58,022 bases of DNA from Phycisphaerae bacterium (GTDB taxonomy: Bacteria > Planctomycetota > Phycisphaerae > UBA1845), in assembly GCA_016929015.1 (NCBI GenBank), contig JAFGJQ010000296.1:1-58022 (forward strand), read 5' to 3'. Within the stretch, counting starts at the first letter, position 1; the number at the start of each line of letters is the position of its first letter. This document shows positions 1 to 58,022 of this stretch, piece by piece. The notes beneath the pieces were generated by a model. It ran no database searches and had not been told where the DNA came from. It worked only from the letters and a program-made list of their open reading frames with translations. The position numbers and the translations under genes were made by a program.

Positions 1-37
1 GCGCACAAACGGACGGCCGCCCGGACGATAATCGCCG

Positions 38-1117
38 TCAGGTCAGGCGGCCGGACGCCTCGATAGGCCAGACATCCACGATGCGATCGCCGTCCCGCAC
101 GTGCAGGGCGCGGTGAAGATTGGCGGTCGTGCAGGCGTGGCTGGGAATCAACTCCACCCGGGCGCCGACCGGCCAATCCGGCGCCTGATGCACGATGCAA
201 TGCTCCTCGGAGGCGAACGTCGGAACGCGCGCTTCCGCGCAACCCCTGACGCGAGGCGGGCCGAACTCGTGTCCCACGCCCTTGACGCCCACGTCCAACA
301 CCGCGACGCCCGGCCGCGGGCGGCTGATCACGGTCGTCAGAACGGAAAGCGCCGTTTCAAACTCCGGAACGAGTTGCCGGTAGACCCAGTCCATGGTCAC
401 GTAGGTGCCCGCCTGCACCTCGTCGATTCCCTCTGTCGCCGCCGCCACCGCATACGTGGCGCTCGATCCCCCGCTGACGACCGCGACAGGCACTCCGGCG
501 GCTTCCAGCAGCCGGCGCGTGGCGACGGCCTGCTGCAGTGCGGCCTGGGTCTGTTGTCTCCGCTCCGCCGCGTCGACGGTGTACACGGCGTGCCCTTCGT
601 ACGCCTGTAGGCCGTCGAACCGCAGCCCGGGCAGGTCCGACACCCGCCGCGCCAACGCCAACGCCGGCTCGCCCGGCGCCACGCCGCACCGGCCCATTCC
701 GATGTCGATCTCCACGAGGATGCCGATGACGACTCCCGCGGCGGTTGCCGCGGCCGAGAGCGTCTGAAGCGGGCCGGCGTCATCGGCGGCAACACGGAGC
801 CGAACCCGGCCGCCCAACTCCGCGGCACGCCGGGCCTTGGCCTCCCCCACCACCTGGTTGGCGATCAGAATGTCGCCAATGCCGCCCTCCGCCAGGACCT
901 CCGCCTCGCCAAGCTTGGCGCAGGTCATTCCGACCGCACCGCCGGCCGCCAGTTGCCGCCGGGCGATCGACACGCATTTGTGGTTCTTGAAGTGCGGCCG
1001 CAGCCGGCACGACCGGTCGGCAAAGAACGCCGCCATGCGGGCAATGTTCCGATCGGCGGCCGCACCGTCCAGAAGCAGCACGGGTGTGTCAGCCTCGTTC
1101 AGCGAAAACGGCTTCAT
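38..1117 (-). CDS. DSD1 / D-threonine aldolase family PLP enzyme (alanine-racemase-like N-terminal barrel)
   Basis: RPHFKNHK (PLP Lys), GMGRCG, SEEH and HACTTANLH metal ligands. ATG at 1117 overlaps the ALDH stop (ATGA). Confidence 0.85.
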   Translation of the reverse strand: MKPFSLNEADTPVLLLDGAAADRNIARMAAFFADRSCRLRPHFKNHKCVSIARRQLAAGGAVGMTCAKLGEAEVLAEGGIGDILIANQVVGEAKARRAAELGGRVRLRVAADDAGPLQTLSAAATAAGVVIGILVEIDIGMGRCGVAPGEPALALARRVSDLPGLRFDGLQAYEGHAVYTVDAAERRQQTQAALQQAVATRRLLEAAGVPVAVVSGGSSATYAVAAATEGIDEVQAGTYVTMDWVYRQLVPEFETALSVLTTVISRPRPGVAVLDVGVKGVGHEFGPPRVRGCAEARVPTFASEEHCIVHQAPDWPVGARVELIPSHACTTANLHRALHVRDGDRIVDVWPIEASGRLT

Positions 1118-2598
1118 GACAGGCTCCAGCCCACCGGCGTCGTCGGGTCGCTGCCGTGTATGATGCTCTTGCGGCGGCAATACGCCAGCAGACCTTCCAT
1201 CCCCAGCTCCACGCCCGTCCCGCTGTGCTTTCGCGGCGGCACGGATATCTGCGGATAGCCCACCAACATCGTGTTCACCCAGATGATTCCCGTGTCAAGC
1301 GCCGCGCTGACGCGATGCGACCGCTCCGCGTCCGAGGTCCACAACGATCCCGACAGGCCGTACGGGGAGGCGTTGGACATCCGGACGGCCTCGTCTTCGT
1401 CCCGGAATCGCTGGATGGTCAGCACCGGGCCGAAGATCTCTTCCTCCACCGCCCGCATTCCGGAACGAGCATCGCCCAGCAGAGTCGGTGTGATCCAATA
1501 CCCGCCGCTCAGTTCGCCCGGCACATTCGGCCGGTCGCCGCCGGCCAGGACTCGGGCGCCCTCTCTGCGCGCATCAGCGATGTGGCTGAGCACAATGTCG
1601 TATTGCGATCGCGTGATCATGGGGCCGATGTGCGTCCGCTCATCCCGCGGGTCGCCGACCCGCAGCCGGGACGCTCGTTCGGCCAGCATCCGGGAGAACT
1701 CGTCGCAGACGGAGTCTTCCACCAGCAGTCGCGAACAGGACACGCAAAGCTGCCCCGCGTTGACGAATGCGCTGACCAGCGTGGCATCCGCCGCCCGGGC
1801 CAGATCGGCATCGGCAAAAACCAGAATCGCGTTTTTGCCGCCGCACTCGGCGTTGACCGGTTTCATCCGGTCGGCCGCCCGCTTCAGCACCGCGCAGCCG
1901 ACCTGTGTCGACCCGGTGAACGACACCTTGGCCACGTCCGGATGCTCCACCAGCGCGTTGCCCACGTCCGAGCCTGAGCCGAGAACCACGTTCACGATGC
2001 CCGCCGGCACGCCCGCCTCGTGGCAAACCTGGGCAAACGCAACCGCAGACAACGGCGTCTCCACCGAGGGCTTCAGGACGATTGTGTTTCCGGCGGCAAT
2101 GGCCGGTGCCGTCTTCATCACCGCGTTCACGAGCGGGTAATTCCACGGGAGAATGCCGCATACAACGCCGTAGGGCTCATAGACCGTCACGCGCAGCCCG
2201 TCCGCGGTGTTCTTGACCGTGCCTTCCATCTTGTCCGCGGCGCCGGCGTAGAATCGCAGAATCGTGGCGGCCAGCGGAAGCTCCGCCGTTCGCAACTGCG
2301 TGATCGGCTTGCCGGTGTCCGCCAGTTCTCGGTCGATCAGGCGGTCCGCACTCCGTTCCAGCGCGTCGGCGACACGCAGCAACAGACGCCCCCGCTCGGA
2401 CGGCTCCAGCCTGCGCCACCCGTCCGACAAGAACGCACGCCGGCCGGACGCGACCGCCTCTTCCACCAGTCCCGCGTCACCGCACGCCTGCTCCGACACG
2501 GGCCGCCCCGTGGCCGGATTGATGACCTCGCGAAGCCCGGCCCCGGGCTCCACCCGCATCCGGCCATCGATCACCGATCCCACTCGATCACCCGCCAT
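1114..2598 (-). CDS. Aldehyde dehydrogenase
   Basis: PWNYP, FTGST, ECGGKN (catalytic Glu), GQLC (catalytic Cys), EEIFGP. Confidence 0.95.
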   Translation of the reverse strand: MAGDRVGSVIDGRMRVEPGAGLREVINPATGRPVSEQACGDAGLVEEAVASGRRAFLSDGWRRLEPSERGRLLLRVADALERSADRLIDRELADTGKPITQLRTAELPLAATILRFYAGAADKMEGTVKNTADGLRVTVYEPYGVVCGILPWNYPLVNAVMKTAPAIAAGNTIVLKPSVETPLSAVAFAQVCHEAGVPAGIVNVVLGSGSDVGNALVEHPDVAKVSFTGSTQVGCAVLKRAADRMKPVNAECGGKNAILVFADADLARAADATLVSAFVNAGQLCVSCSRLLVEDSVCDEFSRMLAERASRLRVGDPRDERTHIGPMITRSQYDIVLSHIADARREGARVLAGGDRPNVPGELSGGYWITPTLLGDARSGMRAVEEEIFGPVLTIQRFRDEDEAVRMSNASPYGLSGSLWTSDAERSHRVSAALDTGIIWVNTMLVGYPQISVPPRKHSGTGVELGMEGLLAYCRRKSIIHGSDPTTPVGWSLS

Positions 2599-2616
2599 CC
2601 TCTGCACCTCCTGCGA

Positions 2617-3414
2617 CTACCAGACCGTCCACCCGCCGTCCACAACGAGGTTGTGACCCGTCACGTAGCTCGACGCGTCGCTCGCCAGAAACAGGACCGC
2701 TCCTTTCAGTTCCGCCGGGCCCCCGATGCGCCCCATCGGACTCCGTTCGGCGAGCCGGGCGACCAGACGTGCGTCGGCCCCGGATGCCGGGAACGGCCCG
2801 GGGCTGAGGCAGTTCACCCGGACGCCGTCCTTGCCCCAGTACACCGCCAGATGTCGGGCCATCTGCACGATGCCCGCCTTGAGCATCTGGTACGCAACCG
2901 GATTGGCCGGCCCGATGCCCTCGTACACGTCCGGATACGACGCGACCTGGGCGTACATGGACGCCATCAGAATGATGCTCGCCGCCCGGCCCTGCCGAAC
3001 CGCATGGTCGCGGACCAGTCGAGACAGGAGAAAGTACCCCGTCTGGTTGGCGAGCTGCCGATTCATCTCGTCCGCGGTCACCGTGGTCCAGTCCGCGGCC
3101 AGCACGTCATGACCGTTGTTCACCAGAACGTCGATGCGGCCCAGAATTCGCTCCGCGTCGCTGACCATCTGCTCGATGGATTCAGGTACCAGATGATCGA
3201 GCGCCAGTCCCGCGTGATGCGCGGCCTCCACGACGGGCAGGCAGCGTGCGGCCTCGTCGGCACGGCGCTGGTCCCGGCTGGTAACCACGACGCTTGCACC
3301 CGCCTCTGCCAGCGCCTCCGCCAGCGCCCGGCCCAGGTGGCCCGCCCCGCCCGTGACAATGGCCCCGCGCCCTCGAAGGTCAAACAGGTTCTGCACGGAC
3401 GCGTGCGCGTTCAT
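2617..3414 (-). CDS. Classical SDR oxidoreductase
   Basis: TGGAGHLG, NNG, YxxxK (YQMLK), VTGHNLVVDGG. Confidence 0.92.
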   Translation of the reverse strand: MNAHASVQNLFDLRGRGAIVTGGAGHLGRALAEALAEAGASVVVTSRDQRRADEAARCLPVVEAAHHAGLALDHLVPESIEQMVSDAERILGRIDVLVNNGHDVLAADWTTVTADEMNRQLANQTGYFLLSRLVRDHAVRQGRAASIILMASMYAQVASYPDVYEGIGPANPVAYQMLKAGIVQMARHLAVYWGKDGVRVNCLSPGPFPASGADARLVARLAERSPMGRIGGPAELKGAVLFLASDASSYVTGHNLVVDGGWTVW

Positions 3415-4436
3415 CGGGTGGCCTCCGGGATGGACGCCGTGGGGACCCAGGCCGGCTGCTCCGCGGCGCGAAGGATCGCGAGGTTCGCCCGCAAGGTCGC
3501 CACCGCGTCCGCCAGCGAGCAGAGGGGCTCGGCACGTCCTTCGATTGCGTCCAGAAAAGCGCTTGCCTGTGCCACAAAGAGGTCGTCCCGCTGCAATTCG
3601 AAGCTCTGCTCAACCCTCCAGGGCCCGCACGGCTCCCGGCTGGTCAGCCACCGGTGTGCGTGGAACTCCAGCCGTGCCGCGCCGCGCTCGCACACCACCG
3701 TGATGACGGTCTCGTTGGGATACTGATGCTGATTGAGCGCATACGTGGCGAGCACCGGCCCGTGGCGTGCGACCACGTGCACAGTGTCCTCGACGTCCAC
3801 GCCCGGGACCGCCAGATGCGCGGCATCCGCCATCACGCGGTCCGTCGGGCCGACAAAACACTCCGCCGTGTTCACCACGTGCGTCAACGCGTCCTGAATG
3901 GCCCCTCCGCCCTGTTTGCGGTCTGCGTAGTACGTTCCCGCGTACGCGGGCCGCAGGGTCGGGAAGGGCTGTCCGGCGCAGGCCAGCACTTCCAGCGGCC
4001 GGCCCAGATCCCCGGCCGCCAGGGCCTTGCGCATGGCGGCAACGGCCGGATGCGCACGATACACGTAGGCCACCGCCGCGACCTTCCCCGTCTCAGCGAC
4101 TGCCTGAGCCAGCTTATCGACACGCTGCATGGTCGTGCTCAGCGGCTTCTCGATCAGGACGTGCAATCCTCGCGAGATGACGTCCAGGGCGATCGGAACG
4201 TGCAGATGGGTGGGTGCGGCCACAACCGCGCAGTCAAACCCGGCAGCCGCATCGGCCAGTGCCTCCTCCAAGCCGGCGTATGCACGGCGGAGGCCGTATC
4301 GCTCCGTCAACGCGGACCGAACCTGGGCCGACGGCTCGCAAAGGCCCGCCTCTGCCCGGCCCGTTGAAAGGAAGCAACGAAGGTGACGCTCGCCGATCGA
4401 TCCCCCGCCGATGATGAGAACCGCGTGCCTTCCCAT
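3411..4436 (-). CDS. Gfo/Idh/MocA family oxidoreductase
   Basis: IIGGGSIG, HVLIEKP, GGGAIQDALTH. Confidence 0.92.
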   Translation of the reverse strand: MGRHAVLIIGGGSIGERHLRCFLSTGRAEAGLCEPSAQVRSALTERYGLRRAYAGLEEALADAAAGFDCAVVAAPTHLHVPIALDVISRGLHVLIEKPLSTTMQRVDKLAQAVAETGKVAAVAYVYRAHPAVAAMRKALAAGDLGRPLEVLACAGQPFPTLRPAYAGTYYADRKQGGGAIQDALTHVVNTAECFVGPTDRVMADAAHLAVPGVDVEDTVHVVARHGPVLATYALNQHQYPNETVITVVCERGAARLEFHAHRWLTSREPCGPWRVEQSFELQRDDLFVAQASAFLDAIEGRAEPLCSLADAVATLRANLAILRAAEQPAWVPTASIPEATR

Positions 4437-4448
4437 CCTCCGAGCCTT

Positions 4449-5264
4449 TCAAGCCGCTCCAGGCTGGTCGCCCTGCAGCGCATTGGCAAAGCGGAAACCC
4501 AGGGGCGCAAACTGGGATTGCACCTGTTCGAACCCACGTTTGACAAGCAGGATGTCGGCCTGATGGCAAATGAACGACGCGCCGCGGTCGAGCAAATGGC
4601 GTGTGTGGTCGGGCGACATGCTCGTCGTACCCCAATGCTTGCCGGCGCGGCGGGCGGCGGCGGCGACCTTCTCCAGGGCCGCGGCCACTCGCGGGTGCCC
4701 GAACTCCCCGGGAATCCCGCTCAGCACGGACAGATCGGCCTGACCGACGAACAGCACGTCAACCCCGTCCACCTCCGCGATGCGGTCGGCCCGATCCACG
4801 GCGGCCTCATCCTCCAACTGGATGACGACGAACGTCTCTTCGTTGGCCCGTCGTATGTACTCCGCGGCCGGCATGCTGCAATAGGGCGCGTCGGGGTTCG
4901 ATCCGTCGATCCCCCGGCGTCCCAGGGGAGCGAACTTGGCCCAGTCGACCACCTCGCGGGCCTCCTCGGCGCTGTCGCAGCGCGGATACATGATGCCGTG
5001 CGCACCGATCTCCAGCAGCCGACTCAGCCGGGCGAACTCTCCCTTGCCGGGACGGGCCATGACGTCCGACCGGCCGACCCGGGCCGCCCGGATCAGGCCG
5101 GCCGCCGTCTCCACGCTGCACGCGTGGTGCTCCAGGTCCAGCCAGATGCCGTCAAACCCCATCAGACTTGTCAGCTCGAAAACGGAAGGATCGTGCAGAT
5201 TCAGGCAAACCAGAAGCACGGGTTCATTCCGAGCCAGCTTTGCTTTGATCACACTGCTTCGCAT
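4449..5264 (-). CDS. HpcH/HpaI class II pyruvate aldolase
   Basis: WLDLEH, PLGRRG, QLED, LFVGQADLS. Confidence 0.92.
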   Translation of the reverse strand: MRSSVIKAKLARNEPVLLVCLNLHDPSVFELTSLMGFDGIWLDLEHHACSVETAAGLIRAARVGRSDVMARPGKGEFARLSRLLEIGAHGIMYPRCDSAEEAREVVDWAKFAPLGRRGIDGSNPDAPYCSMPAAEYIRRANEETFVVIQLEDEAAVDRADRIAEVDGVDVLFVGQADLSVLSGIPGEFGHPRVAAALEKVAAAARRAGKHWGTTSMSPDHTRHLLDRGASFICHQADILLVKRGFEQVQSQFAPLGFRFANALQGDQPGAA

Positions 5265-5655
5265 GAGTTCGTACTGTTGCTCCTTCGGTTACGCACACCC
5301 CTGCCGCGGCCGAAACGACGGGCATTGTAGCGATCGGTGAGACGATTGCCACCAGCCCCGGATTCCCATCAGGATCCCCCCGACGCTGCTGGACCCAGGT
5401 TTCCATCTGGGTATCGGAGACAGTCACCTGGCAGGAATGCAAGTGCCACTTAGCTATCACTGGCATTCCTGAGAGTCGAACGGCCCGGGGATGGGAGCCG
5501 CGGCCGGCTTCAGCCGGCCGGAGAGCGCCCGAGAAGCCGGCTTGCGCACAGAAGGAGGAAGAACGGGAGTGATGAAGGTTCCTCCCACCCCCGCCTGAGA
5601 GTGGCGACACTGGCCGGTCGGCCGAAGCCGACCATGAACTGCACCGTTCCGATGC

Positions 5656-6060
5656 TTGCACCATATGCCCACCGCGAGCCCTGCGGGTATGATGCCATGG
5701 GCGGCTTGGCCGGTGTTCTCACATGGTGCGGAGAGCCGACATGAGGAACGGACGGTCTCTGTCGGAGTGCTACTGGGCCGCGAGGCGCGCCAAGTCCCGC
5801 GGGCGATGCGGTACGGGACGTTCTTCAATTGCATCCTTGGCTTCTGGTTGCCGGACGCCTCCCTTGGTGGACGCACAAAACACGTGATTCTGCCGATCTG
5901 GGTCCCGGTGGTGATCGTACTGGTTGGAGCAGCGTATGCGGCCTGGCGCAATAGGCGACGTCGCGCGATCGGTGCGTGTCGGCGCTGCGGCTACGACCTT
6001 ACCGGCAACGTTTCGGGCGTGTGCCCGGAATGTGGCGAGCGGGTGATGCAGAGGAGATGA
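5656..6060 (+). CDS. Small membrane protein with C-terminal Zn ribbon (start uncertain)
   Basis: TM segment, Arg-rich stretch, then CRRCGYDLTGNVSGVCPECG. Confidence 0.7.
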   Translation: MHHMPTASPAGMMPWAAWPVFSHGAESRHEERTVSVGVLLGREARQVPRAMRYGTFFNCILGFWLPDASLGGRTKHVILPIWVPVVIVLVGAAYAAWRNRRRRAIGACRRCGYDLTGNVSGVCPECGERVMQRR

Positions 6061-6641
6061 CGATGGCCTTGCACGATGGCACGTTCGACGAGACGGGCAG
6101 CCTGCCCATCCGGTTCCTTCAGTGGACCGGGATTTGTGCGATCAGTTCTGTCCCCAGCTTCGTCGTGGCACGCGACGAGTTTGACACCGCCGGGATGGTC
6201 GCCGGCGTGACCGTCTTCATTCTCGCATACACCGCCGTCACAGGGACCCAGGGCTTTCGACGCCTCAAGGCAGAGCCATTCGTGAAGACCACCCTGTACA
6301 TAGGATACGGCACGCGACTTGCCATGTCTGTCTTATTCCCGGTCGGCTTGTTTTTGGATGTCTGGACGGGACTGGCCAGCATAGAGATTGTCAGACTCTT
6401 CCTCGCGGATCCGAATGGGTTTGCCGGTACACTGGCGATCACCATTCTCCAGGGGGTTTTCCTCAACATCATTCTGGCTGTCTTCATGGGTGCCGTGTAT
6501 CTCCTGCAGCGGGCAGTCCGTCCGTGGCCGATCCGCGAGGGATTCTGCCTGGGGTGCGGGTACAATCTGACCGGCAATGTCAGCGGTGTGTGCCCGGAGT
6601 GTGGTCTGGCGGTGGTGCCAGGGGGATCGGTGCAAGCGTGA
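6057..6641 (+). CDS. Multi-pass membrane protein with C-terminal Zn ribbon
   Basis: About 4 hydrophobic helices, then CLGCGYNLTGNVSGVCPECG. ATGA overlap with the upstream gene, GAGGAG RBS. Confidence 0.8.
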   Translation: MTMALHDGTFDETGSLPIRFLQWTGICAISSVPSFVVARDEFDTAGMVAGVTVFILAYTAVTGTQGFRRLKAEPFVKTTLYIGYGTRLAMSVLFPVGLFLDVWTGLASIEIVRLFLADPNGFAGTLAITILQGVFLNIILAVFMGAVYLLQRAVRPWPIREGFCLGCGYNLTGNVSGVCPECGLAVVPGGSVQA

Positions 6642-6646
6642 CCGGA

Positions 6647-6759
6647 GGCCGGCTGGTCTCCGCTGGTCCCGGCGCGCCGGGTCTCCGCAGGCGACTCGCC
6701 GTGGCAAGATGGCGAGAAAGCCAATCCCACAGAAGACCGGCTGGAAAGCCGGTCCCACA
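6647..6759 (+). repeat. Nested REP-like cluster: REP-A carrying a C[B] insertion, followed by an intact REP-A
   Basis: ggccggctgg|tctccgctggtcccggcgcgccggg|tctccgcaggcgactcgccgtggcaag|atggcgag|aaagccaatcccaca, then gaccggctggaaagccggtcccaca at 6735-6759. Confidence 0.85.
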
Positions 6760-6801
6760 CAAACAGTGCCGGTTCCATGTGGCGGGGCGGGCAGAAACGC
6801 A

Positions 6802-8043
6802 TCACTCGCCGTAGCGCGCGATGATTTCCTCGCGCGTTTTACCGAGGATTTCGTACTTGCGGCCGATCTTCGTGAAGGCGGCGATGGCGCGGTCGATGTG
6901 GGCAGGGTCGTGGCCGGCGGAGAGCTGGACGCGGATGCGGGCCTGGCCTTTGGGCACGACGGGGTAGTAGAAGCCGATGACGTAGATGCCTTCGGCGTAC
7001 AAGTCGCGCGCGATGTCCTGGGCCAGCTTCGCGTTGTAGAGCATGATGGGAACGATGGGGTGGACGCCGGGCTTGATGCCGAAGCCGGCCTGCGTCATGC
7101 CCTCGCGGAAGCGACGGGTGTTGGACTCCAGCCGGTCGCGCAGCTCCGTCGTCTCGGAGAGCAGGTCCATCACCGCGATGGCCGCCGCCGCCACGACAGG
7201 CGGCAGCGTGTTGCTGAACAGGTACGGGCGCGATCGCTGCCGCAGCAGCTCGATGATCTCCCTCCGCCCGCTGGTGAAGCCGCCGGACGCCCCGCCCAGC
7301 GCCTTGCCCAGGGTGGAGGTGATGACGTCCACCCGGCCCATCGCGTTGCAGTGCTCGGCGGAGCCGCGTCCGGTTTTCCCGAGAAAGCCGGTGCAGTGCG
7401 AATCGTCCACCATGACCAGCGCGTCAAACTTCTCGGCCAGGTCGCAGATGCGATCCACCTGGGCGATGGTGCCGTCCATGCTGAAGGCGCCGTCGGTGGC
7501 GACCATGCGGTAGCGGGCGTGCTGCGTTTCCTTCAGCTTCGCCTCCAGGTCGGCCATGTCGTTGTTCTGGTAGATGTAACGGGTGGCCTTGCAGAGCCGG
7601 ATGCCGTCGATGATGGAGGCGTGGTTGAGCTGGTCGGTGATGATGGCGTCGTCCTTGCCCAGCAGCGGCTCGAACAGCCCGCCGTTCGCGTCGAAGCACG
7701 CCACGTAGAGGATGGTGTCGTCCGTGCCCAGGAACCGGCTGATCTTGTCCTCCAGCTCCTTGTGAATGTCCTGCGTGCCGCAGATGAAGCGGACGCTGCT
7801 CATTCCGTACCCGCGGCGATCCAGCGAGGCACGGGCCGCCGCAATGACCTCGGGATGCGAAGACAGGCCCAGATAGTTGTTCGCGCAGAAGTTCAGCACG
7901 TCCGCCGGGGGCTGACCCTGCGGATACACCACGCGGATGTCCGCCGCCTGCGGCGAGACGATGACCCGCTCCTCCTTGTACAGCCCCGCCTGCCGGATGC
8001 TCTGCAGTTCTGCCTGAAGGTCCTGCTTCATTCGCCCGAACAT
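6802..8043 (-). CDS. kbl: Glycine C-acetyltransferase (2-amino-3-ketobutyrate CoA ligase)
   Basis: [43 protein letters not shown] before ATG 8043; adjacent to tdh. Confidence 0.96.
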
Positions 8044-8108
8044 AAGTCCACCTCCTACGGGGCCTGCCCTGTCCCCAAGATTCGCCGGCGGCGATCCGCC
8101 CGGCAACC

Positions 8109-8245
8109 CCTACAACCCACAGCTCGCCATCTCGCCACGACGAGTCGCCTGCGGAGACCCGGCGCGCCGGAACCTGCGGCGACCTACAGCCTACGGCCTA
8201 TAGCCCACAGCCTACGGTCTACAGCCCAAAGCCTACAGCCTATAC
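8109..8245. repeat. 7-bp tandem array (CCTACAG-like, 11 units) interrupted by the composite C[B] element at 8123-8182
   Basis: cctacaa cccacag [element] cctacag cctacgg cctatag cccacag cctacgg tctacag cccaaag cctacag cctatac. Confidence 0.9.
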
Positions 8246-9376
8246 TCACGGGTGCGTGACCCGGCCGGTGATGTCCGGATCGCGATCCAGCGAATCCTCG
8301 CGGACGGGCAGCGGGGCCGGCTGATCCGGCTTGAGAACGACTTTGCACGCCCGGCCGCCGGCCAGCAGTTCCATGGCCGAGTTGATCTCCTCAAACCGCA
8401 CGGTCTTGGTGATCAGTGGCCGGACGTCCACGGCGCCGGAGGAAAGGAGCCACTGCGTCTTGTACCACGTATCGAAAATCTTCCGGCCGTTAACCGCCAG
8501 CACGGTCAGGTTCTTGAAGATCATGTTCTCGGCCACGTCCAGCTCCACCTTCTTGGAGGGGATGCCGAACAGCACCACCGTTCCGCCGTTTCGGACGGCC
8601 TGGAACGCCGCGGTGATGGAGGCTGGCGCTCCGCTCATCTCCAGGATGATGTCGATGCCGAGGTTGCCGTTGGCCTCGACCAGGGCACGGACCACGTCCT
8701 TGCCGGGCAGTTCGATCGGGTTGAAGGCCGCATCCGCGCCCATCTTGCGGGCGAGGTCCAGGCGGAACTCGTTGACGTCCGTGGCGAACACGACGGAGGC
8801 CCCGGATGCCTTCGCGATGCCCACGCTGAAGCAGCCGATCGGCCCGCAGCCGAGGACCGCCACCGACTGGCCCGCCAGGTCGTTGCTAAGCGTGGCGAAC
8901 ACGGCGTTGCCGAACGGCTCCTGGACGGAGGCGACTTCCGGGGAAAGCTTCGCCCGGTCGTTGGTCCAGACCACCTGTTCGGGGATGGCGAGGTAGCTGG
9001 CGAACGCGCCTTCGCGGTCCACCCCCAGGATGCGCGTGTTGGGGCACAGGTGGCGCTGGCCGATGCGGCACTGGCGGCACATGCCGCAGGTGACGTGCGA
9101 CTCGGCGGAGACGAAGTCGCCGACCCGGGCATGTTCCACCTTGGCACCCACTTCGACGATGGTGCCGGCGAACTCGTGCCCGATGGTCAACGGCGGCTTG
9201 ATGCGGTGCTGCGACCATTCGTCCCACGACCAGATGTGCAGGTCGGTGCCGCAGATGCTGGCCGCCTCCACCTGGATGAGCACTTCGTCCGGCTCAATCT
9301 CGGGGATCGGAATGTCTTCGATGATGAGTCCCTTTTCCGCACGCTTCTTGCGGATGGCGGGCATGGTCCGGGGCAT
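8246..9376 (-). CDS. tdh: L-threonine 3-dehydrogenase
   Basis: ICGTDLHI, GHEF, structural Zn CxxCxxCx7C, GCGPIG; next to kbl. Confidence 0.94.
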   Translation of the reverse strand: MPRTMPAIRKKRAEKGLIIEDIPIPEIEPDEVLIQVEAASICGTDLHIWSWDEWSQHRIKPPLTIGHEFAGTIVEVGAKVEHARVGDFVSAESHVTCGMCRQCRIGQRHLCPNTRILGVDREGAFASYLAIPEQVVWTNDRAKLSPEVASVQEPFGNAVFATLSNDLAGQSVAVLGCGPIGCFSVGIAKASGASVVFATDVNEFRLDLARKMGADAAFNPIELPGKDVVRALVEANGNLGIDIILEMSGAPASITAAFQAVRNGGTVVLFGIPSKKVELDVAENMIFKNLTVLAVNGRKIFDTWYKTQWLLSSGAVDVRPLITKTVRFEEINSAMELLAGGRACKVVLKPDQPAPLPVREDSLDRDPDITGRVTHP

Positions 9377-9415
9377 ACGGTTTCCTTTGCTGTGCTTCCA
9401 TACTGCGCTTGCCGG

Positions 9416-10285
9416 TCAGTTGCGTTCCGGGGCGGGCGCCACCGGCTCCGGCAGGGGTTCCTTGACTCGGTTGAACTTCTCCGTTTCCGGCGGGAGCTGG
9501 AACGACTTCTCCACGTCGGTCGTGTTGATGCTTTGCTTTGTCAGGTCGGGGAAGACCGCCCGCATGATCTTGGCCGGCGGGCCGCTCCGATTGGCGGGAT
9601 CCGCCTCGTACGCCACGATCTTGACGGGCAGGTGCACGGTGCGGTCGACGAAGAACTCCAGCCGCGTGTATTGCTCGGCCAGCTTGCTGCCGGTCCGCGG
9701 GATGCAGACCAGGTGGTCCGTGTCGGCGGGGTCCTCCTTCGCCGCCGCGCTCAGCGTGACCTGGAAATGCCGCAGGATTTCGTCCTTGCGCTGTCCGAAG
9801 GGGATGGGGAACGGGGTCTTTTCCAGGCTGAACAGGTCGATCGTTTCGCCCACGCGGACGACCTCTCGCTCGATGACGGTCTGACTGGCCTCCTTGGCCT
9901 CGTAGAGCCAGCGGTCGCGGAACAGGTACCACTCCTTCTTCCGGACGACGATACCGCCCTCATGCATCTTCTCGAACAGGATAAAGAACGTGGGGTTCGG
10001 CTTCTCCCGGCGATAGCGGATCTCGCCGAACTTGGTGAAGTCGGACAGGCCGATCAGGTCTTCGACCGTATACTCGACGCGGCACCGGAGGTTCTGCACG
10101 CTCTCGCCGCGGGCCTCCATGGCTTCCAGAACCGTGCGGATCCGGGCCTCGGCCTCCGGCGTCGAGACGCCTGCCGGTTCCGTCACCGCCGGCTGGGATG
10201 CCGGGGCGGTCGCAGGTTGCGAATCGGCCGGTGGGGCCACCGGAGGCTCGCCGGCCAGACACAGGATAATCAGCCAGAAGGGCAT
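9416..10285 (-). CDS. Secreted protein, possibly LolA-like beta-fold
   Basis: Hydrophobic N-terminus, Pro/Ala linker, beta-rich body ending in a F-x-x-P motif. Fold assignment is inference. Confidence 0.55.
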   Translation of the reverse strand: MPFWLIILCLAGEPPVAPPADSQPATAPASQPAVTEPAGVSTPEAEARIRTVLEAMEARGESVQNLRCRVEYTVEDLIGLSDFTKFGEIRYRREKPNPTFFILFEKMHEGGIVVRKKEWYLFRDRWLYEAKEASQTVIEREVVRVGETIDLFSLEKTPFPIPFGQRKDEILRHFQVTLSAAAKEDPADTDHLVCIPRTGSKLAEQYTRLEFFVDRTVHLPVKIVAYEADPANRSGPPAKIMRAVFPDLTKQSINTTDVEKSFQLPPETEKFNRVKEPLPEPVAPAPERN

Positions 10286-10424
10286 ATACAGTCTCCCCGG
10301 GGCGGGCACGGCATTAGTGCGGGCCAACGTCCTCCCGCTCCTCTACGACGCGCCGTCATGCTAAGAAGTTTCTCTCAGGCGGGCAAGCCGAAGAGGAGTT
10401 CGAGTCACCTTCGCGGGCGACGGA

Positions 10425-11180
10425 TCACCCAGGTGGGTCCTCCGATGCGGGCCGCGCCGCCCGCCGACGCATCAGAACGCCGACGATAACCTTCAATCCG
10501 GCCAGCAACCCCAGGACAAGCTGGATGACGACAATCTCAACCGGACTGAGGTTCAGCGCAGCCGAGGACCAGGCAAAAAGCCCATATCGAAACAGACGGC
10601 CCACGAAATACGCCGACGCGAACCGGAACCGGTCGTAACGGGCCGCCACGGCCAGCACGCGGACCACGTCCACCGGAATCGGGATGAAACTGAACGCCGT
10701 GATGGTCCAGAACGGTGATACGCTGAACCAGCGAGCCGCGATGTCGTACACGTGGGTCTGGCGAACCCGCCCCACCGAACGGTATCGCAGCAAGAAGGTC
10801 AGGATGTGATACTCGTTGAGATTGGCCATGGCGGTCGCCAGGGCACAGGTCCCGGCAACCACGAGAACGCGCACCGGCACCGAATCCAGCAACCCCACTT
10901 CGTTGCTGGCCAGCAGCATGACCATCCACGCCGTCGGCAGCGGAAAAAACAGGCAGCACAGCGACAGGTAAAACACCCCCAGCGCCAGAAGCCAGAGGCC
11001 CAGGTGACCGTTTGATCCGGCTTCCGCCCGGCCGATCGCGGCTGTGCAGATGCCGGCCAGCAGCAGCAGCCAGGACAGGTAGACCACGAACCACAGGCGC
11101 AGGTTCTTCCGGTCCTCTCTGGATTCGCCGGTGGACGTCAGAACCCGCCCGAAGCGCTGCCACAGGGTCGAAACGCTCAC
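10425..11180 (-). CDS. VTT / DedA-YqaA-like membrane protein
   Basis: PLPTAW, FSFIPIPVDVVR, GRLFRY. GTG at 11180 overlaps the ATPase stop. Confidence 0.75.
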   Translation of the reverse strand: MSVSTLWQRFGRVLTSTGESREDRKNLRLWFVVYLSWLLLLAGICTAAIGRAEAGSNGHLGLWLLALGVFYLSLCCLFFPLPTAWMVMLLASNEVGLLDSVPVRVLVVAGTCALATAMANLNEYHILTFLLRYRSVGRVRQTHVYDIAARWFSVSPFWTITAFSFIPIPVDVVRVLAVAARYDRFRFASAYFVGRLFRYGLFAWSSAALNLSPVEIVVIQLVLGLLAGLKVIVGVLMRRRAARPASEDPPG

Positions 11181-11842
11181 CGGGCAGGCTCCAGGATGCC
11201 GTCCTTCATGTGCAGCAGGCGGTCCGCCGCGGCCGCACACTCCGCATCGTGTGTGATCATGATGATGGTCAGGCCGTTCGTTTCGTGGAATCGCCGGAAC
11301 AGGCGAATCACGGCCTCGGCATTGGCCGAGTCGAGATTGCCCGTCGGCTCGTCGGCCAGAAGAATGGCCGGCCGGCAGGCCACCGCCCGGGCAATCGCCA
11401 CGCGCTGCTGCTCGCCGATGGACAGGTGCCCGGGCTTGCGATGGGCGCATTCCAGCAGGCCCACGTCGCGCAGGGCCTGGGTCGCCTGGCCGTCGGGCGA
11501 GCCGCCGCGCAGGCGCAGGGCCAGTTCGATGTTGGCCCGGGCGGACAGGGTGCGGAGCAGGTTGAATCGCTGGAAGACGAATCCGATCTTGTCACGGCGG
11601 ATGCGGGTCCGGCCCTGTTCGCCCAGGTCCAGGCAGTCCACCCCGTCAATCCGCAGTTCTTCCGCCGCCGTGGGCGGCGTCATCAGGCCGAGCACGTTGA
11701 GCAGCGTGGTTTTGCCGCAGCCGGACGGCCCCATGACGGCCACGAATTCCCCCGCACGGATGTCGAGGTCAACCCCGCGCAGCACGGGCGCATCCCGATC
11801 TCCGTCGCGGTAAGACTTGCAGACGCTCCGGGCTGTCACCAT
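11177..11842 (-). CDS. ABC transporter ATPase (LolD/MacB-like)
   Basis: GPSGCGKT, LSIGEQQRVAIARA, LADEPTGNLD, ITHD. Confidence 0.95.
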   Translation of the reverse strand: MVTARSVCKSYRDGDRDAPVLRGVDLDIRAGEFVAVMGPSGCGKTTLLNVLGLMTPPTAAEELRIDGVDCLDLGEQGRTRIRRDKIGFVFQRFNLLRTLSARANIELALRLRGGSPDGQATQALRDVGLLECAHRKPGHLSIGEQQRVAIARAVACRPAILLADEPTGNLDSANAEAVIRLFRRFHETNGLTIIMITHDAECAAAADRLLHMKDGILEPAR

Positions 11843-11888
11843 GGGCCGAGACAAGAAATCCTCCGCTGAACGCCGTTCCCCACAGGGT

Positions 11889-13139
11889 CTATTCGTATGA
11901 CAGGGCGGTGGCCGGGTCCAGCCGGGCGGCCCGGTAGCCCGGGTACAACGCACTGACCGCCCCGCCGACCAGCCCCACCCCCACCGCCAGCAACAGAAAC
12001 CGAGCCTGGATGTCCACCGTGGACAGCGGCATCGCCACCGTCACGACGGCCCGCACGCCGTAGGCCAGCGCAATGCCGAACGCCGTGCCCAACGCGCAGA
12101 TCAGCATTGACTCGCACAGCACGGTGCGAAGCACGTATCGCCGCGTGGCCCCCAGCGAGCGCAGAACGCCGATCTCCCGGGTCCGCTCCAGGATCAGTGT
12201 GTACATCGTCAGCATGATGAACAGAAAGCACACCGCCAGGGCCACGCCGCTGGCCAGGTTGATGTACGTGTACATCTGGGCGAAGCTGTCGCGCAGCAGC
12301 GAGCCGTACTGCGTTTTGAGCTCCACCGTCGCATTGAGCTTGCCGGACAGCAGGTCCGCCGCCGCCTCCGCCTGCTCGGGATCACGCAGTTTCACGAAAA
12401 ACATGCTCGACCACGGCACGCCCCCGTTGAGGATGTGCCGGATGGTCTGAATGGGGGCGAACACGCGCCCCGCCACGCCCGCCTCCACGATGCCCACGAT
12501 GCGGAAACGGTGGCCGAATACGTCGGTCTCGTCGCCGACCTTGTATCCCCCCACACGGGCCAGCCGGGTGTCGATCAGCAGTTCGCAGCCCGCGTGCAGG
12601 TCTTCGGGCCGCACGAGTTCCGGGTCGTACCGGCGCTGGTCGCCGCGCAGAGTCTCCAGGCGATCCTTGAAGGCCCGGCCGCCGGGGAACACTTCCCCCG
12701 CCTCCAGGCGCCGACTGCCCAGGAACCCCGGCATGTCGTCCGGGTCGATCCCGAACAGCCGCTGCTGCTGCCCGCCCAGGCGGATGGTGTCCAGAAAGAC
12801 CGGCACGGCCCGGTCGACCACCGGGCGGCCGTCCAGCTCGGCGGATTGGATGAGATGCACGTACGTGTCCGGAAAAATGGCGCCGCCCTGGAAGATGACG
12901 TTGGCGTGGCGCGGCAGCACGATCAACTCCGCGTCCACGCTCTCCATCCGGCCGGCCACCTCGTTCAGCGTGCCGTGTGAGAGGCTGAGTTGCACAACCA
13001 TCATGCCCACGCCAATTCCGACGGCCGCGGCGCAGAGCACGGTCCGCAGCTTATGGTGCATCAGGTTCGCCAGCGGCAGCAGCACGGTTTCGCGTTCTCC
13101 GGCGGGTTCGGGCGGTCCTTCCGGGTCTGTGCATGCCAT
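11889..13139 (-). CDS. ABC permease, MacB/FtsX (LolC/E-like) family
   Basis: N-terminal TM, periplasmic domain, ERTREIGVLRSLGA, C-terminal YPGYRAARLDPATAL. Confidence 0.92.
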   Translation of the reverse strand: MACTDPEGPPEPAGERETVLLPLANLMHHKLRTVLCAAAVGIGVGMMVVQLSLSHGTLNEVAGRMESVDAELIVLPRHANVIFQGGAIFPDTYVHLIQSAELDGRPVVDRAVPVFLDTIRLGGQQQRLFGIDPDDMPGFLGSRRLEAGEVFPGGRAFKDRLETLRGDQRRYDPELVRPEDLHAGCELLIDTRLARVGGYKVGDETDVFGHRFRIVGIVEAGVAGRVFAPIQTIRHILNGGVPWSSMFFVKLRDPEQAEAAADLLSGKLNATVELKTQYGSLLRDSFAQMYTYINLASGVALAVCFLFIMLTMYTLILERTREIGVLRSLGATRRYVLRTVLCESMLICALGTAFGIALAYGVRAVVTVAMPLSTVDIQARFLLLAVGVGLVGGAVSALYPGYRAARLDPATALSYE

Positions 13140-13159
13140 GCCCCGATTCCGCGGGGCTC

Positions 13160-13187
13160 AGTGTAGTCGGTGTGCCGATCGGTTCAA
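13160..13187 (-). promoter_or_regulatory. Putative sigma70-type promoter for the ABC operon
   Basis: TTGAAC-16-TACACT on the minus strand upstream of the permease. Confidence 0.4.
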
Positions 13188-13255
13188 ACGGTGCCGCCGC
13201 GGCGTATAGCCCGGGCGGCACTCCTTGAGAGAACACGAGCCTTTGCACCTGCGCC

Positions 13256-13296
13256 AATAAAGAAAGCACCAAACGCCACGGGGGCATCCGGTGCTT
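13256..13296 (-). terminator. Intrinsic terminator
   Basis: Minus strand AAAGCACCGGATGCC-CCGT-GGCGTTTGGTGCTTT followed by CTTTATT. Confidence 0.7.
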
Positions 13297-13450
13297 TCCG
13301 GAGGGGAAAGAAGCGTCATTCGCTTCGTAGCGTGCGAATTTCTGTTCAGGATCGCCGGCCCGGCGTTTGTGGCCCTCCTGTCCCGCCCAGATCCAACCCC
13401 CCACACGTAAGCTACGGTAATCCGTTAGCCGGTGGGGCCGAAGCCTTACA
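13258..13450 (-). ncRNA. Putative orphan small RNA (~190 nt) or attenuating leader
   Basis: Bounded by TTGCGG-17-GATAAT (13457-13485) and the terminator at 13256-13296. Internal hairpins, no convincing ORF. Confidence 0.4.
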
Positions 13451-13525
13451 CTTAGCATTATCGGCTGTTCTTCCCCCGTCCGCAATGGGGTATTTGCCGT
13501 AAAACTCTGCTGTACAAAGGGAAAC

Positions 13526-13570
13526 AGAGGTTGACGCTTTGCTTTCTTATCGAGAACGGGGTCAACCTCT
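13526..13570 (-). terminator. 10-bp inverted repeat after the glycogen synthase stop (terminator or operator)
   Basis: agaggttgac-N25-gtcaacctct, followed on the minus strand by gtttcccttt. Confidence 0.45.
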
Positions 13571-13583
13571 CTTGCCTAGATTA

Positions 13584-15383
13584 TCAGGACGTGAAGGCCC
13601 GAGACAGGGCCAGTTCGTGGGCATGCCGGTAATACGAGTAGAGACTGTTCCAGTCGAAGAGTTCGGACAGTCGCTCCGTGCGGTTCCGCAGAGCAATCCG
13701 CTCTCGACGACTGAGGCGGGTGAACTCGTGCAGAATGCGAGCGAGCTGGCCGATGGACTCGTCCGTGCTCACGTCCCTCCGGTTCACGATGAAGAGTCCC
13801 TTGTGTTCGTGGTCTTCCACGTGGGCATGCACGAAGGCGCCGAAGCCGGAGAGGTTTGAGCAGACGGACGGCACGCCCATCACCGTGCATTCGGCCGGTG
13901 TGTAGCCCCAGGGCTCGTAATACGACGGAAAGACGCCGAGGTGGCAACCCCGCACGAATTCCTCGTAATCCATTCCGAAGAGCGGATTCGTCGAGACGAT
14001 GAATTCCGGGTGATACACCACTTTCACCCGATCCTGCGCCGTGTTGAAAAGCCCTCGATGCCGAAGGTGGTTCAAGATGGGGTCGTGGGCATCGTCCACC
14101 ATGTTGTGAGTCACGACCGCCGGCGGGACCGTTCGCCGGCGTGAGTAGATCATCCGCTTGAGGCGGACAATTTCCGCATCGTTGATCAGCGCGTCCACGT
14201 CGGGAAGCCGCCCGCCGGCCACCGCCCGCACGATTCGCTCTCCCACCCGATTGGTAATCTGATTGCAGGCCTTGCGCAGCTCCTCGATCATGAACCGGTT
14301 CTTCAGCACGTCCACGTTCATGCTGTGCGTCGCCGCCGGAACCACCAGGAACGCCACGACCGTCACGTCGCTGCCCTCCTGCCGCAGGATCCCGTTGAGC
14401 CGGGCCAGCGCCTCGATGAACAGATCGATGCCCTTGTTGCGATACTCATAACGGCCGGCCACGAACGTGTAGAGGGTCTTGTCCAGGTCAAACGAGTATG
14501 ACCCGAAGAAATGCCCGCGGACGAACTCGTGAATCTTCTCCTTGTACTCCGCGTGCAGCGTTTGGAACTGGTGCAGCGCCTCGAACCGCTCCACGCGAAG
14601 GCCGTTCGGCAGCACCACCTCCGGCCGGCGGCCCAGGAGATGCTCCGCCTCGCGGCCCGTCACTTCCGAAACGGTTGTGAACACGTGTGCCCCGTGGGCC
14701 GCCGCCCGCTCGATGGAGTGGCGATGGTGCACGTTCAGCCGTCCGGCCTCTGCGTCCGGGTTCATCCAGGGCAGCCGTCGGTAGAAATCACCATCCGTCG
14801 CGCAGACGTATCGTCCCAGCAATGTGGCATGGGTTGTGAACAGCGTCGCCACGGGCAGATTGTGGTGGCGGATCAGCGGAATGGCCATCGAGGCCATCCA
14901 CTCATGGAAGTGAGCGATGGCCCGATGCCGGCTGCCGTGGCACCGGGCAAACTCCTGGAAGAAGCGACAGACCATGGCGCCGAAGACCACGGCGTCGTTC
15001 GTTTCCGGATCGCCGCCGGGCGACGAGAGCCGACAAGACTCCCAGAACCATCTCTTCCAGTTATCGAGATTGAAGTACGCGTGGCCGACGTCCAGCAGTA
15101 GGACCCGCGGATTGCCCGTGATCAGCCACCGTCCGAAGTGGGCCTGGATGCCTTCCTGTCGCAGTGTGGCCAGCACCGGCTTGAGCAGTTCCCCCGGCTC
15201 CAGGGGCTCGTACTCGACACTGGCCGTCTCGTGGACATACGGTCCGATCAGCGTGTACCAGTCTCCCCAGGCTGCGACGGCATGGGGCGCCTTCGACCGC
15301 AAGACCGTGTAGATCCCTCCAATCTTGCGGCACGTTTCCCAGGAAATCTCAAAAAGAACGGGTTGTGAGGGGTCGGTACTCAT
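13584..15383 (-). CDS. Glycogen synthase, GT3 (eukaryote/Bacteroidota-type)
   Basis: FEISWE, KIGGIYTV, HFHEW, FTTHATLLGRY, GRYEYRNKG, FPSYYEPWGYTPAEC. Confidence 0.93.
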   Translation of the reverse strand: MSTDPSQPVLFEISWETCRKIGGIYTVLRSKAPHAVAAWGDWYTLIGPYVHETASVEYEPLEPGELLKPVLATLRQEGIQAHFGRWLITGNPRVLLLDVGHAYFNLDNWKRWFWESCRLSSPGGDPETNDAVVFGAMVCRFFQEFARCHGSRHRAIAHFHEWMASMAIPLIRHHNLPVATLFTTHATLLGRYVCATDGDFYRRLPWMNPDAEAGRLNVHHRHSIERAAAHGAHVFTTVSEVTGREAEHLLGRRPEVVLPNGLRVERFEALHQFQTLHAEYKEKIHEFVRGHFFGSYSFDLDKTLYTFVAGRYEYRNKGIDLFIEALARLNGILRQEGSDVTVVAFLVVPAATHSMNVDVLKNRFMIEELRKACNQITNRVGERIVRAVAGGRLPDVDALINDAEIVRLKRMIYSRRRTVPPAVVTHNMVDDAHDPILNHLRHRGLFNTAQDRVKVVYHPEFIVSTNPLFGMDYEEFVRGCHLGVFPSYYEPWGYTPAECTVMGVPSVCSNLSGFGAFVHAHVEDHEHKGLFIVNRRDVSTDESIGQLARILHEFTRLSRRERIALRNRTERLSELFDWNSLYSYYRHAHELALSRAFTS

Positions 15384-15544
15384 GCCCCGAATGTTGTAGG
15401 CTGTGGCCGGAAGCGCGTCAAACCCCCGCGGAGTGCCCGGCTGGGGTCCACGCGGCACCAAACGGGAACGCAGCGGCGACTTCCTTGCTTGCTGCAATAG
15501 CCCGGGGCAAGATTCGCCCCCGACAGACGGAGAGGCAGCGATTG

Positions 15545-16354
15545 ATGAAGATTCAGGGTTTGTTGCTGGACGTGGAGGGTGTACTGGTCGCAGACAAGCG
15601 ATATCAGCGGGTGGCCGGCGCACCGGAGTTCGTGGTTCAGATGCGCCAACGGGGACTGCCTCTGCGGCTGATCACGAACAACACGACCGACGCGCCGTCC
15701 GCGCTGCTGGACCGGCTGCGTGTGGCCGGTTTCGAGTTCTCTCCCGCTGAACTGCACACATGCACGACGGCAGGCGTCCGCCACCTGCACCAGGTGGGCG
15801 CGGCGCGGTGCCTGGTTCTCGGTTCGGACGCACTGCGGGCACTACTGATGGATGCAGGTCTTATCTGCGTCGAGGACAGCCGGGTCGACGCGGTGGTGGT
15901 GGGGCTGGACACGCAGCTCACGTATGAGCGGCTGCGGCTGGCGTGCGAGGCGATTCTGGACCACCAGGCCCAGTTCGTTGCGATGCACCGCAACCGGCTG
16001 TTCCCGGACGATCAGGGACGCCGCTCGCCGAGCGTCGGTCCGATCGTGGCGGCCATCTGCGAAGCGACGCGGGTCGAGCCGGTCGTGGTGGGCAAGCCAT
16101 CGCCGGAGTTCTACGGCCCGGCCCTGGCCGATCTGGCCCTCCCACCGGAGCGCGTGCTGGTGGTCTCCGACGATCCGTTTTCCGACCTGGTAGGGGCCCG
16201 GCGCCTGCGGATGAAGGCCGCCTTCGTTCTGTCGGGCAAATACACGGACGCAGACGTGGCACACCACATCGACCCGCGCGAGCGGCCGCATGTTGTTGTT
16301 CCGGGGATCGCGGACCTGCTCACGTGCGAGGCGGTGGAGTTCGTTCGCCCGTGA
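15545..16354 (+). CDS. HAD-IIA hydrolase (NagD/LHPP-like)
   Basis: LLDVEGVL, ITNNTT, VGKPS, SDDPFSDL. Confidence 0.88.
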   Translation: MKIQGLLLDVEGVLVADKRYQRVAGAPEFVVQMRQRGLPLRLITNNTTDAPSALLDRLRVAGFEFSPAELHTCTTAGVRHLHQVGAARCLVLGSDALRALLMDAGLICVEDSRVDAVVVGLDTQLTYERLRLACEAILDHQAQFVAMHRNRLFPDDQGRRSPSVGPIVAAICEATRVEPVVVGKPSPEFYGPALADLALPPERVLVVSDDPFSDLVGARRLRMKAAFVLSGKYTDADVAHHIDPRERPHVVVPGIADLLTCEAVEFVRP

Positions 16355-16408
16355 CCGCGGGACGATTGCGCTGCGCCGGGCATCGGGGCCGGCCGACGGC
16401 GCCGGTTG

Positions 16409-16795
16409 TCAGAAGAAACTCCAGCCGGGCGGCGGGCTTCTGTCGATCAGGTCCGCCAGGTTGACGCAAGTCGTTTCGTAGATGTCAAAGCAATTCTTCC
16501 AGCGGATGGCCACGAAGACGTAGATGAGCAGGAGGGCGCCGGACGCGAATTCGGCAATGAACTTGCGGCGGAAAGTGTATAGCCCGACCGTGCCGATCGC
16601 CACCAGGGCGATCTTGTACGTCATGAGCATGCCCGGCCCAAACGGGAGAATCCGCGCCGCGATGGGGTTGGACTCGTCCAGCAAACGATGCTGGTGAGCC
16701 AGGACGGTCATGATCAGGTCGAAGAGGTTGACGATCCACAGCCCAATCAGCAGCCAGCAGACGCGCCGGCTTCGATGCTGATCGAGCGACGCCAT
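16409..16795 (-). CDS. DUF5658-like small membrane protein (start uncertain, may extend upstream)
   Basis: NLFDLIMT...ESNP...YK pattern with 3 TM helices. Confidence 0.65.
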   Translation of the reverse strand: MASLDQHRSRRVCWLLIGLWIVNLFDLIMTVLAHQHRLLDESNPIAARILPFGPGMLMTYKIALVAIGTVGLYTFRRKFIAEFASGALLLIYVFVAIRWKNCFDIYETTCVNLADLIDRSPPPGWSFF

Positions 16796-17220
16796 CCAGC
16801 GGGTCCACCCCCGCGTCTCCGTCAACGGAGAGAGTGTGCCGGTCGGCGGGATGGAACTGGGGATTCTCACATTCGGAACATCGTCAGGAAATCTGGCCGC
16901 CTTGATCGTCGGCCCGGCGGCGGATCGCCCCCGGACCGCGGCGAGAGTTTCCGGACCCGGTCGGGTGCTGTGCCGATGGGAAGAGGTTCCCGCGGCACTC
17001 GCACCGGCTGACTGCCGTCGGTGCGGCTCCCCCGGTTCTGATAACGGCCCGGCGGTCCTCACCCAGGCGATCCGGGCGAGGCGGCGGTGATCGCCACGAA
17101 CCAACAACTCGCTATTCTGCACGCGCGACCCGCCCACACCAATACAGAACCCAGGAAGTCAAGTACTGCTGAACCACCTTGACAATTGCGCCACAGACGG
17201 ATTGAGATGCCCCCACTACA

Positions 17221-17457
17221 ATGAAGCGGAAGGAAAAGCCCATCCGATATGAAAAACACGCCCTCAAACGGATGGGCGAACGGAGTGTATCGACGGATCA
17301 GGTTGAAAGAGCCGTTCGTTCCCCCGATGGGGAGCGCGTTGCCAGGCGAGAGGGCGCGACGAGGCTGGAGAAACGGTTTTCGGCGCGCCGGCGACTTGTT
17401 GTGATCATCGAGGAAGAGCACTCGTTCGTACGGGTCGTTACGACGTTTTGGTCCTGA
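17221..17457 (+). CDS. DUF4258 family putative RelE/BrnT-like toxin
   Basis: IRYEKHALKRMGERSV...RLVVII...VRVVTTF; 78 aa, basic. Confidence 0.75.
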   Translation: MKRKEKPIRYEKHALKRMGERSVSTDQVERAVRSPDGERVARREGATRLEKRFSARRRLVVIIEEEHSFVRVVTTFWS

Positions 17458-17462
17458 GTAGC

Positions 17463-17747
17463 ATGGCGACACCAGACGTGGGTTTTGAGATCTCGACCAG
17501 TGCCCGCGGCGACGGCACGCTTGAAGCGGTCTACATCCGCCTGGCCAGGGGCAAGGTTGCCCGGACCGTGGAGATTGTCGAGGACATTGTTCTGGCCGAC
17601 TACAATTCACGAGGCAGGCTGTTGGGCATTGAGCTACTCGCGCCGGTCAGGCTGCCCGACATCGCAAACCTCATCGACACACCGCGTCGCGCAGGGTTCC
17701 GCAAGGCCGTTCGGAAAGCCGCGCCGCAGGAGTTCGTTCTTACCTGA
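17463..17747 (+). CDS. DUF2283 family putative antitoxin
   Basis: AVYIRL...VARTVEI...LADYNSRGRLLGIELL. Confidence 0.8.
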   Translation: MATPDVGFEISTSARGDGTLEAVYIRLARGKVARTVEIVEDIVLADYNSRGRLLGIELLAPVRLPDIANLIDTPRRAGFRKAVRKAAPQEFVLT

Positions 17748-17952
17748 TCCGCCGCCGAAGTCCGATCAACGTGCATTTCCCCGCCCTGTGCATCTGACCC
17801 GCGAGGATCGGGGAGACAACCTGCAGCGTCTTGACGAGTCACCGATTTGGAACCAGAATCGCGCCGAGTGCGGCGTACGCCGTGTGCGGAGTTGTCTGGG
17901 TGCCCCTGATCTGAGTGCACGGGTTCAGAAACGTGGCGAGAGGGTTTCTGTG

Positions 17953-18597
17953 ATGCGTATCAGACGTGCCATTGAAACGGCGTTCGCCGCGGGGCTTTCG
18001 GCGGCTTTCGCCGGCTGCGCGCAGAACGATGTGGATCACCTGGCGATGCTCTCCCAGAAGGTCGACCAGGTTTCCGCGGAAAACGAGTCACTCAAGCAGG
18101 AACTCGCCAAGCGCGACGCGACCATCGAGGGCCTGCGGACCCAGATGAACAACCTGCTCGACCTGGGACCCGGACGACTGGATCATCTCTTCGTCACCCA
18201 CAAGATCGAACTGGTGCGACTGACCGGCGGCGCCGACTACGACGGGAAGCCGGGGGATGACGGCGTAACGGTCTACCTCCGGCCACTCGACGCGCAGGGA
18301 GACCCGATCAAGGCGGCGGGCGAGATCCGGATTCAGCTTTTCGACCTCAGCCGGGAAGGGCAGCCGCGGGAGATCGGGCTGTACGTGGTCAATGACCCGG
18401 GCCAGCTCCGGGCCGCCTGGCAAAGCGGATTCCTGACCGACCACTACACCATCCGATGCGGCTGGCAGCCGGGCGTCGGCCCGCCGGAATCGCGGGAAGT
18501 CACGGTGCGGGCGGTGTTTCGCGACTGGCTGACGGGTCGTGAGTTCACCGACCAGAAGCAGGTAGCGGTTTCGCTGGTAAGCGCCCCCGCGGGATGA
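17953..18597 (+). CDS. Hypothetical lipoprotein with coiled coil and beta-sandwich
   Basis: Lipobox FAGC, heptad region, YLRPLDAQGDPIKAAG. Confidence 0.7.
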   Translation: MRIRRAIETAFAAGLSAAFAGCAQNDVDHLAMLSQKVDQVSAENESLKQELAKRDATIEGLRTQMNNLLDLGPGRLDHLFVTHKIELVRLTGGADYDGKPGDDGVTVYLRPLDAQGDPIKAAGEIRIQLFDLSREGQPREIGLYVVNDPGQLRAAWQSGFLTDHYTIRCGWQPGVGPPESREVTVRAVFRDWLTGREFTDQKQVAVSLVSAPAG

Positions 18598-18720
18598 GCG
18601 ACGGGCCCGGCTTCGGGGGGGCGGCATCTTGCCCAGGAACCGGGAAGTGCCTATCCTAACAGGCAGAGGGTCGGGGCATCGTTTCGGAAGCGGTCCTGAC
18701 CGTCACTGGGGTTTGCAGCC

Positions 18721-19077
18721 ATGCCAGAGAATTCGAGAGGCGAACAAGCAGCAGAGCCGCCGGCGGAGCCGGGCGGCGAGGACGCGGCCGGTGCCGTCGC
18801 GACCGAGCAGCAGCCGACTCGCATGGCGCCTCGCCTGCTGCCCCCATACAAGGTGCTGCTGCACAACGACGACGTGAACGAGTTCACGTACGTCATCTCC
18901 GCCATCGTCAAGCTGACGCCGCTGTCGCGGGAAGAGGCCATCCATCGCACGTTGGAGGCCCATGAGACGGGCATCACCCTTCTGATGGTCACGCACAAAG
19001 AGCGGGCCGAGCTGATTCAGGAGCAGTTCGCCGCGTGCAGTCTGACCGTCACCATCGAGCCAGACGAAGCCGGCTGA
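18721..19077 (+). CDS. clpS: ClpAP adaptor ClpS
   Basis: PPYKVLLHNDDVN, EAHETG, LTVTIEP. Confidence 0.92.
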   Translation: MPENSRGEQAAEPPAEPGGEDAAGAVATEQQPTRMAPRLLPPYKVLLHNDDVNEFTYVISAIVKLTPLSREEAIHRTLEAHETGITLLMVTHKERAELIQEQFAACSLTVTIEPDEAG

Positions 19078-19173
19078 CGGTGCCGCGCGGCGAGGTTTCC
19101 CGGAAGGAAAGCGACGGGTAACGACCTGCGGGGTGATCGCTGCGCCGCTTGCCAGGGCCGCCCCACCGCTGCA

Positions 19174-19201
19174 TTTACACACCCACAGGCACACCTATAA
19201 T
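19174..19201 (+). promoter_or_regulatory. Putative sigma70-type promoter for pdxJ
   Basis: TTTACA-16-TATAAT. Confidence 0.55.
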
Positions 19202-19274
19202 GGCCGTCCGAGGGCCGCGGGCCCTCCGGGTGCGGGGAAAGACCTTTGCACCACCCCCGCAGGAATGGTGAACG

Positions 19275-20015
19275 ATGGCACGGCTGGGTGTGAATATTGA
19301 CCACGTGGCGACCGTTCGGCAGGCGCGGCGTACGGACGAGCCGGATCCGGTCTGGGCCGCCGTGGAGGCGGAGCTGGGCGGGGCCGACGGCATCACCGTG
19401 CATCTGCGGGAAGACCGCCGTCACATCGCGGACCGGGACGTGGTCCTGCTGCGGCAGACCGTCGGCGTGAAACTGAACCTGGAGATGTCCGTCGCGGATG
19501 AGATCGTGAACATCGCCCGCGAGGTCCAGCCCGACCAGGCCACGCTGGTACCGGAGCGTCGGGAGGAGCTGACCACGGAAGGCGGGCTGGACGTGGTCCG
19601 GCACCGCGACCGGGTTCGTGACGCGGTGAGCCGGCTGCACGAGGCGGGGATTGTCGTTTCGGCCTTCATCGAGCCGGTCGCGGATCAGATTCGGGCCTCT
19701 CGCGACGTCGGGTGCGAGGCGGTGGAACTCTGGACCGGGGCGTATGCCCACGCCGCAGATGCCGAGGCTTTCGAGAAGGCGGTGAATGACCTGCAGGCGG
19801 GGATCGAGTTGGGTCATTCGCTGGGTCTGGACGTGCACGGCGGGCATGGTCTGACCTATCGTAACGTGGGCCCCATCGCGTCCATGCGGGGTTTCTCGGA
19901 GTTTAACATCGGGCACTCCGTCGTTTCGCGGGCGGTGCTCGTGGGTATGCGGGAGGCGGTGCGGCAGATGAAGGCACTGCTGGAGCGGTACAAGCCGCGG
20001 GAGACAGGATCATGA
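19275..20015 (+). CDS. pdxJ: Pyridoxine 5'-phosphate synthase
   Basis: [43 protein letters not shown]. Confidence 0.97.
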
Positions 20016-21382
20016 GAACGGCGTGTGGGCTGTTACTGGCGGCGGTTGTGATCATTCCCGCGTCTGTCGCGCAGGGTACGTTTGCGTTGACGGACGGCGA
20101 CCGCGTGATCTTCTACGGCGGTCGGTCGGTCGAGCCTCCGTCATTCGGGTCCCAGGCGGAGCTATTCGTGCGCGTGCGCTATCCGAACCTCAGGACGTGG
20201 TTCCTGCACCAGCAGTCCGGCCCGGCGGGCACGGTCTCCGAGGGGCTGGCCGGTTTTGACGAGCGAGTGGCGGCGTTCTCCCCCACGGTGGTGGTTCTGG
20301 CGTTTGGGCCGCAAGACCCCGGGGCACAGCCGCCCGATCCGGTACAGACCGAGCTGTTCAAGGCTGAGCTGGACCAGTTGGTTCGAAAGAGCAAAGGGCT
20401 GGGGGCGCGGGTGTGGGTGCTCACGCCGCTGTCTCCGGACCTCTCCATGCGGCCGGATCTGCGTGACATCGGCTTCGAGAAGACCGTGAGCGATTACGCG
20501 GAGGCGGTGCGCAAGGTCGCCGAGCAGTGCGAGGTGCCCGTCCTGGACTGGTACACCTTGTCCGGCGAGTACCGAGCCGCGCACCCGACCAGTGCCCTGC
20601 TTCGCCTGAACGCAACGAACGGCATTGAGCCGACTCCCGTGGCCGCCGCCGTGGCAACGAACGCATTGTTGGAGGCGTGGCAGGCAGAGCCCCAGCAGTT
20701 CCTCATCCGGGCCGACTGGGACGGCGATCTGGCAGACGTGACTGTGGGCACCGCGACGGCCGGCAAGCCGGATGAGAACACGTTGGTGATTTCCCTGAAG
20801 GGGATCCCACTGCCCTGGTACGTCACGGATCGGCGGAACACCCTGGCGATGTACTGGCCGCCGGCGCGGTTCTACAAATACGAGTTGCAGATCGAAAACG
20901 TGCCGGACGTGCGCGGGGTGGGCTTCACCATCGGAGAGAAGACGAGCACCGGCGTGCAGGGCATCAAGCCGTTCCTGTCCATGATGTTGCGGGACGGATG
21001 CGACATGAGCGCCATCGGCCCGCTGACCACCGCCGCCGCCGTCGGCACGTTGCAGGCCGCCCTCGACCGAAAGGATCGATGGTACCGGGAGCTGGACCGT
21101 TTCCGCGAGAAAGCCGGCGAGGTGACCGAGCCGGAACTGAAACCGGCGTACGAAACGCAGATACTCGCATTCCGGCAGTACGCCGATGGAACGGCGGCGA
21201 TCGTACACCGTGTGCCGCGGACCATGGACATCGACATTGTTGTGCAGGCAGCCCAGGGCGCCGAGGCTCGGCCCGTGCCGACCCCGCCGGAACCGCCGGC
21301 CCCGCCGGCACCAACGACGTTGCCAGCCGAGAAGAAGCCCGATTCCGACCCGACGGCCATCGAGGCCCCGGACGCACCGTAG
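20012..21382 (+). CDS. Secreted SGNH/GDSL-fold protein with degenerate catalytic motifs
   Basis: Signal peptide, [11 protein letters not shown] (block I position), NGIEP in place of DGVHP, Pro-rich tail. Confidence 0.65.
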
Positions 21383-21412
21383 CTCGAACGCGGTGCATCA
21401 CGAGCCCTGCTT

Positions 21413-22399
21413 ATGACAGTTCAGCCAACATGCCCGTATCCCCGTCTGCGATGGCCGGACAAGCTGGCCACGCTTGCCACCTGGGGTGGTGCCATTGCCG
21501 TTTTTGTAACGGTGGGCTGGATGGCCATCAGCCCGATAGACCCCCACGGGGTGGTCCAGATCACGGAGGGCACCTGGCCGCGGGTGTTTGTTGAAATGGT
21601 CGCCCTGGCGGTTGTCGTGGCGGGTCTGGCGACGGCGGCCGTTGGCCGCAAGCTGCCGGACGCGGGAACGTTTGCGGTGGCCGTCGGCCTGGCCGCCGCC
21701 AACCTCAGGGGCCGATCCGTCGGCTACCTGCTGATGTACACGGAGGAACCCGGCCCGCGTCGGCTGCTGTGCCTGGAATTCGCCGTGGAGGCCGTCATCT
21801 GGTTTGCCGTTCTGCTGGTCGCCATGATCACTTCCGGCCTGGTGATGCGGTGGTGCTTCGGACGTGGCGAGTCGGACGCGCTGGGGAACGCCCGACTCTC
21901 GGCCATGTGCGTGGCGGACATGCCCGGCCTGCGCCGGCTGGTCGGGAAGCCCACGCCGCCCGGTGAAGGCGCCCGGCTTCGGGTCAGCCTGATGCACGGC
22001 GTGGTGGTCATCGCGTTGGCCCTGGTTCTGATCCGCCTGCTGGCGGCGGGAGACGCGTCTCGGTCGATTCAGCAGGGACAGGTGTATTTCGCGGTCGCGG
22101 TGGCGTTTTTCCTGGGTTCTTACGCGGCGCATCGCTGGTTTCCGGTGCAAACTCCCCTGCCCGGTTGTCTGACCGTACCCCTCGTGTGTATCATCGGATA
22201 CCTCTGGACGATGGTGCGGATTCAGGGCCAGGGGCCGTACGCGGAGATTGCCAGCGTGCCGCCTACCGTGTTTCTGCGGGCCCTGCCGCTGGAATACCTT
22301 GCGGTCGGTACGGCCGGCGTGCTTGCCGCATTCTGGAGTCGTCCGGTCCACGGGGCTTCCGGCCGGAAGGCGTCGGAGTCGCGAGCCGGGACCGGCTGA
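21413..22399 (+). CDS. Hypothetical multi-pass membrane protein
   Basis: About 8 hydrophobic segments; same strand, short gap after the upstream gene. Confidence 0.7.
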   Translation: MTVQPTCPYPRLRWPDKLATLATWGGAIAVFVTVGWMAISPIDPHGVVQITEGTWPRVFVEMVALAVVVAGLATAAVGRKLPDAGTFAVAVGLAAANLRGRSVGYLLMYTEEPGPRRLLCLEFAVEAVIWFAVLLVAMITSGLVMRWCFGRGESDALGNARLSAMCVADMPGLRRLVGKPTPPGEGARLRVSLMHGVVVIALALVLIRLLAAGDASRSIQQGQVYFAVAVAFFLGSYAAHRWFPVQTPLPGCLTVPLVCIIGYLWTMVRIQGQGPYAEIASVPPTVFLRALPLEYLAVGTAGVLAAFWSRPVHGASGRKASESRAGTG

Positions 22400-22408
22400 T
22401 CCAAAGTC

Positions 22409-22612
22409 ATGATCTGGGAACCGGACGTACGAGACCTGTACCGTGACCTGCGCCGCCGCATTCTGGCCGAAACGGAGCAGTTTCTGAACCACTGCCTGTC
22501 GCGCCCGGAGCGGGTCATTCGCATTCCGCGCATCCGCGTGGGCGCGGGAAGCTTCTCCCCGCAATTCGCCCGGCAATTCTGGGCGCAAGTGCTCAGCGAA
22601 GACGTGGTGTAA
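22409..22612 (+). CDS. Small hypothetical protein (67 aa)
   Basis: ATG 9 nt after the upstream stop; fills the gap before the convergent gene. Confidence 0.55.
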   Translation: MIWEPDVRDLYRDLRRRILAETEQFLNHCLSRPERVIRIPRIRVGAGSFSPQFARQFWAQVLSEDVV

Positions 22613-22666
22613 AGACCCTCGTCCGCGCATCCCGAGCCGCATCGAACGCCATCAGGCAGCGCCTCG

Positions 22667-23644
22667 TCACCCGGCGCGTTCCGTTCGGGCACGGATGTCG
22701 TGGACAATGTGGTCCAGCGTCTCGTCCAGGCTGGTGCGTGGGTTGAACCCGACCAGCTCGGCCGCCCGCTCGATGCAGGGCACGCGGCGCATCATGTCGT
22801 CAAACGGCCGCCCGTATGCCTCTTCGTAGGAAATATACGCTTTCTGGCTGGTGCTCTTGGCCTTGCTGATGATCCTGTCGGCCAAGGCGTCGATGGAGAT
22901 TTCCTCGACGGATCCCAGGTTGTACACCCGCCCTGGCGCCTTGGGGTTGTCCATCAGGGCAATGATGCCGTCCACCGTGTCGCCCACGTAGCAGAAGCAG
23001 CGGGTCTGCTTGCCCGTGCCGTAGATCATCAGCGGCTCGTGGCGCAGCGCCCGTTCCACGAAGCGCGGAATGACCATCCCGTACATGCCGGTCTGTCGGG
23101 GTCCCACCGTGTTGAACAACCGCACCACGACCACCGGCAAGCCGTACTGCTGCCAATACGCCAGCCCCAGGAATTCGTCAATGGCCTTGGAACACGCGTA
23201 CGCCCATCGGGAGAAGCGGGTGGAGCCCAGCACGGTGTCGTCATCCTCCCGGAAGGGAACGGCCTCACTCTTGCCGTACACCTCGCTGGTGGAGGCCAGC
23301 AGCACGGGCTTGCGGAACTTGTTCGCGGTGGCCAGCACGACCTCCGTGCCGTGGATGTTCGTTTCGATGGTGTGCACCGGCCGGTCCACAATAAGCTGCA
23401 CGCCGACGGCCGCCGCCAGGTGGTAGACCCGGTCGCACTCGCGGATGAGCAGGTGCATGGTCTCCACGTTGCGAACGCTGTCATAGACGAACTCCAGAGA
23501 GGGATTGTCCAGGACGTTCGCCAGGTTGCGCAGGTTTCCCGTGCTCAGGTCGTCGATGACCACAACCTGATGGCCCTGCGCCAGCAAGCGTTCGGCCAGA
23601 TGCGATCCGATGAACCCGGCTCCGCCGGTGATGAGTGCTTTCAT
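22667..23644 (-). CDS. NAD-dependent nucleotide-sugar epimerase/dehydratase
   Basis: TGGAGFIG, HLAAAVGV, STSEVYG, YACSK. Confidence 0.92.
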   Translation of the reverse strand: MKALITGGAGFIGSHLAERLLAQGHQVVVIDDLSTGNLRNLANVLDNPSLEFVYDSVRNVETMHLLIRECDRVYHLAAAVGVQLIVDRPVHTIETNIHGTEVVLATANKFRKPVLLASTSEVYGKSEAVPFREDDDTVLGSTRFSRWAYACSKAIDEFLGLAYWQQYGLPVVVVRLFNTVGPRQTGMYGMVIPRFVERALRHEPLMIYGTGKQTRCFCYVGDTVDGIIALMDNPKAPGRVYNLGSVEEISIDALADRIISKAKSTSQKAYISYEEAYGRPFDDMMRRVPCIERAAELVGFNPRTSLDETLDHIVHDIRARTERAG

Positions 23645-23755
23645 GCGTGAAAACTCCTTGGCTGGGAGGAGAGATTGTGACGCAAGGAGGGCGGATGGGC
23701 AAGCCGCACGCGGCACCGGGAGGCCGGGCCCCCGCCGCACCCGTGCCCCGCACCG

Positions 23756-24703
23756 CTACGCCGGCTCCCGCAACCAGGCGACGAAACGAGCAATGCCGTC
23801 CTCAAAGGAAGTGGCAGGGTTGTACCCCAACTCCGTCCGGGCCAGGCGGATGTCCGCATAGGTCTGATCCACATCGCCCGGCTGCAACGGCCGGCGGTCG
23901 ATGGTCGCTCGCTTGCCCAGCGCGTGTTCCAGGGCCGCGATCATGTCATTCAGGGAAACCGGCTTCGATTCGCCGAGATTGTACAGGTGGTAACCCTGGC
24001 AGCGGTCCACGGCGGCCAGCACGCCGGCGACGATGTCGCCAATGTACGTGTAGTCGCGCCGCACACTTCCGTCTCCGAACACCGGAACGGGCCGGCCCGC
24101 CTCGATCAGCCGGGCGAACTTGTGGATGGCCAAGTCCGGGCGCTGCCGCGGACCGTACACCGTGAAGAACCGCAGGCAGGTCACGTCCAGGCCGTACAGA
24201 TGGTGGTACGTGTGACACAACAGCTCGCCCGCCTTCTTGGTGGCGGCGTAGGGGGAGATGGGATGGTCCACCGGATCGGACTCGGCGAAGGGAACCTTGC
24301 GATTGTTGCCGTAAATGCTGGAGCTGCTGGCAAAGATGAACTTCTGCACGCCGGCGCGGCGAGCCGCTTCCAGCAGCACCAACGTACCTTCCACGTTCAC
24401 CTTCTGATACAGCAGCGGCTGCTCGATCGAGGGCCGGACACCGGCCCGGGCGGCCAGGTGCACCAGCACGTCCGCCCCAGCGGCCAGCGTCTCCTCGACG
24501 AAGGCGGCATCACAGATGTCACCTTCCGCCAGGGAAAACCGGCCGTCGGCCAGGCAGCGGTGCACGTTCCGCCGCTTGATCTGCGGATCGTAGAACGTGT
24601 CGAAGCTATCCAAAGCCAGCACGTCAGACTGGCGGGCCAGCAGTGCCTCGCACACGTGCGATCCGATGAAACCCGCTCCGCCGGTGACGATGATTCGGGG
24701 CAT
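23756..24703 (-). CDS. UDP-glucuronate 4-epimerase-like extended SDR
   Basis: HLAARAGVRPS, SPYAATKK, RFFTVYGPRQRPDLA, QPGDV. Confidence 0.88.
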   Translation of the reverse strand: MPRIIVTGGAGFIGSHVCEALLARQSDVLALDSFDTFYDPQIKRRNVHRCLADGRFSLAEGDICDAAFVEETLAAGADVLVHLAARAGVRPSIEQPLLYQKVNVEGTLVLLEAARRAGVQKFIFASSSSIYGNNRKVPFAESDPVDHPISPYAATKKAGELLCHTYHHLYGLDVTCLRFFTVYGPRQRPDLAIHKFARLIEAGRPVPVFGDGSVRRDYTYIGDIVAGVLAAVDRCQGYHLYNLGESKPVSLNDMIAALEHALGKRATIDRRPLQPGDVDQTYADIRLARTELGYNPATSFEDGIARFVAWLREPA

Positions 24704-24735
24704 AACACCCACTCCGACGACCCGCTGCGGCCACG

Positions 24736-26049
24736 TCAGGCGTCGCCCTGCGGCCGGCCGATGCAATGATACTGAATGCCCATCCGCCGCATCAGGGCCG
24801 GATCGTACAGGTTCCGGCCGTCGAAGATCAGCGGTTGGCTGAGGGTGGCGGCGATCCGCTCAAAGTCCGGCGTGCGGAACTCCTGCCAGTCCGTGAAGAT
24901 CACCAGCGCGTCGGCGCCTTGCAGGGCCTCGTACCCGTCGTCAAACGTGGCCAGCCGGTCGCCGATGGCGGCCCGGGCGTTGGGCATGGCCTCCGGATCG
25001 TGGGCATGCACCTGGATACCCGCATCCAGAAACCGCTGCACACCATAGAGCGCGGGTGACTCCCGGACGTCGTCAGTGCGGGCCTTGAAGGCCAGACCCC
25101 AGACCGCCAGGCAGGTGTGCGGGCAGCGATCGCCGAAGTGCCCGATGATCCGGTCGGCGAAGATCTTCCGCTGCCGCTGGTTCACCTCATCCACCGCCTT
25201 GGCGATGGTCATGGAGTGCCCCAGTTGCTCACCCACGGCAATCAAAGCGCTGACGTCCTTGGGAAAGCACGAGCCGCCGTACCCCACGCCGGGAAACAGG
25301 AAGGCCGGACCCAGGCGTGAATCCGACCCCACGCCCTTGCGAACCATGCTCACGTCCGCCCCCACCTTCTCGCACAGCAGGGCAATCTCGTTAATGAAGG
25401 ATATCTTCGTCGCCAGCAGCGCGTTGGCCGCGTACTTGGTGAGTTCGGCACTGGCCGGATCCATAAACAGGAACTTTTCCTCGCGTCGCATGAACGGCGC
25501 GTAAAGCTGCTTCATGATCTCGCTGACCGCCGGATTGTCCGTTCCGATGACCACGCGGTCGGGCCGCATGAAGTCCTCCACCGCCATTCCTTCCTTGAGG
25601 AACTCCGGGTTGCTCACGTAGTCAAACTTGTGCTCGGTGTGCCGGGCGACGGCCGCGCGGATGAGCTTGTGGGCACCCACCGGCACCGTGCTCTTCATGA
25701 CGATGATCCGGTAGCCGTTCATCAGCCGTCCGATCTGCTCCGCCACAGAGAGCACGGCGGACAGATCGGCGGAGCCGTCCGGCGCGGGCGGGGTGCCCAC
25801 GGCCAGGAAGATGATGAGCGAATCCGTCACGGCTTCGGCCAGATCCGTGGTGAACACGAGCCGGCCCGCCTTCACGTTGCGCTGGACGATCTCCAGCAGT
25901 CCGGGTTCGTAGATCGGCAGTTCGTCCTTGCGGAGCTTGTCGATTTTGCTCCGGTCGCTGTCCACGCAGATCACATGATTGCCGCCGTCGGCGAAACACG
26001 TGCCGGCCACCAGCCCGACGTACCCGACGCCCACCACGCTCACTTTCAT
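24736..26049 (-). CDS. ugd: UDP-glucose 6-dehydrogenase
   Basis: GVGYVG, KSTVP, SNPEFLKEG, GYGGSCFPKD, DDVRESP. Confidence 0.95.
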   Translation of the reverse strand: MKVSVVGVGYVGLVAGTCFADGGNHVICVDSDRSKIDKLRKDELPIYEPGLLEIVQRNVKAGRLVFTTDLAEAVTDSLIIFLAVGTPPAPDGSADLSAVLSVAEQIGRLMNGYRIIVMKSTVPVGAHKLIRAAVARHTEHKFDYVSNPEFLKEGMAVEDFMRPDRVVIGTDNPAVSEIMKQLYAPFMRREEKFLFMDPASAELTKYAANALLATKISFINEIALLCEKVGADVSMVRKGVGSDSRLGPAFLFPGVGYGGSCFPKDVSALIAVGEQLGHSMTIAKAVDEVNQRQRKIFADRIIGHFGDRCPHTCLAVWGLAFKARTDDVRESPALYGVQRFLDAGIQVHAHDPEAMPNARAAIGDRLATFDDGYEALQGADALVIFTDWQEFRTPDFERIAATLSQPLIFDGRNLYDPALMRRMGIQYHCIGRPQGDA

Positions 26050-26132
26050 GAGGGAGCCCTCGTTCGCAGGTTTCCACGGTCAAACACCGGCGGGCATTAT
26101 AGGAGCCGTTTGCCCAACGGACCACCCATCGG

Positions 26133-26717
26133 TCAGGCGGCGTACCAGGGGGGGTCGATCGGCTCGACCTGGTCCCGGAGCACTTCCACCGTGACGGACT
26201 GTCCCAGGATGTTCACGTTCAGCGCCACCCGAATTCGCGATCGCCAGCCGCTGACGACGCCCTCCACGCCGGTCAGAGGACCGTCACAGATGCGCACCCA
26301 GCGGCCGAGGCGCAGGCTGGAGCGGAGCGACACGGACGCATCCGCCGCCAGCACCGTGTGGAGATGGCGAAGCTCGGCGACCAGTTGGGCCTGCCGTGGC
26401 ACGGTCAGCGTGCTGACGATACGCCGCGTGGCCAGGGTCCGGTTGCGCTGGGCCTCATTGGCCACGAAGAAAAGATACCCCGAAAACACCGGAACGATCG
26501 ACCGATGCAGCCGGTGCGTCCGGGCGTTCCGTGTGACGCGTTCGCGCAGGGGCAGGTAACAGCACAGCCCGAGACGGACCAGGTCGGCCGCCAATCGTTT
26601 CTCGGCCCGCGGTCGCGTATGAGCCGCCCACCAGACGCCATCCGTCGGCTCCGGGACGGCTGCGATGGCGGCCGACGACCAGTCGGTGGCGTCGCGTCTG
26701 GTTGTCGGTTCCGGCAT
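26133..26717 (-). CDS. NusG-paralog antiterminator (UpxY/RfaH-like)
   Basis: WWAAHTRPRAEK, YLP, PVFSGYLF (NGN domain); VRICDGPLTGVEG (KOW). Confidence 0.88.
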   Translation of the reverse strand: MPEPTTRRDATDWSSAAIAAVPEPTDGVWWAAHTRPRAEKRLAADLVRLGLCCYLPLRERVTRNARTHRLHRSIVPVFSGYLFFVANEAQRNRTLATRRIVSTLTVPRQAQLVAELRHLHTVLAADASVSLRSSLRLGRWVRICDGPLTGVEGVVSGWRSRIRVALNVNILGQSVTVEVLRDQVEPIDPPWYAA

Positions 26718-26780
26718 ATTCCTGGATTCCGGGTAATCCTTCTTCGAATCCGGCCGGGGACGTCCCGCGTCGGGTGCTCG

Positions 26781-27719
26781 TCAGTCGCCGAGCAACTCAC
26801 GGAAGAAGGCCACAGTGCGGGTCAGTCCGTCCCGCAGGGAGATTTGTGGCTGCCAGCTCAGGCGCTCGCGGGCCCGTGTGGTATCGGCGCGACGGCGGAG
26901 GGGATCATCCGTGGGCAACGGGCGAGAGACCGTTTGCAGGGGCCGGCCCAGCGTTTCGGAGAGAAGCTGCAGCAAGTCCAGCATGGAGACCTCTTCGCTG
27001 CTGCCGACGTTCACGGGCTCGTGGGCGTCAGCGCCTTCGTACTGCATCAGGGCCATCATGCCGTCAATCTGGTCGTCGACGTAGCAGAAGCTGCGGGTCT
27101 GGCGGCCGTCCCCGTAGACCGTGACCGGCTCGCCCTGCAGGGCCTGCACGATGAAGTTGGACATTACGCGGCCGTCGCCCACCGCCATGCGCGGACCGTA
27201 GGTGTTGAAGATCCGCACAATACGGACGTCCACGCCGTTCTGCCGGTGGTAATCCGTCATGAGCGTTTCGGCGATTCGCTTGCCTTCGTCGTAGCAGCTT
27301 CGCGGGCCGATGGGATTGACGTTGCCCCAGTACGTTTCCTTCTGTGGGTGCTCCGCCGGATCTCCGTAGACCTCGCTGGTGGATGCCTGAAGGATGCGCG
27401 CCCGCACGCGCTTGGCCAGGCCGAGCATGTGCAGGGCGCCCAGCACGGACGTCTTGACGGTCTTGACCGGGTTGTACTGGTAGTGGATGGGAGAGGCCGG
27501 GCAGGCCAGATTGAAGATCCAGTCCACCTCCAGGAGAATCGGCTGCACCACGTCGTGACGGATAAATTCGAAGTGGGGATGGCCCAGAAGGTGCTCGACG
27601 TTTCTCCGATTGCCCGTAAACAGGTTGTCCACGCACAGCACGTCGTGCCCGTCGCGGATGAGCCGATCGCACAGGTGGCTGCCCAGGAACCCCGCTCCGC
27701 CGGTGACCAGAATACGCAT
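26781..27719 (-). CDS. UDP-glucuronate decarboxylase (UDP-xylose synthase)
   Basis: [45 protein letters not shown]. Confidence 0.93.
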
Positions 27720-27759
27720 GGAAGGCCTCGCTCTTCCGGACTTGCCGCCTGTCCGTCCT

Positions 27760-28872
27760 TCAGCGTTTCTTCCCGTAGAACTTCGCAATTTCGTCGATCA
27801 CACGATCGATGTCCTCTGTGGACAGCAGGGAATGCACGGGCAGCGCCAGCACGCGACGAGCCGCCTCTTCCGCCTTCGGGAAGCCGCCCGGCTTGTATCC
27901 CAATGCCGCAAAGCACGGCTGCATGTGCAGGGGCAGCGGATAGTACACTCCGCTGCCGATGCCCGCTGCCTTGAGGTGCGCCATCAGGTCGTCGCGCCGG
28001 TCGCAGAGAATCGTGTATTGATGGTACACCGAAACGTTGTAGTCGCGCACGCGCGGGGCCCGCACGGGCAGGTCGGCCAGGCGCTCGTTGTAGCGCTCAG
28101 CGTTGGCCTGCCGCCGGGCGGTCAACTCCTCCAGCCGGCGAAACTTCGCCAACAGCACTACGCCCTGGAATGCATCGAGACGGAAATTCCCGCCCACGTG
28201 TTCGTGCTCGTACTGCCGGGACTGGCCGTGGTTGCGCAGCACGACGCAACGATCCGCGAACGCCTCATCGTTGGTCAGGATCATGCCGCCGTCCCCGCAC
28301 GCCCCGAGGTTTTTCGTGGGATAGAACGACAGGCACCCCGCCTTTCCCATGGAGCACGCGCGCCGGCCGCGGTACGTCGCCCCGATGGCCTGGGCCGCGT
28401 CTTCCAGGACGGTCAGCCCGTGGCGATCGGCAACGTGCAGAATCTCGTCCATGTCGGCGCACTGGCCGAACAGGTGAACGGGCAGAATGGCCTTCGTCCG
28501 CGAGGTCACGGCGGCCTGTATCCGCGAAACGTCGATGTTGAACGTGTCGCTCTCAATGTCCACAAACACCGGCCGGGCCCCGACCCGGTGAATGCAGCCG
28601 GCCGTGGCGAAGAACGTGAACGGCGTGGTGATCACCTCGTCGCCCGGCCCGACGCCCGCGGCCATCAGGGCACAGAGAATGGCGTCGGTGCCGCTGCTCA
28701 CGGCGATGCCGCGGCGACACTGGGAGTGCTCCGCCAGCCGGCGCTCCAGCTCCTCGATCTGCGGCCCGAGCACGAAGCGGCAGGTCTCAAATACCGTCTG
28801 AATGCCTTCGAGAATTTCCTTGCGGAACAGGGCCGTTTCGCCGGCCAGGTCCAACAGTCCGATCGGTTTCAT
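27760..28872 (-). CDS. DegT/DnrJ/EryC1/StrS aminotransferase
   Basis: [27 protein letters not shown]. Confidence 0.94.
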
Positions 28873-29003
28873 GATGCGTTCCGTTATGCGATCCGTCGGC
28901 AGGCGGGCATCTGCTCATCGCCGGTCGTCGACGGATTTCGGGCCGCAGTATACGACCGCGGAGACGACCCGACAACGGCGCCGTCTGCGTCGAGGCGAAT
29001 GGA

Positions 29004-29104
29004 GACCGGCTGGAAAGCCGGTCCCACAGAGAGTCATGGAGAGACCGGCTGGAAAACCGGTTTCACCAAAAGGCCGGGAGAGGCGGGTTGAAAGCCGGCC
29101 CCCA
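29004..29104 (+). repeat. REP-A cluster (one intact and two degenerate copies)
   Basis: gaccggctggaaagccggtcccaca at 29004-29028; gaccggctggaaaaccggttt at 29043; gggttgaaagccggccccca at about 29086. Confidence 0.75.
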
Positions 29105-29176
29105 GGGAAGCGCCGTCGCCTTCGTCGGGGCCGGCGGGCGATCCGGATCGTGCCGGCCCAGATCCGTGCCGCGAGG

Positions 29177-31459
29177 TCAGGCGGGGCCGGAATCCTCGTT
29201 GTCTTCCTCGTCTCCGCGCGGGCGTCGGTCAAGGGCGGACGCCTTCTTCCCCGCCGGCAGCGCCCGGCCGGACCGGGACGCCTGGTCTTCCTCGGCCTGG
29301 TAGTCGTAGAAGGTGCGAAGCTGTTCGCGGAAGTAGCCGCCTCGTTGTGCCTGGGCGGCATTCAGCACGACGCCGAAAACGTGCGCATTCACGTGATGCA
29401 GCAGATTCAGGGCTCGCTGCGCCACGCCGCGCGAGTTCGCCTTCGCCCGCAGAACCAGCACGGTGCCGTCCACCATCGTCCCCAGGGCGGCGGCGTCGCT
29501 GGCCAGCAGAGCGGGCGGCGAGTCAAGCACCACGTGGTCATACCGGCGAACGGCCTCGTCCAGGAACTGCCGCATCATGGCGCTGGACAGCTGCTCCGCC
29601 GGGTTCGGGGGTGTAGGACCGCTCACCAGCACGTCCAGGTTTCCCGGCTCGGCCTTGCGGACATAGTCCTCCACGCGGCCGGCTCCGATCAGGATGTTGC
29701 TCAGGCCCGCGGGATTGTCCAGTCCGTAGATGCGGTGCAGGGCCGGTCGCCGGAAATTGGCGTCCACCACGAGCACGCGGCGTCCGCCCTGGGCCAGCGA
29801 AGCGGCCAGGTTGCAGGCAACGGTCGTCTTGCCGTCTTCGGGGTGCGGACTGGTCACCACCAGCGTGCGCTGCCGCTCCGCCGGAGCGCTGAACTGCAGG
29901 GCGGTCCGGATCGCCCGGAACGCCTCGGAGACCATGGAGCGGGGCAGATCCTGCACCACGGTCTCGATGCGGTCAATGTGAACCTCCTCGTCGTCGGCGT
30001 CGGGAACGGTGCCCAGAATGGGAACGCCCAGGTGGCGCACCACGTCGCGGGCGGTCCGCACCGAGGTGTCCATCAGCTCGAGCAGCACACCGATGCCGAC
30101 CGCCAGACCGACGGCGAGCATCACGCCGACCACGGCAAAGTACAATCGCGGAGCGCTGCGCTCCATCGGTTTGACCGGAGGCTGCCGCAACTCAATCTGG
30201 ACCGCGGACCGCTCCGCCACGATGCGCCGGAGCTCCCGCAGGTACTCGAGCGTCCTCTCTCGCGTGGTGGTGAGAAACACCAGTTCGTCCTGCATGCGGC
30301 GGTATTCCTGGAGCTTTCGTTCCACGTCCTGCTGCTGACTGCGAATGCCCTCCAGGCGTTCCTGGGCCAGGAACGTGGCGTGCTGCGAGTTGAACGTGGC
30401 CGTGCGGACCTGCTCGTGCTTCAGCTCCATGGCTTCCTGGAATTTCTGCTCCCGCATCCGCTGAAGCTGCTGCTGACTCTGTTCCAGGCGGTTGCGGAGG
30501 TTCTGCACGTCACGGTGATTCTCACCCAGTTTGGTGAGCTTGGCGATAACCTCTTGCTCCAGGGCCAGCGTCTGGGCAATCAACTGCTGCACCATCGGGT
30601 TCAGCTCGACCAGTTGCCGGTCTTCCGTCATGAATCTCTGGTAGTCGGGACTCTCGTAGATCTCGAGAAGGCCCTGCAGCTCCTGCGTCTGCAGTTCCAG
30701 TTCCGTGACCTCTTGCTGGGTCTGCAGCAACTGGGCCTCCAGCACGGTCGTCGCCTGCCGGTTCTGTCCCGGCAAGACACCCACGGGCAACGTACCGGCA
30801 AACATGGTGATCTGCTGGTTCTGGGCCTCGATCTGCTGGGTGAGCTCGCTGGCCTCGGCCTCCACCTTGGACAGTTCCGTGCGGTACAGCGCAGTCGCTC
30901 GCTCGCGGGCTTCGCTGAGATACTCGTCCACGACCTTGCGGACGATCTTGTGCGGGTCGTTCGGGCTGCGCGTGCCCATCGCCACGCGGATGTAGTTCGT
31001 GTCCCGGATCGGACCGGCCGACAGGCTATCGTCCAGCTCGTCCACCCGCTTGTCGGGTTCGGTCTGCTGGTACCAGTCCGTGCTCCGCACTTCCGGTGCC
31101 TGAAGGACTTTCATCAGAAGATTGGTTTGCTTGATGGACAGTGCCTGGTCCTGGAGGAAGCGGGTGTGCTCGTCCTCGTACACCTGGGGGGGGCGAAGCG
31201 ATGTGGCCTCCTTCGGAACACTCGAAATGCACTGAATGTAGGCTTCCGCGGAGTACGTCGGGTACTTGATGTACCAGAGCAGGAAGCCGCCGACGGCCGC
31301 AGCGCTCAGGAATATCGACAGGGCGACGATCAGCACGAGCCGGCTGCGGATCATGCGCAGAATGTCCGCCGGCGTCAGCCCGGCCGTCGCCGGCGCGCCG
31401 GGCGCGGCCAGGCCGGGCCTGGGCACGCGTTCCGATATGGTGGCAGGCAAGGTGGTCAT
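29177..31459 (-). CDS. Polysaccharide co-polymerase / BY-kinase (Wzc-like)
   Basis: Two TMs around coiled coils, EAFRAIRT, PEDGKT, VDANFRRP, DSPP, Tyr-containing tail GGYF..FYDY. Confidence 0.93.
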   Translation of the reverse strand: MTTLPATISERVPRPGLAAPGAPATAGLTPADILRMIRSRLVLIVALSIFLSAAAVGGFLLWYIKYPTYSAEAYIQCISSVPKEATSLRPPQVYEDEHTRFLQDQALSIKQTNLLMKVLQAPEVRSTDWYQQTEPDKRVDELDDSLSAGPIRDTNYIRVAMGTRSPNDPHKIVRKVVDEYLSEARERATALYRTELSKVEAEASELTQQIEAQNQQITMFAGTLPVGVLPGQNRQATTVLEAQLLQTQQEVTELELQTQELQGLLEIYESPDYQRFMTEDRQLVELNPMVQQLIAQTLALEQEVIAKLTKLGENHRDVQNLRNRLEQSQQQLQRMREQKFQEAMELKHEQVRTATFNSQHATFLAQERLEGIRSQQQDVERKLQEYRRMQDELVFLTTTRERTLEYLRELRRIVAERSAVQIELRQPPVKPMERSAPRLYFAVVGVMLAVGLAVGIGVLLELMDTSVRTARDVVRHLGVPILGTVPDADDEEVHIDRIETVVQDLPRSMVSEAFRAIRTALQFSAPAERQRTLVVTSPHPEDGKTTVACNLAASLAQGGRRVLVVDANFRRPALHRIYGLDNPAGLSNILIGAGRVEDYVRKAEPGNLDVLVSGPTPPNPAEQLSSAMMRQFLDEAVRRYDHVVLDSPPALLASDAAALGTMVDGTVLVLRAKANSRGVAQRALNLLHHVNAHVFGVVLNAAQAQRGGYFREQLRTFYDYQAEEDQASRSGRALPAGKKASALDRRPRGDEEDNEDSGPA

Positions 31460-32445
31460 GTTTGGCTTCCGCGGTCAGAGGCCGACGGCGCCGTTGCTAC
31501 GTCCGGCCGGCCTTGCGGTTCGTCTTCGTCCTCGGTTTCCTCAACGAAAAGATGGTCCATGGTGTATCCGATCAGGGCGAACAACCCGAGTGCAACCGGC
31601 AGCATGGCCAGGCCCAATAGTTCGTGCGTCGTTCCTTCGGCCCAGTCCCGGTGTCCGAACACGTGCAGGAACCCGGTCGTGGACACGCGGATGACGTTGC
31701 AGAACACCGCGATGGGAACGCAGCACACCAGCATGACGATCCGCTGCCAGAGCGGGCGGTCGCCCAGGTACGCCATGGCGGCGCCCAGCGTGATGAAGGC
31801 CATCATCAGCCGCATGCCGCTGCACGCCTCTTCCACGTTCAACTGCCCGGACGCGCCGCGGTACACGTAATCAATCACGACGCCCGACGTGTCCACGTGC
31901 AGATCGGGAATGAACGACCCGAGCAGAAAGGCCGAGACCAGCGACGCCAGCGTGCGGAGGGGCATGGTCAGGTCGACGTACACCCCGTCGGGAATCGGCA
32001 CCGCGAACAGGAGAAACACGATGGGAAACCAGACCACGCGCAGCACCTGCCTACCGCCGAGAAAGAGCACCATCGCGCCGATTGTCGCGACCAGCGAAAG
32101 GCTGCGGGGATATCCCATCGGCGTGATGAACAGATGCCAGAGATAGACCCCCAGCGAGCTCACCAGGACGATCAGCCCGAGCCAACTGGTCTGGGAACGG
32201 ACGCGGGCCAGACGCTCCCGCTGAAGGTGCAAGAAGTACAGGCTGAACAGCGGCACCAGCCAGCCGTGAGACCAATCTCCGTCCGTCCGCCACTTGTCCA
32301 CAATGCGATGCAGCTCCGGCCAGTACGCCAGGACCACGAGCAGGGCCAGAACGCCAGCCCGAATCCCGTGCGTCCAGATCGGCGTCCGTCCGACAGCCGT
32401 TGAAGGCGCGTGCATGGAACTGGAATCGGTTCGCACCACGGTCAT
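31456..32445 (-). CDS. Exosortase
   Basis: WSHGWLVP, EEACSGMR (Cys), NVIRV (Arg), THE (His), about 8 TMs. Confidence 0.92.
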   Translation of the reverse strand: MTVVRTDSSSMHAPSTAVGRTPIWTHGIRAGVLALLVVLAYWPELHRIVDKWRTDGDWSHGWLVPLFSLYFLHLQRERLARVRSQTSWLGLIVLVSSLGVYLWHLFITPMGYPRSLSLVATIGAMVLFLGGRQVLRVVWFPIVFLLFAVPIPDGVYVDLTMPLRTLASLVSAFLLGSFIPDLHVDTSGVVIDYVYRGASGQLNVEEACSGMRLMMAFITLGAAMAYLGDRPLWQRIVMLVCCVPIAVFCNVIRVSTTGFLHVFGHRDWAEGTTHELLGLAMLPVALGLFALIGYTMDHLFVEETEDEDEPQGRPDVATAPSASDRGSQT

Positions 32446-32454
32446 CGGGAAAGC

Positions 32455-34164
32455 CTACCGGAACAAGTTCGGGAACCGCTGCCTTGTCGTGTCGGTATAC
32501 ACCGGATTCGGCTGCGACCCGTAGGAGTCGATGTCCGCAAAGTTGCGGTCATACACAAACCCGAACCCGTAGGTCATACGGAACGCGTTGCGAATGACGG
32601 CCAGGAACGGCGCCACCGGGTGCGTGCCCACCACAACCAGGTCGTCCTTCTTCAGGAATACGTCCGCCTCCTTGCCCGCGAACATGGAATCCAGATTGAC
32701 CTGCTTCATCTCCTCGCGGTCGCCGTAGCGGCGGTAGATCGTGCAGCGGTCCGGCCACCCCAGCGGAGCGATGTTTCCCGCGGCCGCAACCGCCTGCTTG
32801 AGCGTGATCCGACGCCCGGTCAGGCTGTAGGCGCCCGGTCGGATGATCTGCCCCATGATGTAGTACTCGCCGACTTCGCCGGCGATCACGCGGATGGAGT
32901 CACCCGGCCGAATGATGATGTTCTGCCGCACGTCCCCGTTGCGCAGCGCGTCGCCGGAGATGCGAATGATCCGCTGCTCGACCTCACCGGCGATCTGACT
33001 CCAGTCCACGGACGGCTGGGCCTCCGGAGGGGGCGGCGGGAGCATCACAGGTCCCTCCGGCTCGGCGGTCGGGGGAGAATCGGGGGCCGTCGCCGTTGTG
33101 GGGGACGGCTTCACCTCAATCCATTTGCCGTTCAGGAAGATGAACCGGGGCTGCGCGGGTGGTTGAGCGGTCAGGTCCTCCGGTGCCGCCGGCACCGAAC
33201 TGGGTGCCGTGTCGATGGTGGATGCCGGCTCGACCGGCTCGGAGATTCCGGCAGGGGTCTGGGAATCGTGGCCGCGGAGAACGGCGTCAATGACTTCCCG
33301 CTCGGCGCCAGGCTCCCCCAACACCGGTCGCAGGGGGGACGGCTCCGCTGGGCTCGTCGTCGGCTCGTCCGGACGCGACGCTACGGACGGAGGAGCGTCG
33401 CCAAACCCGTCGGACATTGTGAGTTGGGCAACCGGAGCATTCCTGGCTTCGGCGGCCGCCGGCCCCATGTCCACATGGGACGGTAGCCCACCGAGGCCGT
33501 CGGGAGTCTGCGGGCGGGAATTCCGGAAGACGTATATCTCCGTCACCGTCTCCACCAGCCCACCCGCCTGGGCCAGGGCCTCGATCAGCGGAAAGTTGGG
33601 CCGGGCGATGGGGTACAAGGAAGGCTGGGCAACCGCACCGTAAACTGTGTAGCTCTGGCCTCGCTTGACGACCGGCTCCACCTGAACGTACGCGTCCAGA
33701 ACGATCTGGCGCTGGCGCAGAATGTCCTTCAACTCCGCTTCCAGTTCCGCCGCCGTCATCCCGGACGCGCGGATGCGACCGAGCACCGGCAGGGAGATCA
33801 TCCCCTCTTCATCCAGGAACACCTGAATGGATGTTTCGGTGTTGTCAATTACGAGATCCAGGATACGAACGTTCAGCGCGTCGCCGGGGCTCAGTCGGTA
33901 CACCACCGGACGCGGGATGATATCCTCCGGCGTGGGATCGGTCGCACCCGGAATGCCCGTCGGGGAGTCCTGGATGCTCAGTGACGTGCGAATCTCCATC
34001 GTGCCTTCGTCCAGGTAGTTGCCCACCTGGGAGGGATCCAGCCAACTGTTCCGGAAGCTGTAGCATCCGGCGGACAGACACGCCGCCGCCATACCGACCC
34101 AGACCAGGCAAAACCTGACCCGCTCGCCGTGCTGTCGACGGCGCGGGACTCGCGGCCAACGCAT
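32455..34164 (-). CDS. Polysaccharide export lipoprotein (Wza-like, SLBB repeats, long Pro-rich linker)
   Basis: Lipobox SAGC, YRLSPGD, GMISLPVLG, G-V-QP, ALAQAGG, second SLBB GQIIRPGAY. Confidence 0.88.
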   Translation of the reverse strand: MRWPRVPRRRQHGERVRFCLVWVGMAAACLSAGCYSFRNSWLDPSQVGNYLDEGTMEIRTSLSIQDSPTGIPGATDPTPEDIIPRPVVYRLSPGDALNVRILDLVIDNTETSIQVFLDEEGMISLPVLGRIRASGMTAAELEAELKDILRQRQIVLDAYVQVEPVVKRGQSYTVYGAVAQPSLYPIARPNFPLIEALAQAGGLVETVTEIYVFRNSRPQTPDGLGGLPSHVDMGPAAAEARNAPVAQLTMSDGFGDAPPSVASRPDEPTTSPAEPSPLRPVLGEPGAEREVIDAVLRGHDSQTPAGISEPVEPASTIDTAPSSVPAAPEDLTAQPPAQPRFIFLNGKWIEVKPSPTTATAPDSPPTAEPEGPVMLPPPPPEAQPSVDWSQIAGEVEQRIIRISGDALRNGDVRQNIIIRPGDSIRVIAGEVGEYYIMGQIIRPGAYSLTGRRITLKQAVAAAGNIAPLGWPDRCTIYRRYGDREEMKQVNLDSMFAGKEADVFLKKDDLVVVGTHPVAPFLAVIRNAFRMTYGFGFVYDRNFADIDSYGSQPNPVYTDTTRQRFPNLFR

Positions 34165-34472
34165 ACGCGGCTTCTGCGATGTGGGAATCGTATGCAACAT
34201 CTTTACCAGAATAGAATTAAAAGTTGCTTCCTCGTCACTCCGCGCCCGGGGGCTCCCTCCCGGCGGCGCGCCGCGCAACTCTGATCGTCGCCAATAGTTA
34301 TCGGCACTTCCCGTCGATATCATGCAGGCCCCGGCCCGGACCCACAGACGAGCCGGTTTCAGGGCGCGATCGGGTCGTATGGTACCGTATCTTCGTCCCG
34401 TGCGATAGGGGAGTTCGCGCGGACCTCCAGAATGCAACTCACAGGCCGGGGAAGGCGACGGACACAGGCACA

Positions 34473-34500
34473 TTGACGCCCGGAGGGTGCCGGGTACACT
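34473..34500 (+). promoter_or_regulatory. Putative sigma70-type promoter
   Basis: TTGACG-16-TACACT. Confidence 0.5.
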
Positions 34501-34596
34501 CCGTTGCAGGTACGAACTTCGATCCCGGGTCGGCCGCGCGGTGGCCCGCCGGGATCGGACAAAACCCAAACAACAACACAGGATTCAGGCCAGATC

Positions 34597-34773
34597 ATGA
34601 TGCGTCGACTCGGGACTCGCGGAGCGGTATGGGCGGCATGTGCCCTTGGTACCACCATGCTATGCGGATGCACGGAAACCAACACCACAGGATCGGTGCT
34701 GCTTGAACTGGTACAGACCATCCTGCTGGGCATCACGGCGGCCGGTGGTTACGTGCTCATCCAGAACGCCTGA
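34597..34773 (+). CDS. Small lipoprotein-like peptide (58 aa)
   Basis: Basic N-terminus, hydrophobic stretch, LCGC lipobox, C-terminal hydrophobic helix; ACAGGA upstream. Confidence 0.6.
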   Translation: MMRRLGTRGAVWAACALGTTMLCGCTETNTTGSVLLELVQTILLGITAAGGYVLIQNA

Positions 34774-34873
34774 TGCCGGGAGTCGGTACGGCACGACCGG
34801 TTTTCAGTACTGGCAGTCTGCCCGCCGCCGTGCCGCACCCCCATTGCAGCAGGCGCAAGACCGGCTTGTCCCG

Positions 34874-34901
34874 TTGACGGGCGTTCGGCCGCACTTATAC
34901 T
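34874..34901 (+). promoter_or_regulatory. Putative sigma70-type promoter
   Basis: TTGACG-16-TATACT. Confidence 0.5.
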
Positions 34902-35058
34902 GCCCCTAGTCCGTCCGGGAGGCGGTGGGCGCGGAGTGCGAACCGCTGGTCTCGGTCGCAGACGCATGCAGAACGAGTGCTCGCGCGGCAGCCCGCCTTG
35001 GTGGTTCGCGCGCCGCTGTGTTGTTTCCATTCCTTCTGTCCTGGCTGTGGAGGGTCTC

Positions 35059-37341
35059 ATGCTCCTGCCCCGCGATTCAAGCGTTTTCATTCCGTTCAGA
35101 GGGCTGATCTGGGCGCTGACGCTGGCGATCCTGGCCGGCCTGTCCGGCCCAGCCCTGGCCCAGACCGAGCCGGAGGACCAGGCGGCGGAAGCCCCCGCCG
35201 CGGACCCCGCAGCCGCGCAGCCGGCATACCAGGAGTTCCACGATTTCGTGCATTTTGCTCGGATCGGCCGGTTCGACGCGGCCCAGGCGGCGGCCACGCA
35301 ACTACTCAGCCTGCCGGATCTGGACCCCGTGAAACTGCTGAAGGCAGCCGAGACGGACCCGAGGGCCATTGACACGCTGCTCCTGATCGTGAATCGGACG
35401 GAGATCAGCACGACCGCCCAGAAGGTTCTCGATGTCATTCGGAAGGGAGAGTACGAACTGCGGCGGGATCCCGCCCGGATCCGGGAGAACATCGACAAGC
35501 TCGGCGGTCCCCCTCAGATGGAACACAACGCCATTCAGCGGCTCAAGGAGTCGGGCGAGTACGCCATACCCTGGATGATCGACGCGCTGGGGAACGCCAA
35601 TCGAAAGGCGTTGTGGCCTCGGATCGTGCGGGCGCTGCCGCAGATCGGCCGGGGAGCCGTTCGGCCGCTGGTGGAAGCACTGGAGACGGAGAACGGCGAA
35701 ATACAGCGGGTGGTCGCCCAGACGCTGGGTGAGCTGGGGTACGTGCAGGCAGCGCCCTATCTCCGGAGACTCATGGACCGCCCTGACGTGCTGGACATCG
35801 TGAAGCAGGCGGCGGCGGACGCCATCGAACAGATCGAGCGAAACTCGGGGCGGACCTTGCCCACATCGGCTGCCATCGGCTTCACCCAATTGGCCGATCG
35901 CTACTACAACGAGGACGGTTCCGTTCAGGCCGACCCACGACTGACGCAGGCCAACCTCTGGTACCTGCGGGACGGGTTTCTCCAGCCCGTGGTCGTTCCC
36001 ACCGAGATCTTCGGCTCGGTGATGGCCATGCGCTGCACGGAGCAGGCCCTGCGGCTGGCGCCGGACAATAGTGACGCGATCGCCCTATGGCTGGCCGCCA
36101 ACATTCGTCGTGAAGCGCGGCTGGGCATGGACGTGGAAAGCGGCGAGCCCAACCCGGAGCTGGCCGGTCGCGACCCGAGCACGCCGTCGGACTTCCCACG
36201 CAGCATCTATTTCGCCCGGACGGCCGGCCCGCGTCACTGCCACGCGGTGCTGGAGCGGGCGGTGCGGGATCGGGATTCGGCCGTTGCGCTGGGCGCCATT
36301 GCCGCCCTGCACGCGACGGCCGGTGCAACCTCGCTGGTCGGCACGGAGGACTACAAGCAGCCGCTTGTGCAGGCGCTTCAGTTCCCGGACCGCGTGGTGC
36401 GGATCAAGGCGGCCCTGGCCCTGTCCGACGCGCTGCCCCAAATGCCGTTCGCCGGGGCCGAGCTGGTCCCGCCCGTTCTCTCCGAAGCCCTCCACCAGCC
36501 GGGGTCTCCCCAGTACGTTGTGATCGATTCGGATGAAGAGAACCTCAACCGCGTGATGGGCGCCCTGCGTGCGAAGGGCGCCACAGTGCTCGGCGGAACG
36601 GACTTCTACGGCACGCTCAAGCAGACGCGCGAGACGATTGACCAGGTGGCCGGCTTCTTCCTGGCCACCGACGCCGGGGCGCCGGACCTGCCGGGCGCCG
36701 TCCGGCAGATTCGCGATGAGTTCCGGTTCGCCGCCACGCCGATCGTCCTACTTGTCCGGCCGGCCGAGATATCGTCGGCCGACCAAATGGCACAGCAAGT
36801 GAAGGCATTGGAACGCGTCGACGCGAGTGCGTCGGCCGATGAAATGGAATCGGCCTTGCGAATCGCGGAGGAAGAAACCGGTCGGATCAAGCTCGAGCCG
36901 GCCACCGCCCTTCAACTGGCGATCCAGACGGCCGAAGTGCTGCGGCGCGTGGCGTTGAACGGGCGTACGGTCATCAACGTGGACGCCGTCGAGCCGGCTC
37001 TGATTGCGGCCCTGGGCAGCGAGAGCGAAGAACTGCAGACCAAGACCGCCGGCGTGCTGAGCCTGTGTCGTTCGGCCCAGGCCCAGGACGCGGTGGCCCA
37101 GGCGGCCCTGAACGCGGACCGGCCCGAAGCACTGCGCATCGAGATGTTCGCGGCCCTGGCCGAATCCGCCAAGAACAACGGCAACAAGCTGGAGCCGGCG
37201 CGAGTGGCCGGCCTGATCCAGGTTTCCGCGGATGACCCCGTAATGAACATCCGGACGGCCGCCAGCAAGGCCCTGGGGGCGCTGAATCTCTCGGACAACC
37301 GGGCCAGCGAGATCATCCGGAAATACTACCCGGGCGGCTGA
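35059..37341 (+). CDS. Secreted HEAT/PBS-repeat protein with an internal receiver-like domain
   Basis: Signal peptide ending PALA-Q; repeats such as AVRPLVEAL, AQTLGELG, VRIKAALAL, IRTAASKALG. Confidence 0.8.
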   Translation: MLLPRDSSVFIPFRGLIWALTLAILAGLSGPALAQTEPEDQAAEAPAADPAAAQPAYQEFHDFVHFARIGRFDAAQAAATQLLSLPDLDPVKLLKAAETDPRAIDTLLLIVNRTEISTTAQKVLDVIRKGEYELRRDPARIRENIDKLGGPPQMEHNAIQRLKESGEYAIPWMIDALGNANRKALWPRIVRALPQIGRGAVRPLVEALETENGEIQRVVAQTLGELGYVQAAPYLRRLMDRPDVLDIVKQAAADAIEQIERNSGRTLPTSAAIGFTQLADRYYNEDGSVQADPRLTQANLWYLRDGFLQPVVVPTEIFGSVMAMRCTEQALRLAPDNSDAIALWLAANIRREARLGMDVESGEPNPELAGRDPSTPSDFPRSIYFARTAGPRHCHAVLERAVRDRDSAVALGAIAALHATAGATSLVGTEDYKQPLVQALQFPDRVVRIKAALALSDALPQMPFAGAELVPPVLSEALHQPGSPQYVVIDSDEENLNRVMGALRAKGATVLGGTDFYGTLKQTRETIDQVAGFFLATDAGAPDLPGAVRQIRDEFRFAATPIVLLVRPAEISSADQMAQQVKALERVDASASADEMESALRIAEEETGRIKLEPATALQLAIQTAEVLRRVALNGRTVINVDAVEPALIAALGSESEELQTKTAGVLSLCRSAQAQDAVAQAALNADRPEALRIEMFAALAESAKNNGNKLEPARVAGLIQVSADDPVMNIRTAASKALGALNLSDNRASEIIRKYYPGG

Positions 37342-37433
37342 TCCCGACGCGGCGAAACGTGGATTGACCTTCCACAGGCGTCCGGCCCCCGACGTGGGAG
37401 CCGGACGCCTGTGGCACAATTGGGGGTGATGCC

Positions 37434-38336
37434 ATGGACGAGGAACGCTGGCTCATCACCGGTGCCTCCGGGCAGCTTGGCGGGTACGTGCTGGAGTCGC
37501 TCATCCACGAGGTTTCTCCGCAGAGTATCACGGCGCTGGCGGGTGCGGGGCCGGTGGTCGAGTGCGGCGCCGCCGTTCAGCGCATCGATCTGCGGGATCG
37601 CAGCGCCGTGCGGACCTGCGTGGAAGCCGTCCGTCCGACGCACGTTCTGCACTTGGGCGGCGTCACCACCGTCGGCGCCGCCTTCGCCGATCCGCAAGCG
37701 ACACGGCGGATCAACGTGGAGACGAGCGCCGTGCTGGCCGAATGCGTCGCCCGGCACGGCGGGCGACTGGTGTTCGCGTCAACCGACATGGTGTTTGACG
37801 GGACGGCCGCACCCTATCGCGAGGACGCTCCCCCGTGTCCCGTATCGGAGTATGGCCGATCCAAGGTGACGGCCGAGCAGGCGGTGCTGGCGGTGGACAA
37901 CACGCTGGTGGTTCGGCTGTCTCTGATGTACGGGTTCCCACGAACACACCGGACCACAACATTCGTAAAGCAAATCGAATCCCTGCGGCGGGGCGAATCC
38001 CTTCGGCTGTTCACCGACGAGTTCCGCACGCCAATGTGGTTCGGCGACGCGGCCGCGGCATTGATCGCGCTGTGCCGCAGCGGACAGGCGGGCATCCTCC
38101 ACGTTGCAGGGCCCGAACGACTCTCCCGATACGACATGGCCCGGCACTTCGCAAGTGTTCTGGGCATCATGAGCACGAACTTCGTCGCGTCATCGCGGCT
38201 GTCGATTGAATCCCCCGAGCCCCGGCCGGCGGACCTGTCGCTGAACGTATCGCGCCTGCGGGAACGGTTCCCGCGAGTCGTTCCGGGGCCCATCCGCGCA
38301 GAATCGCTCCGAGGGCACGCCGGCGGCGGCGATTGA
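37434..38336 (+). CDS. RmlD / dTDP-4-dehydrorhamnose reductase family SDR
   Basis: TGASGQLG, STDMVFDG, YGRSK, DEFRTP, RPADLSL. Confidence 0.88.
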   Translation: MDEERWLITGASGQLGGYVLESLIHEVSPQSITALAGAGPVVECGAAVQRIDLRDRSAVRTCVEAVRPTHVLHLGGVTTVGAAFADPQATRRINVETSAVLAECVARHGGRLVFASTDMVFDGTAAPYREDAPPCPVSEYGRSKVTAEQAVLAVDNTLVVRLSLMYGFPRTHRTTTFVKQIESLRRGESLRLFTDEFRTPMWFGDAAAALIALCRSGQAGILHVAGPERLSRYDMARHFASVLGIMSTNFVASSRLSIESPEPRPADLSLNVSRLRERFPRVVPGPIRAESLRGHAGGGD

Positions 38337-38421
38337 TTCGCGGAGCGACACGGGGATAATGGCGGGTTCGCCCCCCAAAGGCGATGAACAACGGGATGGT
38401 TTTCTCGTGTGAGGACCTGAT

Positions 38422-39300
38422 ATGCAGGACATGACCGAACACCTGGTGGAGTTGATCCGATCGGCCTCGACAGACCTGTCTCCGGACGTGGAAAAGGCGC
38501 TGACGGCCGCCCGCGATGCGGAGGAGGCAGGATCCGCCGCTCAGGGGGCGCTACAAACCGTGCTGGACAACGTGGCCATGTCCCGCCGGACGGGCCGGCC
38601 CATCTGTCAGGACACCGGCACGCCGATCTTCTACGTCTGGTACCCGCCCGGGCTGTCACAACGGCAGATGCGGGAGCAGATCGCCAGTGCCGTGCGCACG
38701 GCGACGAAACAGGCGTGCCTGCGGCCCAACGCCATGGAGGCACTGTCCGGCAAGAACTCCGGCGACAACACCGGCGTGGACTTCCCGACCATCCACTTTG
38801 ACGAGTGGGAGCACGATTACGTGAAGGTCGGCCTGCTGCTCAAGGGCGGAGGCTCGGAAAACTGCGGTGCCCAGTACAGCATCCCGTCCGCGGAGTTTGA
38901 CGCCCCGCGCGACATCCGCGGCGTGCGCAAGGCCGTGCTGGACGCAGCCTTCAAAGCCCAGGGCTTCGGATGCGCCCCGGGCATCCTGGGCGTCGGCATC
39001 GGCGGCGACCGGGGGACGAGCATGATCAAAGCGAAGGAACAACTCTTCCGGCCGCTGGGCGATGCCAACCCAAACCCGGAACTCGACAAGATGGAGAAGC
39101 AGCTCCACCGCGAGATCAACGAACTGGGCATCGGGCCGATGGGATTCGGCGGCAAGACCACCGTGCTCGGCGTGAAGATGGCCGAGCTTCATCGCCTGCC
39201 CGCGTGCTTCTTCGTGTCCATCGCCTACATGTGCTGGGCGGACCGGCGGAAGACTCTGACCATCCGCAACGGCAAGGCAACCATCGAGCCGCCGCAGTAG
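38422..39300 (+). CDS. Fe-S fumarate hydratase / tartrate dehydratase alpha subunit
   Basis: PICQDTG, KGGGSEN, GCAPG, LGIGPMGFGG, CWADRR. Confidence 0.92.
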   Translation: MQDMTEHLVELIRSASTDLSPDVEKALTAARDAEEAGSAAQGALQTVLDNVAMSRRTGRPICQDTGTPIFYVWYPPGLSQRQMREQIASAVRTATKQACLRPNAMEALSGKNSGDNTGVDFPTIHFDEWEHDYVKVGLLLKGGGSENCGAQYSIPSAEFDAPRDIRGVRKAVLDAAFKAQGFGCAPGILGVGIGGDRGTSMIKAKEQLFRPLGDANPNPELDKMEKQLHREINELGIGPMGFGGKTTVLGVKMAELHRLPACFFVSIAYMCWADRRKTLTIRNGKATIEPPQ

Positions 39301-39357
39301 GGGCAAAGGCGCGTTGGCCTCGGCACGCGCACGGCGAATGCACCGCCGCGCTCGCGA

Positions 39358-41691
39358 TTACAGCTCGACCGCCGGCGGACCGGTCAGGTGGGATTCAAAC
39401 ACCGCGTAGTCGGCCAGGTTCACGCTGCCGTCGCCGTTCAGATCGGCGCGGTTGGCAGGAAGCTGGCCGGGGCCGGCCGGGAACACGTCGATCTCCTTGA
39501 TGACGCTCGACACGTACGCGCTCGGAACGTTCAGGAACGTGCCCTCGATGTTCGCCACGGGCCGGAACACGAACCGCAGAGATGCCACATCCACGGCGAT
39601 CGGCCCGCCGGCCGGATCAAAGACCTGAGTGAGCGTTGCACCCCGATACAACGGGTCACCGGCCGGCCAGGCGTTCGACACGCCAAACGGCCCGGTCGTG
39701 ACACCGGCGGCCAGCACTTGATACGCGGCATCGCCGGCCGCCCGGTACTCCACGTCGTAGTGCTGGAACACGCGGCCGTTGCCCGGGTCCGTCTCGTTGG
39801 CGGCAAAAACGTGAATGTGGCTGATGTCGCGGGGCGGGGCGAAATCATAACGAACGGCCAGGGCCGGATTCAGGTAGTCGGCCAGAACGGCCTCTTCCTG
39901 GACTCCCTTCACGCCGTCGGTCAGGTCGGCCAGCCCGCCGGCGGTGCCGCCGGGCGTGGCGTCGTGGAAGCCGCCGGATTCCGCCACGCCGATCATGCCC
40001 GCCAGCACGTCATCGGCTGAAATGACCTGCGAAAGGCCCTCGACCGCGGCGGAGGATTCCCAGGCGGATTCCGCTTCCGGCAGCGCGGCACAGCCGTCGG
40101 GCGGCTCCGCCTCGCTCGTATAGCAGCGGGCGAGAATGGCGAAGTCGGCCAGGTCGGCGTCGCCGTCGCCGTCGAGGTCGGCCGGATTGGGCGGCGGAGG
40201 CGGGTCTTCGATGGGAACACCCCAAACCTCGAACTCGGGAATGCGGGCCCAGCCGTCCGCATAGTTTGCGTTCGTGATGTGCAGCCGGATGTAGCGAAGC
40301 TCCTTCGGCTCAGCAAAGGTCAGGGTGTTCAGCGGCTCCCGACTCGTGTTGGCGACGGAGAACTCCGTCGTCCAGGGGTCCAGGCCGTCCGGGCTGCTCT
40401 GGATGCTGAAGCCCTCGGTGTTGAGGTAGTCCGGCTCGTGGCCCATCTCGGCGTGGATGACGCGGAACTCACTCACCAGATACCGCCGCTGCAGGTCCAG
40501 CGCAAGCGTGTGATTGTCCACCGCGCTGGTGGACGCCCACTTGGTGAACGGCGTGCCGTCACAGGCCCGATCGGCCGTCTCGTTGGGGGCCACCTCGCCG
40601 CTGGCGGAAACGGCCGCTGCCAGGGCGGCGTTCTGGAGAGCCGGAACGGCCAGTCCCTGGTATGTGAAGTAGGACGGCTTCCTCGCGCCGCCGGCGTCCA
40701 CAACGCCGAACCATTCTTCCGTGCCGATGTGGAAGTCCTTGTAGCAGAACAGGAACGTCTTCTCCACGTAGGGCCCGTACTCCGGCGCGGACGGATACGC
40801 CAGCGGCTGGGCGATCGCATACGCGTGGTCGATGTACGTGGCCTGCAAGGCCTCGTTGGTGGACTGGCTGCCGCCGGGGTTGATGCTGGACGGCGCGGTG
40901 CCGGAGGTATTCCAGCCGTACTCCGTGAACCAGATGCGTTTGTAGTGATCGCCGAAGTGGTTCATCCGCCAGCGGACGCCCCACGTGGAGTTCAGGCCGC
41001 CGGCCAGGTAGGTGCTCGGGTCGGCCGTCCAGTGATATGGATGGAGGCCGAGTATATCGAACGGATAGATGCCGTGACTGCTCTTATAGCTGGAAAACGA
41101 CGAGGAGTTGTACGTGTCGCGCAGATACGTGGACGCGGGTGAGTAATAGCCGGTCAGTCCGCCCGAGATGACGGTGGCGTGCGGGTCGGCGGCTTTGATG
41201 GCCGGATAGGTGATGGCAAGCAGCCGGCCGAACTTCGCGGCGGAGATGGAACCCATCGAGTCTGGCTCGTTCCAGATCTCCCAGAACCGGATCGGGCCGG
41301 AGGGAAATCCCTTGTAGTGGTTGACGATCTCCACGGCCCGGTCGCGAAAGGAGTCTTGCCACGTGTCGTCGGCCCAGTCTGCCGATGAGGCGAAGGCTTT
41401 CGAGGAGTAGTCGATCAGCCCAAGCACCCCCAGCCCGTGTGCATTGGCGCGGTTCACGATCTCGTCGTAGTCGGCATAGTCGATGTAATCACCGCCGGTG
41501 TCGTGGATGAACTCCATGCGAATCCAGCGCACGCCGAGAGCCTCCAGGTCGGCGGCCACCGGCTCGGTGAACGTCACGTTGCTCTGCCAGACGGGAGCGC
41601 CGATGTTGATGCCAAAGTGCTCCGCGTAGTTCGTCTGGGCCGCGGCGGGAAGGCAGCCGGCCAGGAGAAGGAAGAGCACGGCCCAGATCAT
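39358..41691 (-). CDS. Secreted clan GH-A (GH5/GH39-like) hydrolase + F5/8-C (CBM32-like) domain + dockerin-like pair split by the shared domain
   Basis: Signal peptide from ATG 41691; WEIWNEP, IWFTEYGW; ACDG..TKW..RYIRL..IPEFEV; DLDGDGDADLAD and DLNGDGSVNLAD. Confidence 0.85.
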   Translation of the reverse strand: MIWAVLFLLLAGCLPAAAQTNYAEHFGINIGAPVWQSNVTFTEPVAADLEALGVRWIRMEFIHDTGGDYIDYADYDEIVNRANAHGLGVLGLIDYSSKAFASSADWADDTWQDSFRDRAVEIVNHYKGFPSGPIRFWEIWNEPDSMGSISAAKFGRLLAITYPAIKAADPHATVISGGLTGYYSPASTYLRDTYNSSSFSSYKSSHGIYPFDILGLHPYHWTADPSTYLAGGLNSTWGVRWRMNHFGDHYKRIWFTEYGWNTSGTAPSSINPGGSQSTNEALQATYIDHAYAIAQPLAYPSAPEYGPYVEKTFLFCYKDFHIGTEEWFGVVDAGGARKPSYFTYQGLAVPALQNAALAAAVSASGEVAPNETADRACDGTPFTKWASTSAVDNHTLALDLQRRYLVSEFRVIHAEMGHEPDYLNTEGFSIQSSPDGLDPWTTEFSVANTSREPLNTLTFAEPKELRYIRLHITNANYADGWARIPEFEVWGVPIEDPPPPPNPADLDGDGDADLADFAILARCYTSEAEPPDGCAALPEAESAWESSAAVEGLSQVISADDVLAGMIGVAESGGFHDATPGGTAGGLADLTDGVKGVQEEAVLADYLNPALAVRYDFAPPRDISHIHVFAANETDPGNGRVFQHYDVEYRAAGDAAYQVLAAGVTTGPFGVSNAWPAGDPLYRGATLTQVFDPAGGPIAVDVASLRFVFRPVANIEGTFLNVPSAYVSSVIKEIDVFPAGPGQLPANRADLNGDGSVNLADYAVFESHLTGPPAVEL

Positions 41692-41896
41692 CGGGTGGCA
41701 TGCCCGTTCCGTCGATGGCCGGGTGGCATGCCCGTTTCCGCCGAAGGCGGATCGGGCATGGCGGAACGCGTCTGACGCCCGGTGATCCGAACATGCCCGA
41801 GGCTGAAGCCTACGGGCATGGCACCCCCGCGAATCCATCCGCCGGTCATCTGCGCTCGATGAGTTCATAAAGCCTCCGTGGTTGCTCGGCGATCAA

Positions 41897-41973
41897 GACC
41901 GGCTGGAAAGCCGGTCCCACACCGGAGGCCGGTCCCACACCGGCACCGGTCCCACAATACCGCCGGTCCCACA
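41897..41973 (+). repeat. REP-A plus three tandem 3' half-copies (CCGGTCCCACA x4)
   Basis: Full copy at 41897-41921; half-copies at 41929, 41946, 41963. Confidence 0.85.
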
Positions 41974-41978
41974 GAAGG

Positions 41979-44474
41979 CTACGACGGGCCAAGCAGCGCC
42001 GCTTCGAACAGCAGGTAGTCGGCCGTGTCCACCGCGTCATCGCCGGTGAAGTCGGCGATGTTGCCGGTCAGCGGGCCGGTGTACTCGTACACGTCGATTT
42101 CCTTGATGACGCTCGACTCGAAGGCCTCGGCATACCCGTCCTGGTCGCCCGGCTCGCCGGGGTCAAACGGGTCTCGAAACCCGTTGTCCGTGCCCGACAC
42201 CGGGTAGAACGTGAAACGCAGGCTGTCCACACTCACCGCGATCGGGTCGGAAGCGGTACTGCAAACCGTGGTCCGCGAGTACGTGTAAACGCTCGGGTTC
42301 GTATCGCCGTAGTCTCCCGCCCGGGCCTTGGTGGCCAGTGACTGGTAGGTCGCGTCGTTCGGCTGGGAATACTCCACGTCGTAGTTCTGAAAGACCCGGC
42401 CAAAGGGATTGGCCGAGAACACCTTGATCTCGTCCAGGTGCCGCGGCGGGTCGAAATCGTACCGAACCTGCAAAGCCCGATTCGCCGGGTCCGTGTTGCC
42501 CGGAAAATCCGCCAGCACCGCTTCCTCGGCCACTCCCACCACGCCGTCCGTCAGGTCGGCCAGTCCGCCCGACACACCGCCGGGTGTCGCGGAGTGAAAC
42601 CCGCCGGCCTCAACGATTCCGACCCGCCCCTGCAGCAGGTCCGTGCCGGAAAGCTCGCCCTGGAGGACGGCCATCGACTGGCTGCTCAGACTGCCGAGCA
42701 CCTCCACCGGGGCCACACCGGCCGGCGGGGCCTCGCAGCCGGCGGGCGGACTGCCGACGGGCCCGGAATAGCACGCCGCGAAAATCGCGAAGTCGGCCAG
42801 GTCGATCCGGTCGTCCGCGTTCAGGTCGTACTTATTCGGGCTCACCGCGATGTAGTCTTCGCGGGTCTTCGTATCGGAACCCCCGCCACCGGTCACCGTC
42901 AGGCTGACCGTGAACGTGCCGGCCTGCGTGTACTGATGGGAAGGGTTGGCGGCGGGGCTGGTCTGGCCGTCGCCGAAGCTCCAGAGGTACGAGGCCACCG
43001 GGCCGGCCGACGTACTGGTGAACTGGACGGTCAGCGGCAGAACGCCGGCCGTGGGGCTGGCCGTGAAGTCTGCCTGAACGGCCTTGACGGTGATGTACCC
43101 GCTCTTGGTCTCGGTATCACTGCCGCCGGGGCCGGTGACGGTAAGCGAGACCGTGTAGATTCCGGGAGTGTTGTAGAGGTGCGAGGGGTTCTGCTGGGCG
43201 CTGGTGCCGGTGTCCCCGAAGGTCCAGGCGTGGGTGTCGATCGTGCCCATCGATTCGTCGGTGAAGTTCACTGTGAACGGCGACAAACCCACGAGCGGGC
43301 TGGCCGAGAAGGCTGCCGAAGGCGGGCCGGTCACGCCGCACTGGGCGGCAAAGGCGTACCACGCGGGCATGTAGTTGCCGATGCCGCGGGTCAGGCCCCA
43401 GTCGCCGTTGGGGTCGCCGCTGTTGTACTGGTACCACATGCCGGTGGCGATGTAGCTCTGGGTGCGCATCCAGTTGAAGGACGCGGTCAGGTTGTCCGCC
43501 TTGCCCTGGTCGCCCACGCCTTCGGTGGTCCAGCCGAACTCCGTCACCAGGATTTTCGAGCCGTCTCCGCGGAGAAGCTGCTCCTGGTGGATGCCACGCT
43601 GGTACACGCTGCCGCTGACGTTGTTGAAATACTTGGCCAGTTCCGACGTGCTGACCGCGCTGCCCTGCTGAATGTAGAAGTGATAGCCGAAGTAGTCCCA
43701 CGGGTACCGCCGGCCGGTCGGGTTCAGCGGGTCCGTTTCGAAGGCGTTCCAGATATCCGTCTGGAGATACGTGTCGTGTGCATAGGCGGTGGCCGATCCG
43801 GGGTTGCTGCCGCCGATGTCGTGCGCGAACAGCCCGCCGCTGACCAGTGAGACGCCGTTTGCGCTGAAGAAATTGACCCCGCCCTGTTCGATGCACTCCT
43901 TGTAGGTTTCGGCCATCAGGTTTGCGAAGATGCGCGGCCAGATATACGAGCAGCCGGGGTTAAGCGGGTCGATGTTCGGATCCTGCGACCAGCAGCTCGG
44001 TTCGTTCCACAACTCGTACAGCTTGACGTCGTCCTTGTAGCGGTTGATGAGCATGTACGCGACGGACGCGTAATGCGTGACATACCCGTTCAGGCCCGTG
44101 GTGTTGTAGTTCTCGTTCCACTGGGCCTGGCCGTAGCCGGCGACCGTTTCGTTCGAAAAGACGGCCACCACGTCCAGGTTGTTGTTTCGGGCGTTGGCGA
44201 TGATCTGGTCATACTTGGCCAGGCGGGTGGCGTCCCAGCCGGGCAGGGCGTCAATGAAGTTGATGCGCACCAGGTGGCATCCGGAGGCCGCGATGTCGGC
44301 CGCCACCGCATTGGTGAACAGGATGGTTGATCCGCTGATCGGGGCCCCGGCGTTCACGCCCACGAAGGGTGGGTCGGCCATCGCCGGGAGACTCAGCAGG
44401 GATGAAAAAGCCACAGTCCAGGCAGCCGCCCAAGCGGCGCGGCGGCCTCGCGTTCGGTTCCCATCGCCAGTCAT
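41979..44474 (-). CDS. Secreted clan GH-A hydrolase + 2 PKD domains + dockerin-like pair split by the shared domain
   Basis: YELWNEP, ILVTEFGW; WTFGD/WSFGD...NPSH.Y...G.YTVSLTV twice; DLNADDRIDLAD and DFTGDDAVDTAD. Confidence 0.87.
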   Translation of the reverse strand: MTGDGNRTRGRRAAWAAAWTVAFSSLLSLPAMADPPFVGVNAGAPISGSTILFTNAVAADIAASGCHLVRINFIDALPGWDATRLAKYDQIIANARNNNLDVVAVFSNETVAGYGQAQWNENYNTTGLNGYVTHYASVAYMLINRYKDDVKLYELWNEPSCWSQDPNIDPLNPGCSYIWPRIFANLMAETYKECIEQGGVNFFSANGVSLVSGGLFAHDIGGSNPGSATAYAHDTYLQTDIWNAFETDPLNPTGRRYPWDYFGYHFYIQQGSAVSTSELAKYFNNVSGSVYQRGIHQEQLLRGDGSKILVTEFGWTTEGVGDQGKADNLTASFNWMRTQSYIATGMWYQYNSGDPNGDWGLTRGIGNYMPAWYAFAAQCGVTGPPSAAFSASPLVGLSPFTVNFTDESMGTIDTHAWTFGDTGTSAQQNPSHLYNTPGIYTVSLTVTGPGGSDTETKSGYITVKAVQADFTASPTAGVLPLTVQFTSTSAGPVASYLWSFGDGQTSPAANPSHQYTQAGTFTVSLTVTGGGGSDTKTREDYIAVSPNKYDLNADDRIDLADFAIFAACYSGPVGSPPAGCEAPPAGVAPVEVLGSLSSQSMAVLQGELSGTDLLQGRVGIVEAGGFHSATPGGVSGGLADLTDGVVGVAEEAVLADFPGNTDPANRALQVRYDFDPPRHLDEIKVFSANPFGRVFQNYDVEYSQPNDATYQSLATKARAGDYGDTNPSVYTYSRTTVCSTASDPIAVSVDSLRFTFYPVSGTDNGFRDPFDPGEPGDQDGYAEAFESSVIKEIDVYEYTGPLTGNIADFTGDDAVDTADYLLFEAALLGPS

Positions 44475-44572
44475 GGATGCCTCCAGGGGTGCGTTTCAGA
44501 TACCTGCGAGCGGCCGGCGGGCACACCTGTGTTCCCGCGGCCGAACACGTGCAGTCATTACAGTCTAGAGTC

Positions 44573-44624
44573 TGTGGGACCGGCTTTCTCGCCCCGGCGA
44601 GTCGCCTGCGGAGACCAGCCGGTC
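44573..44624 (-). repeat. REP-A with 27-bp element B inserted in its loop
   Basis: Minus strand gaccggctgg|tctccgcaggcgactcgccggggcgag|aaagccggtcccaca. Confidence 0.88.
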
Positions 44625-44652
44625 TTCTCCGGATTCCCGCTTCCGTACAGTC

Positions 44653-44692
44653 AAAAGGCCGCGGGGTGACGCATCGTCGTCCCCGCGGCCTT
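44653..44692 (-). terminator. Intrinsic terminator after the PEP-CTERM gene
   Basis: aaggccgcgggg / ccccgcggcctt stem, with TTTT on the minus strand. Confidence 0.7.
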
Positions 44693-44743
44693 GATTCATG
44701 CGCAACCGTGCGAGCGCAAACGATGCTGCGCCGCAGGAAGTCC

Positions 44744-45505
44744 CTAGCGACGGCGCAGGACCGCCAGACCGCCGAGAACCAGCAGGGCCAGCGTGGCCGG
44801 CTCGGGGATCACGTCGATTTCCCGGATACCCGGGCCCTCGAACGCAGCGTTGTTCCCGTCCGTGTCCCGCGGGTCGCTGGGATCGAACGGATCCCATAAG
44901 CCACCCGTGGTCTGGCCCACGTCGTACAGCTTGAACCGCAGCATCACGCAGTCTTCGATCAGTAAGCCCTTGGCGCCGTCGTACACGTACGTCCCCGTCC
45001 TCTCGACAAACTCCGTGCTACCGTTCCACACACCAAAGTTCGTGGAGTGCACCTGATCGAGCAGCGTGTACACGGTCGCGTCGCCATCCACCATGTACTC
45101 GATGTCGTAGTTGTGGTAGCTGCGACTGTTGTAGCCGTCCGGGTTCGATGCATAGACGCGAATCTCGCCCACATTCTGCGGGACTGCAAAGTCATACCGC
45201 ATCGTCAACGCCGGTGTTCCGCTGACATTCGGCGGGGCCGACGCATAGTCCTTCAAGACCGCCGCGCCAGCGCCCCAGCCGGTGCCCCAGGTCCCGTCCG
45301 TCAGGTCCGCCGGAGTGCCAAGGCCTCCAATGAAACCGCCCTGCTCCTGCGTTGCGGTAGTGAACGCCTGCTCGAGCAGGTCGCCCGCGACGACGCTCTT
45401 GATCAGGGATCCGCCGTAGTCCGCCGAGTCCTTTGTGTACGTGGGTGCGGCCGCCGCGATGGTGGCAAGCGCCAGCAAACAAACACCTGTCAGAAACACT
45501 CTCAT
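44744..45505 (-). CDS. PEP-CTERM surface protein made of a single copy of the shared domain
   Basis: Signal peptide; C-terminal IPEPATLALLVLGGLAVLRRR; AAGGAGGAGG RBS. Confidence 0.92.
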   Translation of the reverse strand: MRVFLTGVCLLALATIAAAAPTYTKDSADYGGSLIKSVVAGDLLEQAFTTATQEQGGFIGGLGTPADLTDGTWGTGWGAGAAVLKDYASAPPNVSGTPALTMRYDFAVPQNVGEIRVYASNPDGYNSRSYHNYDIEYMVDGDATVYTLLDQVHSTNFGVWNGSTEFVERTGTYVYDGAKGLLIEDCVMLRFKLYDVGQTTGGLWDPFDPSDPRDTDGNNAAFEGPGIREIDVIPEPATLALLVLGGLAVLRRR

Positions 45506-46393
45506 GATCCAACCTCCTCCTTACCTAGGTAAGCAAAACGCACCGCCCCGAGGCCGGCCTTGCCTGGGACAGGCAGACTTCACGTGCCTGATGACGACGT
45601 GTCACCGGTGCCAGAGCCCATGACTTCGCAACGACAAGACCTGTCACAGATGCGTCGCTGCTTTCCCATACTCCAAACCGTTTCATACGAGAGAGAACGC
45701 GCACTTCTTCGCCCGCCTGACACCTGGTTCTGCGGTCGGCGGGTGCGACCTGCAGTGATTCGCACATGGCCCCCAAAGCTGTCCGATATTTTAACTCTGC
45801 GCGGCGGCTGACGCAAGCATATCGCGCCGAATGGACACGTGTATCAACAGTCTGCCGACGTCTGAACGGCCCTTCGTGCGGGGCGCCCGGAGCATCTTTC
45901 TTCTGCGAAAACGCCGCGACGGAGAGTGAGCCGGGAAACGCTCCATCTCCGTGGACCCGCCGACCTTGCCATGCCCCCTTCGGGACGAGTGTGACCGGAA
46001 ACGGTCAGGAAACCGGCGTCGAACCCGCTCTTGTGGTCCTTTGTGGCACTCGGTGTCGCTCCTTTCGCTTCGGGCCGACGCAATCCCGTGACAGGTTACG
46101 ATCAAAGCGGAGAACGCCGGCGGCGGAGAACGGCGGGCATGGTGCGTTTTTTCTGGCTCCACAGGCCCGGCAGACTCTGGCCTTTGGCCCTCAAGGCCCG
46201 ATATACTTTGTAGGAAGGACGAATGCTGCCTCGCAATGACACTGCCTGAGGCGGCGTGCGTTCGCCGCCGGGACAAACGGTTGCAGCGATGCGCGCAACT
46301 GACTAGAATGTACCGGTGTGGCAGGCTCGGGCCGCGGACATTCCCGGTCCACCGGCAAACACGCCCGACAATCCAACGAGAAGGTGGTACTCC

Positions 46394-47299
46394 ATGTGCA
46401 GCACATCCGTTCGCAGACGACCCGGGGGTTTCACGCTGATCGAACTGCTGGTGGTGGTGTCGATCATCGCCCTGCTCATCTCGATCCTCCTGCCTTCGCT
46501 GAAGAAGGCGCGGGACCAGGCCAAGCTGACGCTCTGCGCCACGAGGCTGCACGACATCGGCGTCTCCCTCATGAGCTACAGCCACAACTACAACCGCTTC
46601 CCAACGCAGAATTCGCTGGGCACAACGTCCACCGACCCGGTGGACCGATCGATGCGCGAGGGAGCCGGCTTCTGGACGTACGCCGTGCACAAGGAACTCG
46701 CCTCATATATGGGCGGGCTTCGGGCAAACGTCAATGGCGAGCGAACGATGGCCCACGAGGTGTTCTACTGCCCGTTCGCGCCGGCCGAGAAGGTCCACAA
46801 TTCGCAGCGCCTTTCCGGCCCCGGTACGGGCTACGGGCTGGAGGGAGCCGAGGACGTGTACCTGCACATCGGGTACACGTACGCTGGCGGCATGCACGAA
46901 GTGAGCAACGATCCGGTCAAGAAGCAGGGCGTGTGGCCGGGGACCAGCGATGATTTGAAGAACCACATCCTCAAGAAGCGCCGGTTCTACGTGAAAACGG
47001 AGCCGGACTCCACGCGCGTGCTGATGGCCGACGCGGTTGTGGCGTGGAAGGGCGGGCCGGGAACTGGCATGTGGCGCATCAATCACGGTGACGGGTGGGA
47101 CAAGAACATCCCGGCAGTGTCCGCTTTCCGGGCCCCGCGGATCGATGGCGCGAGCGTGATGTACGGCGACGGGCACGTGGAGTGCAAGAAGACGTCCTAC
47201 TTCAGAGAAGTGGCGAACGTAACGGGCGGGACGATGGGACACCAAAGTGCAAAGGGAAACGCGACCCTGATCTATGGTAATGATTTCCTCTGGTGGTAA
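46394..47299 (+). CDS. Prepilin-type N-terminal cleavage/methylation protein (DUF1559-like)
   Basis: GFTLIELLVVVSIIALLISILLPSLKKAR..A....C, FYCP, MYGDGHVE. Confidence 0.9.
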   Translation: MCSTSVRRRPGGFTLIELLVVVSIIALLISILLPSLKKARDQAKLTLCATRLHDIGVSLMSYSHNYNRFPTQNSLGTTSTDPVDRSMREGAGFWTYAVHKELASYMGGLRANVNGERTMAHEVFYCPFAPAEKVHNSQRLSGPGTGYGLEGAEDVYLHIGYTYAGGMHEVSNDPVKKQGVWPGTSDDLKNHILKKRRFYVKTEPDSTRVLMADAVVAWKGGPGTGMWRINHGDGWDKNIPAVSAFRAPRIDGASVMYGDGHVECKKTSYFREVANVTGGTMGHQSAKGNATLIYGNDFLWW

Positions 47300-47329
47300 C
47301 TCACTTCATCAAAGGAGGCTGGAAGGAAT

Positions 47330-48445
47330 ATGAACGCACAACGATTCTCCTGGTGTGTCGCCGTTCTGGTGCTGGCCATGAGCGGGCTGGCGGCCCAGGC
47401 AGACGTGATGACCCGCTACGAGTTGGAGTACAATTCTGACGATCTGAGCCACGGCGTCAGCGCGACCGACCTGATCAACGGGTTCGGAGTGAATACGGAC
47501 GGAACGCCGCTCGATCAGGGCATCAACGAGAGCGCCATCGCACCGTACACGGATGGCATAATCGACCTCACTCCCGGCCAGGAGGTGTTCTCGTGGCTGA
47601 TGAAATCCACCGTGGACTGTCTGCCGCTGAATGAGGGGCAGCCGAGCGACGGGTTCCACCCTCTGACGGGCAACGGAGATATGCCCGACCTGGTGGACGG
47701 CGTGGCCGGCCCGGTGCTCAAGAGTGTGCTGCGAGACTATGGCCGGGCCTCGCTGGTGGTGCGCTACGGCTTCTCCCAGCCGACGGACATCGGCTACATC
47801 CGCGTGATCGGCGGCAACCTGCTCAACCGCGATGGCCGGGTGTTCCACAACTACGACGTGTACTACCGGCAGGGGGACTGTGGTGACGGGATCTGCCCGG
47901 CCCACGGCGACCTGTTCTCCGGCATGATCGGGTTCGATGAGTTCGTGCCCCTGGCTCTGGACGTCTCGACCGGCCCGGTCGGCGTGGGAAACACGGGCCT
48001 CTGGCAGGGCTCGTTGACGGAGGTCATGGATCGGGACGCCAAGGTCATGATCCCCGGCTGCACGGACCTGCGGTTCGTGTTCTACTGCGTGGACAACACA
48101 ACCAGTTTCTTCCTGGATCCGTGGCAGGGAAACGCGCAGGAGTCGCCGCAGTACCAGATGGACTGCCCCGATGTGGAAGGTCGGGACACCGACGGCCGGC
48201 AGAAGGCATTTGTAGGCCCGATTATCAAGGAAATCGACGTCTTCAGTCCGGAAGACCACTTTGACTTTGCCCGCGGCGACATCGACTACGACGGCGATCG
48301 CGACATGGTGGACTTCGCAGCGTTCCAGGGTTGTTTCGAGGCGGACATCAACACCAACGGTTGCTTCCGGTTCGACTACACCCAGAACAACGCGATCGAT
48401 GCGGATGACCTGCCCGGCTTCGCGGCCGACATGACCGGCCCGTGA
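47330..48445 (+). CDS. Secreted protein: shared domain (with insertions) + intact C-terminal dockerin-like pair
   Basis: Signal peptide, AAGGAGG RBS; DLVDG, VRYGF, RVFHNYDVYY, IKEIDV; GDIDYDGDRDMVDF...FDYTQNNAIDADD..MTGP. Confidence 0.85.
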   Translation: MNAQRFSWCVAVLVLAMSGLAAQADVMTRYELEYNSDDLSHGVSATDLINGFGVNTDGTPLDQGINESAIAPYTDGIIDLTPGQEVFSWLMKSTVDCLPLNEGQPSDGFHPLTGNGDMPDLVDGVAGPVLKSVLRDYGRASLVVRYGFSQPTDIGYIRVIGGNLLNRDGRVFHNYDVYYRQGDCGDGICPAHGDLFSGMIGFDEFVPLALDVSTGPVGVGNTGLWQGSLTEVMDRDAKVMIPGCTDLRFVFYCVDNTTSFFLDPWQGNAQESPQYQMDCPDVEGRDTDGRQKAFVGPIIKEIDVFSPEDHFDFARGDIDYDGDRDMVDFAAFQGCFEADINTNGCFRFDYTQNNAIDADDLPGFAADMTGP

Positions 48446-48476
48446 CGATCGCCGAAAGCGAGGGCGTACGAACAAA

Positions 48477-48519
48477 GGCCGAGGCCCGGTTCCCCGAGAA
48501 CCGGGCCTCGGTCGCTTTG
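48477..48519 (+). terminator. Strong hairpin terminator (possibly bidirectional)
   Basis: ggccgaggcccggttc-cccga-gaaccgggcctcggtc then gcttt. Confidence 0.75.
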
Positions 48520-48633
48520 TGCGCCGGACCGAGATTCGCGCTGGATTTGCCCGACCGAGATTCCTGTGTTTGCATGAAAGCAGCGTGTTCTCAGAGCAGC
48601 CGGGCGAACGCTCGGCATGACGTGCAAATCGGG

Positions 48634-48951
48634 CTACATGCGGACGGCCGGATGCTGTTGGGGCGGCGCGGGGGGAAGCCCGGTGACGGAGGCGCGGGGA
48701 GTGCCGAACTTCGGCGCCGATCCGGCCTGCTCCTGGTGGCGATGGACGACCTGGCGGCGGCGCTCTTCACGCTGCCTGGCCAGATGGCTTTGCACGCGGT
48801 GAGTGATGGCGAGCACGGTCAGCACGATCGTGAGAAGAACGAAGGCCCAGAACAGCAGGGGGTACAGGTCGCTCGTCGACTTCTCCGCGAACGTCCTGTG
48901 GACCGCCGTCACACGCTCATGCGCGCTGAGTTGGGCGAGTAATCCGAGCAC
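48634..48951 (-). CDS. Small single-TM hypothetical protein
   Basis: TM LLFWAFVLLTIVLTVLAI followed by an Arg/Glu-rich helix. Confidence 0.5.
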   Translation of the reverse strand: MLGLLAQLSAHERVTAVHRTFAEKSTSDLYPLLFWAFVLLTIVLTVLAITHRVQSHLARQREERRRQVVHRHQEQAGSAPKFGTPRASVTGLPPAPPQQHPAVRM

Positions 48952-49200
48952 CCATCACTCTCCAGACTTCCCGACGCACAGATTCGGCTGCCCCGGGTCA
49001 GTCCCCGGGCCCCGCCGATTCCCCCGGCGGCAGATAAAGGCGCCGTCCGGAACGTACATCGACGGTTCTCGGACACGTCTGGAGTAACCTGCGGCGTTTG
49101 CAAATGCCGAGCTTTCGGGGCAGAATACGCCCGTCGTGGCGGCTGGCTCATTCAACTTGTCGACAACGTCGTCGGCGCGGCGCATTGGAGCAGCGACAGC

Positions 49201-50364
49201 ATGAAGATCCACGAATACCAAGCCAGAGAACTCCTGGCCCAGGCGGGCGTGCCCGTGACCCCCTTCGAGATGGTTACGACGCCGGAGCAAGCTACGGCGG
49301 CCTTCGACCGTTTCGGCGGCACCGTGGTTGTAAAAGCCCAGGTGTTTGCCGGCGGGCGCGGCAAGGCGGGCTTCGTCAAGTTGTGTGAATCGCGTCAGGA
49401 AGTGCATGATGCCGCTGGCTTTATGCTCGGCAACCGCATGGTTTCCAAGCAGACCGGACCCGAGGGCGTGGGGGTTCACCGCCTGCTGGTCGCCGTCGCC
49501 GCCGACATTGATGCCGAGTACTACGCGGCGGTTGTGCTGGACCGATCCCAGCGATGCCCCGTGGTCATGGTCTCGCGCGAGGGTGGCGTAGAGATCGAGG
49601 AGGTGGCGGCCCGGAACCCGGACGCCATCTTCAAGCAGTGGCTTCATCCGCACCTGGGGCTTCAGGGCTTCCAGGCCGCCCGGCTGGTACATGCCCTTGG
49701 CCTGGAAGACAAAGAGCAGGCCAAGGCGGCCGCCCGCGTGCTGCGTGGACTGGTCGACGTTTTTGTGAAGTACGACTGTAGCCTGGCGGAAATCAACCCG
49801 CTGGTGCGGACGAGCAGCGGTGAAATCCTCGCCATTGACGCCAAGATGAACTTCGACGATTCCGCTCTGTTCCGCCAGCCCCAACTGCGGGAGATGCATG
49901 ACGAGTCGGAGGACAACCCGATGGAGGTCCGGGCCCGCAAGGCGGATCTGACCTACATCGCGTTGAACGGGAACATTGGCTGCTTGGTCAACGGAGCGGG
50001 GCTGGCCATGGCGACCATGGACATCATCAAGCTGCATGGCGGCGAGCCGGCCAATTTCCTCGACGTGGGCGGATCGGTGAGCCAGGAGGGCGCAACGGAG
50101 GCGTTCCGCATTATTCTGGCCGACCCCAAAGTGAAGGGCGTGCTGGTCAACATCTTCGGCGGGATCGCCAAGTGCGACACGATCGCCGAGGCCTTGATTG
50201 CGGCCGCCCGGGAAATCGGATTCAAGGTACCCGTCGTGGTTCGGCTGGAGGGCACGAACGTCGAGCGTGCCCGGCAGTTGTTGAAGGAGGCGGCGATTCC
50301 ACAGCTTATCCCGGCTTCTGACCTGACCGACGCCGCGCAGAAGGTCTGCGCGAAGGTCGTGTAG
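49201..50364 (+). CDS. sucC: Succinyl-CoA ligase beta subunit
   Basis: [50 protein letters not shown]. Confidence 0.97.
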
Positions 50365-50417
50365 AGACGTATCCATGGCGGCCGGCCACCCTGTCCGGTC
50401 GCGCCACACAGGGGTAT

Positions 50418-51293
50418 ATGCGTCGCGCCCGTATCGGAACTATGCTTCTTGCCGCTTGGATCGTTGCGGGAGGCGGCGCCTGCCAGGACGGCCGATGGCC
50501 CGTCTGGGGCGCGGCCGACGCGCAGAAGGCGGACGGGGCCGCCGACGCTCCGCCCGACCCCTTCCGCACTCCGCTGAGCAGCAGTCTCTCTGCACCGGCC
50601 GACCGCCCCACGATCGTGGAGCTTCACTTTGACGTGATGCGGGTGGATTTGCCTCATGATTCCGTCCGGCATTCCGCGAAGCTCTGGAACCATGTGGATG
50701 AGTTGCGTGTGGAACCCGGCCAGAGCGTGCTGCTGGGCCGCAACGGCATCCGGGTGGGGGTGGCCCCGGCCGACGCCTGGCCTGCCATGCAGGCCGTTCT
50801 GGAGGCGCACGGGGCGCGTGCGACCCGACGCCAACATGCGGTACAGCCCGGCTACCCGTTGACCCTGGACATCGGGGACGTTTTGGAGGGTGAAACGGTT
50901 TTTTCCTATGACGGGCAGGGCGGGCTGAAGGGTCGGACGTTCGGTGCGGGCCAGAAATACATTCACCTCGACTACGTGGTGGAAGCGGACGATCCGCCAC
51001 GCGTGCTGCTGCGCGTCACCCCGGACGTGCATGTTCGGTCGGCCGACCGGCGGTGGCAGGAGGAGGAGGGGGCATACGTGGAGAAGCCGGTCGATGGAGG
51101 CCACTCGTATACGGAGCTTTCCGCGGCCGTGTCCCTGACGCCGGGACAGATTCTGGTGATCGGGCCGGGCCCGCAGGCCGAGATGGCCCACTTGTTGGGG
51201 AATCGGTTTTTCGAGCGAATCGAAGCCGGCGTACGGTATGAAACGCTGTACTTTGCCACACCGCAGTTGTTCCGTTCAGAAACCCCGGAGTGA
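50418..51293 (+). CDS. Hypothetical lipoprotein
   Basis: Signal region ending GGAC; beta-rich body. Confidence 0.65.
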
Positions 51294-51300
51294 TGCACCC

Positions 51301-52428
51301 ATGGCGGCCGAAGAGCCAACCCGCAGCAAACGCCTCCAGCGAGGCATGATCGGCTTCGGGGCGGACTACTACCGTCTTCTCTTCGAGCACGCGGGCGTCG
51401 CCATGGTCGGCACGGACGCCCAGTACCGCATCAAATCCTGGAACCAGGTCACCTCTCGCATGTTCGGGGCCGCGGCCGGGCGCATGGTGGGAACGTCCCT
51501 GCTGGCGGTGATCCCGCAGGAGGGACGAGAAGACGCCGAACGGGCCCTGAAGGCGGCCATCGAGCAGGGAGTGACCAGCCAGTTCGAGTTTGTGCATCGT
51601 GACGAAAAGGGCGTGCGGCGCCAGTTGGCCGTCACGGTCTCGACCATTCCCGACCGCAAGGGAACCGGTGTCGGCGCGCTCGCCTGCTTTCGTGACATCA
51701 CCAACCGCGTGCAACTGGTGGAGCAACTGGCCCAATCCCGCAAAATGGCTTCCCTGGGCGAGATGGCCGGTGCCATGGCCCACCACTTCAACAACATTCT
51801 CGGCGGCATCGTCACCAGTGTGGACTTTGCCCTGGCCAGCACGGACCCGGAGGTGCAGCAGCGCGTCCTCCTGAAATCGGCCCAGGCCCTCGGCCGGGCC
51901 ACGCGACTGGTGGACGGCCTGCTGGCCTTCGCGGAGGGAGACCGGCGTCACGAGGACGTGGCCGACCTGACGGAAACGATCACGCAACTCGTCGACCGGA
52001 TGGAACCGGAGATGCGGGAGCGCGGCATGGAACTGCATTTTGACGCCCAGCCCATTCCACCGATCCCGGTGTACCGGAACCGCATCGACACCGTGCTGCT
52101 GAACCTGATCGACAACGCCATCCAGGCCATGAAGGGCGGCGACGTGCTGACGATCCGGCTGGGTTCCGTCGGCGAGAAGATCTGCCTGGAAGTCGAGGAC
52201 ACGGGCTGCGGAATGAGCGACGACGAGCTGTCCCGCATTTTTGAACCGTTCTACAGCCGGCCGCATACTCTCCGTGGCTCCCGGGACCGGGGCGAGGGGT
52301 TGGGATTGGCCGTCGTGCATGGGATCGTCCAGGACGCCGGCGGCTCGATTTCCGTCACCAGCCGGCTGGGCAAGGGTACCACCTTCACGATCTACCTTCC
52401 GGCAGTCGGCACAGTCACCCGCAGTTAG
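51301..52428 (+). CDS. Cytoplasmic PAS sensor histidine kinase (NtrB-like)
   Basis: PAS (WNQ...FRDIT), AHHFNN H-box, NLIDNA, DTGCG, FEPFYS, GLGL. Confidence 0.93.
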   Translation: MAAEEPTRSKRLQRGMIGFGADYYRLLFEHAGVAMVGTDAQYRIKSWNQVTSRMFGAAAGRMVGTSLLAVIPQEGREDAERALKAAIEQGVTSQFEFVHRDEKGVRRQLAVTVSTIPDRKGTGVGALACFRDITNRVQLVEQLAQSRKMASLGEMAGAMAHHFNNILGGIVTSVDFALASTDPEVQQRVLLKSAQALGRATRLVDGLLAFAEGDRRHEDVADLTETITQLVDRMEPEMRERGMELHFDAQPIPPIPVYRNRIDTVLLNLIDNAIQAMKGGDVLTIRLGSVGEKICLEVEDTGCGMSDDELSRIFEPFYSRPHTLRGSRDRGEGLGLAVVHGIVQDAGGSISVTSRLGKGTTFTIYLPAVGTVTRS

Positions 52429-52778
52429 GGATTCGAAGGCACGCTGCATTCGCCGTTCCGGCACCGCAACGTAAGTGCCGTCCCAGCAGCAACCTGGGGA
52501 TGGTCTGTAGCCGGAAACCCAGAGGACGGTATAATACGCTGGCGGTGGTACGGACGCCGCGGAGAGAGCATGACGGCTCACGAGTCCGCCTGGGCCCACT
52601 GCCCTGGAGGCCGGATCGGCGTCCTGCTAAAGACCCACGGAACGGTTGGCCGATCTTTCGGTAGGGTCGGGACTTGTCCCGGAACACGGGGTCGCTACGA
52701 ATGTCCAGCGTTCGGACGTGCGGAAGCGCTTCCCGCAACCCACCGGGGCATGGCCGTTTCGGCGACTGCGGCTGTTGT

Positions 52779-53657
52779 ATGCGTTTTCCCCTGAAACGAA
52801 GTTCGAATCGGAACCGTCGGCTCCTGGTGGGCGTGCTGCTCTGCGCGGCGGTTGGACTCCAGTGCCAGCAGGCGGGCCCGCGTGACACGTTGGCCGGCAT
52901 GGACGAAGTGCCCATCGAGATGGCCCAACTGGCGGGCGCGGCCGCGGACCCGGCCGACGAGATGGAACGCCTGGCCCGCGAGGATCCCCTGGCGTTCTTC
53001 CAGGCGTGTCGAGACCGCTACGACCGGGAGGTCCAGGACTACGACTGCACGTTCATCAAGCAGGAGCTCGTCGAGGGAAAGCTCACCGCCGAGCAGTGGA
53101 CGAGCGTCCGCTTCCGTGAAGAGCCGTACAGCGTCGACATGACCTGGACGCGGAACCCCATGCTCGTCTCCCGCGCCCTGTACGTGGAAGACAAGTGGTG
53201 GAACGGCGACACGCCCCAGGCGTGGGTCCGGCCGGCGGGGGCCCTGCTGAAGCTGGTCAAGCTCAAGCAACCCATTCGCGGAAAGGCGGCGGGCACGCAA
53301 TCCCGTCGAACGATCGATCAGTTCGGCTTCCGGAACTCGCTGGACCTGATCATCCATTACTCCGAGAAGGCGCAGAAAGAAGGAGTGCTGGACCTGGAGT
53401 ACATCGGTCAGGCCACCGTGGGCGAGCGTCCGACGTACGTGTTCGAGCGCCGGCTGCCGTACAACGGCGACGAAGAGATCTACCCGGACCGACTGCTCCG
53501 CGTGTTCGTGGACAAGGAGTGGCTGCTTCCCACCTGCTGCATCTCCTACGCCGATGACGACGGGAGCCAGTTGCTGGGCAAGTACGTCCTGGTCGACGTC
53601 AAGCTGAACCCGGGTTACACCGACGCCGACTTCGATCCGGAAGTGATCGGTTTTTAG
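52779..53657 (+). CDS. DUF1571-like exported protein
   Basis: DYDCTFIKQE, FREEPYSVDMTW, SRRTIDQFG, DKEWLLP, NPGYTDADFDP; lipobox-like GLQC. Confidence 0.75.
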   Translation: MRFPLKRSSNRNRRLLVGVLLCAAVGLQCQQAGPRDTLAGMDEVPIEMAQLAGAAADPADEMERLAREDPLAFFQACRDRYDREVQDYDCTFIKQELVEGKLTAEQWTSVRFREEPYSVDMTWTRNPMLVSRALYVEDKWWNGDTPQAWVRPAGALLKLVKLKQPIRGKAAGTQSRRTIDQFGFRNSLDLIIHYSEKAQKEGVLDLEYIGQATVGERPTYVFERRLPYNGDEEIYPDRLLRVFVDKEWLLPTCCISYADDDGSQLLGKYVLVDVKLNPGYTDADFDPEVIGF

Positions 53658-53708
53658 GCACGCCTGCACGGCCGGAACCACGCGGGGTGGCGGGCGCCGC
53701 GCATTCTC

Positions 53709-53737
53709 TTGACGGGGTTCCACCGCCCACCTATCCT
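53709..53737 (+). promoter_or_regulatory. Putative sigma70-type promoter (very short leader)
   Basis: TTGACG-17-TATCCT, 10 nt before ATG 53748. Confidence 0.5.
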
Positions 53738-53747
53738 TTGCCCCTCA

Positions 53748-54806
53748 ATGGCAGCGGACGACCAGAAAGAAATCAACCTCGTTACGGGCGCGACCGGGCT
53801 GCTCGGCAGCCACATCGCCGAGCAGTTGCGTAAGCGCGGCAGGGCCGTGCGCGCCCTGGTCCGGCCGGGCAGCGACATCCAGTTCCTCAGTTCGATCGGC
53901 GTGGACCTGATGACCGGCGACATGACGGACCGCACCTCGCTCGATCGGGCGTGTCGCGGCGCGGCCACGGTGTATCACTCCGCCGCGAAGGTCGGGGACT
54001 GGGGCCCCTGGGAAGCCTTCCAGAAGATCACGATCGAAGGCACGGACCACCTGGTCAAGGCCGCCGTCGCCGCCAAGGTCAAGCGGTTCATCCACATCAG
54101 CTCCATCAGCGCGTACGGGCACGTCGACGGCAAGGGACTGGTCCTCGATGAAACGGCGCCGCTGGGGCAGAGCCTGTATCGCTGGGCCTACTACAGCCGC
54201 TCCAAGGTGGAGGCCGAACGGCTGGTTTGGGAGACGCACAAGGCGGGCAAGCTCAAGGCGACGGTGATTCGCCCAAGTTGGCTCTACGGCGAGCGGGACC
54301 GAACCACGATGGGGCGGCTGATCGCCTCCATCCGGTCGGGCAAGATCAAGCTGCTGGGCAAGGGTGACAACCGGCTGAGCCTGTCCCACGCGGCGAACGT
54401 GGCGGAGGCGTGCATCCTCGCCGCCGATTCAGACAAAGCCGTGGGCGAGGCGTACAACTGCAGCAACGACGGCGATATCACGCAGAAGCAGTACTTTGAC
54501 CTGATCGCCAAAACGCTGAACCAGCCGCCGATCCAGAAGAGCGTGCCGTACCCGGTGGCCCGGTTCGCGGCGTTCTGTCTGGAGTGCGTCGGACACCTGT
54601 TCAAGCTGACCAAGCCGCCGCTGGTCACACGGTACTCGGCCTGGCTGATGGGCCGGCATTCGTTCTTCGAGAACAGGAAGATCCGCGAGCATCTGGGCTG
54701 GTCACCGACGATCCCTTACGAAGAGGGCATTCCCGCCGCGGTCCGGCACTACCTCGACGAGCATCAAACCATCTCCCGCCGCCAACCGGCGGCGCCCAAG
54801 CCCTGA
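53748..54806 (+). CDS. Extended SDR, 3-beta-HSD / NAD-dependent epimerase-like
   Basis: TGATGLLG, HSAAKV, YSRSK, IRPSWLYG. Confidence 0.88.
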   Translation: MAADDQKEINLVTGATGLLGSHIAEQLRKRGRAVRALVRPGSDIQFLSSIGVDLMTGDMTDRTSLDRACRGAATVYHSAAKVGDWGPWEAFQKITIEGTDHLVKAAVAAKVKRFIHISSISAYGHVDGKGLVLDETAPLGQSLYRWAYYSRSKVEAERLVWETHKAGKLKATVIRPSWLYGERDRTTMGRLIASIRSGKIKLLGKGDNRLSLSHAANVAEACILAADSDKAVGEAYNCSNDGDITQKQYFDLIAKTLNQPPIQKSVPYPVARFAAFCLECVGHLFKLTKPPLVTRYSAWLMGRHSFFENRKIREHLGWSPTIPYEEGIPAAVRHYLDEHQTISRRQPAAPKP

Positions 54807-54815
54807 CAGCTCAGG

Positions 54816-54870
54816 CTGTAAACTGTGGACTGTAGGTCGCCGCAGGCGACTCGCCGTGGCGAGCTGTGGG
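54816..54870 (+). repeat. CTGTRGG 7-mer array with element B inserted
   Basis: ctgtaaa ctgtgga ctgtagg|tcgccgcaggcgactcgccgtggcgag|ctgtggg. Confidence 0.85.
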
Positions 54871-54886
54871 AGGATCACGATAGGCG

Positions 54887-56260
54887 TCAGCCCGTCGCGC
54901 CGGCGCCGTTCGGAGGCGCGGCGGGCGGGGACGGCGCGGACGGGGCCCGGTGAAAGTCCCGGTCGGCCCAGGCCTTGCGAACGCGGTTCACATAGCGCTG
55001 CAGCGTCGACCGATCCTCATCCGGAACGGAAGCCTCGCGCTCGAGCATCCGGATGTGATCCACGTACTTCGCGCAGTCGGTGTCACGCCCGAGGCGGATG
55101 GCGATCGCCACCAACTGGTAAATCGCCCGGTACACCTGTACGCCGGCCACGTACCGAAACGCCAGCTTCAACAGATCGAAGGCCGTCGAGTACGGGTCCT
55201 CGCCCTCTGGCGCCGGAAGGTCCATCGTCTCGCGAATCTGAGCGATCCGCAGTTCGTAATTCGCCATGCGCACCAGCTCCACCGCATATTCGCGGTTGTT
55301 CGCGTCCCAAAGCGCGCGCGACGATTCGATGGCCAGCTTGTAGGAGCAAACGGCGTCCTGGGGCGTGCGCTTCTCGCTGAAGTAGCCGGACGAAAGGCCG
55401 ACCGCCAGCTTGCGCCTCTCGTCCGCCAGCGCCATCACGGCCTCCCGGACCGGCGGCGCGAACGGATGCGTCCGGCTCTTCTCATTTCCCGGATGAATGA
55501 AGTATTCCGCGTTGTTCGAGGAGAAGAAGCAGTCCGGACAGGTCATCACGTTCAACAAGTGAAAATTCACGAAATCAGCCCCGGGGATGGCCGAAACATA
55601 GACGGGAATGTCAAAGAAGCTGAGGTCCGTGATGACCTTGTTCGTCCGCAGAGTATAGCCGGGGAATACGCTCGGCTGGGCGTGAAACGCGCAGGCCGTA
55701 TCCGCCTCCAGCAACGACCGATTGCCCGCCACCGGTCGGGGGCGTCGGCGTCCGCCGGCTGCGGCGGGCAACGCTTCTCGCACTCCGGCCTTCGTCGGCC
55801 GTGCGGCATCCGCCGTCGCTGCCGCGCTCGGCGGCTCCGCGTGTTTCCGAGCGGCGCGGGCCTTGCCAACGGCCTCCATCACCTTGGGGACCAGCGTCTC
55901 GCGTGTGAAGGGCCTGATTACGATGGCGCGAACGCCGGCCCGCGCATAATCCGCCAGCCGGGCCTTGTCGCACGTCGCAGGGCACAACAGCAGCACCTCC
56001 AGCGGCGCCGCCCCGCTGCGCGGTTCCAGCCCACGGATCCAGTTCAACGTGTCGACCCGCGGCAGGTCCATGTCGAGCAACAGCACGTCCGGCCGAACCT
56101 GTTCGATGAACGGTGCAAGCCCGTATCGCCGATCGTAGGACACGATCTCAATGTCCGCTTCCGACCGCAGCAGCGCCGCGGCCGTTTCCGTATCCTCTTC
56201 TCCGCCGGCAATCACGACGCGCCCGGGCGCGCCGGCCCACGAACCTCCGTTTTGACCCAT
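54887..56260 (-). CDS. Atypical receiver domain fused to a DUF2225-like Zn/helical domain
   Basis: PDVLLLDMDLP ... IRPF; CAFH...DIPVY...VMTCPDCFFS followed by TPR-like helices. Confidence 0.7.
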   Translation of the reverse strand: MGQNGGSWAGAPGRVVIAGGEEDTETAAALLRSEADIEIVSYDRRYGLAPFIEQVRPDVLLLDMDLPRVDTLNWIRGLEPRSGAAPLEVLLLCPATCDKARLADYARAGVRAIVIRPFTRETLVPKVMEAVGKARAARKHAEPPSAAATADAARPTKAGVREALPAAAGGRRRPRPVAGNRSLLEADTACAFHAQPSVFPGYTLRTNKVITDLSFFDIPVYVSAIPGADFVNFHLLNVMTCPDCFFSSNNAEYFIHPGNEKSRTHPFAPPVREAVMALADERRKLAVGLSSGYFSEKRTPQDAVCSYKLAIESSRALWDANNREYAVELVRMANYELRIAQIRETMDLPAPEGEDPYSTAFDLLKLAFRYVAGVQVYRAIYQLVAIAIRLGRDTDCAKYVDHIRMLEREASVPDEDRSTLQRYVNRVRKAWADRDFHRAPSAPSPPAAPPNGAGATG

Positions 56261-56511
56261 ATCGCTTGTACGTCCCCGATAAAACCGCCACAGACAGCCA
56301 TACAGTCACGGCCGGCCATTCTACGGCGCTGTGGCCGGGGGCGCCTACCGCCGGCCGCACGCTACGGCGTGGGGTCTGCCAGACTCGCGACCACACCCTG
56401 CTTCCCGACCCCACCCCGCCGCCGCATTTCGCACCGACCGCGTGATCGGCGCCGATTCGTCCGCGACGGAACGGAATCCGACCGCCTCCACGCCGGGATC
56501 GGCCCCCGGAC

Positions 56512-56550
56512 TTGACACGCCGGGATCTGTCGACTATATTTATAGTCGAC
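56512..56550 (+). promoter_or_regulatory. Promoter with an overlapping BlaI-type operator palindrome
   Basis: TTGACA(56512)-17-TATATT(56535); GTCGACTATA-TT-TATAGTCGAC at 56529-56550. Confidence 0.8.
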
Positions 56551-56604
56551 GTTGACCATCATCGACATACGCCGGGGCGGAAACGCCCCTTCGGAACCCG
56601 CCGA

Positions 56605-57021
56605 ATGGCCCGAAACCCGAAGAAACGCGACGCTCGCCGACCGGCCCTCAGCCCGCTGGAGCTTGAGGTCATGGACGTGGTCTGGAGTTTGGGTGAGTGT
56701 ACCTCGGCCCAGGTCACGGAGGCGTTCCAGCAGAAGAGAACACTCGCCCCGACCACCATCCGCACCGTGCTGACCAGCCTGCGCAAAAAGGGCTACGTCC
56801 GCCCGGTGCCCACCATCGAACGCCGGTTCCGCTTGCGTCCGGTGGTGCCGCGAGAGGTCGTGGCGCGACGGTCGCTTCGTGAACTGCTTGCCTCGCTTTT
56901 CGGCAACACACCCCGGAAAGCCATCGTCTGCCTGCTCGACGACCCGAACCTCACCGAGCAGGAACTCGACGAAATCCACCGCCTCATCGACGCACGCAAG
57001 CGAAAAGGACACCAGCCATGA
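56605..57021 (+). CDS. BlaI/MecI/CopY family repressor
   Basis: LSPLELEVMDVVW, TTIRTVLTSLRKKGYV, LFG, ELDEI. Confidence 0.92.
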   Translation: MARNPKKRDARRPALSPLELEVMDVVWSLGECTSAQVTEAFQQKRTLAPTTIRTVLTSLRKKGYVRPVPTIERRFRLRPVVPREVVARRSLRELLASLFGNTPRKAIVCLLDDPNLTEQELDEIHRLIDARKRKGHQP

Positions 57022-58022
57022 CTCTGCCCCTGCCCGACCCCGCCCTCGCCGCCGGCCCGATGCTCTCCCGCTTGCTCGCATCCAGCGTGGAACTGGCGCT
57101 GCTGGCCATCCTGATGGGCCTCCTGATCCCGGTCGCCCGCATCCGATCGCCGCGCGTCGTCTGCCTGCTCTGGCTGATCGTGCTGCTCAAGCCGGTGCTG
57201 TCGCTTTCCTTCGGCAGCCCCCTGACCGTCGTCCGCCTGGAACCGGCCACAGCCGATACACGCGATTCGATGACCACATCCGCCGAACCCCTCTCGATGC
57301 AAGGCGATGCGCCACCGGCGGAGTGGTTCGCGGCGCCGCTACGATACGCAGCCACGGGTTCCGAGGCCCTCGCCGCGCCCCCGCCCAGCACACCGGCCCT
57401 GGCACCGCCTGTCGCCATCGTCACGAAGGCCGACCCGGCGTTCGCCGAGAACGAGCCGCTCCCGGCGGTCAGCGTGCTGCCCTGGATTTGGCTGGCGGGC
57501 GTGCTGGTCATGCTGATCGACTACATCGCCGGCAGACTGTGCCTGCGCGGAATCCTTCAGACCGCCCAGCCGGCGCCGGCGAAGCTGGCCGATCACTATG
57601 GCCGCATCGCCGCCCGGCTGGGCCTGCGTCAACCGCCGCAGCTTCTCATCACCGACGCGCTTGATTCTCCCGCCACCGCGGGCCTGTTGCGGCCGGCGGT
57701 GCTGCTGCCGACGTGGATGATGCACCAGGATGACGGCCCATCCATCGAGTGGTCGCTCCGGCACGAACTGACCCACTGGCGCTGGTTCGATCCGTGGCTC
57801 GTATTGGTCCGTGACGCGGTGCGCGCGGTGTTCTGGTTCCATCCGGCGGCCTGGTGGTCGGCCCGCCGTTTGACCGAATCGATGGAATTGGCGTGCGACC
57901 GGGCCGTCCTGCGCGACCCTCGCGAGGCGACGGATTACGCCGAACGTCTGCTGGCCATCCTTCAGCACGTGCGGTGTCGACGGGCCACCGCCATCTCCGG
58001 CGGGCTCTTCGCCACTCGCACC
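57018..58022 (+). CDS. BlaR1-like peptidase M56 (truncated by window end)
   Basis: ATGA overlap with blaI; LWLIVLLKP, IWLAG, SPATAGLLRP, HELTH at 57762, FWFHP, ELACD. Confidence 0.92.
   Translation, partial: MTLPLPDPALAAGPMLSRLLASSVELALLAILMGLLIPVARIRSPRVVCLLWLIVLLKPVLSLSFGSPLTVVRLEPATADTRDSMTTSAEPLSMQGDAPPAEWFAAPLRYAATGSEALAAPPPSTPALAPPVAIVTKADPAFAENEPLPAVSVLPWIWLAGVLVMLIDYIAGRLCLRGILQTAQPAPAKLADHYGRIAARLGLRQPPQLLITDALDSPATAGLLRPAVLLPTWMMHQDDGPSIEWSLRHELTHWRWFDPWLVLVRDAVRAVFWFHPAAWWSARRLTESMELACDRAVLRDPREATDYAERLLAILQHVRCRRATAISGGLFATRT

Follow-up and report, generated by a model that had tools for sequence, protein, structure and literature searches.

A 27-nucleotide hairpin element found precisely within other repeats of a Phycisphaerae genome is among the smallest apparently mobile DNA elements

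The window, a 58,022-nt contig stretch from a Phycisphaerae genome of 5.8 Mb (G000), contains four copies of a 27-nt imperfect palindrome, element B, each lying within another repeat: the hairpin repeat REP-A, runs of CTGTRGG heptamers, or the related 33-nt element C. All four had been predicted at these coordinates and on these strands, and they compare with 0.00 matches expected by chance (24-nt core, ≤3 mismatches, 100 shuffles). Square brackets below denote nesting, the inner element being bracketed.

6647–6656, plus strand: degenerate REP-A left arm (GGCCGGCTGG), outermost level of the nest
6657–6681, plus strand: left part of element C (TCTCCGCTGGTCCCGGCGCGCCGGG)
6682–6708, plus strand: B within C, innermost level of the nest
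6709–6716, plus strand: right part of element C (ATGGCGAG)
6717–6731, plus strand: degenerate REP-A right arm and tail (AAAGCCAATCCCACA)
6735–6759, plus strand: empty REP-A
8109–8122, minus strand: two heptamers on one flank of C[B]
8123–8182, minus strand: C[B] between heptamers (B at 8131–8157, left part of C at 8158–8182, right part at 8123–8130)
8183–8238, minus strand: array of eight CTGTRGG-type heptamers
29004–29028, plus strand: empty REP-A; after it a degenerate copy begins at 29043
41897–41921, plus strand: empty REP-A, followed by half-REPs at 41925–41939 and 41959–41973
44573–44624, minus strand: REP-A[B] (right arm 44573–44587, B 44588–44614, left arm 44615–44624)
54823–54836, plus strand: two heptamers preceding B
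54837–54863, plus strand: B in its TCG form, between heptamers
54864–54870, plus strand: heptamer following B

The empty REP-A copies at 6735, 29004 and 41897 and the splitting of both C elements around B had been described correctly in the original prediction, and the nest REP-A[C[B]] at 6647–6731 does reach three levels, its REP-A arms being degenerate. As also predicted, the window encodes no transposase, and no Y1 gene was found on the contig.

B begins with TC[T/G]CC and ends with GGCGAG, beyond which the flanks vary by host, and it folds as a single 11-bp hairpin (-10.9 kcal/mol, z -3.2) that stacks on the REP-A stem. A genome-wide tabulation recovered 81 copies, 44 of them in the REP-A loop, 16 between heptamers and 7 in element C, with the other 14 in mixed or truncated contexts. 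Orientation relative to the host repeat was fixed. Removal of B restored the host repeat, and target duplication was absent from all 81 copies, so that these two parts of the prediction hold across the genome; entry after GG, which had been proposed for every insertion, holds for 76 of the 81 copies and fails for the other 5. Two exact sequences account for 28 of 43 copies in REP-A, which points to a recent burst, while hybrid or rearranged copies were seen at four sites (C369, C239, C96 and C484).

A point that goes beyond the original prediction is that, in G000, the base at position 3 of B and of C varies with context. The TCT form occupies 44 of 48 REP-A contexts and all 8 C contexts, the TCG form occupies all 18 heptamer contexts, and a GGGG form of B is limited to REP-A contexts. 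A rule in which this base is set by the base at -4 of the target fits G000 and was rejected because it fails in other lineages.

REPs are defined by GTAG or GTGG lying 0–2 nt 5′ of a hairpin whose basal stem measures 7–20 nt and whose loop measures 2–5 nt (Quentin 2018, PMC6006769). REP-A, read on the reverse strand, consists of GTGG followed by GACCGGCT TTCC AGCCGGTC, with a stem of 8 bp and a loop of 4 nt, and thus has both the tetranucleotide and the hairpin. Moreover, in the congener G002 inverted REP-A arrays lie on both sides of a RAYT-like gene (C84; DHVH...YIENNP motifs; Y1_Tnp score 26.7 bits, cut-off 23), the REPtron arrangement. REP-A is a true REP. A RAYT or Y1 gene flanked by such repeats, a check suggested in the original prediction, was thus present in G002 but was not found in G000, which has no ortholog of this RAYT (best match 30% identical). 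G000 carries 91 empty and 43 filled copies of REP-A, whose flanks are not conserved beyond the core, as well as 4 empty and 7 filled copies of element C; in G002, the closest complete congener, C was empty in 9 of 9 copies.

We compared B and REP-A across six congeneric genomes, using the same pattern in each. B numbered 58 (G000), 4, 6, 0, 0 and 1 copies and empty REP-A, in the same order, 82, 124, 205, 0, 2 and 2, indicating that the excess in G000 lies in filled copies and not in the number of REP-A. Orthologous sites were drawn from 2.10 of the ~4.7 Mb of G002 together with targeted loci; one site (C400) was not alignable between genomes. As the prediction had suggested for sister genomes, presence/absence polymorphism was found: at five sites G002 or G001 had the host repeat but lacked B or C[B], at one (C19) the entire REP-A[B] was missing from G002, and at three B was common to G000 and a congener. 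The filled/empty pairs were base-exact, and at three of the four informative REP-A sites G002 had an empty REP-A in place. Within the window, the orthologous G002 copy of the REP-A at 44573–44624 is empty, and the C[B] at 8123–8182 is missing from the orthologous site in both G001 and G002, where the adjacent heptamer array (8183–8238) has 2–3 units compared with 8 here. The B at 54837 also occurs, with two extra heptamers, in relatives from two other samples, as read from assembled contigs that break at the repeats. Congener synteny breaks at 54837 and 6682, and these two sites are therefore uninformative. The empty sites in the genome and its congeners support the proposal that B and C represent discrete non-autonomous elements of ultra-small size, sitting precisely within other repeats.

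B is not confined to this genus. Its exact 22-mer was found in 66 stretches from ~30 other MAGs, inside differing host repeats, and around B these MAGs shared no high-identity DNA beyond ordinary gene similarity. A Lacipirellula MAG (G041) has a REP of its own, of which 243 copies are empty and at least 17 hold B, cut at the same point of the loop. In three MAGs B lies in frame within a gene; an ASCH-like identity considered for this gene received no confirmation from Pfam. Searches of viral contigs gave 0 matches to B, and its sequence was not found in the literature texts searched.

An HUH or RAYT enzyme, which had been put forward as the agent of movement, is so far unsupported by our searches. 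No B, C or REP-A flanked any of the nine Y1_Tnp matches in G000. Across other genomes, 29 Y1 loci likewise had no flanking B, the one nearby case (L173) having B 1.4 kb from a Y1 gene with another gene intervening. The two B-rich genomes G000 and G041 share no Y1 protein more than 57% identical, two B-bearing MAGs (G043 and G044) had no Y1_Tnp match and a third (G042) had weak ones only, with the caveat that all three are MAGs, and no Y1/HUH gene was found to co-vary with B. Likewise, neither G000 nor the 66 loci, in assemblies that are incomplete, yielded a longer element combining the ends of B with a gene such as tnpA. Orientation relative to local GC skew, a weak proxy for a preference for the lagging-strand template, revealed no bias (filled 18:16, empty 46:27, p = 0.40).

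B has discrete ends, several host types and empty orthologous sites, it has undergone a burst in G000, and the same B is present in other lineages within other REPs. Its own loop contexts, the empty orthologous sites and the REPs of other lineages argue that B is an independent insertion module. We therefore favour, with a probability of roughly 0.45, a reading in which B is such a non-autonomous module, targeting other repeats and moved in trans by an enzyme that acts on hairpins. Under this reading B enters directly 3′ of GG, with a single orientation and without target duplication, at sites that probably turn single-stranded, namely the centre of the REP hairpin loop, the points where tandem heptamers meet and, in C, the foot of the palindrome. 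Hairpins within hairpins, up to three levels deep, are the result. We infer that the enzyme would be of the Y1/HUH type (a RAYT or IS200-like protein), cutting and joining single-stranded hairpin DNA.

A somewhat unlikely alternative is that B entered each host family rarely and was then copied between host repeats through short homology, by gene conversion or template switching, with no dedicated enzyme. The confinement of sub-variants by host, including the GGGG form, the hybrid and rearranged copies and the enzyme searches all favour copying, and host-tied sub-variants are not predicted by free hopping from one shared pool. However, the homology arms would be just ~10 and ~15 nt, and copying leaves unexplained both the first entries into at least three host types here and several others in other lineages, which always follow GG with a single orientation, and the near-identity of B across classes. 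The tie between sub-variant and host type also allows such spread under the preferred reading of B as an insertion module, in which copying between host repeats may add to spread once B has first entered a host family.

We judge it very unlikely that REP-A[B] is instead a long-hairpin variant of REP-A amplified as a unit by RAYT, with B itself immobile. Site C19 is consistent with movement of the whole composite, and Quentin et al. 2018 (PMC6006769) describe REP hairpins that are long and carry a second stem. Against this stand the empty REP-A copies at informative sites in G002, the presence of B between heptamers, in C, in unrelated REPs of other lineages and in a genome without REP-A, and the fact that G000 has fewer REP-A in total than G002 and no detected cognate RAYT. 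It is also highly improbable that B recurs by usefulness and not mobility, as a functional site kept by selection, for example one that binds a protein or forms an RNA hairpin: its near-invariant sequence across classes and its location adjoining gene 3′ ends, typical of REPs, would suit such a role, but the base-exact presence and absence at orthologous sites, nesting within other repeats, a 58-copy burst in one genome against 0–6 copies in congeners, a patchy distribution (4 of 210 genera sampled) and 0 Rfam matches in the window all speak against it.

Returning to B as an insertion module, a further step would make it a second-order parasite of REP loops and heptamer arrays, moved by the RAYT/Y1 enzyme of the host repeat. 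We regard this as unlikely; if true, the same 27-nt B could cross classes, perhaps even phyla, and enter REP families that are unrelated. B also shows that other repeats can colonise REP loops, and the long nested hairpins that result may affect genome stability and the ends of transcripts.

REP families are usually lineage-specific, and B differs from them in this respect. In size and shape it resembles a REP, and its mosaics of small modules recall the REP/REPIN-RAYT systems and BIMEs (Bertels and Rainey 2011, PMC3116915; Di Nocera 2013, PMC3733652; Quentin 2018, PMC6006769). B differs from REPs and REPINs in having no GTAG or GTGG head beside its hairpin and no adjoining or cognate RAYT among the Y1 loci searched, in not forming a doublet, and in lying inside other REPs.

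REP hairpins also serve as specific targets for insertion sequences, IS1397 being one. Others that insert specifically into REPs are ISPpu9/10, ISPsy8, ISPa11 and ISRm22 (Tobes and Pareja 2006, PMC1525189). These elements are ~1 kb or more and each has its own transposase, whereas B is 27 nt, carries no gene and makes no target duplication. A MITE of a DDE transposon, which would combine terminal inverted repeats with a target-site duplication, was rejected, since no filled/empty pair had a duplication.

IS200/IS605 elements, like the PATEs derived from them that carry no gene, have hairpin ends and insert in one orientation, 3′ of a short motif, without duplication. B shares all these features, but it has no linked TnpA and no strand bias by the GC-skew proxy, and the functional derivatives known to us are all several times larger.

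The closest parallels are the REP-targeting insertion sequences and the cyanobacterial small dispersed repeats SDR4, SDR5 and SDR6 of Nostoc and relatives, which Elhai and colleagues reportedly described in 2008 in Genome Res 18:1484. Like B, which is shorter than 30 nt, dispersed, base-exact within other repeats, nested and patchily distributed, SDRs are said to be non-autonomous elements of 21–27 nt that enter other repeats base-exactly and nest, in genomes rich in tandem heptamers. We know of no enzyme that moves them. B is a second, independent case of apparent movement by an element below 30 nt. SDR5 inserts precisely between nucleotides 3 and 4 of HIP1 (Elhai 2015, PMC4390886). B differs from SDRs in belonging to another phylum, in its unrelated sequence, in being a single strong hairpin with REP loops as a target, and in being common, with hardly a change, to different classes of Planctomycetota; moreover, for B both orthologous empty sites and the RAYT of a host REP are in hand. 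Its anatomy is unusually clean, with a defined hairpin, a defined entry point that follows GG in the centre of the loop, and empty targets numbering in the hundreds, and this, together with the burst relative to close relatives and a bona fide REP/RAYT host, makes B, beside the SDRs, a case open to biochemistry and strain comparison.

The original prediction placed four copies of the 27-nt hairpin element B in the window, and its positions for them (6682-6708, 54837-54863 and, on the minus strand, 8131-8157 and 44588-44614) were exact. No copy is expected there by chance, and each of the four repeat clusters falls in a gap between open reading frames. The window is one complete 58-kb contig of a draft genome (G000; 5.8 Mb, 65% GC, 530 contigs) whose nearest relatives match public MAGs labelled Phycisphaeraceae. 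The fold of B is one hairpin of 11 bp, with a single bulge and ACT as its loop (free energy -10.9 kcal/mol, z -3.2); within the host repeat REP-A it stacks on the REP-A stem, forming a longer hairpin. Across G000 the B family has 81 members: 68 B1 copies and 13 copies of the 26-nt variant B2.

Contexts of B-family copies in G000
REP-A, centre of the loop, GACCGGCTGG^AAAGCCGGTCCCACA: 44 of 81
Heptamers, between CTGTRGG units: 16 of 81
Element C (related, 33 nt), inside C and 3' of its palindrome: 7 of 81
Other (mixed, truncated or elsewhere): 14 of 81

Insertion after GG, noted originally for the window copies, extended genome-wide to 76 of 81; the base directly after B was A, C or G. REP-A was empty 91 times and filled 43 times, with no conservation beyond its 25-nt core in either set. 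Heptamers formed 112 clusters (275 units), and runs with at least two units on each side showed 8 interruptions: three by a B-family element or C[B] (C carrying B), four of 4-7 nt and one by an unrelated 31 nt. Element C carried B seven times and was empty four times, besides rearranged copies. The 8-nt end ATGGCGAG was sometimes tandemly duplicated, or added 3' of a B without C-left (G000 C239:124-158 and C484; L260 in congener G002), a pattern suggestive of slippage or of recombination where elements end. At G000 C327:28016 and C484:4699 the palindrome of C takes the form TGTGGGACC-CCGGCGCGCCGG-GGTCTCT, a second REP type sharing its GTGG head with REP-A.

We then compared orthologous sites of G000 with congeners G002 and G001.

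State of G000 B sites in a congener
Window 44588: host repeat without the element
Window 8123-8182, C[B]: host repeat without the element
Contig C136: host repeat without the element
Contig C324: host repeat without the element
Contig C447, B2: host repeat without the element
Contig C19 (n = 1): entire filled REP-A absent
Contigs C326, C239 and C210 (n = 3): B common to both

No target duplication was seen at any filled/empty pair. Next to the empty REP-A of G002 at the site aligned to C136 stands a further GTAG-tagged REP family, GTAGGGTCCGCCGTGCGGACC, in two copies. The heptamer array at window 8109-8238 has two units before C[B] and eight after, against 2-3 units in G001/G002 (L019, L020), and relatives from two other samples have two extra heptamers after 54862; such differences indicate that heptamer copy number changes quickly.

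Copies by identical search patterns (G000, G001, G002, G003, G004, G005)
B 22-mer, at most 1 mismatch: 58, 4, 6, 0, 0, 1
Empty REP-A 20-mer: 82, 124, 205, 0, 2, 2
C-left 21-mer: 11, 1, 9, 0, 0, 0

By these counts REP-A is not more numerous in G000 than in its relatives; instead, about one third of its copies are filled. All nine C copies of G002 were empty and within REP-A loops. Of the 43 filled REP-A copies, 28 hold a B identical to one of two sequences, indicating a recent burst.

We conclude that B is an independently inserting module, with a probability of about 0.85. The third base of B and of C is T where the host is REP-A or C, and G where heptamers flank the element; the GGGG loop form of B is restricted to REP-A. 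This does not fit a simple hopping model. B may alternatively have spread by copying from one host repeat to another, a reading that the tie of sub-variant to host type allows.

Beyond the genus, about 30 MAGs out of 185,579 species genomes searched contained the exact B 22-mer, in 66 stretches altogether. Of 301 genomes in a sample of the class, covering 210 genera, 7 had it, in 4 genera, with lineage-specific variants. The host differs by lineage, and GG almost always precedes B.

Hosts of B elsewhere
A Lacipirellula REP
A CCCTCTCCC...GGGAGAGGGCAGG^GTGAGGG repeat
CTGGAGG or GGTTCAG heptamers

The REP of the Lacipirellula MAG was empty 243 times, and at least 17 copies carried B at one identical loop point, an independent replicate of B insertion into a REP loop. 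Two cautions concern the wider distribution. B-bearing contigs assigned to Dehalococcoidia may be mis-binned, since their GC content is 63-67% and one of them aligns collinearly with a G000 contig (70-75% identity). A closed Nitrospiraceae chromosome holds one copy in 43% GC surroundings. Three Planctomycetota MAGs (L101, L053, L093) have B as nine in-frame codons (27 nt) of a conserved small gene, MRALSIRQPYAEL[ISPRRVACG]DLRGIK..., for which a Pfam search returned no family.

REP-A is itself a real REP: its opposite strand reads GTGG and then a hairpin with a stem of 8 bp and a loop of 4 nt, as in the REP definition of PMC6006769. Inverted REP-A arrays bracket a RAYT-like gene in G002; G000 does not have this insertion, and no ortholog of the gene was found there. 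This whole REPtron interrupts G002 purH (L194, G002:C84:18888-21424, about 1081-1957), where an 845-codon frame stays open through it; G000 purH (C119) has no REPtron: 19 nt stand where G002 has 877 nt. Part of the G002 locus reads N. A methyltransferase-like open frame of 1114 codons in G000 C339 (5308-8652 in minus strand coordinates) contains a RAYT-like Y1 segment, and repeated NHGQDARATNA peptides on both sides of the segment suggest a second in-frame REPtron.

Judged by its anatomy (hairpin, one orientation, short entry motif, no duplication, entry at hairpin loop centres), B resembles Y1/HUH single-strand transposition, a candidate mechanism; however, no enzyme for B was found among the Y1 genes of the genomes compared, which are flanked by their own GTAG-type repeats and not by B. 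We found no link between the Y1 sets of B-rich genomes, no Y1 match in some B-bearing MAGs and, by a GC-skew proxy, no strand bias. If B does insert independently, we give slightly under even odds to its being moved in trans by an enzyme dedicated to hairpin DNA. Every one of the IS200-like Y1 genes of ~140 aa (G000 C523, C394, C246, C229; L173) has GTAGCC-plus-hairpin repeats of its own on its flanks, and one of these repeats has 10 copies; this gene type was found in G000, G001 and G002 and not in G003-G005, a distribution that parallels REP-A.

B differs from REPs in having no GTAG head and no RAYT, shows only part of what defines IS200/IS605 members, and its sequence did not appear in the texts of the literature searched. 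Its nearest precedents are REP/BIME mosaics, the cyanobacterial SDRs (PMC4390886) and IS elements that target REPs (PMC1525189).

Follow-up and report, generated by a model that had tools for sequence, protein, structure and literature searches.

We identified a domain of about 200 amino acids that is common to four clustered genes for secreted proteins (P0001 to P0004) in the genome of an uncultured Phycisphaerae bacterium. The genes lie on either side of a divergent intergenic region and next to a prepilin-like gene, within the window, that is, the whole stretch of 58,022 nucleotides analysed here. GC3 of the four open reading frames is 0.81-0.87. The features of the locus are:

31456-32445: exosortase (PF09721, E 3.8e-57)
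39358..41868, minus strand: P0001, secreted multidomain hydrolase (catalytic part resembling PslG, F5/8C domain, clan GH-A motifs)
39406-39444, minus strand: partner calcium loop DLNGDGSVNLADY, downstream of copy 1 (regular expression)
39472..40065, minus strand: shared domain copy 1, in P0001 (profile E 5.7e-82)
40141..40179, minus strand: half-dockerin-like calcium loop DLDGDGDADLADF, on the upstream side of copy 1 (regular expression)
41979..44474, minus strand: P0002, secreted hydrolase (weak Cellulase (GH5) match, PKD_4, clan GH-A motifs)
42015-42053 and 42789-42827, minus strand: calcium loops of P0002 (motif positions)
42078..42704, minus strand: shared domain copy 2, in P0002 (profile E 1e-98)
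44744..45505, minus strand: P0003, 253 amino acids (signal peptide, copy 3, PEP-CTERM anchor at 44744-44806)
44801..45445, minus strand: shared domain copy 3, in P0003 (profile match)
45506..46393: long intergenic region separating the divergent PEP-CTERM and prepilin-like genes (synteny)
46394..47299, plus strand: P0005/P0176, prepilin-type (DUF1559-like) protein (PF07963)
47330..48445, plus strand: P0004 (signal peptide, copy 4, C-terminal tail bearing two calcium-loop motifs plus a pair of conserved Cys residues)
47399..48259, plus strand: shared domain copy 4, in P0004, with insertions (profile match)

Alignment of the four segments with MAFFT (39469-40071, 42075-42707 and 44801-45448 on the minus strand, 47399-48259 on the plus strand) revealed 42 invariant columns; the other copies are 36-52% identical to the first. 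The motifs DL[TV]DG, RY[DG]F, [HN]YD[VI], LRF and I[KR]EIDV are collinear in all four proteins, and D.DG...AF occurs in three of the four copies, the copy at 39472-40065 having a deletion there. BLASTP, applied to three of the six possible copy pairs, gave E values of 1e-22 for the PEP-CTERM copy against the P0001 copy, 6e-20 for the PEP-CTERM copy against the P0004 copy and 2e-53 for the copies of the two hydrolases. Given these pairwise values (E 6e-20 to 2e-53), sequence comparison shows that the four copies are homologous, with a resemblance beyond chance. A profile of the four copies, searched against the organism's own 5.8-Mb genome, returned four matches from 23 candidates scored (E 5.7e-82 to 1e-98), all at the four places in the window, and no further copies in that genome. 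An earlier sequence-only reading of the window had described a domain of this size in four clustered secreted proteins, with the same ordered motifs and with D.DG...AF in three copies; alignment, BLASTP and the genome profile search agree with it, and its domain positions match the profile coordinates listed above.

The domain family comprises 254 representative clusters among 1.84 billion proteins. Searches with Pfam, NCBIfam and PDB sequence models gave no match to the shared domain; NCBIfam, choice-of-anchor models included, yields nothing at E <= 1 on the domain in P0001 to P0004, and PF00754 (cut-off 28.2 bits) yields nothing at E <= 1 on the four shared-domain regions. The absence of a named family, already supposed, holds for all four copies in Pfam and NCBIfam, and by these searches the domain is a genuine family without a name, captured by no current model. 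Among 45 family members, seven match F5_F8_type_C weakly (E <= 1, the best being 1.1e-5) and four match F5_F8_type_C_2; one member (P0139) reaches 19.1 bits against F5_F8_type_C, below the Pfam cut-off of 28.2. Comparison of the shared domain with the F5/8C domain that P0001 itself carries was not significant in hhalign (E 0.077 and 0.06), and an HMM iterated from that F5/8C domain failed to pick it up. The nearest ESM Atlas clusters (0.96-0.97, a similarity that comes without alignment or E-value) are small PEP-CTERM proteins of similar size, with F5_F8_type_C on 42% of members in one cluster and DDR1-2_DS-like on 98% in another.

The AlphaFold2 model of P0003 is all-beta (pLDDT 83.1, pTM 0.81), and its predicted fold is the galactose-binding-like beta-sandwich jelly roll of F5/8C and CBM32 domains. 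Foldseek against the PDB gave 49 matches at E <= 0.001, with CBM32 modules on top (4uap, 5zu6, 4a42, 7blg; 4uap at E 2.7e-6 and TM 0.65 on the target), and VIA-align placed 125 of 126 residues on the CBM32 4a42_B with Z 12.9 and rmsd 2.6 A. Protein-binding or non-lectin modules tie with CBM32 to within about 1 Z (BIRC6 12.7, the human PP25 product 1tvg 12.6, allantoicase 12.6, IFT25 12.5, APC10/DOC 11.9 and SUN 11.7); the modelled fold is common equally to sugar-binding and protein-binding modules. An F5/8C (CBM32)-like jelly roll had been guessed from the order of the motifs, which we presume to resemble that of F5/8C, and both the predicted fold and the weak F5_F8_type_C matches in seven of the 45 members agree with the guess. 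D42 and R128 are invariant across distant family members, T69, G71, D86, E229 and D231 are conserved in at least 90% of them, and D70 is invariant among the four window copies. The structural metal site of CBM32, as in the galactose oxidase and sialidase CBM32 structures, is formed by an Asp close to the first strand together with a Glu from the last one. Admission to a CAZy CBM family requires experimental proof of carbohydrate binding.

Two of the proteins are predicted hydrolases. P0001 consists of a clan GH-A catalytic domain, an F5/8C domain (residues 420-546, F5_F8_type_C, E 1.4e-13), a calcium loop, the shared domain and a second calcium loop, and its database form has 777 amino acids and starts at M60 (41691). 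The catalytic part has no Pfam match, and its best PDB sequence match is PslG (E 5.7e-8, 35 bits, query residues 24-262). P0002 carries a GH5-like clan GH-A catalytic domain, two PKD domains (PKD_4, E 2.9e-34), a calcium loop, the shared domain and a calcium loop; its Cellulase (GH5) match has E 1.5e-4 and 21.8 bits against a cut-off of 23.5, and the PDB sequences gave nothing below E 0.07. In clan GH-A, an Asn-Glu acid/base motif is followed about 110-155 residues downstream by the nucleophile Glu. WNEP and TE[YF]GW motifs with this spacing are found in both proteins (WNEP 199-202 and TEYGW 315-319 in P0001, WNEP 156-159 and TEFGW 311-315 in P0002) and mark them as putative clan GH-A members; together with the PslG match and the sub-threshold GH5 match, they support the assignment made from sequence. 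The 56 long family members include matches to Glyco_hydro_cc (5), GH5 (2), GHL10 (1), NAGPA (1), CBM_4_9 (2) and F5/8C (4).

In the usual arrangement no further globular module follows the shared domain, and the chain closes with a short C-terminal tail. Of 140 family representatives, 118 have a tail of at most 120 amino acids, and the median length is 30.5. The tail may be a PEP-CTERM, may consist of dockerin-like calcium loops or may end in [DE]W.[LM][YF]. Standing there, the domain would therefore work near the attachment point, as do the domains that Haft named 'choice-of-anchor', a name for families that pair with alternative C-terminal sorting signals. The PEP-CTERM tail previously noticed on the 253-residue P0003 is above cut-off in two models (residues 233-253; PF07589, 20.9 bits against 20.7; TIGR02595, 20.5 against 16), and all five stand-alone orthologues end in ...PEP..LLRRR. 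The tail of P0004 is kept in four of four orthologues. This protein, which has no Pfam family match, had been called dockerin-tailed: its two loop motifs are visible, but Dockerin_1 finds no match on it. Dockerin type I (PF00404) reaches 15 bits on P0002, and Dockerin_1 reaches 24.3 bits (cut-off 22.9) on P0001 residues 808-828, covering only profile positions 2-22 of 57. The loops bracket the domain in all nine rows with N-terminal coverage. The modular deployment suggested earlier, as an anchored stand-alone copy, an enzyme appendage and a calcium-loop-tailed copy, recurs in relatives.

P0005 has the prepilin N-terminal cleavage/methylation motif (PF07963, 30.8 bits against 21.2; TIGR02532, 26.3 against 16.3). 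Its match to PF07596 (DUF1559) has 20.4 bits against a cut-off of 23.3 and spans profile positions 2-44 of 268, and thus, of the DUF1559-type prepilin gene proposed at 46316, the prepilin motif stands and the DUF1559 match is sub-threshold, though many orthologues carry PF07596 in precomputed database annotation. The orthologues form about 50 clusters, after which the score falls sharply, and occur as one copy per genome. They are present in six of 41 relatives, all domain-bearing and always beside the P0004 orthologue, that is, in six of the seven relatives with the domain (the seventh, G402, has its cluster cut by a contig end); because the relatives represent three genera of one family, these counts do not represent independent events. 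A stretch of 17 kb holds every copy in the organism's own genome (G000) and in G402, G403, G404 and G406, and the copies are clustered in relatives wherever contigs permit. The order of prepilin-like gene, two-loop-tailed copy, divergent gap, PEP-CTERM copy and GH-A hydrolases is found in G403, G404, G406 and G419. The gap measures 733-989 bp in four relatives and is not conserved in sequence, and Rfam gave no match on the divergent intergenic region. Extra genes in the relatives' clusters encode GH39/GH10-like proteins with CBM9, F5/8C proteins, and alpha-amylase, GxGYxYP and NAGPA enzymes. In a phylum sample the domain was found in 6 of 401 genomes, a soft figure with six first-look candidates scored per genome. 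A recurring link to GH, PEP-CTERM and prepilin genes, whose lack had been set beforehand as the refutation test, is present in the homologues.

On balance, we favour the explanation that the shared domain is a divergent discoidin/F5-8C/CBM32-like module, most likely for non-catalytic glycan binding in a surface glycan-processing cluster. The module would bring all secreted products of one self-contained cluster to the same glycan, which might serve as food or might be exopolysaccharide that the cell makes itself. These products would be two retaining clan GH-A glycosidases with the module, a stand-alone copy held at the cell surface by a PEP-CTERM/exosortase anchor, and a further stand-alone copy, whose tail bears two calcium-binding loops and whose gene immediately follows that of a dedicated prepilin-like protein; they may form a physical complex. 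The analyses above show the homology, fold class, architectures, clustering and co-occurrence; from these we infer glycan binding, the nature of the glycan and any complex, as we would homotypic assembly, the other function named in the sequence-only reading.

A sub-case of glycan binding with another target, which we consider rather unlikely, is that the module's ligand is an envelope glycan or exopolysaccharide of the cell itself instead of a nutrient, and that the module keeps the enzymes and the stand-alone proteins in the matrix; in that case the hydrolases would be PslG-type trimmers of a polymer that the cell makes, and the matrix would be tethered to the cell by the PEP-CTERM copy. PslG, the best solved relative of the P0001 catalytic domain, is indeed a hydrolase of the Psl exopolysaccharide, but the match is modest at 35 bits. 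Within the genus, some 5 kb separate the cluster from an exosortase/Wza/Wzz-kinase/nucleotide-sugar locus (the exosortase expected at 31456 is confirmed by PF09721), although a fumarase gene and an RmlD-like gene stand between the two loci in the window, the exosortase neighbourhood is kept within the genus and not beyond, and in G403, G404, G406 and G419 the locus is not adjacent, the flanks being unrelated housekeeping genes. Nor is the nearby exosortase specific to the cluster, since the genome has 39 PEP-CTERM matches. The domain is always beside an anchor, and a passage of PMC12188702 describes Nostoc without exosortase as having less cell-associated polysaccharide while still making soluble polymer, both of which suit a matrix role; the mix of GH39/GH10-like, alpha-amylase, GxGYxYP and NAGPA enzymes is more typical of foraging.

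The equally good fit of DOC/APC10, IFT25, BIRC6 and SUN (Z 11-12.7) and the joint encoding of all copies of a genome would also suit a protein-protein assembly domain, homotypic or heterotypic, that holds the four proteins on the surface. We regard this as improbable: the secreted, bacterial, enzyme-linked setting is typical of carbohydrate-binding modules, and in a distant genome (G050) single stand-alone PEP-CTERM family members lie on separate contigs, so that a lectin fits better than a dedicated assembly partner. Still less probable is a structural spacer or stalk without ligand, as the constant position just before the terminal tail might suggest, because stand-alone copies consist only of the domain plus signals or tail and the conserved polar and charged positions (D42, R128, T69, G71, D86, E229, D231) suggest a functional or metal site. 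Least probable of all is a cohesin-dockerin scaffold that assembles the dockerin-tailed proteins. Dockerin-type calcium loops are present in P0001, P0002 and P0004 and near the domain in at least 41 of 152 family proteins; the loops of the hydrolases are, however, parted by the entire shared domain, Dockerin_1 is above cut-off only on P0001 and over half the profile, and 43 other dockerin-like matches elsewhere in the genome indicate that such tails are generic in it. Cohesin PF00963 had no match in the 92%-complete genome, with search controls responding, and the analogy with a mini-cellulosome is therefore unsupported.

More speculatively, and with low probability, the cluster may encode a pilin-borne lectin system peculiar to some Phycisphaeraceae. 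P0005, the dedicated DUF1559-type pseudopilin, would build a short fibre or cap one, and the product of the next gene, the discoidin-like protein with the two-loop tail, would ride on it as the glycan-capturing tip. At the cell surface, the captured polymer would pass to the PEP-CTERM copy and the two hydrolases, which carry the same module, and be cut there. If so, the module would found a new carbohydrate-binding family, and a member of the large, unexplained planctomycete DUF1559 expansion would have its first function.

Returning to the glycan-binding module that we favour, the cluster invites comparison with several known systems. Like the cellulosome or the proposed 'planctosome', this planctomycete cluster encodes secreted enzymes and adaptors that bear dockerin-like calcium loops, but no cohesin was found and the loops of the enzymes are split around the shared domain; a passage of PMC6461901 proposes the cohesin/dockerin 'planctosome' for other freshwater planctomycetes, there for peptidases in another family. 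Bacteroidota PULs likewise place secreted GHs compactly with non-catalytic surface glycan-binding proteins. They have a SusC/SusD pair, whereas none of the five cluster proteins or scanned window neighbours is of SusC/SusD type, so the PUL analogy is unsupported on this point; the anchors in this cluster are tails of the PEP-CTERM and calcium-loop kinds, and its genes include a prepilin-like one. PslG-type exopolysaccharide hydrolases align with the P0001 catalytic domain, which has the clan GH-A motifs, but PslG is without such C-terminal modules and is encoded within its biosynthesis operon, whereas the exopolysaccharide locus here is separate and not syntenic in other genera. As in the NCBIfam choice-of-anchor families, one domain precedes PEP-CTERM, calcium-loop tails or [DE]W.[LM][YF]; those families have NCBIfam models, none of which matches the shared domain. 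The small PEP-CTERM discoidin/DS-like proteins among the ESM Atlas look-alikes share size and tail with P0003, but carry F5_F8_type_C or DDR1-2_DS-like, neither of which matches the P0003 copy. Closest is CBM32/F5-8C (PF00754, clan GBD). Although the shared domain, at about 200 residues against 130-150, is some 50 residues larger, with extra N-terminal strands and insertions, and its window copies are without Pfam match or significant hhalign to F5/8C, it has the same predicted jelly roll (against CpGH89 CBM32-6, Z is 12.9 and rmsd 2.6 A) and the same place as a C-terminal appendage of glycoside hydrolases.

A cluster of five neighbouring genes was identified in the window, four of which encode a shared, unnamed domain of ~200 aa:

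39358-41868, minus strand: P0001, secreted hydrolase (starts at M60, 41691, in its database form)
41979-44474, minus strand: P0002, secreted hydrolase
44744-45505, minus strand: P0003, PEP-CTERM copy
46316-47299, plus strand: P0005, prepilin-like protein (database form, P0176, begins at 46394)
47330-48445, plus strand: P0004, copy with a two-loop tail

We judge all five to be real genes because their third-position GC is 0.81-0.87. An 888-bp gap (45506-46393), to which no Rfam family was matched, separates two gene groups that point away from each other. As it fails the GC3 filter, a 157-aa open reading frame inside this gap (45766-46239) is probably not a gene. The signal peptide of P0001 (window 41677-41691; residues 60-78) contains the lipobox-like motif LLAGC, so this hydrolase may be anchored as a lipoprotein instead of being released freely.

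All the motifs listed by the sequence-only reading were found, in identical order, in P0001-P0004. Alignment of the four segments contains 42 invariant columns, with 36-52% identity to the first copy. BLASTP, run on three of the six possible pairs, gave E values of 2e-53 between the two hydrolase copies (P0001 and P0002), 1e-22 between the PEP-CTERM and P0001 copies, and 6e-20 between the PEP-CTERM and P0004 copies. A four-copy profile matched exactly four places in the organism's own genome (5.8-Mb assembly, 92% complete). The collinear motifs, the alignment, BLASTP and the own-genome profile search confirm that the four proteins share a domain, and that the resemblance is not due to chance.

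Scans of Pfam-A and NCBIfam returned no match to the shared segment at E <= 1, apart from one to DDR1-2_DS-like on the P0002 segment (12 bits, E 0.15). The sole match of the four-copy profile in a PDB sequence search, ribosomal L15 (E 1.6), was rejected as chance. When 1.84 billion representative proteins were scanned exhaustively with HMMER, 254 matched at E <= 0.001, of which 159 reach E <= 1e-10 and 32 reach E <= 1e-30. Among the clusters looked up, only that of P0075, a family member outside the window, had names; it comprises 41 members from Candidatus Omnitrophica / Hinthialibacteria MAGs, and the eight that are named are all 'hypothetical protein'. The earlier view that the domain belongs to no named family is therefore borne out by the Pfam-A, NCBIfam and PDB sequence searches. 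Our literature search found no published description, which does not by itself prove that none exists.

The AlphaFold2 model of P0003, based on an 18-sequence alignment, is all-beta (pLDDT 83.1, pTM 0.81). CBM32 modules headed the Foldseek matches in the PDB (4uap at E 2.7e-6, ahead of 5zu6, 4a42, 7blg and 7d29), followed by APC10/DOC and other F5/8C-type domains. With VIA-align, the CBM32-6 module of CpGH89 aligned with the model over 125 residues (Z 12.9, rmsd 2.6 A). At most one Z unit away are BIRC6, GH29 fucosidase C-terminal domains, the human PP25 product 1tvg, allantoicase and IFT25, with APC10 (Z 11.9) and SUN (Z 11.7) slightly lower in the list. Given the all-beta model and its CBM32/discoidin-type matches, the domain is predicted to belong to the galactose-binding-like jelly-roll superfamily; the resemblance to F5/8-C (CBM32) jelly rolls, previously a guess, agrees with this predicted fold.

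At the sequence level there is a weak bridge to F5/8C. At E <= 1, F5_F8_type_C was matched by 7 of 45 family members (best 1.1e-5), F5_F8_type_C_2 by four and DDR1-2_DS-like by one. Among 20 members scanned singly, the sole F5_F8_type_C match was that of P0139, at 19.1 bits (cut-off 28.2). Neighbours in the ESM Atlas are small PEP-CTERM proteins, some of which carry F5/8C or DS-like domains. Alignment of A4, the family alignment, by hhalign was not significant with either the genuine F5/8C domain of P0001 (E 0.077) or a 3-sequence F5/8C alignment from the same genome (E 0.06), and the aligned strands look sensible in both. An iterated HMM of the P0001 F5/8C domain, run on all own-genome ORFs, found three domains and never recruited the shared domain.

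No Pfam family matches the catalytic part of P0001, for which PslG is the best relative of solved structure (E 5.7e-8). P0002 matches GH5 in Pfam below threshold (21.8 bits, cut-off 23.5), with no relative found in the PDB. Both proteins contain WNEP and TE[YF]GW motifs, whose spacing we take to be that expected of the clan GH-A glutamates acting as acid/base and nucleophile. P0001 also carries a regular F5/8C domain (E 1.4e-13), and P0002 has two PKD domains. In each hydrolase, one dockerin-like calcium loop lies on either side of the shared domain:

40141-40179 and 39406-39444, minus strand: split calcium loops of P0001
42789-42827 and 42015-42053, minus strand: split calcium loops of P0002

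This bracketing, and a conserved C..TG....P.GC Cys pair after the first loop, occur in all nine aligned hydrolase rows that cover the N-terminal side. The domain may be an insertion within a dockerin-like unit in the hydrolases. An AlphaFold model of the C-terminal 287 residues of P0001 predicts only a helix after each loop, and is too poor to read for pairing of the two loops (mean pLDDT 62.3, long stretches < 50). In P0004 and its four orthologues the two loops instead follow one another directly as a tandem, and a Cys pair is conserved. Dockerin_1 of Pfam scores above its cut-off on P0001 only, with half of the profile covered.

The tail that follows the domain was sorted by script in the 148 representatives listed; eight lack the domain's C-terminal end, leaving 140 classified. 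Among these, 35/140 have a calcium-loop (dockerin/EF-hand-like) tail, 27/140 a short end with [DE]W.[LM][YF], 22/140 a PEP-CTERM tail, 8/140 PEP-CTERM plus a calcium loop, 5/140 a PEP-like tail without the basic cluster, and 43/140 other tails. Reading the 43 by eye added nine PEP-CTERM, six calcium-loop and three W.LY-type tails; the script had missed the nine because the domain envelope had swallowed their first residues. Tails are no longer than 120 residues in 118 of the 140 (median 30.5). As they are mostly short and anchor-like, the domain is usually the last globular module ahead of the tail. Partners among 56 long members include Glyco_hydro_cc (5), Dockerin_1 (5), F5/8C (4), DUF5123 (4), GH5 (2), CBM_4_9 (2) and PKD_4 (2), as well as GHL10, NAGPA, VanY and beta-helix domains. 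Such a position ahead of an anchor-like tail is termed 'choice-of-anchor' in NCBIfam; no choice-of-anchor model matched the domain in the NCBIfam scan.

About 30 of the 140 classified representatives end 10-18 residues past the domain in [DE]W.[LIM][YF] (...DWSLY, ...DWTMY, ...EWMLLD), for example P0038, P0056, P0075, P0131, P0152 and P0164. To our knowledge, no named motif resembles this terminus. It could serve for C-terminal sorting, or for completing a strand, in a lineage-specific way.

The domain is present in 7 of 41 relatives, a count that includes the window's own genome. Within the genus, four of the five other genomes have it, as do 6 of the 24 others in the family. Wherever contigs allow (the window's genome, G402, G403, G404 and G406), all copies lie within 17 kb of one another. 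Four relatives (G403, G404, G406 and G419) have one common gene order. On one strand the P0004 orthologue is followed by the P0005 orthologue and then by a 733-989-bp gap; the opposite strand carries the stand-alone copy, a GH39/GH10-like protein with CBM9 and at least one domain-bearing hydrolase. Each of the five stand-alone orthologues has a canonical PEP-CTERM at its end. The divergent region is long in all five genomes, and their comparison revealed no conserved block within it.

Cluster features in loci of relatives' genomes
L040: divergent gap 9680-10412; GH39/GH10-like CBM9 gene 11214-13856; URO-D family gene 13949-15037
L042: divergent gap 8321-9309; GH39/GH10-like CBM9 gene 10208-12940; URO-D family gene 15875-17014
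L043: divergent gap 8234-9036; GH39/GH10-like CBM9 gene 10137-12638
L045: divergent gap 8710-9563

The GH39/GH10-like gene (830-910 aa, CBM9-like domain) follows the PEP-CTERM gene in three relatives and is absent from the window and from the relative G402. A URO-D (uroporphyrinogen decarboxylase-like) gene recurs in G404 and G403, either within the cluster or at its border, and is absent from the window's cluster. G404 additionally encodes a 1156-aa protein with the shared domain, followed by a transposase.

G402 agrees with the window, also in its fumarase, RmlD-like and HEAT-repeat neighbours, until its contig stops at the PEP-CTERM gene. In other genera, different genes flank the cluster (PFOR subunits, an Rnf-like gene, a sugar kinase, a transposase), which shows it behaving as a single unit. 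The recurring links to GH, PEP-CTERM and prepilin genes that had been set as a test of the domain's role were found in these relatives, as was its modular deployment as anchored stand-alone copy, enzyme appendage and calcium-loop-tailed copy. Across 401 evenly sampled genomes of the phylum, at least six match, a soft figure because only six first-look candidates were scored per genome; two genomes alone (G050 and G369) are convincing. The distant G050 has three domain-bearing open frames of 255-316 aa on three separate contigs (C58, C17 and C23; loci L006, L012 and L014), so clustering may characterise the Phycisphaeraceae lineage rather than the entire domain family.

A clear prepilin cleavage/methylation motif is present in P0005. 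Some 50 clusters of close relatives stand apart as a group (E <= 1e-43, 39-90% identity), beyond which there is a steep drop in score to generic prepilins (E 1e-17). An orthologue (E <= 1e-30) occurs in 6 of the 41 relatives, single-copy and always adjoining the P0004 orthologue. All six genomes are among the seven with the shared domain, the seventh being G402, with its cut contig. This co-occurrence is a consistent pattern and not statistical proof, because the genomes are kin from three genera. DUF1559-type prepilin-like genes are numerous in planctomycetes and, as far as is known, otherwise unexplained; P0005 is therefore a rare case that can be linked to partners.

The window also contains genes for polysaccharide metabolism and protein sorting:

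22667-34569 (22.6-34.6 kb): complete-looking exopolysaccharide/exosortase locus (three sugar epimerase/dehydratases, UDP-glucose dehydrogenase, DegT aminotransferase, Wzz-domain P-loop kinase, exosortase EpsH, Wza/SLBB exporter)
26133-26717: NusG-like paralogue in this locus
13584-15623, minus strand: 679-aa protein matching Pfam Glycogen_syn (PF05693, E 1.4e-257), a model presumably described mainly from eukaryotic-type glycogen synthases

Given 39 PEP-CTERM matches in the genome, the exosortase is a shared service and not part of the cluster.

The best-supported reading of the domain is a divergent CBM32/discoidin-like binding module with predicted glycan binding. Such a module would bring every product of a portable cluster for glycan processing to a single ligand on the cell surface. 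Demonstrated here are the homology and fold class of the domain, its architectures, and the clustering and co-occurrence of the genes; sugar binding, the identity of any sugar and any physical complex are inferred. It is unlikely, though worth weighing, that the module instead retains proteins on a polymer made by the cell itself; a Nostoc exosortase mutant is reported to lose cell-associated polysaccharide (PMC12188702). A protein-protein assembly domain is more doubtful still. In the modelled structure, lectins and protein-binding relatives are not separable by fold alone, and a complex prediction for P0176 (36-301) with P0004 (24-371), run without controls, gave no verdict (score 0.00) and bears neither way on binding.

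That the domain is an inert spacer ahead of the tails seems improbable. We give very little weight to a cohesin-dockerin scaffold: no cohesin was found in the 92% complete genome, which has 43 dockerin-like matches elsewhere. The proposed analogy to a mini-cellulosome is thus not supported, nor is that to a PUL, as the cluster has no SusC/SusD-type gene.

Planctomycetes are major degraders of complex glycans. They are not known to have the well-understood PUL and cellulosome systems, and little is known of how they keep their enzymes and substrates at the surface. The CBM32/discoidin-like module is a candidate new carbohydrate-binding family of ~254 representative clusters, and its pairing with PEP-CTERM, calcium-loop or [DE]W.[LM][YF] tails offers a clean natural experiment in alternative anchoring. 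Should it prove to be just one more discoidin-type CBM, the benefit would lie in improved annotation. The prepilin-like protein, tied to specific partners, provides a handle on DUF1559-type genes and, if the link is physical, would bear on polymer capture by planctomycetes. A 'planctosome' has been proposed, for peptidases, in another planctomycete family (PMC6461901). Unlike the genome described here, which has no cohesin match, that system is reported to have true cohesins.
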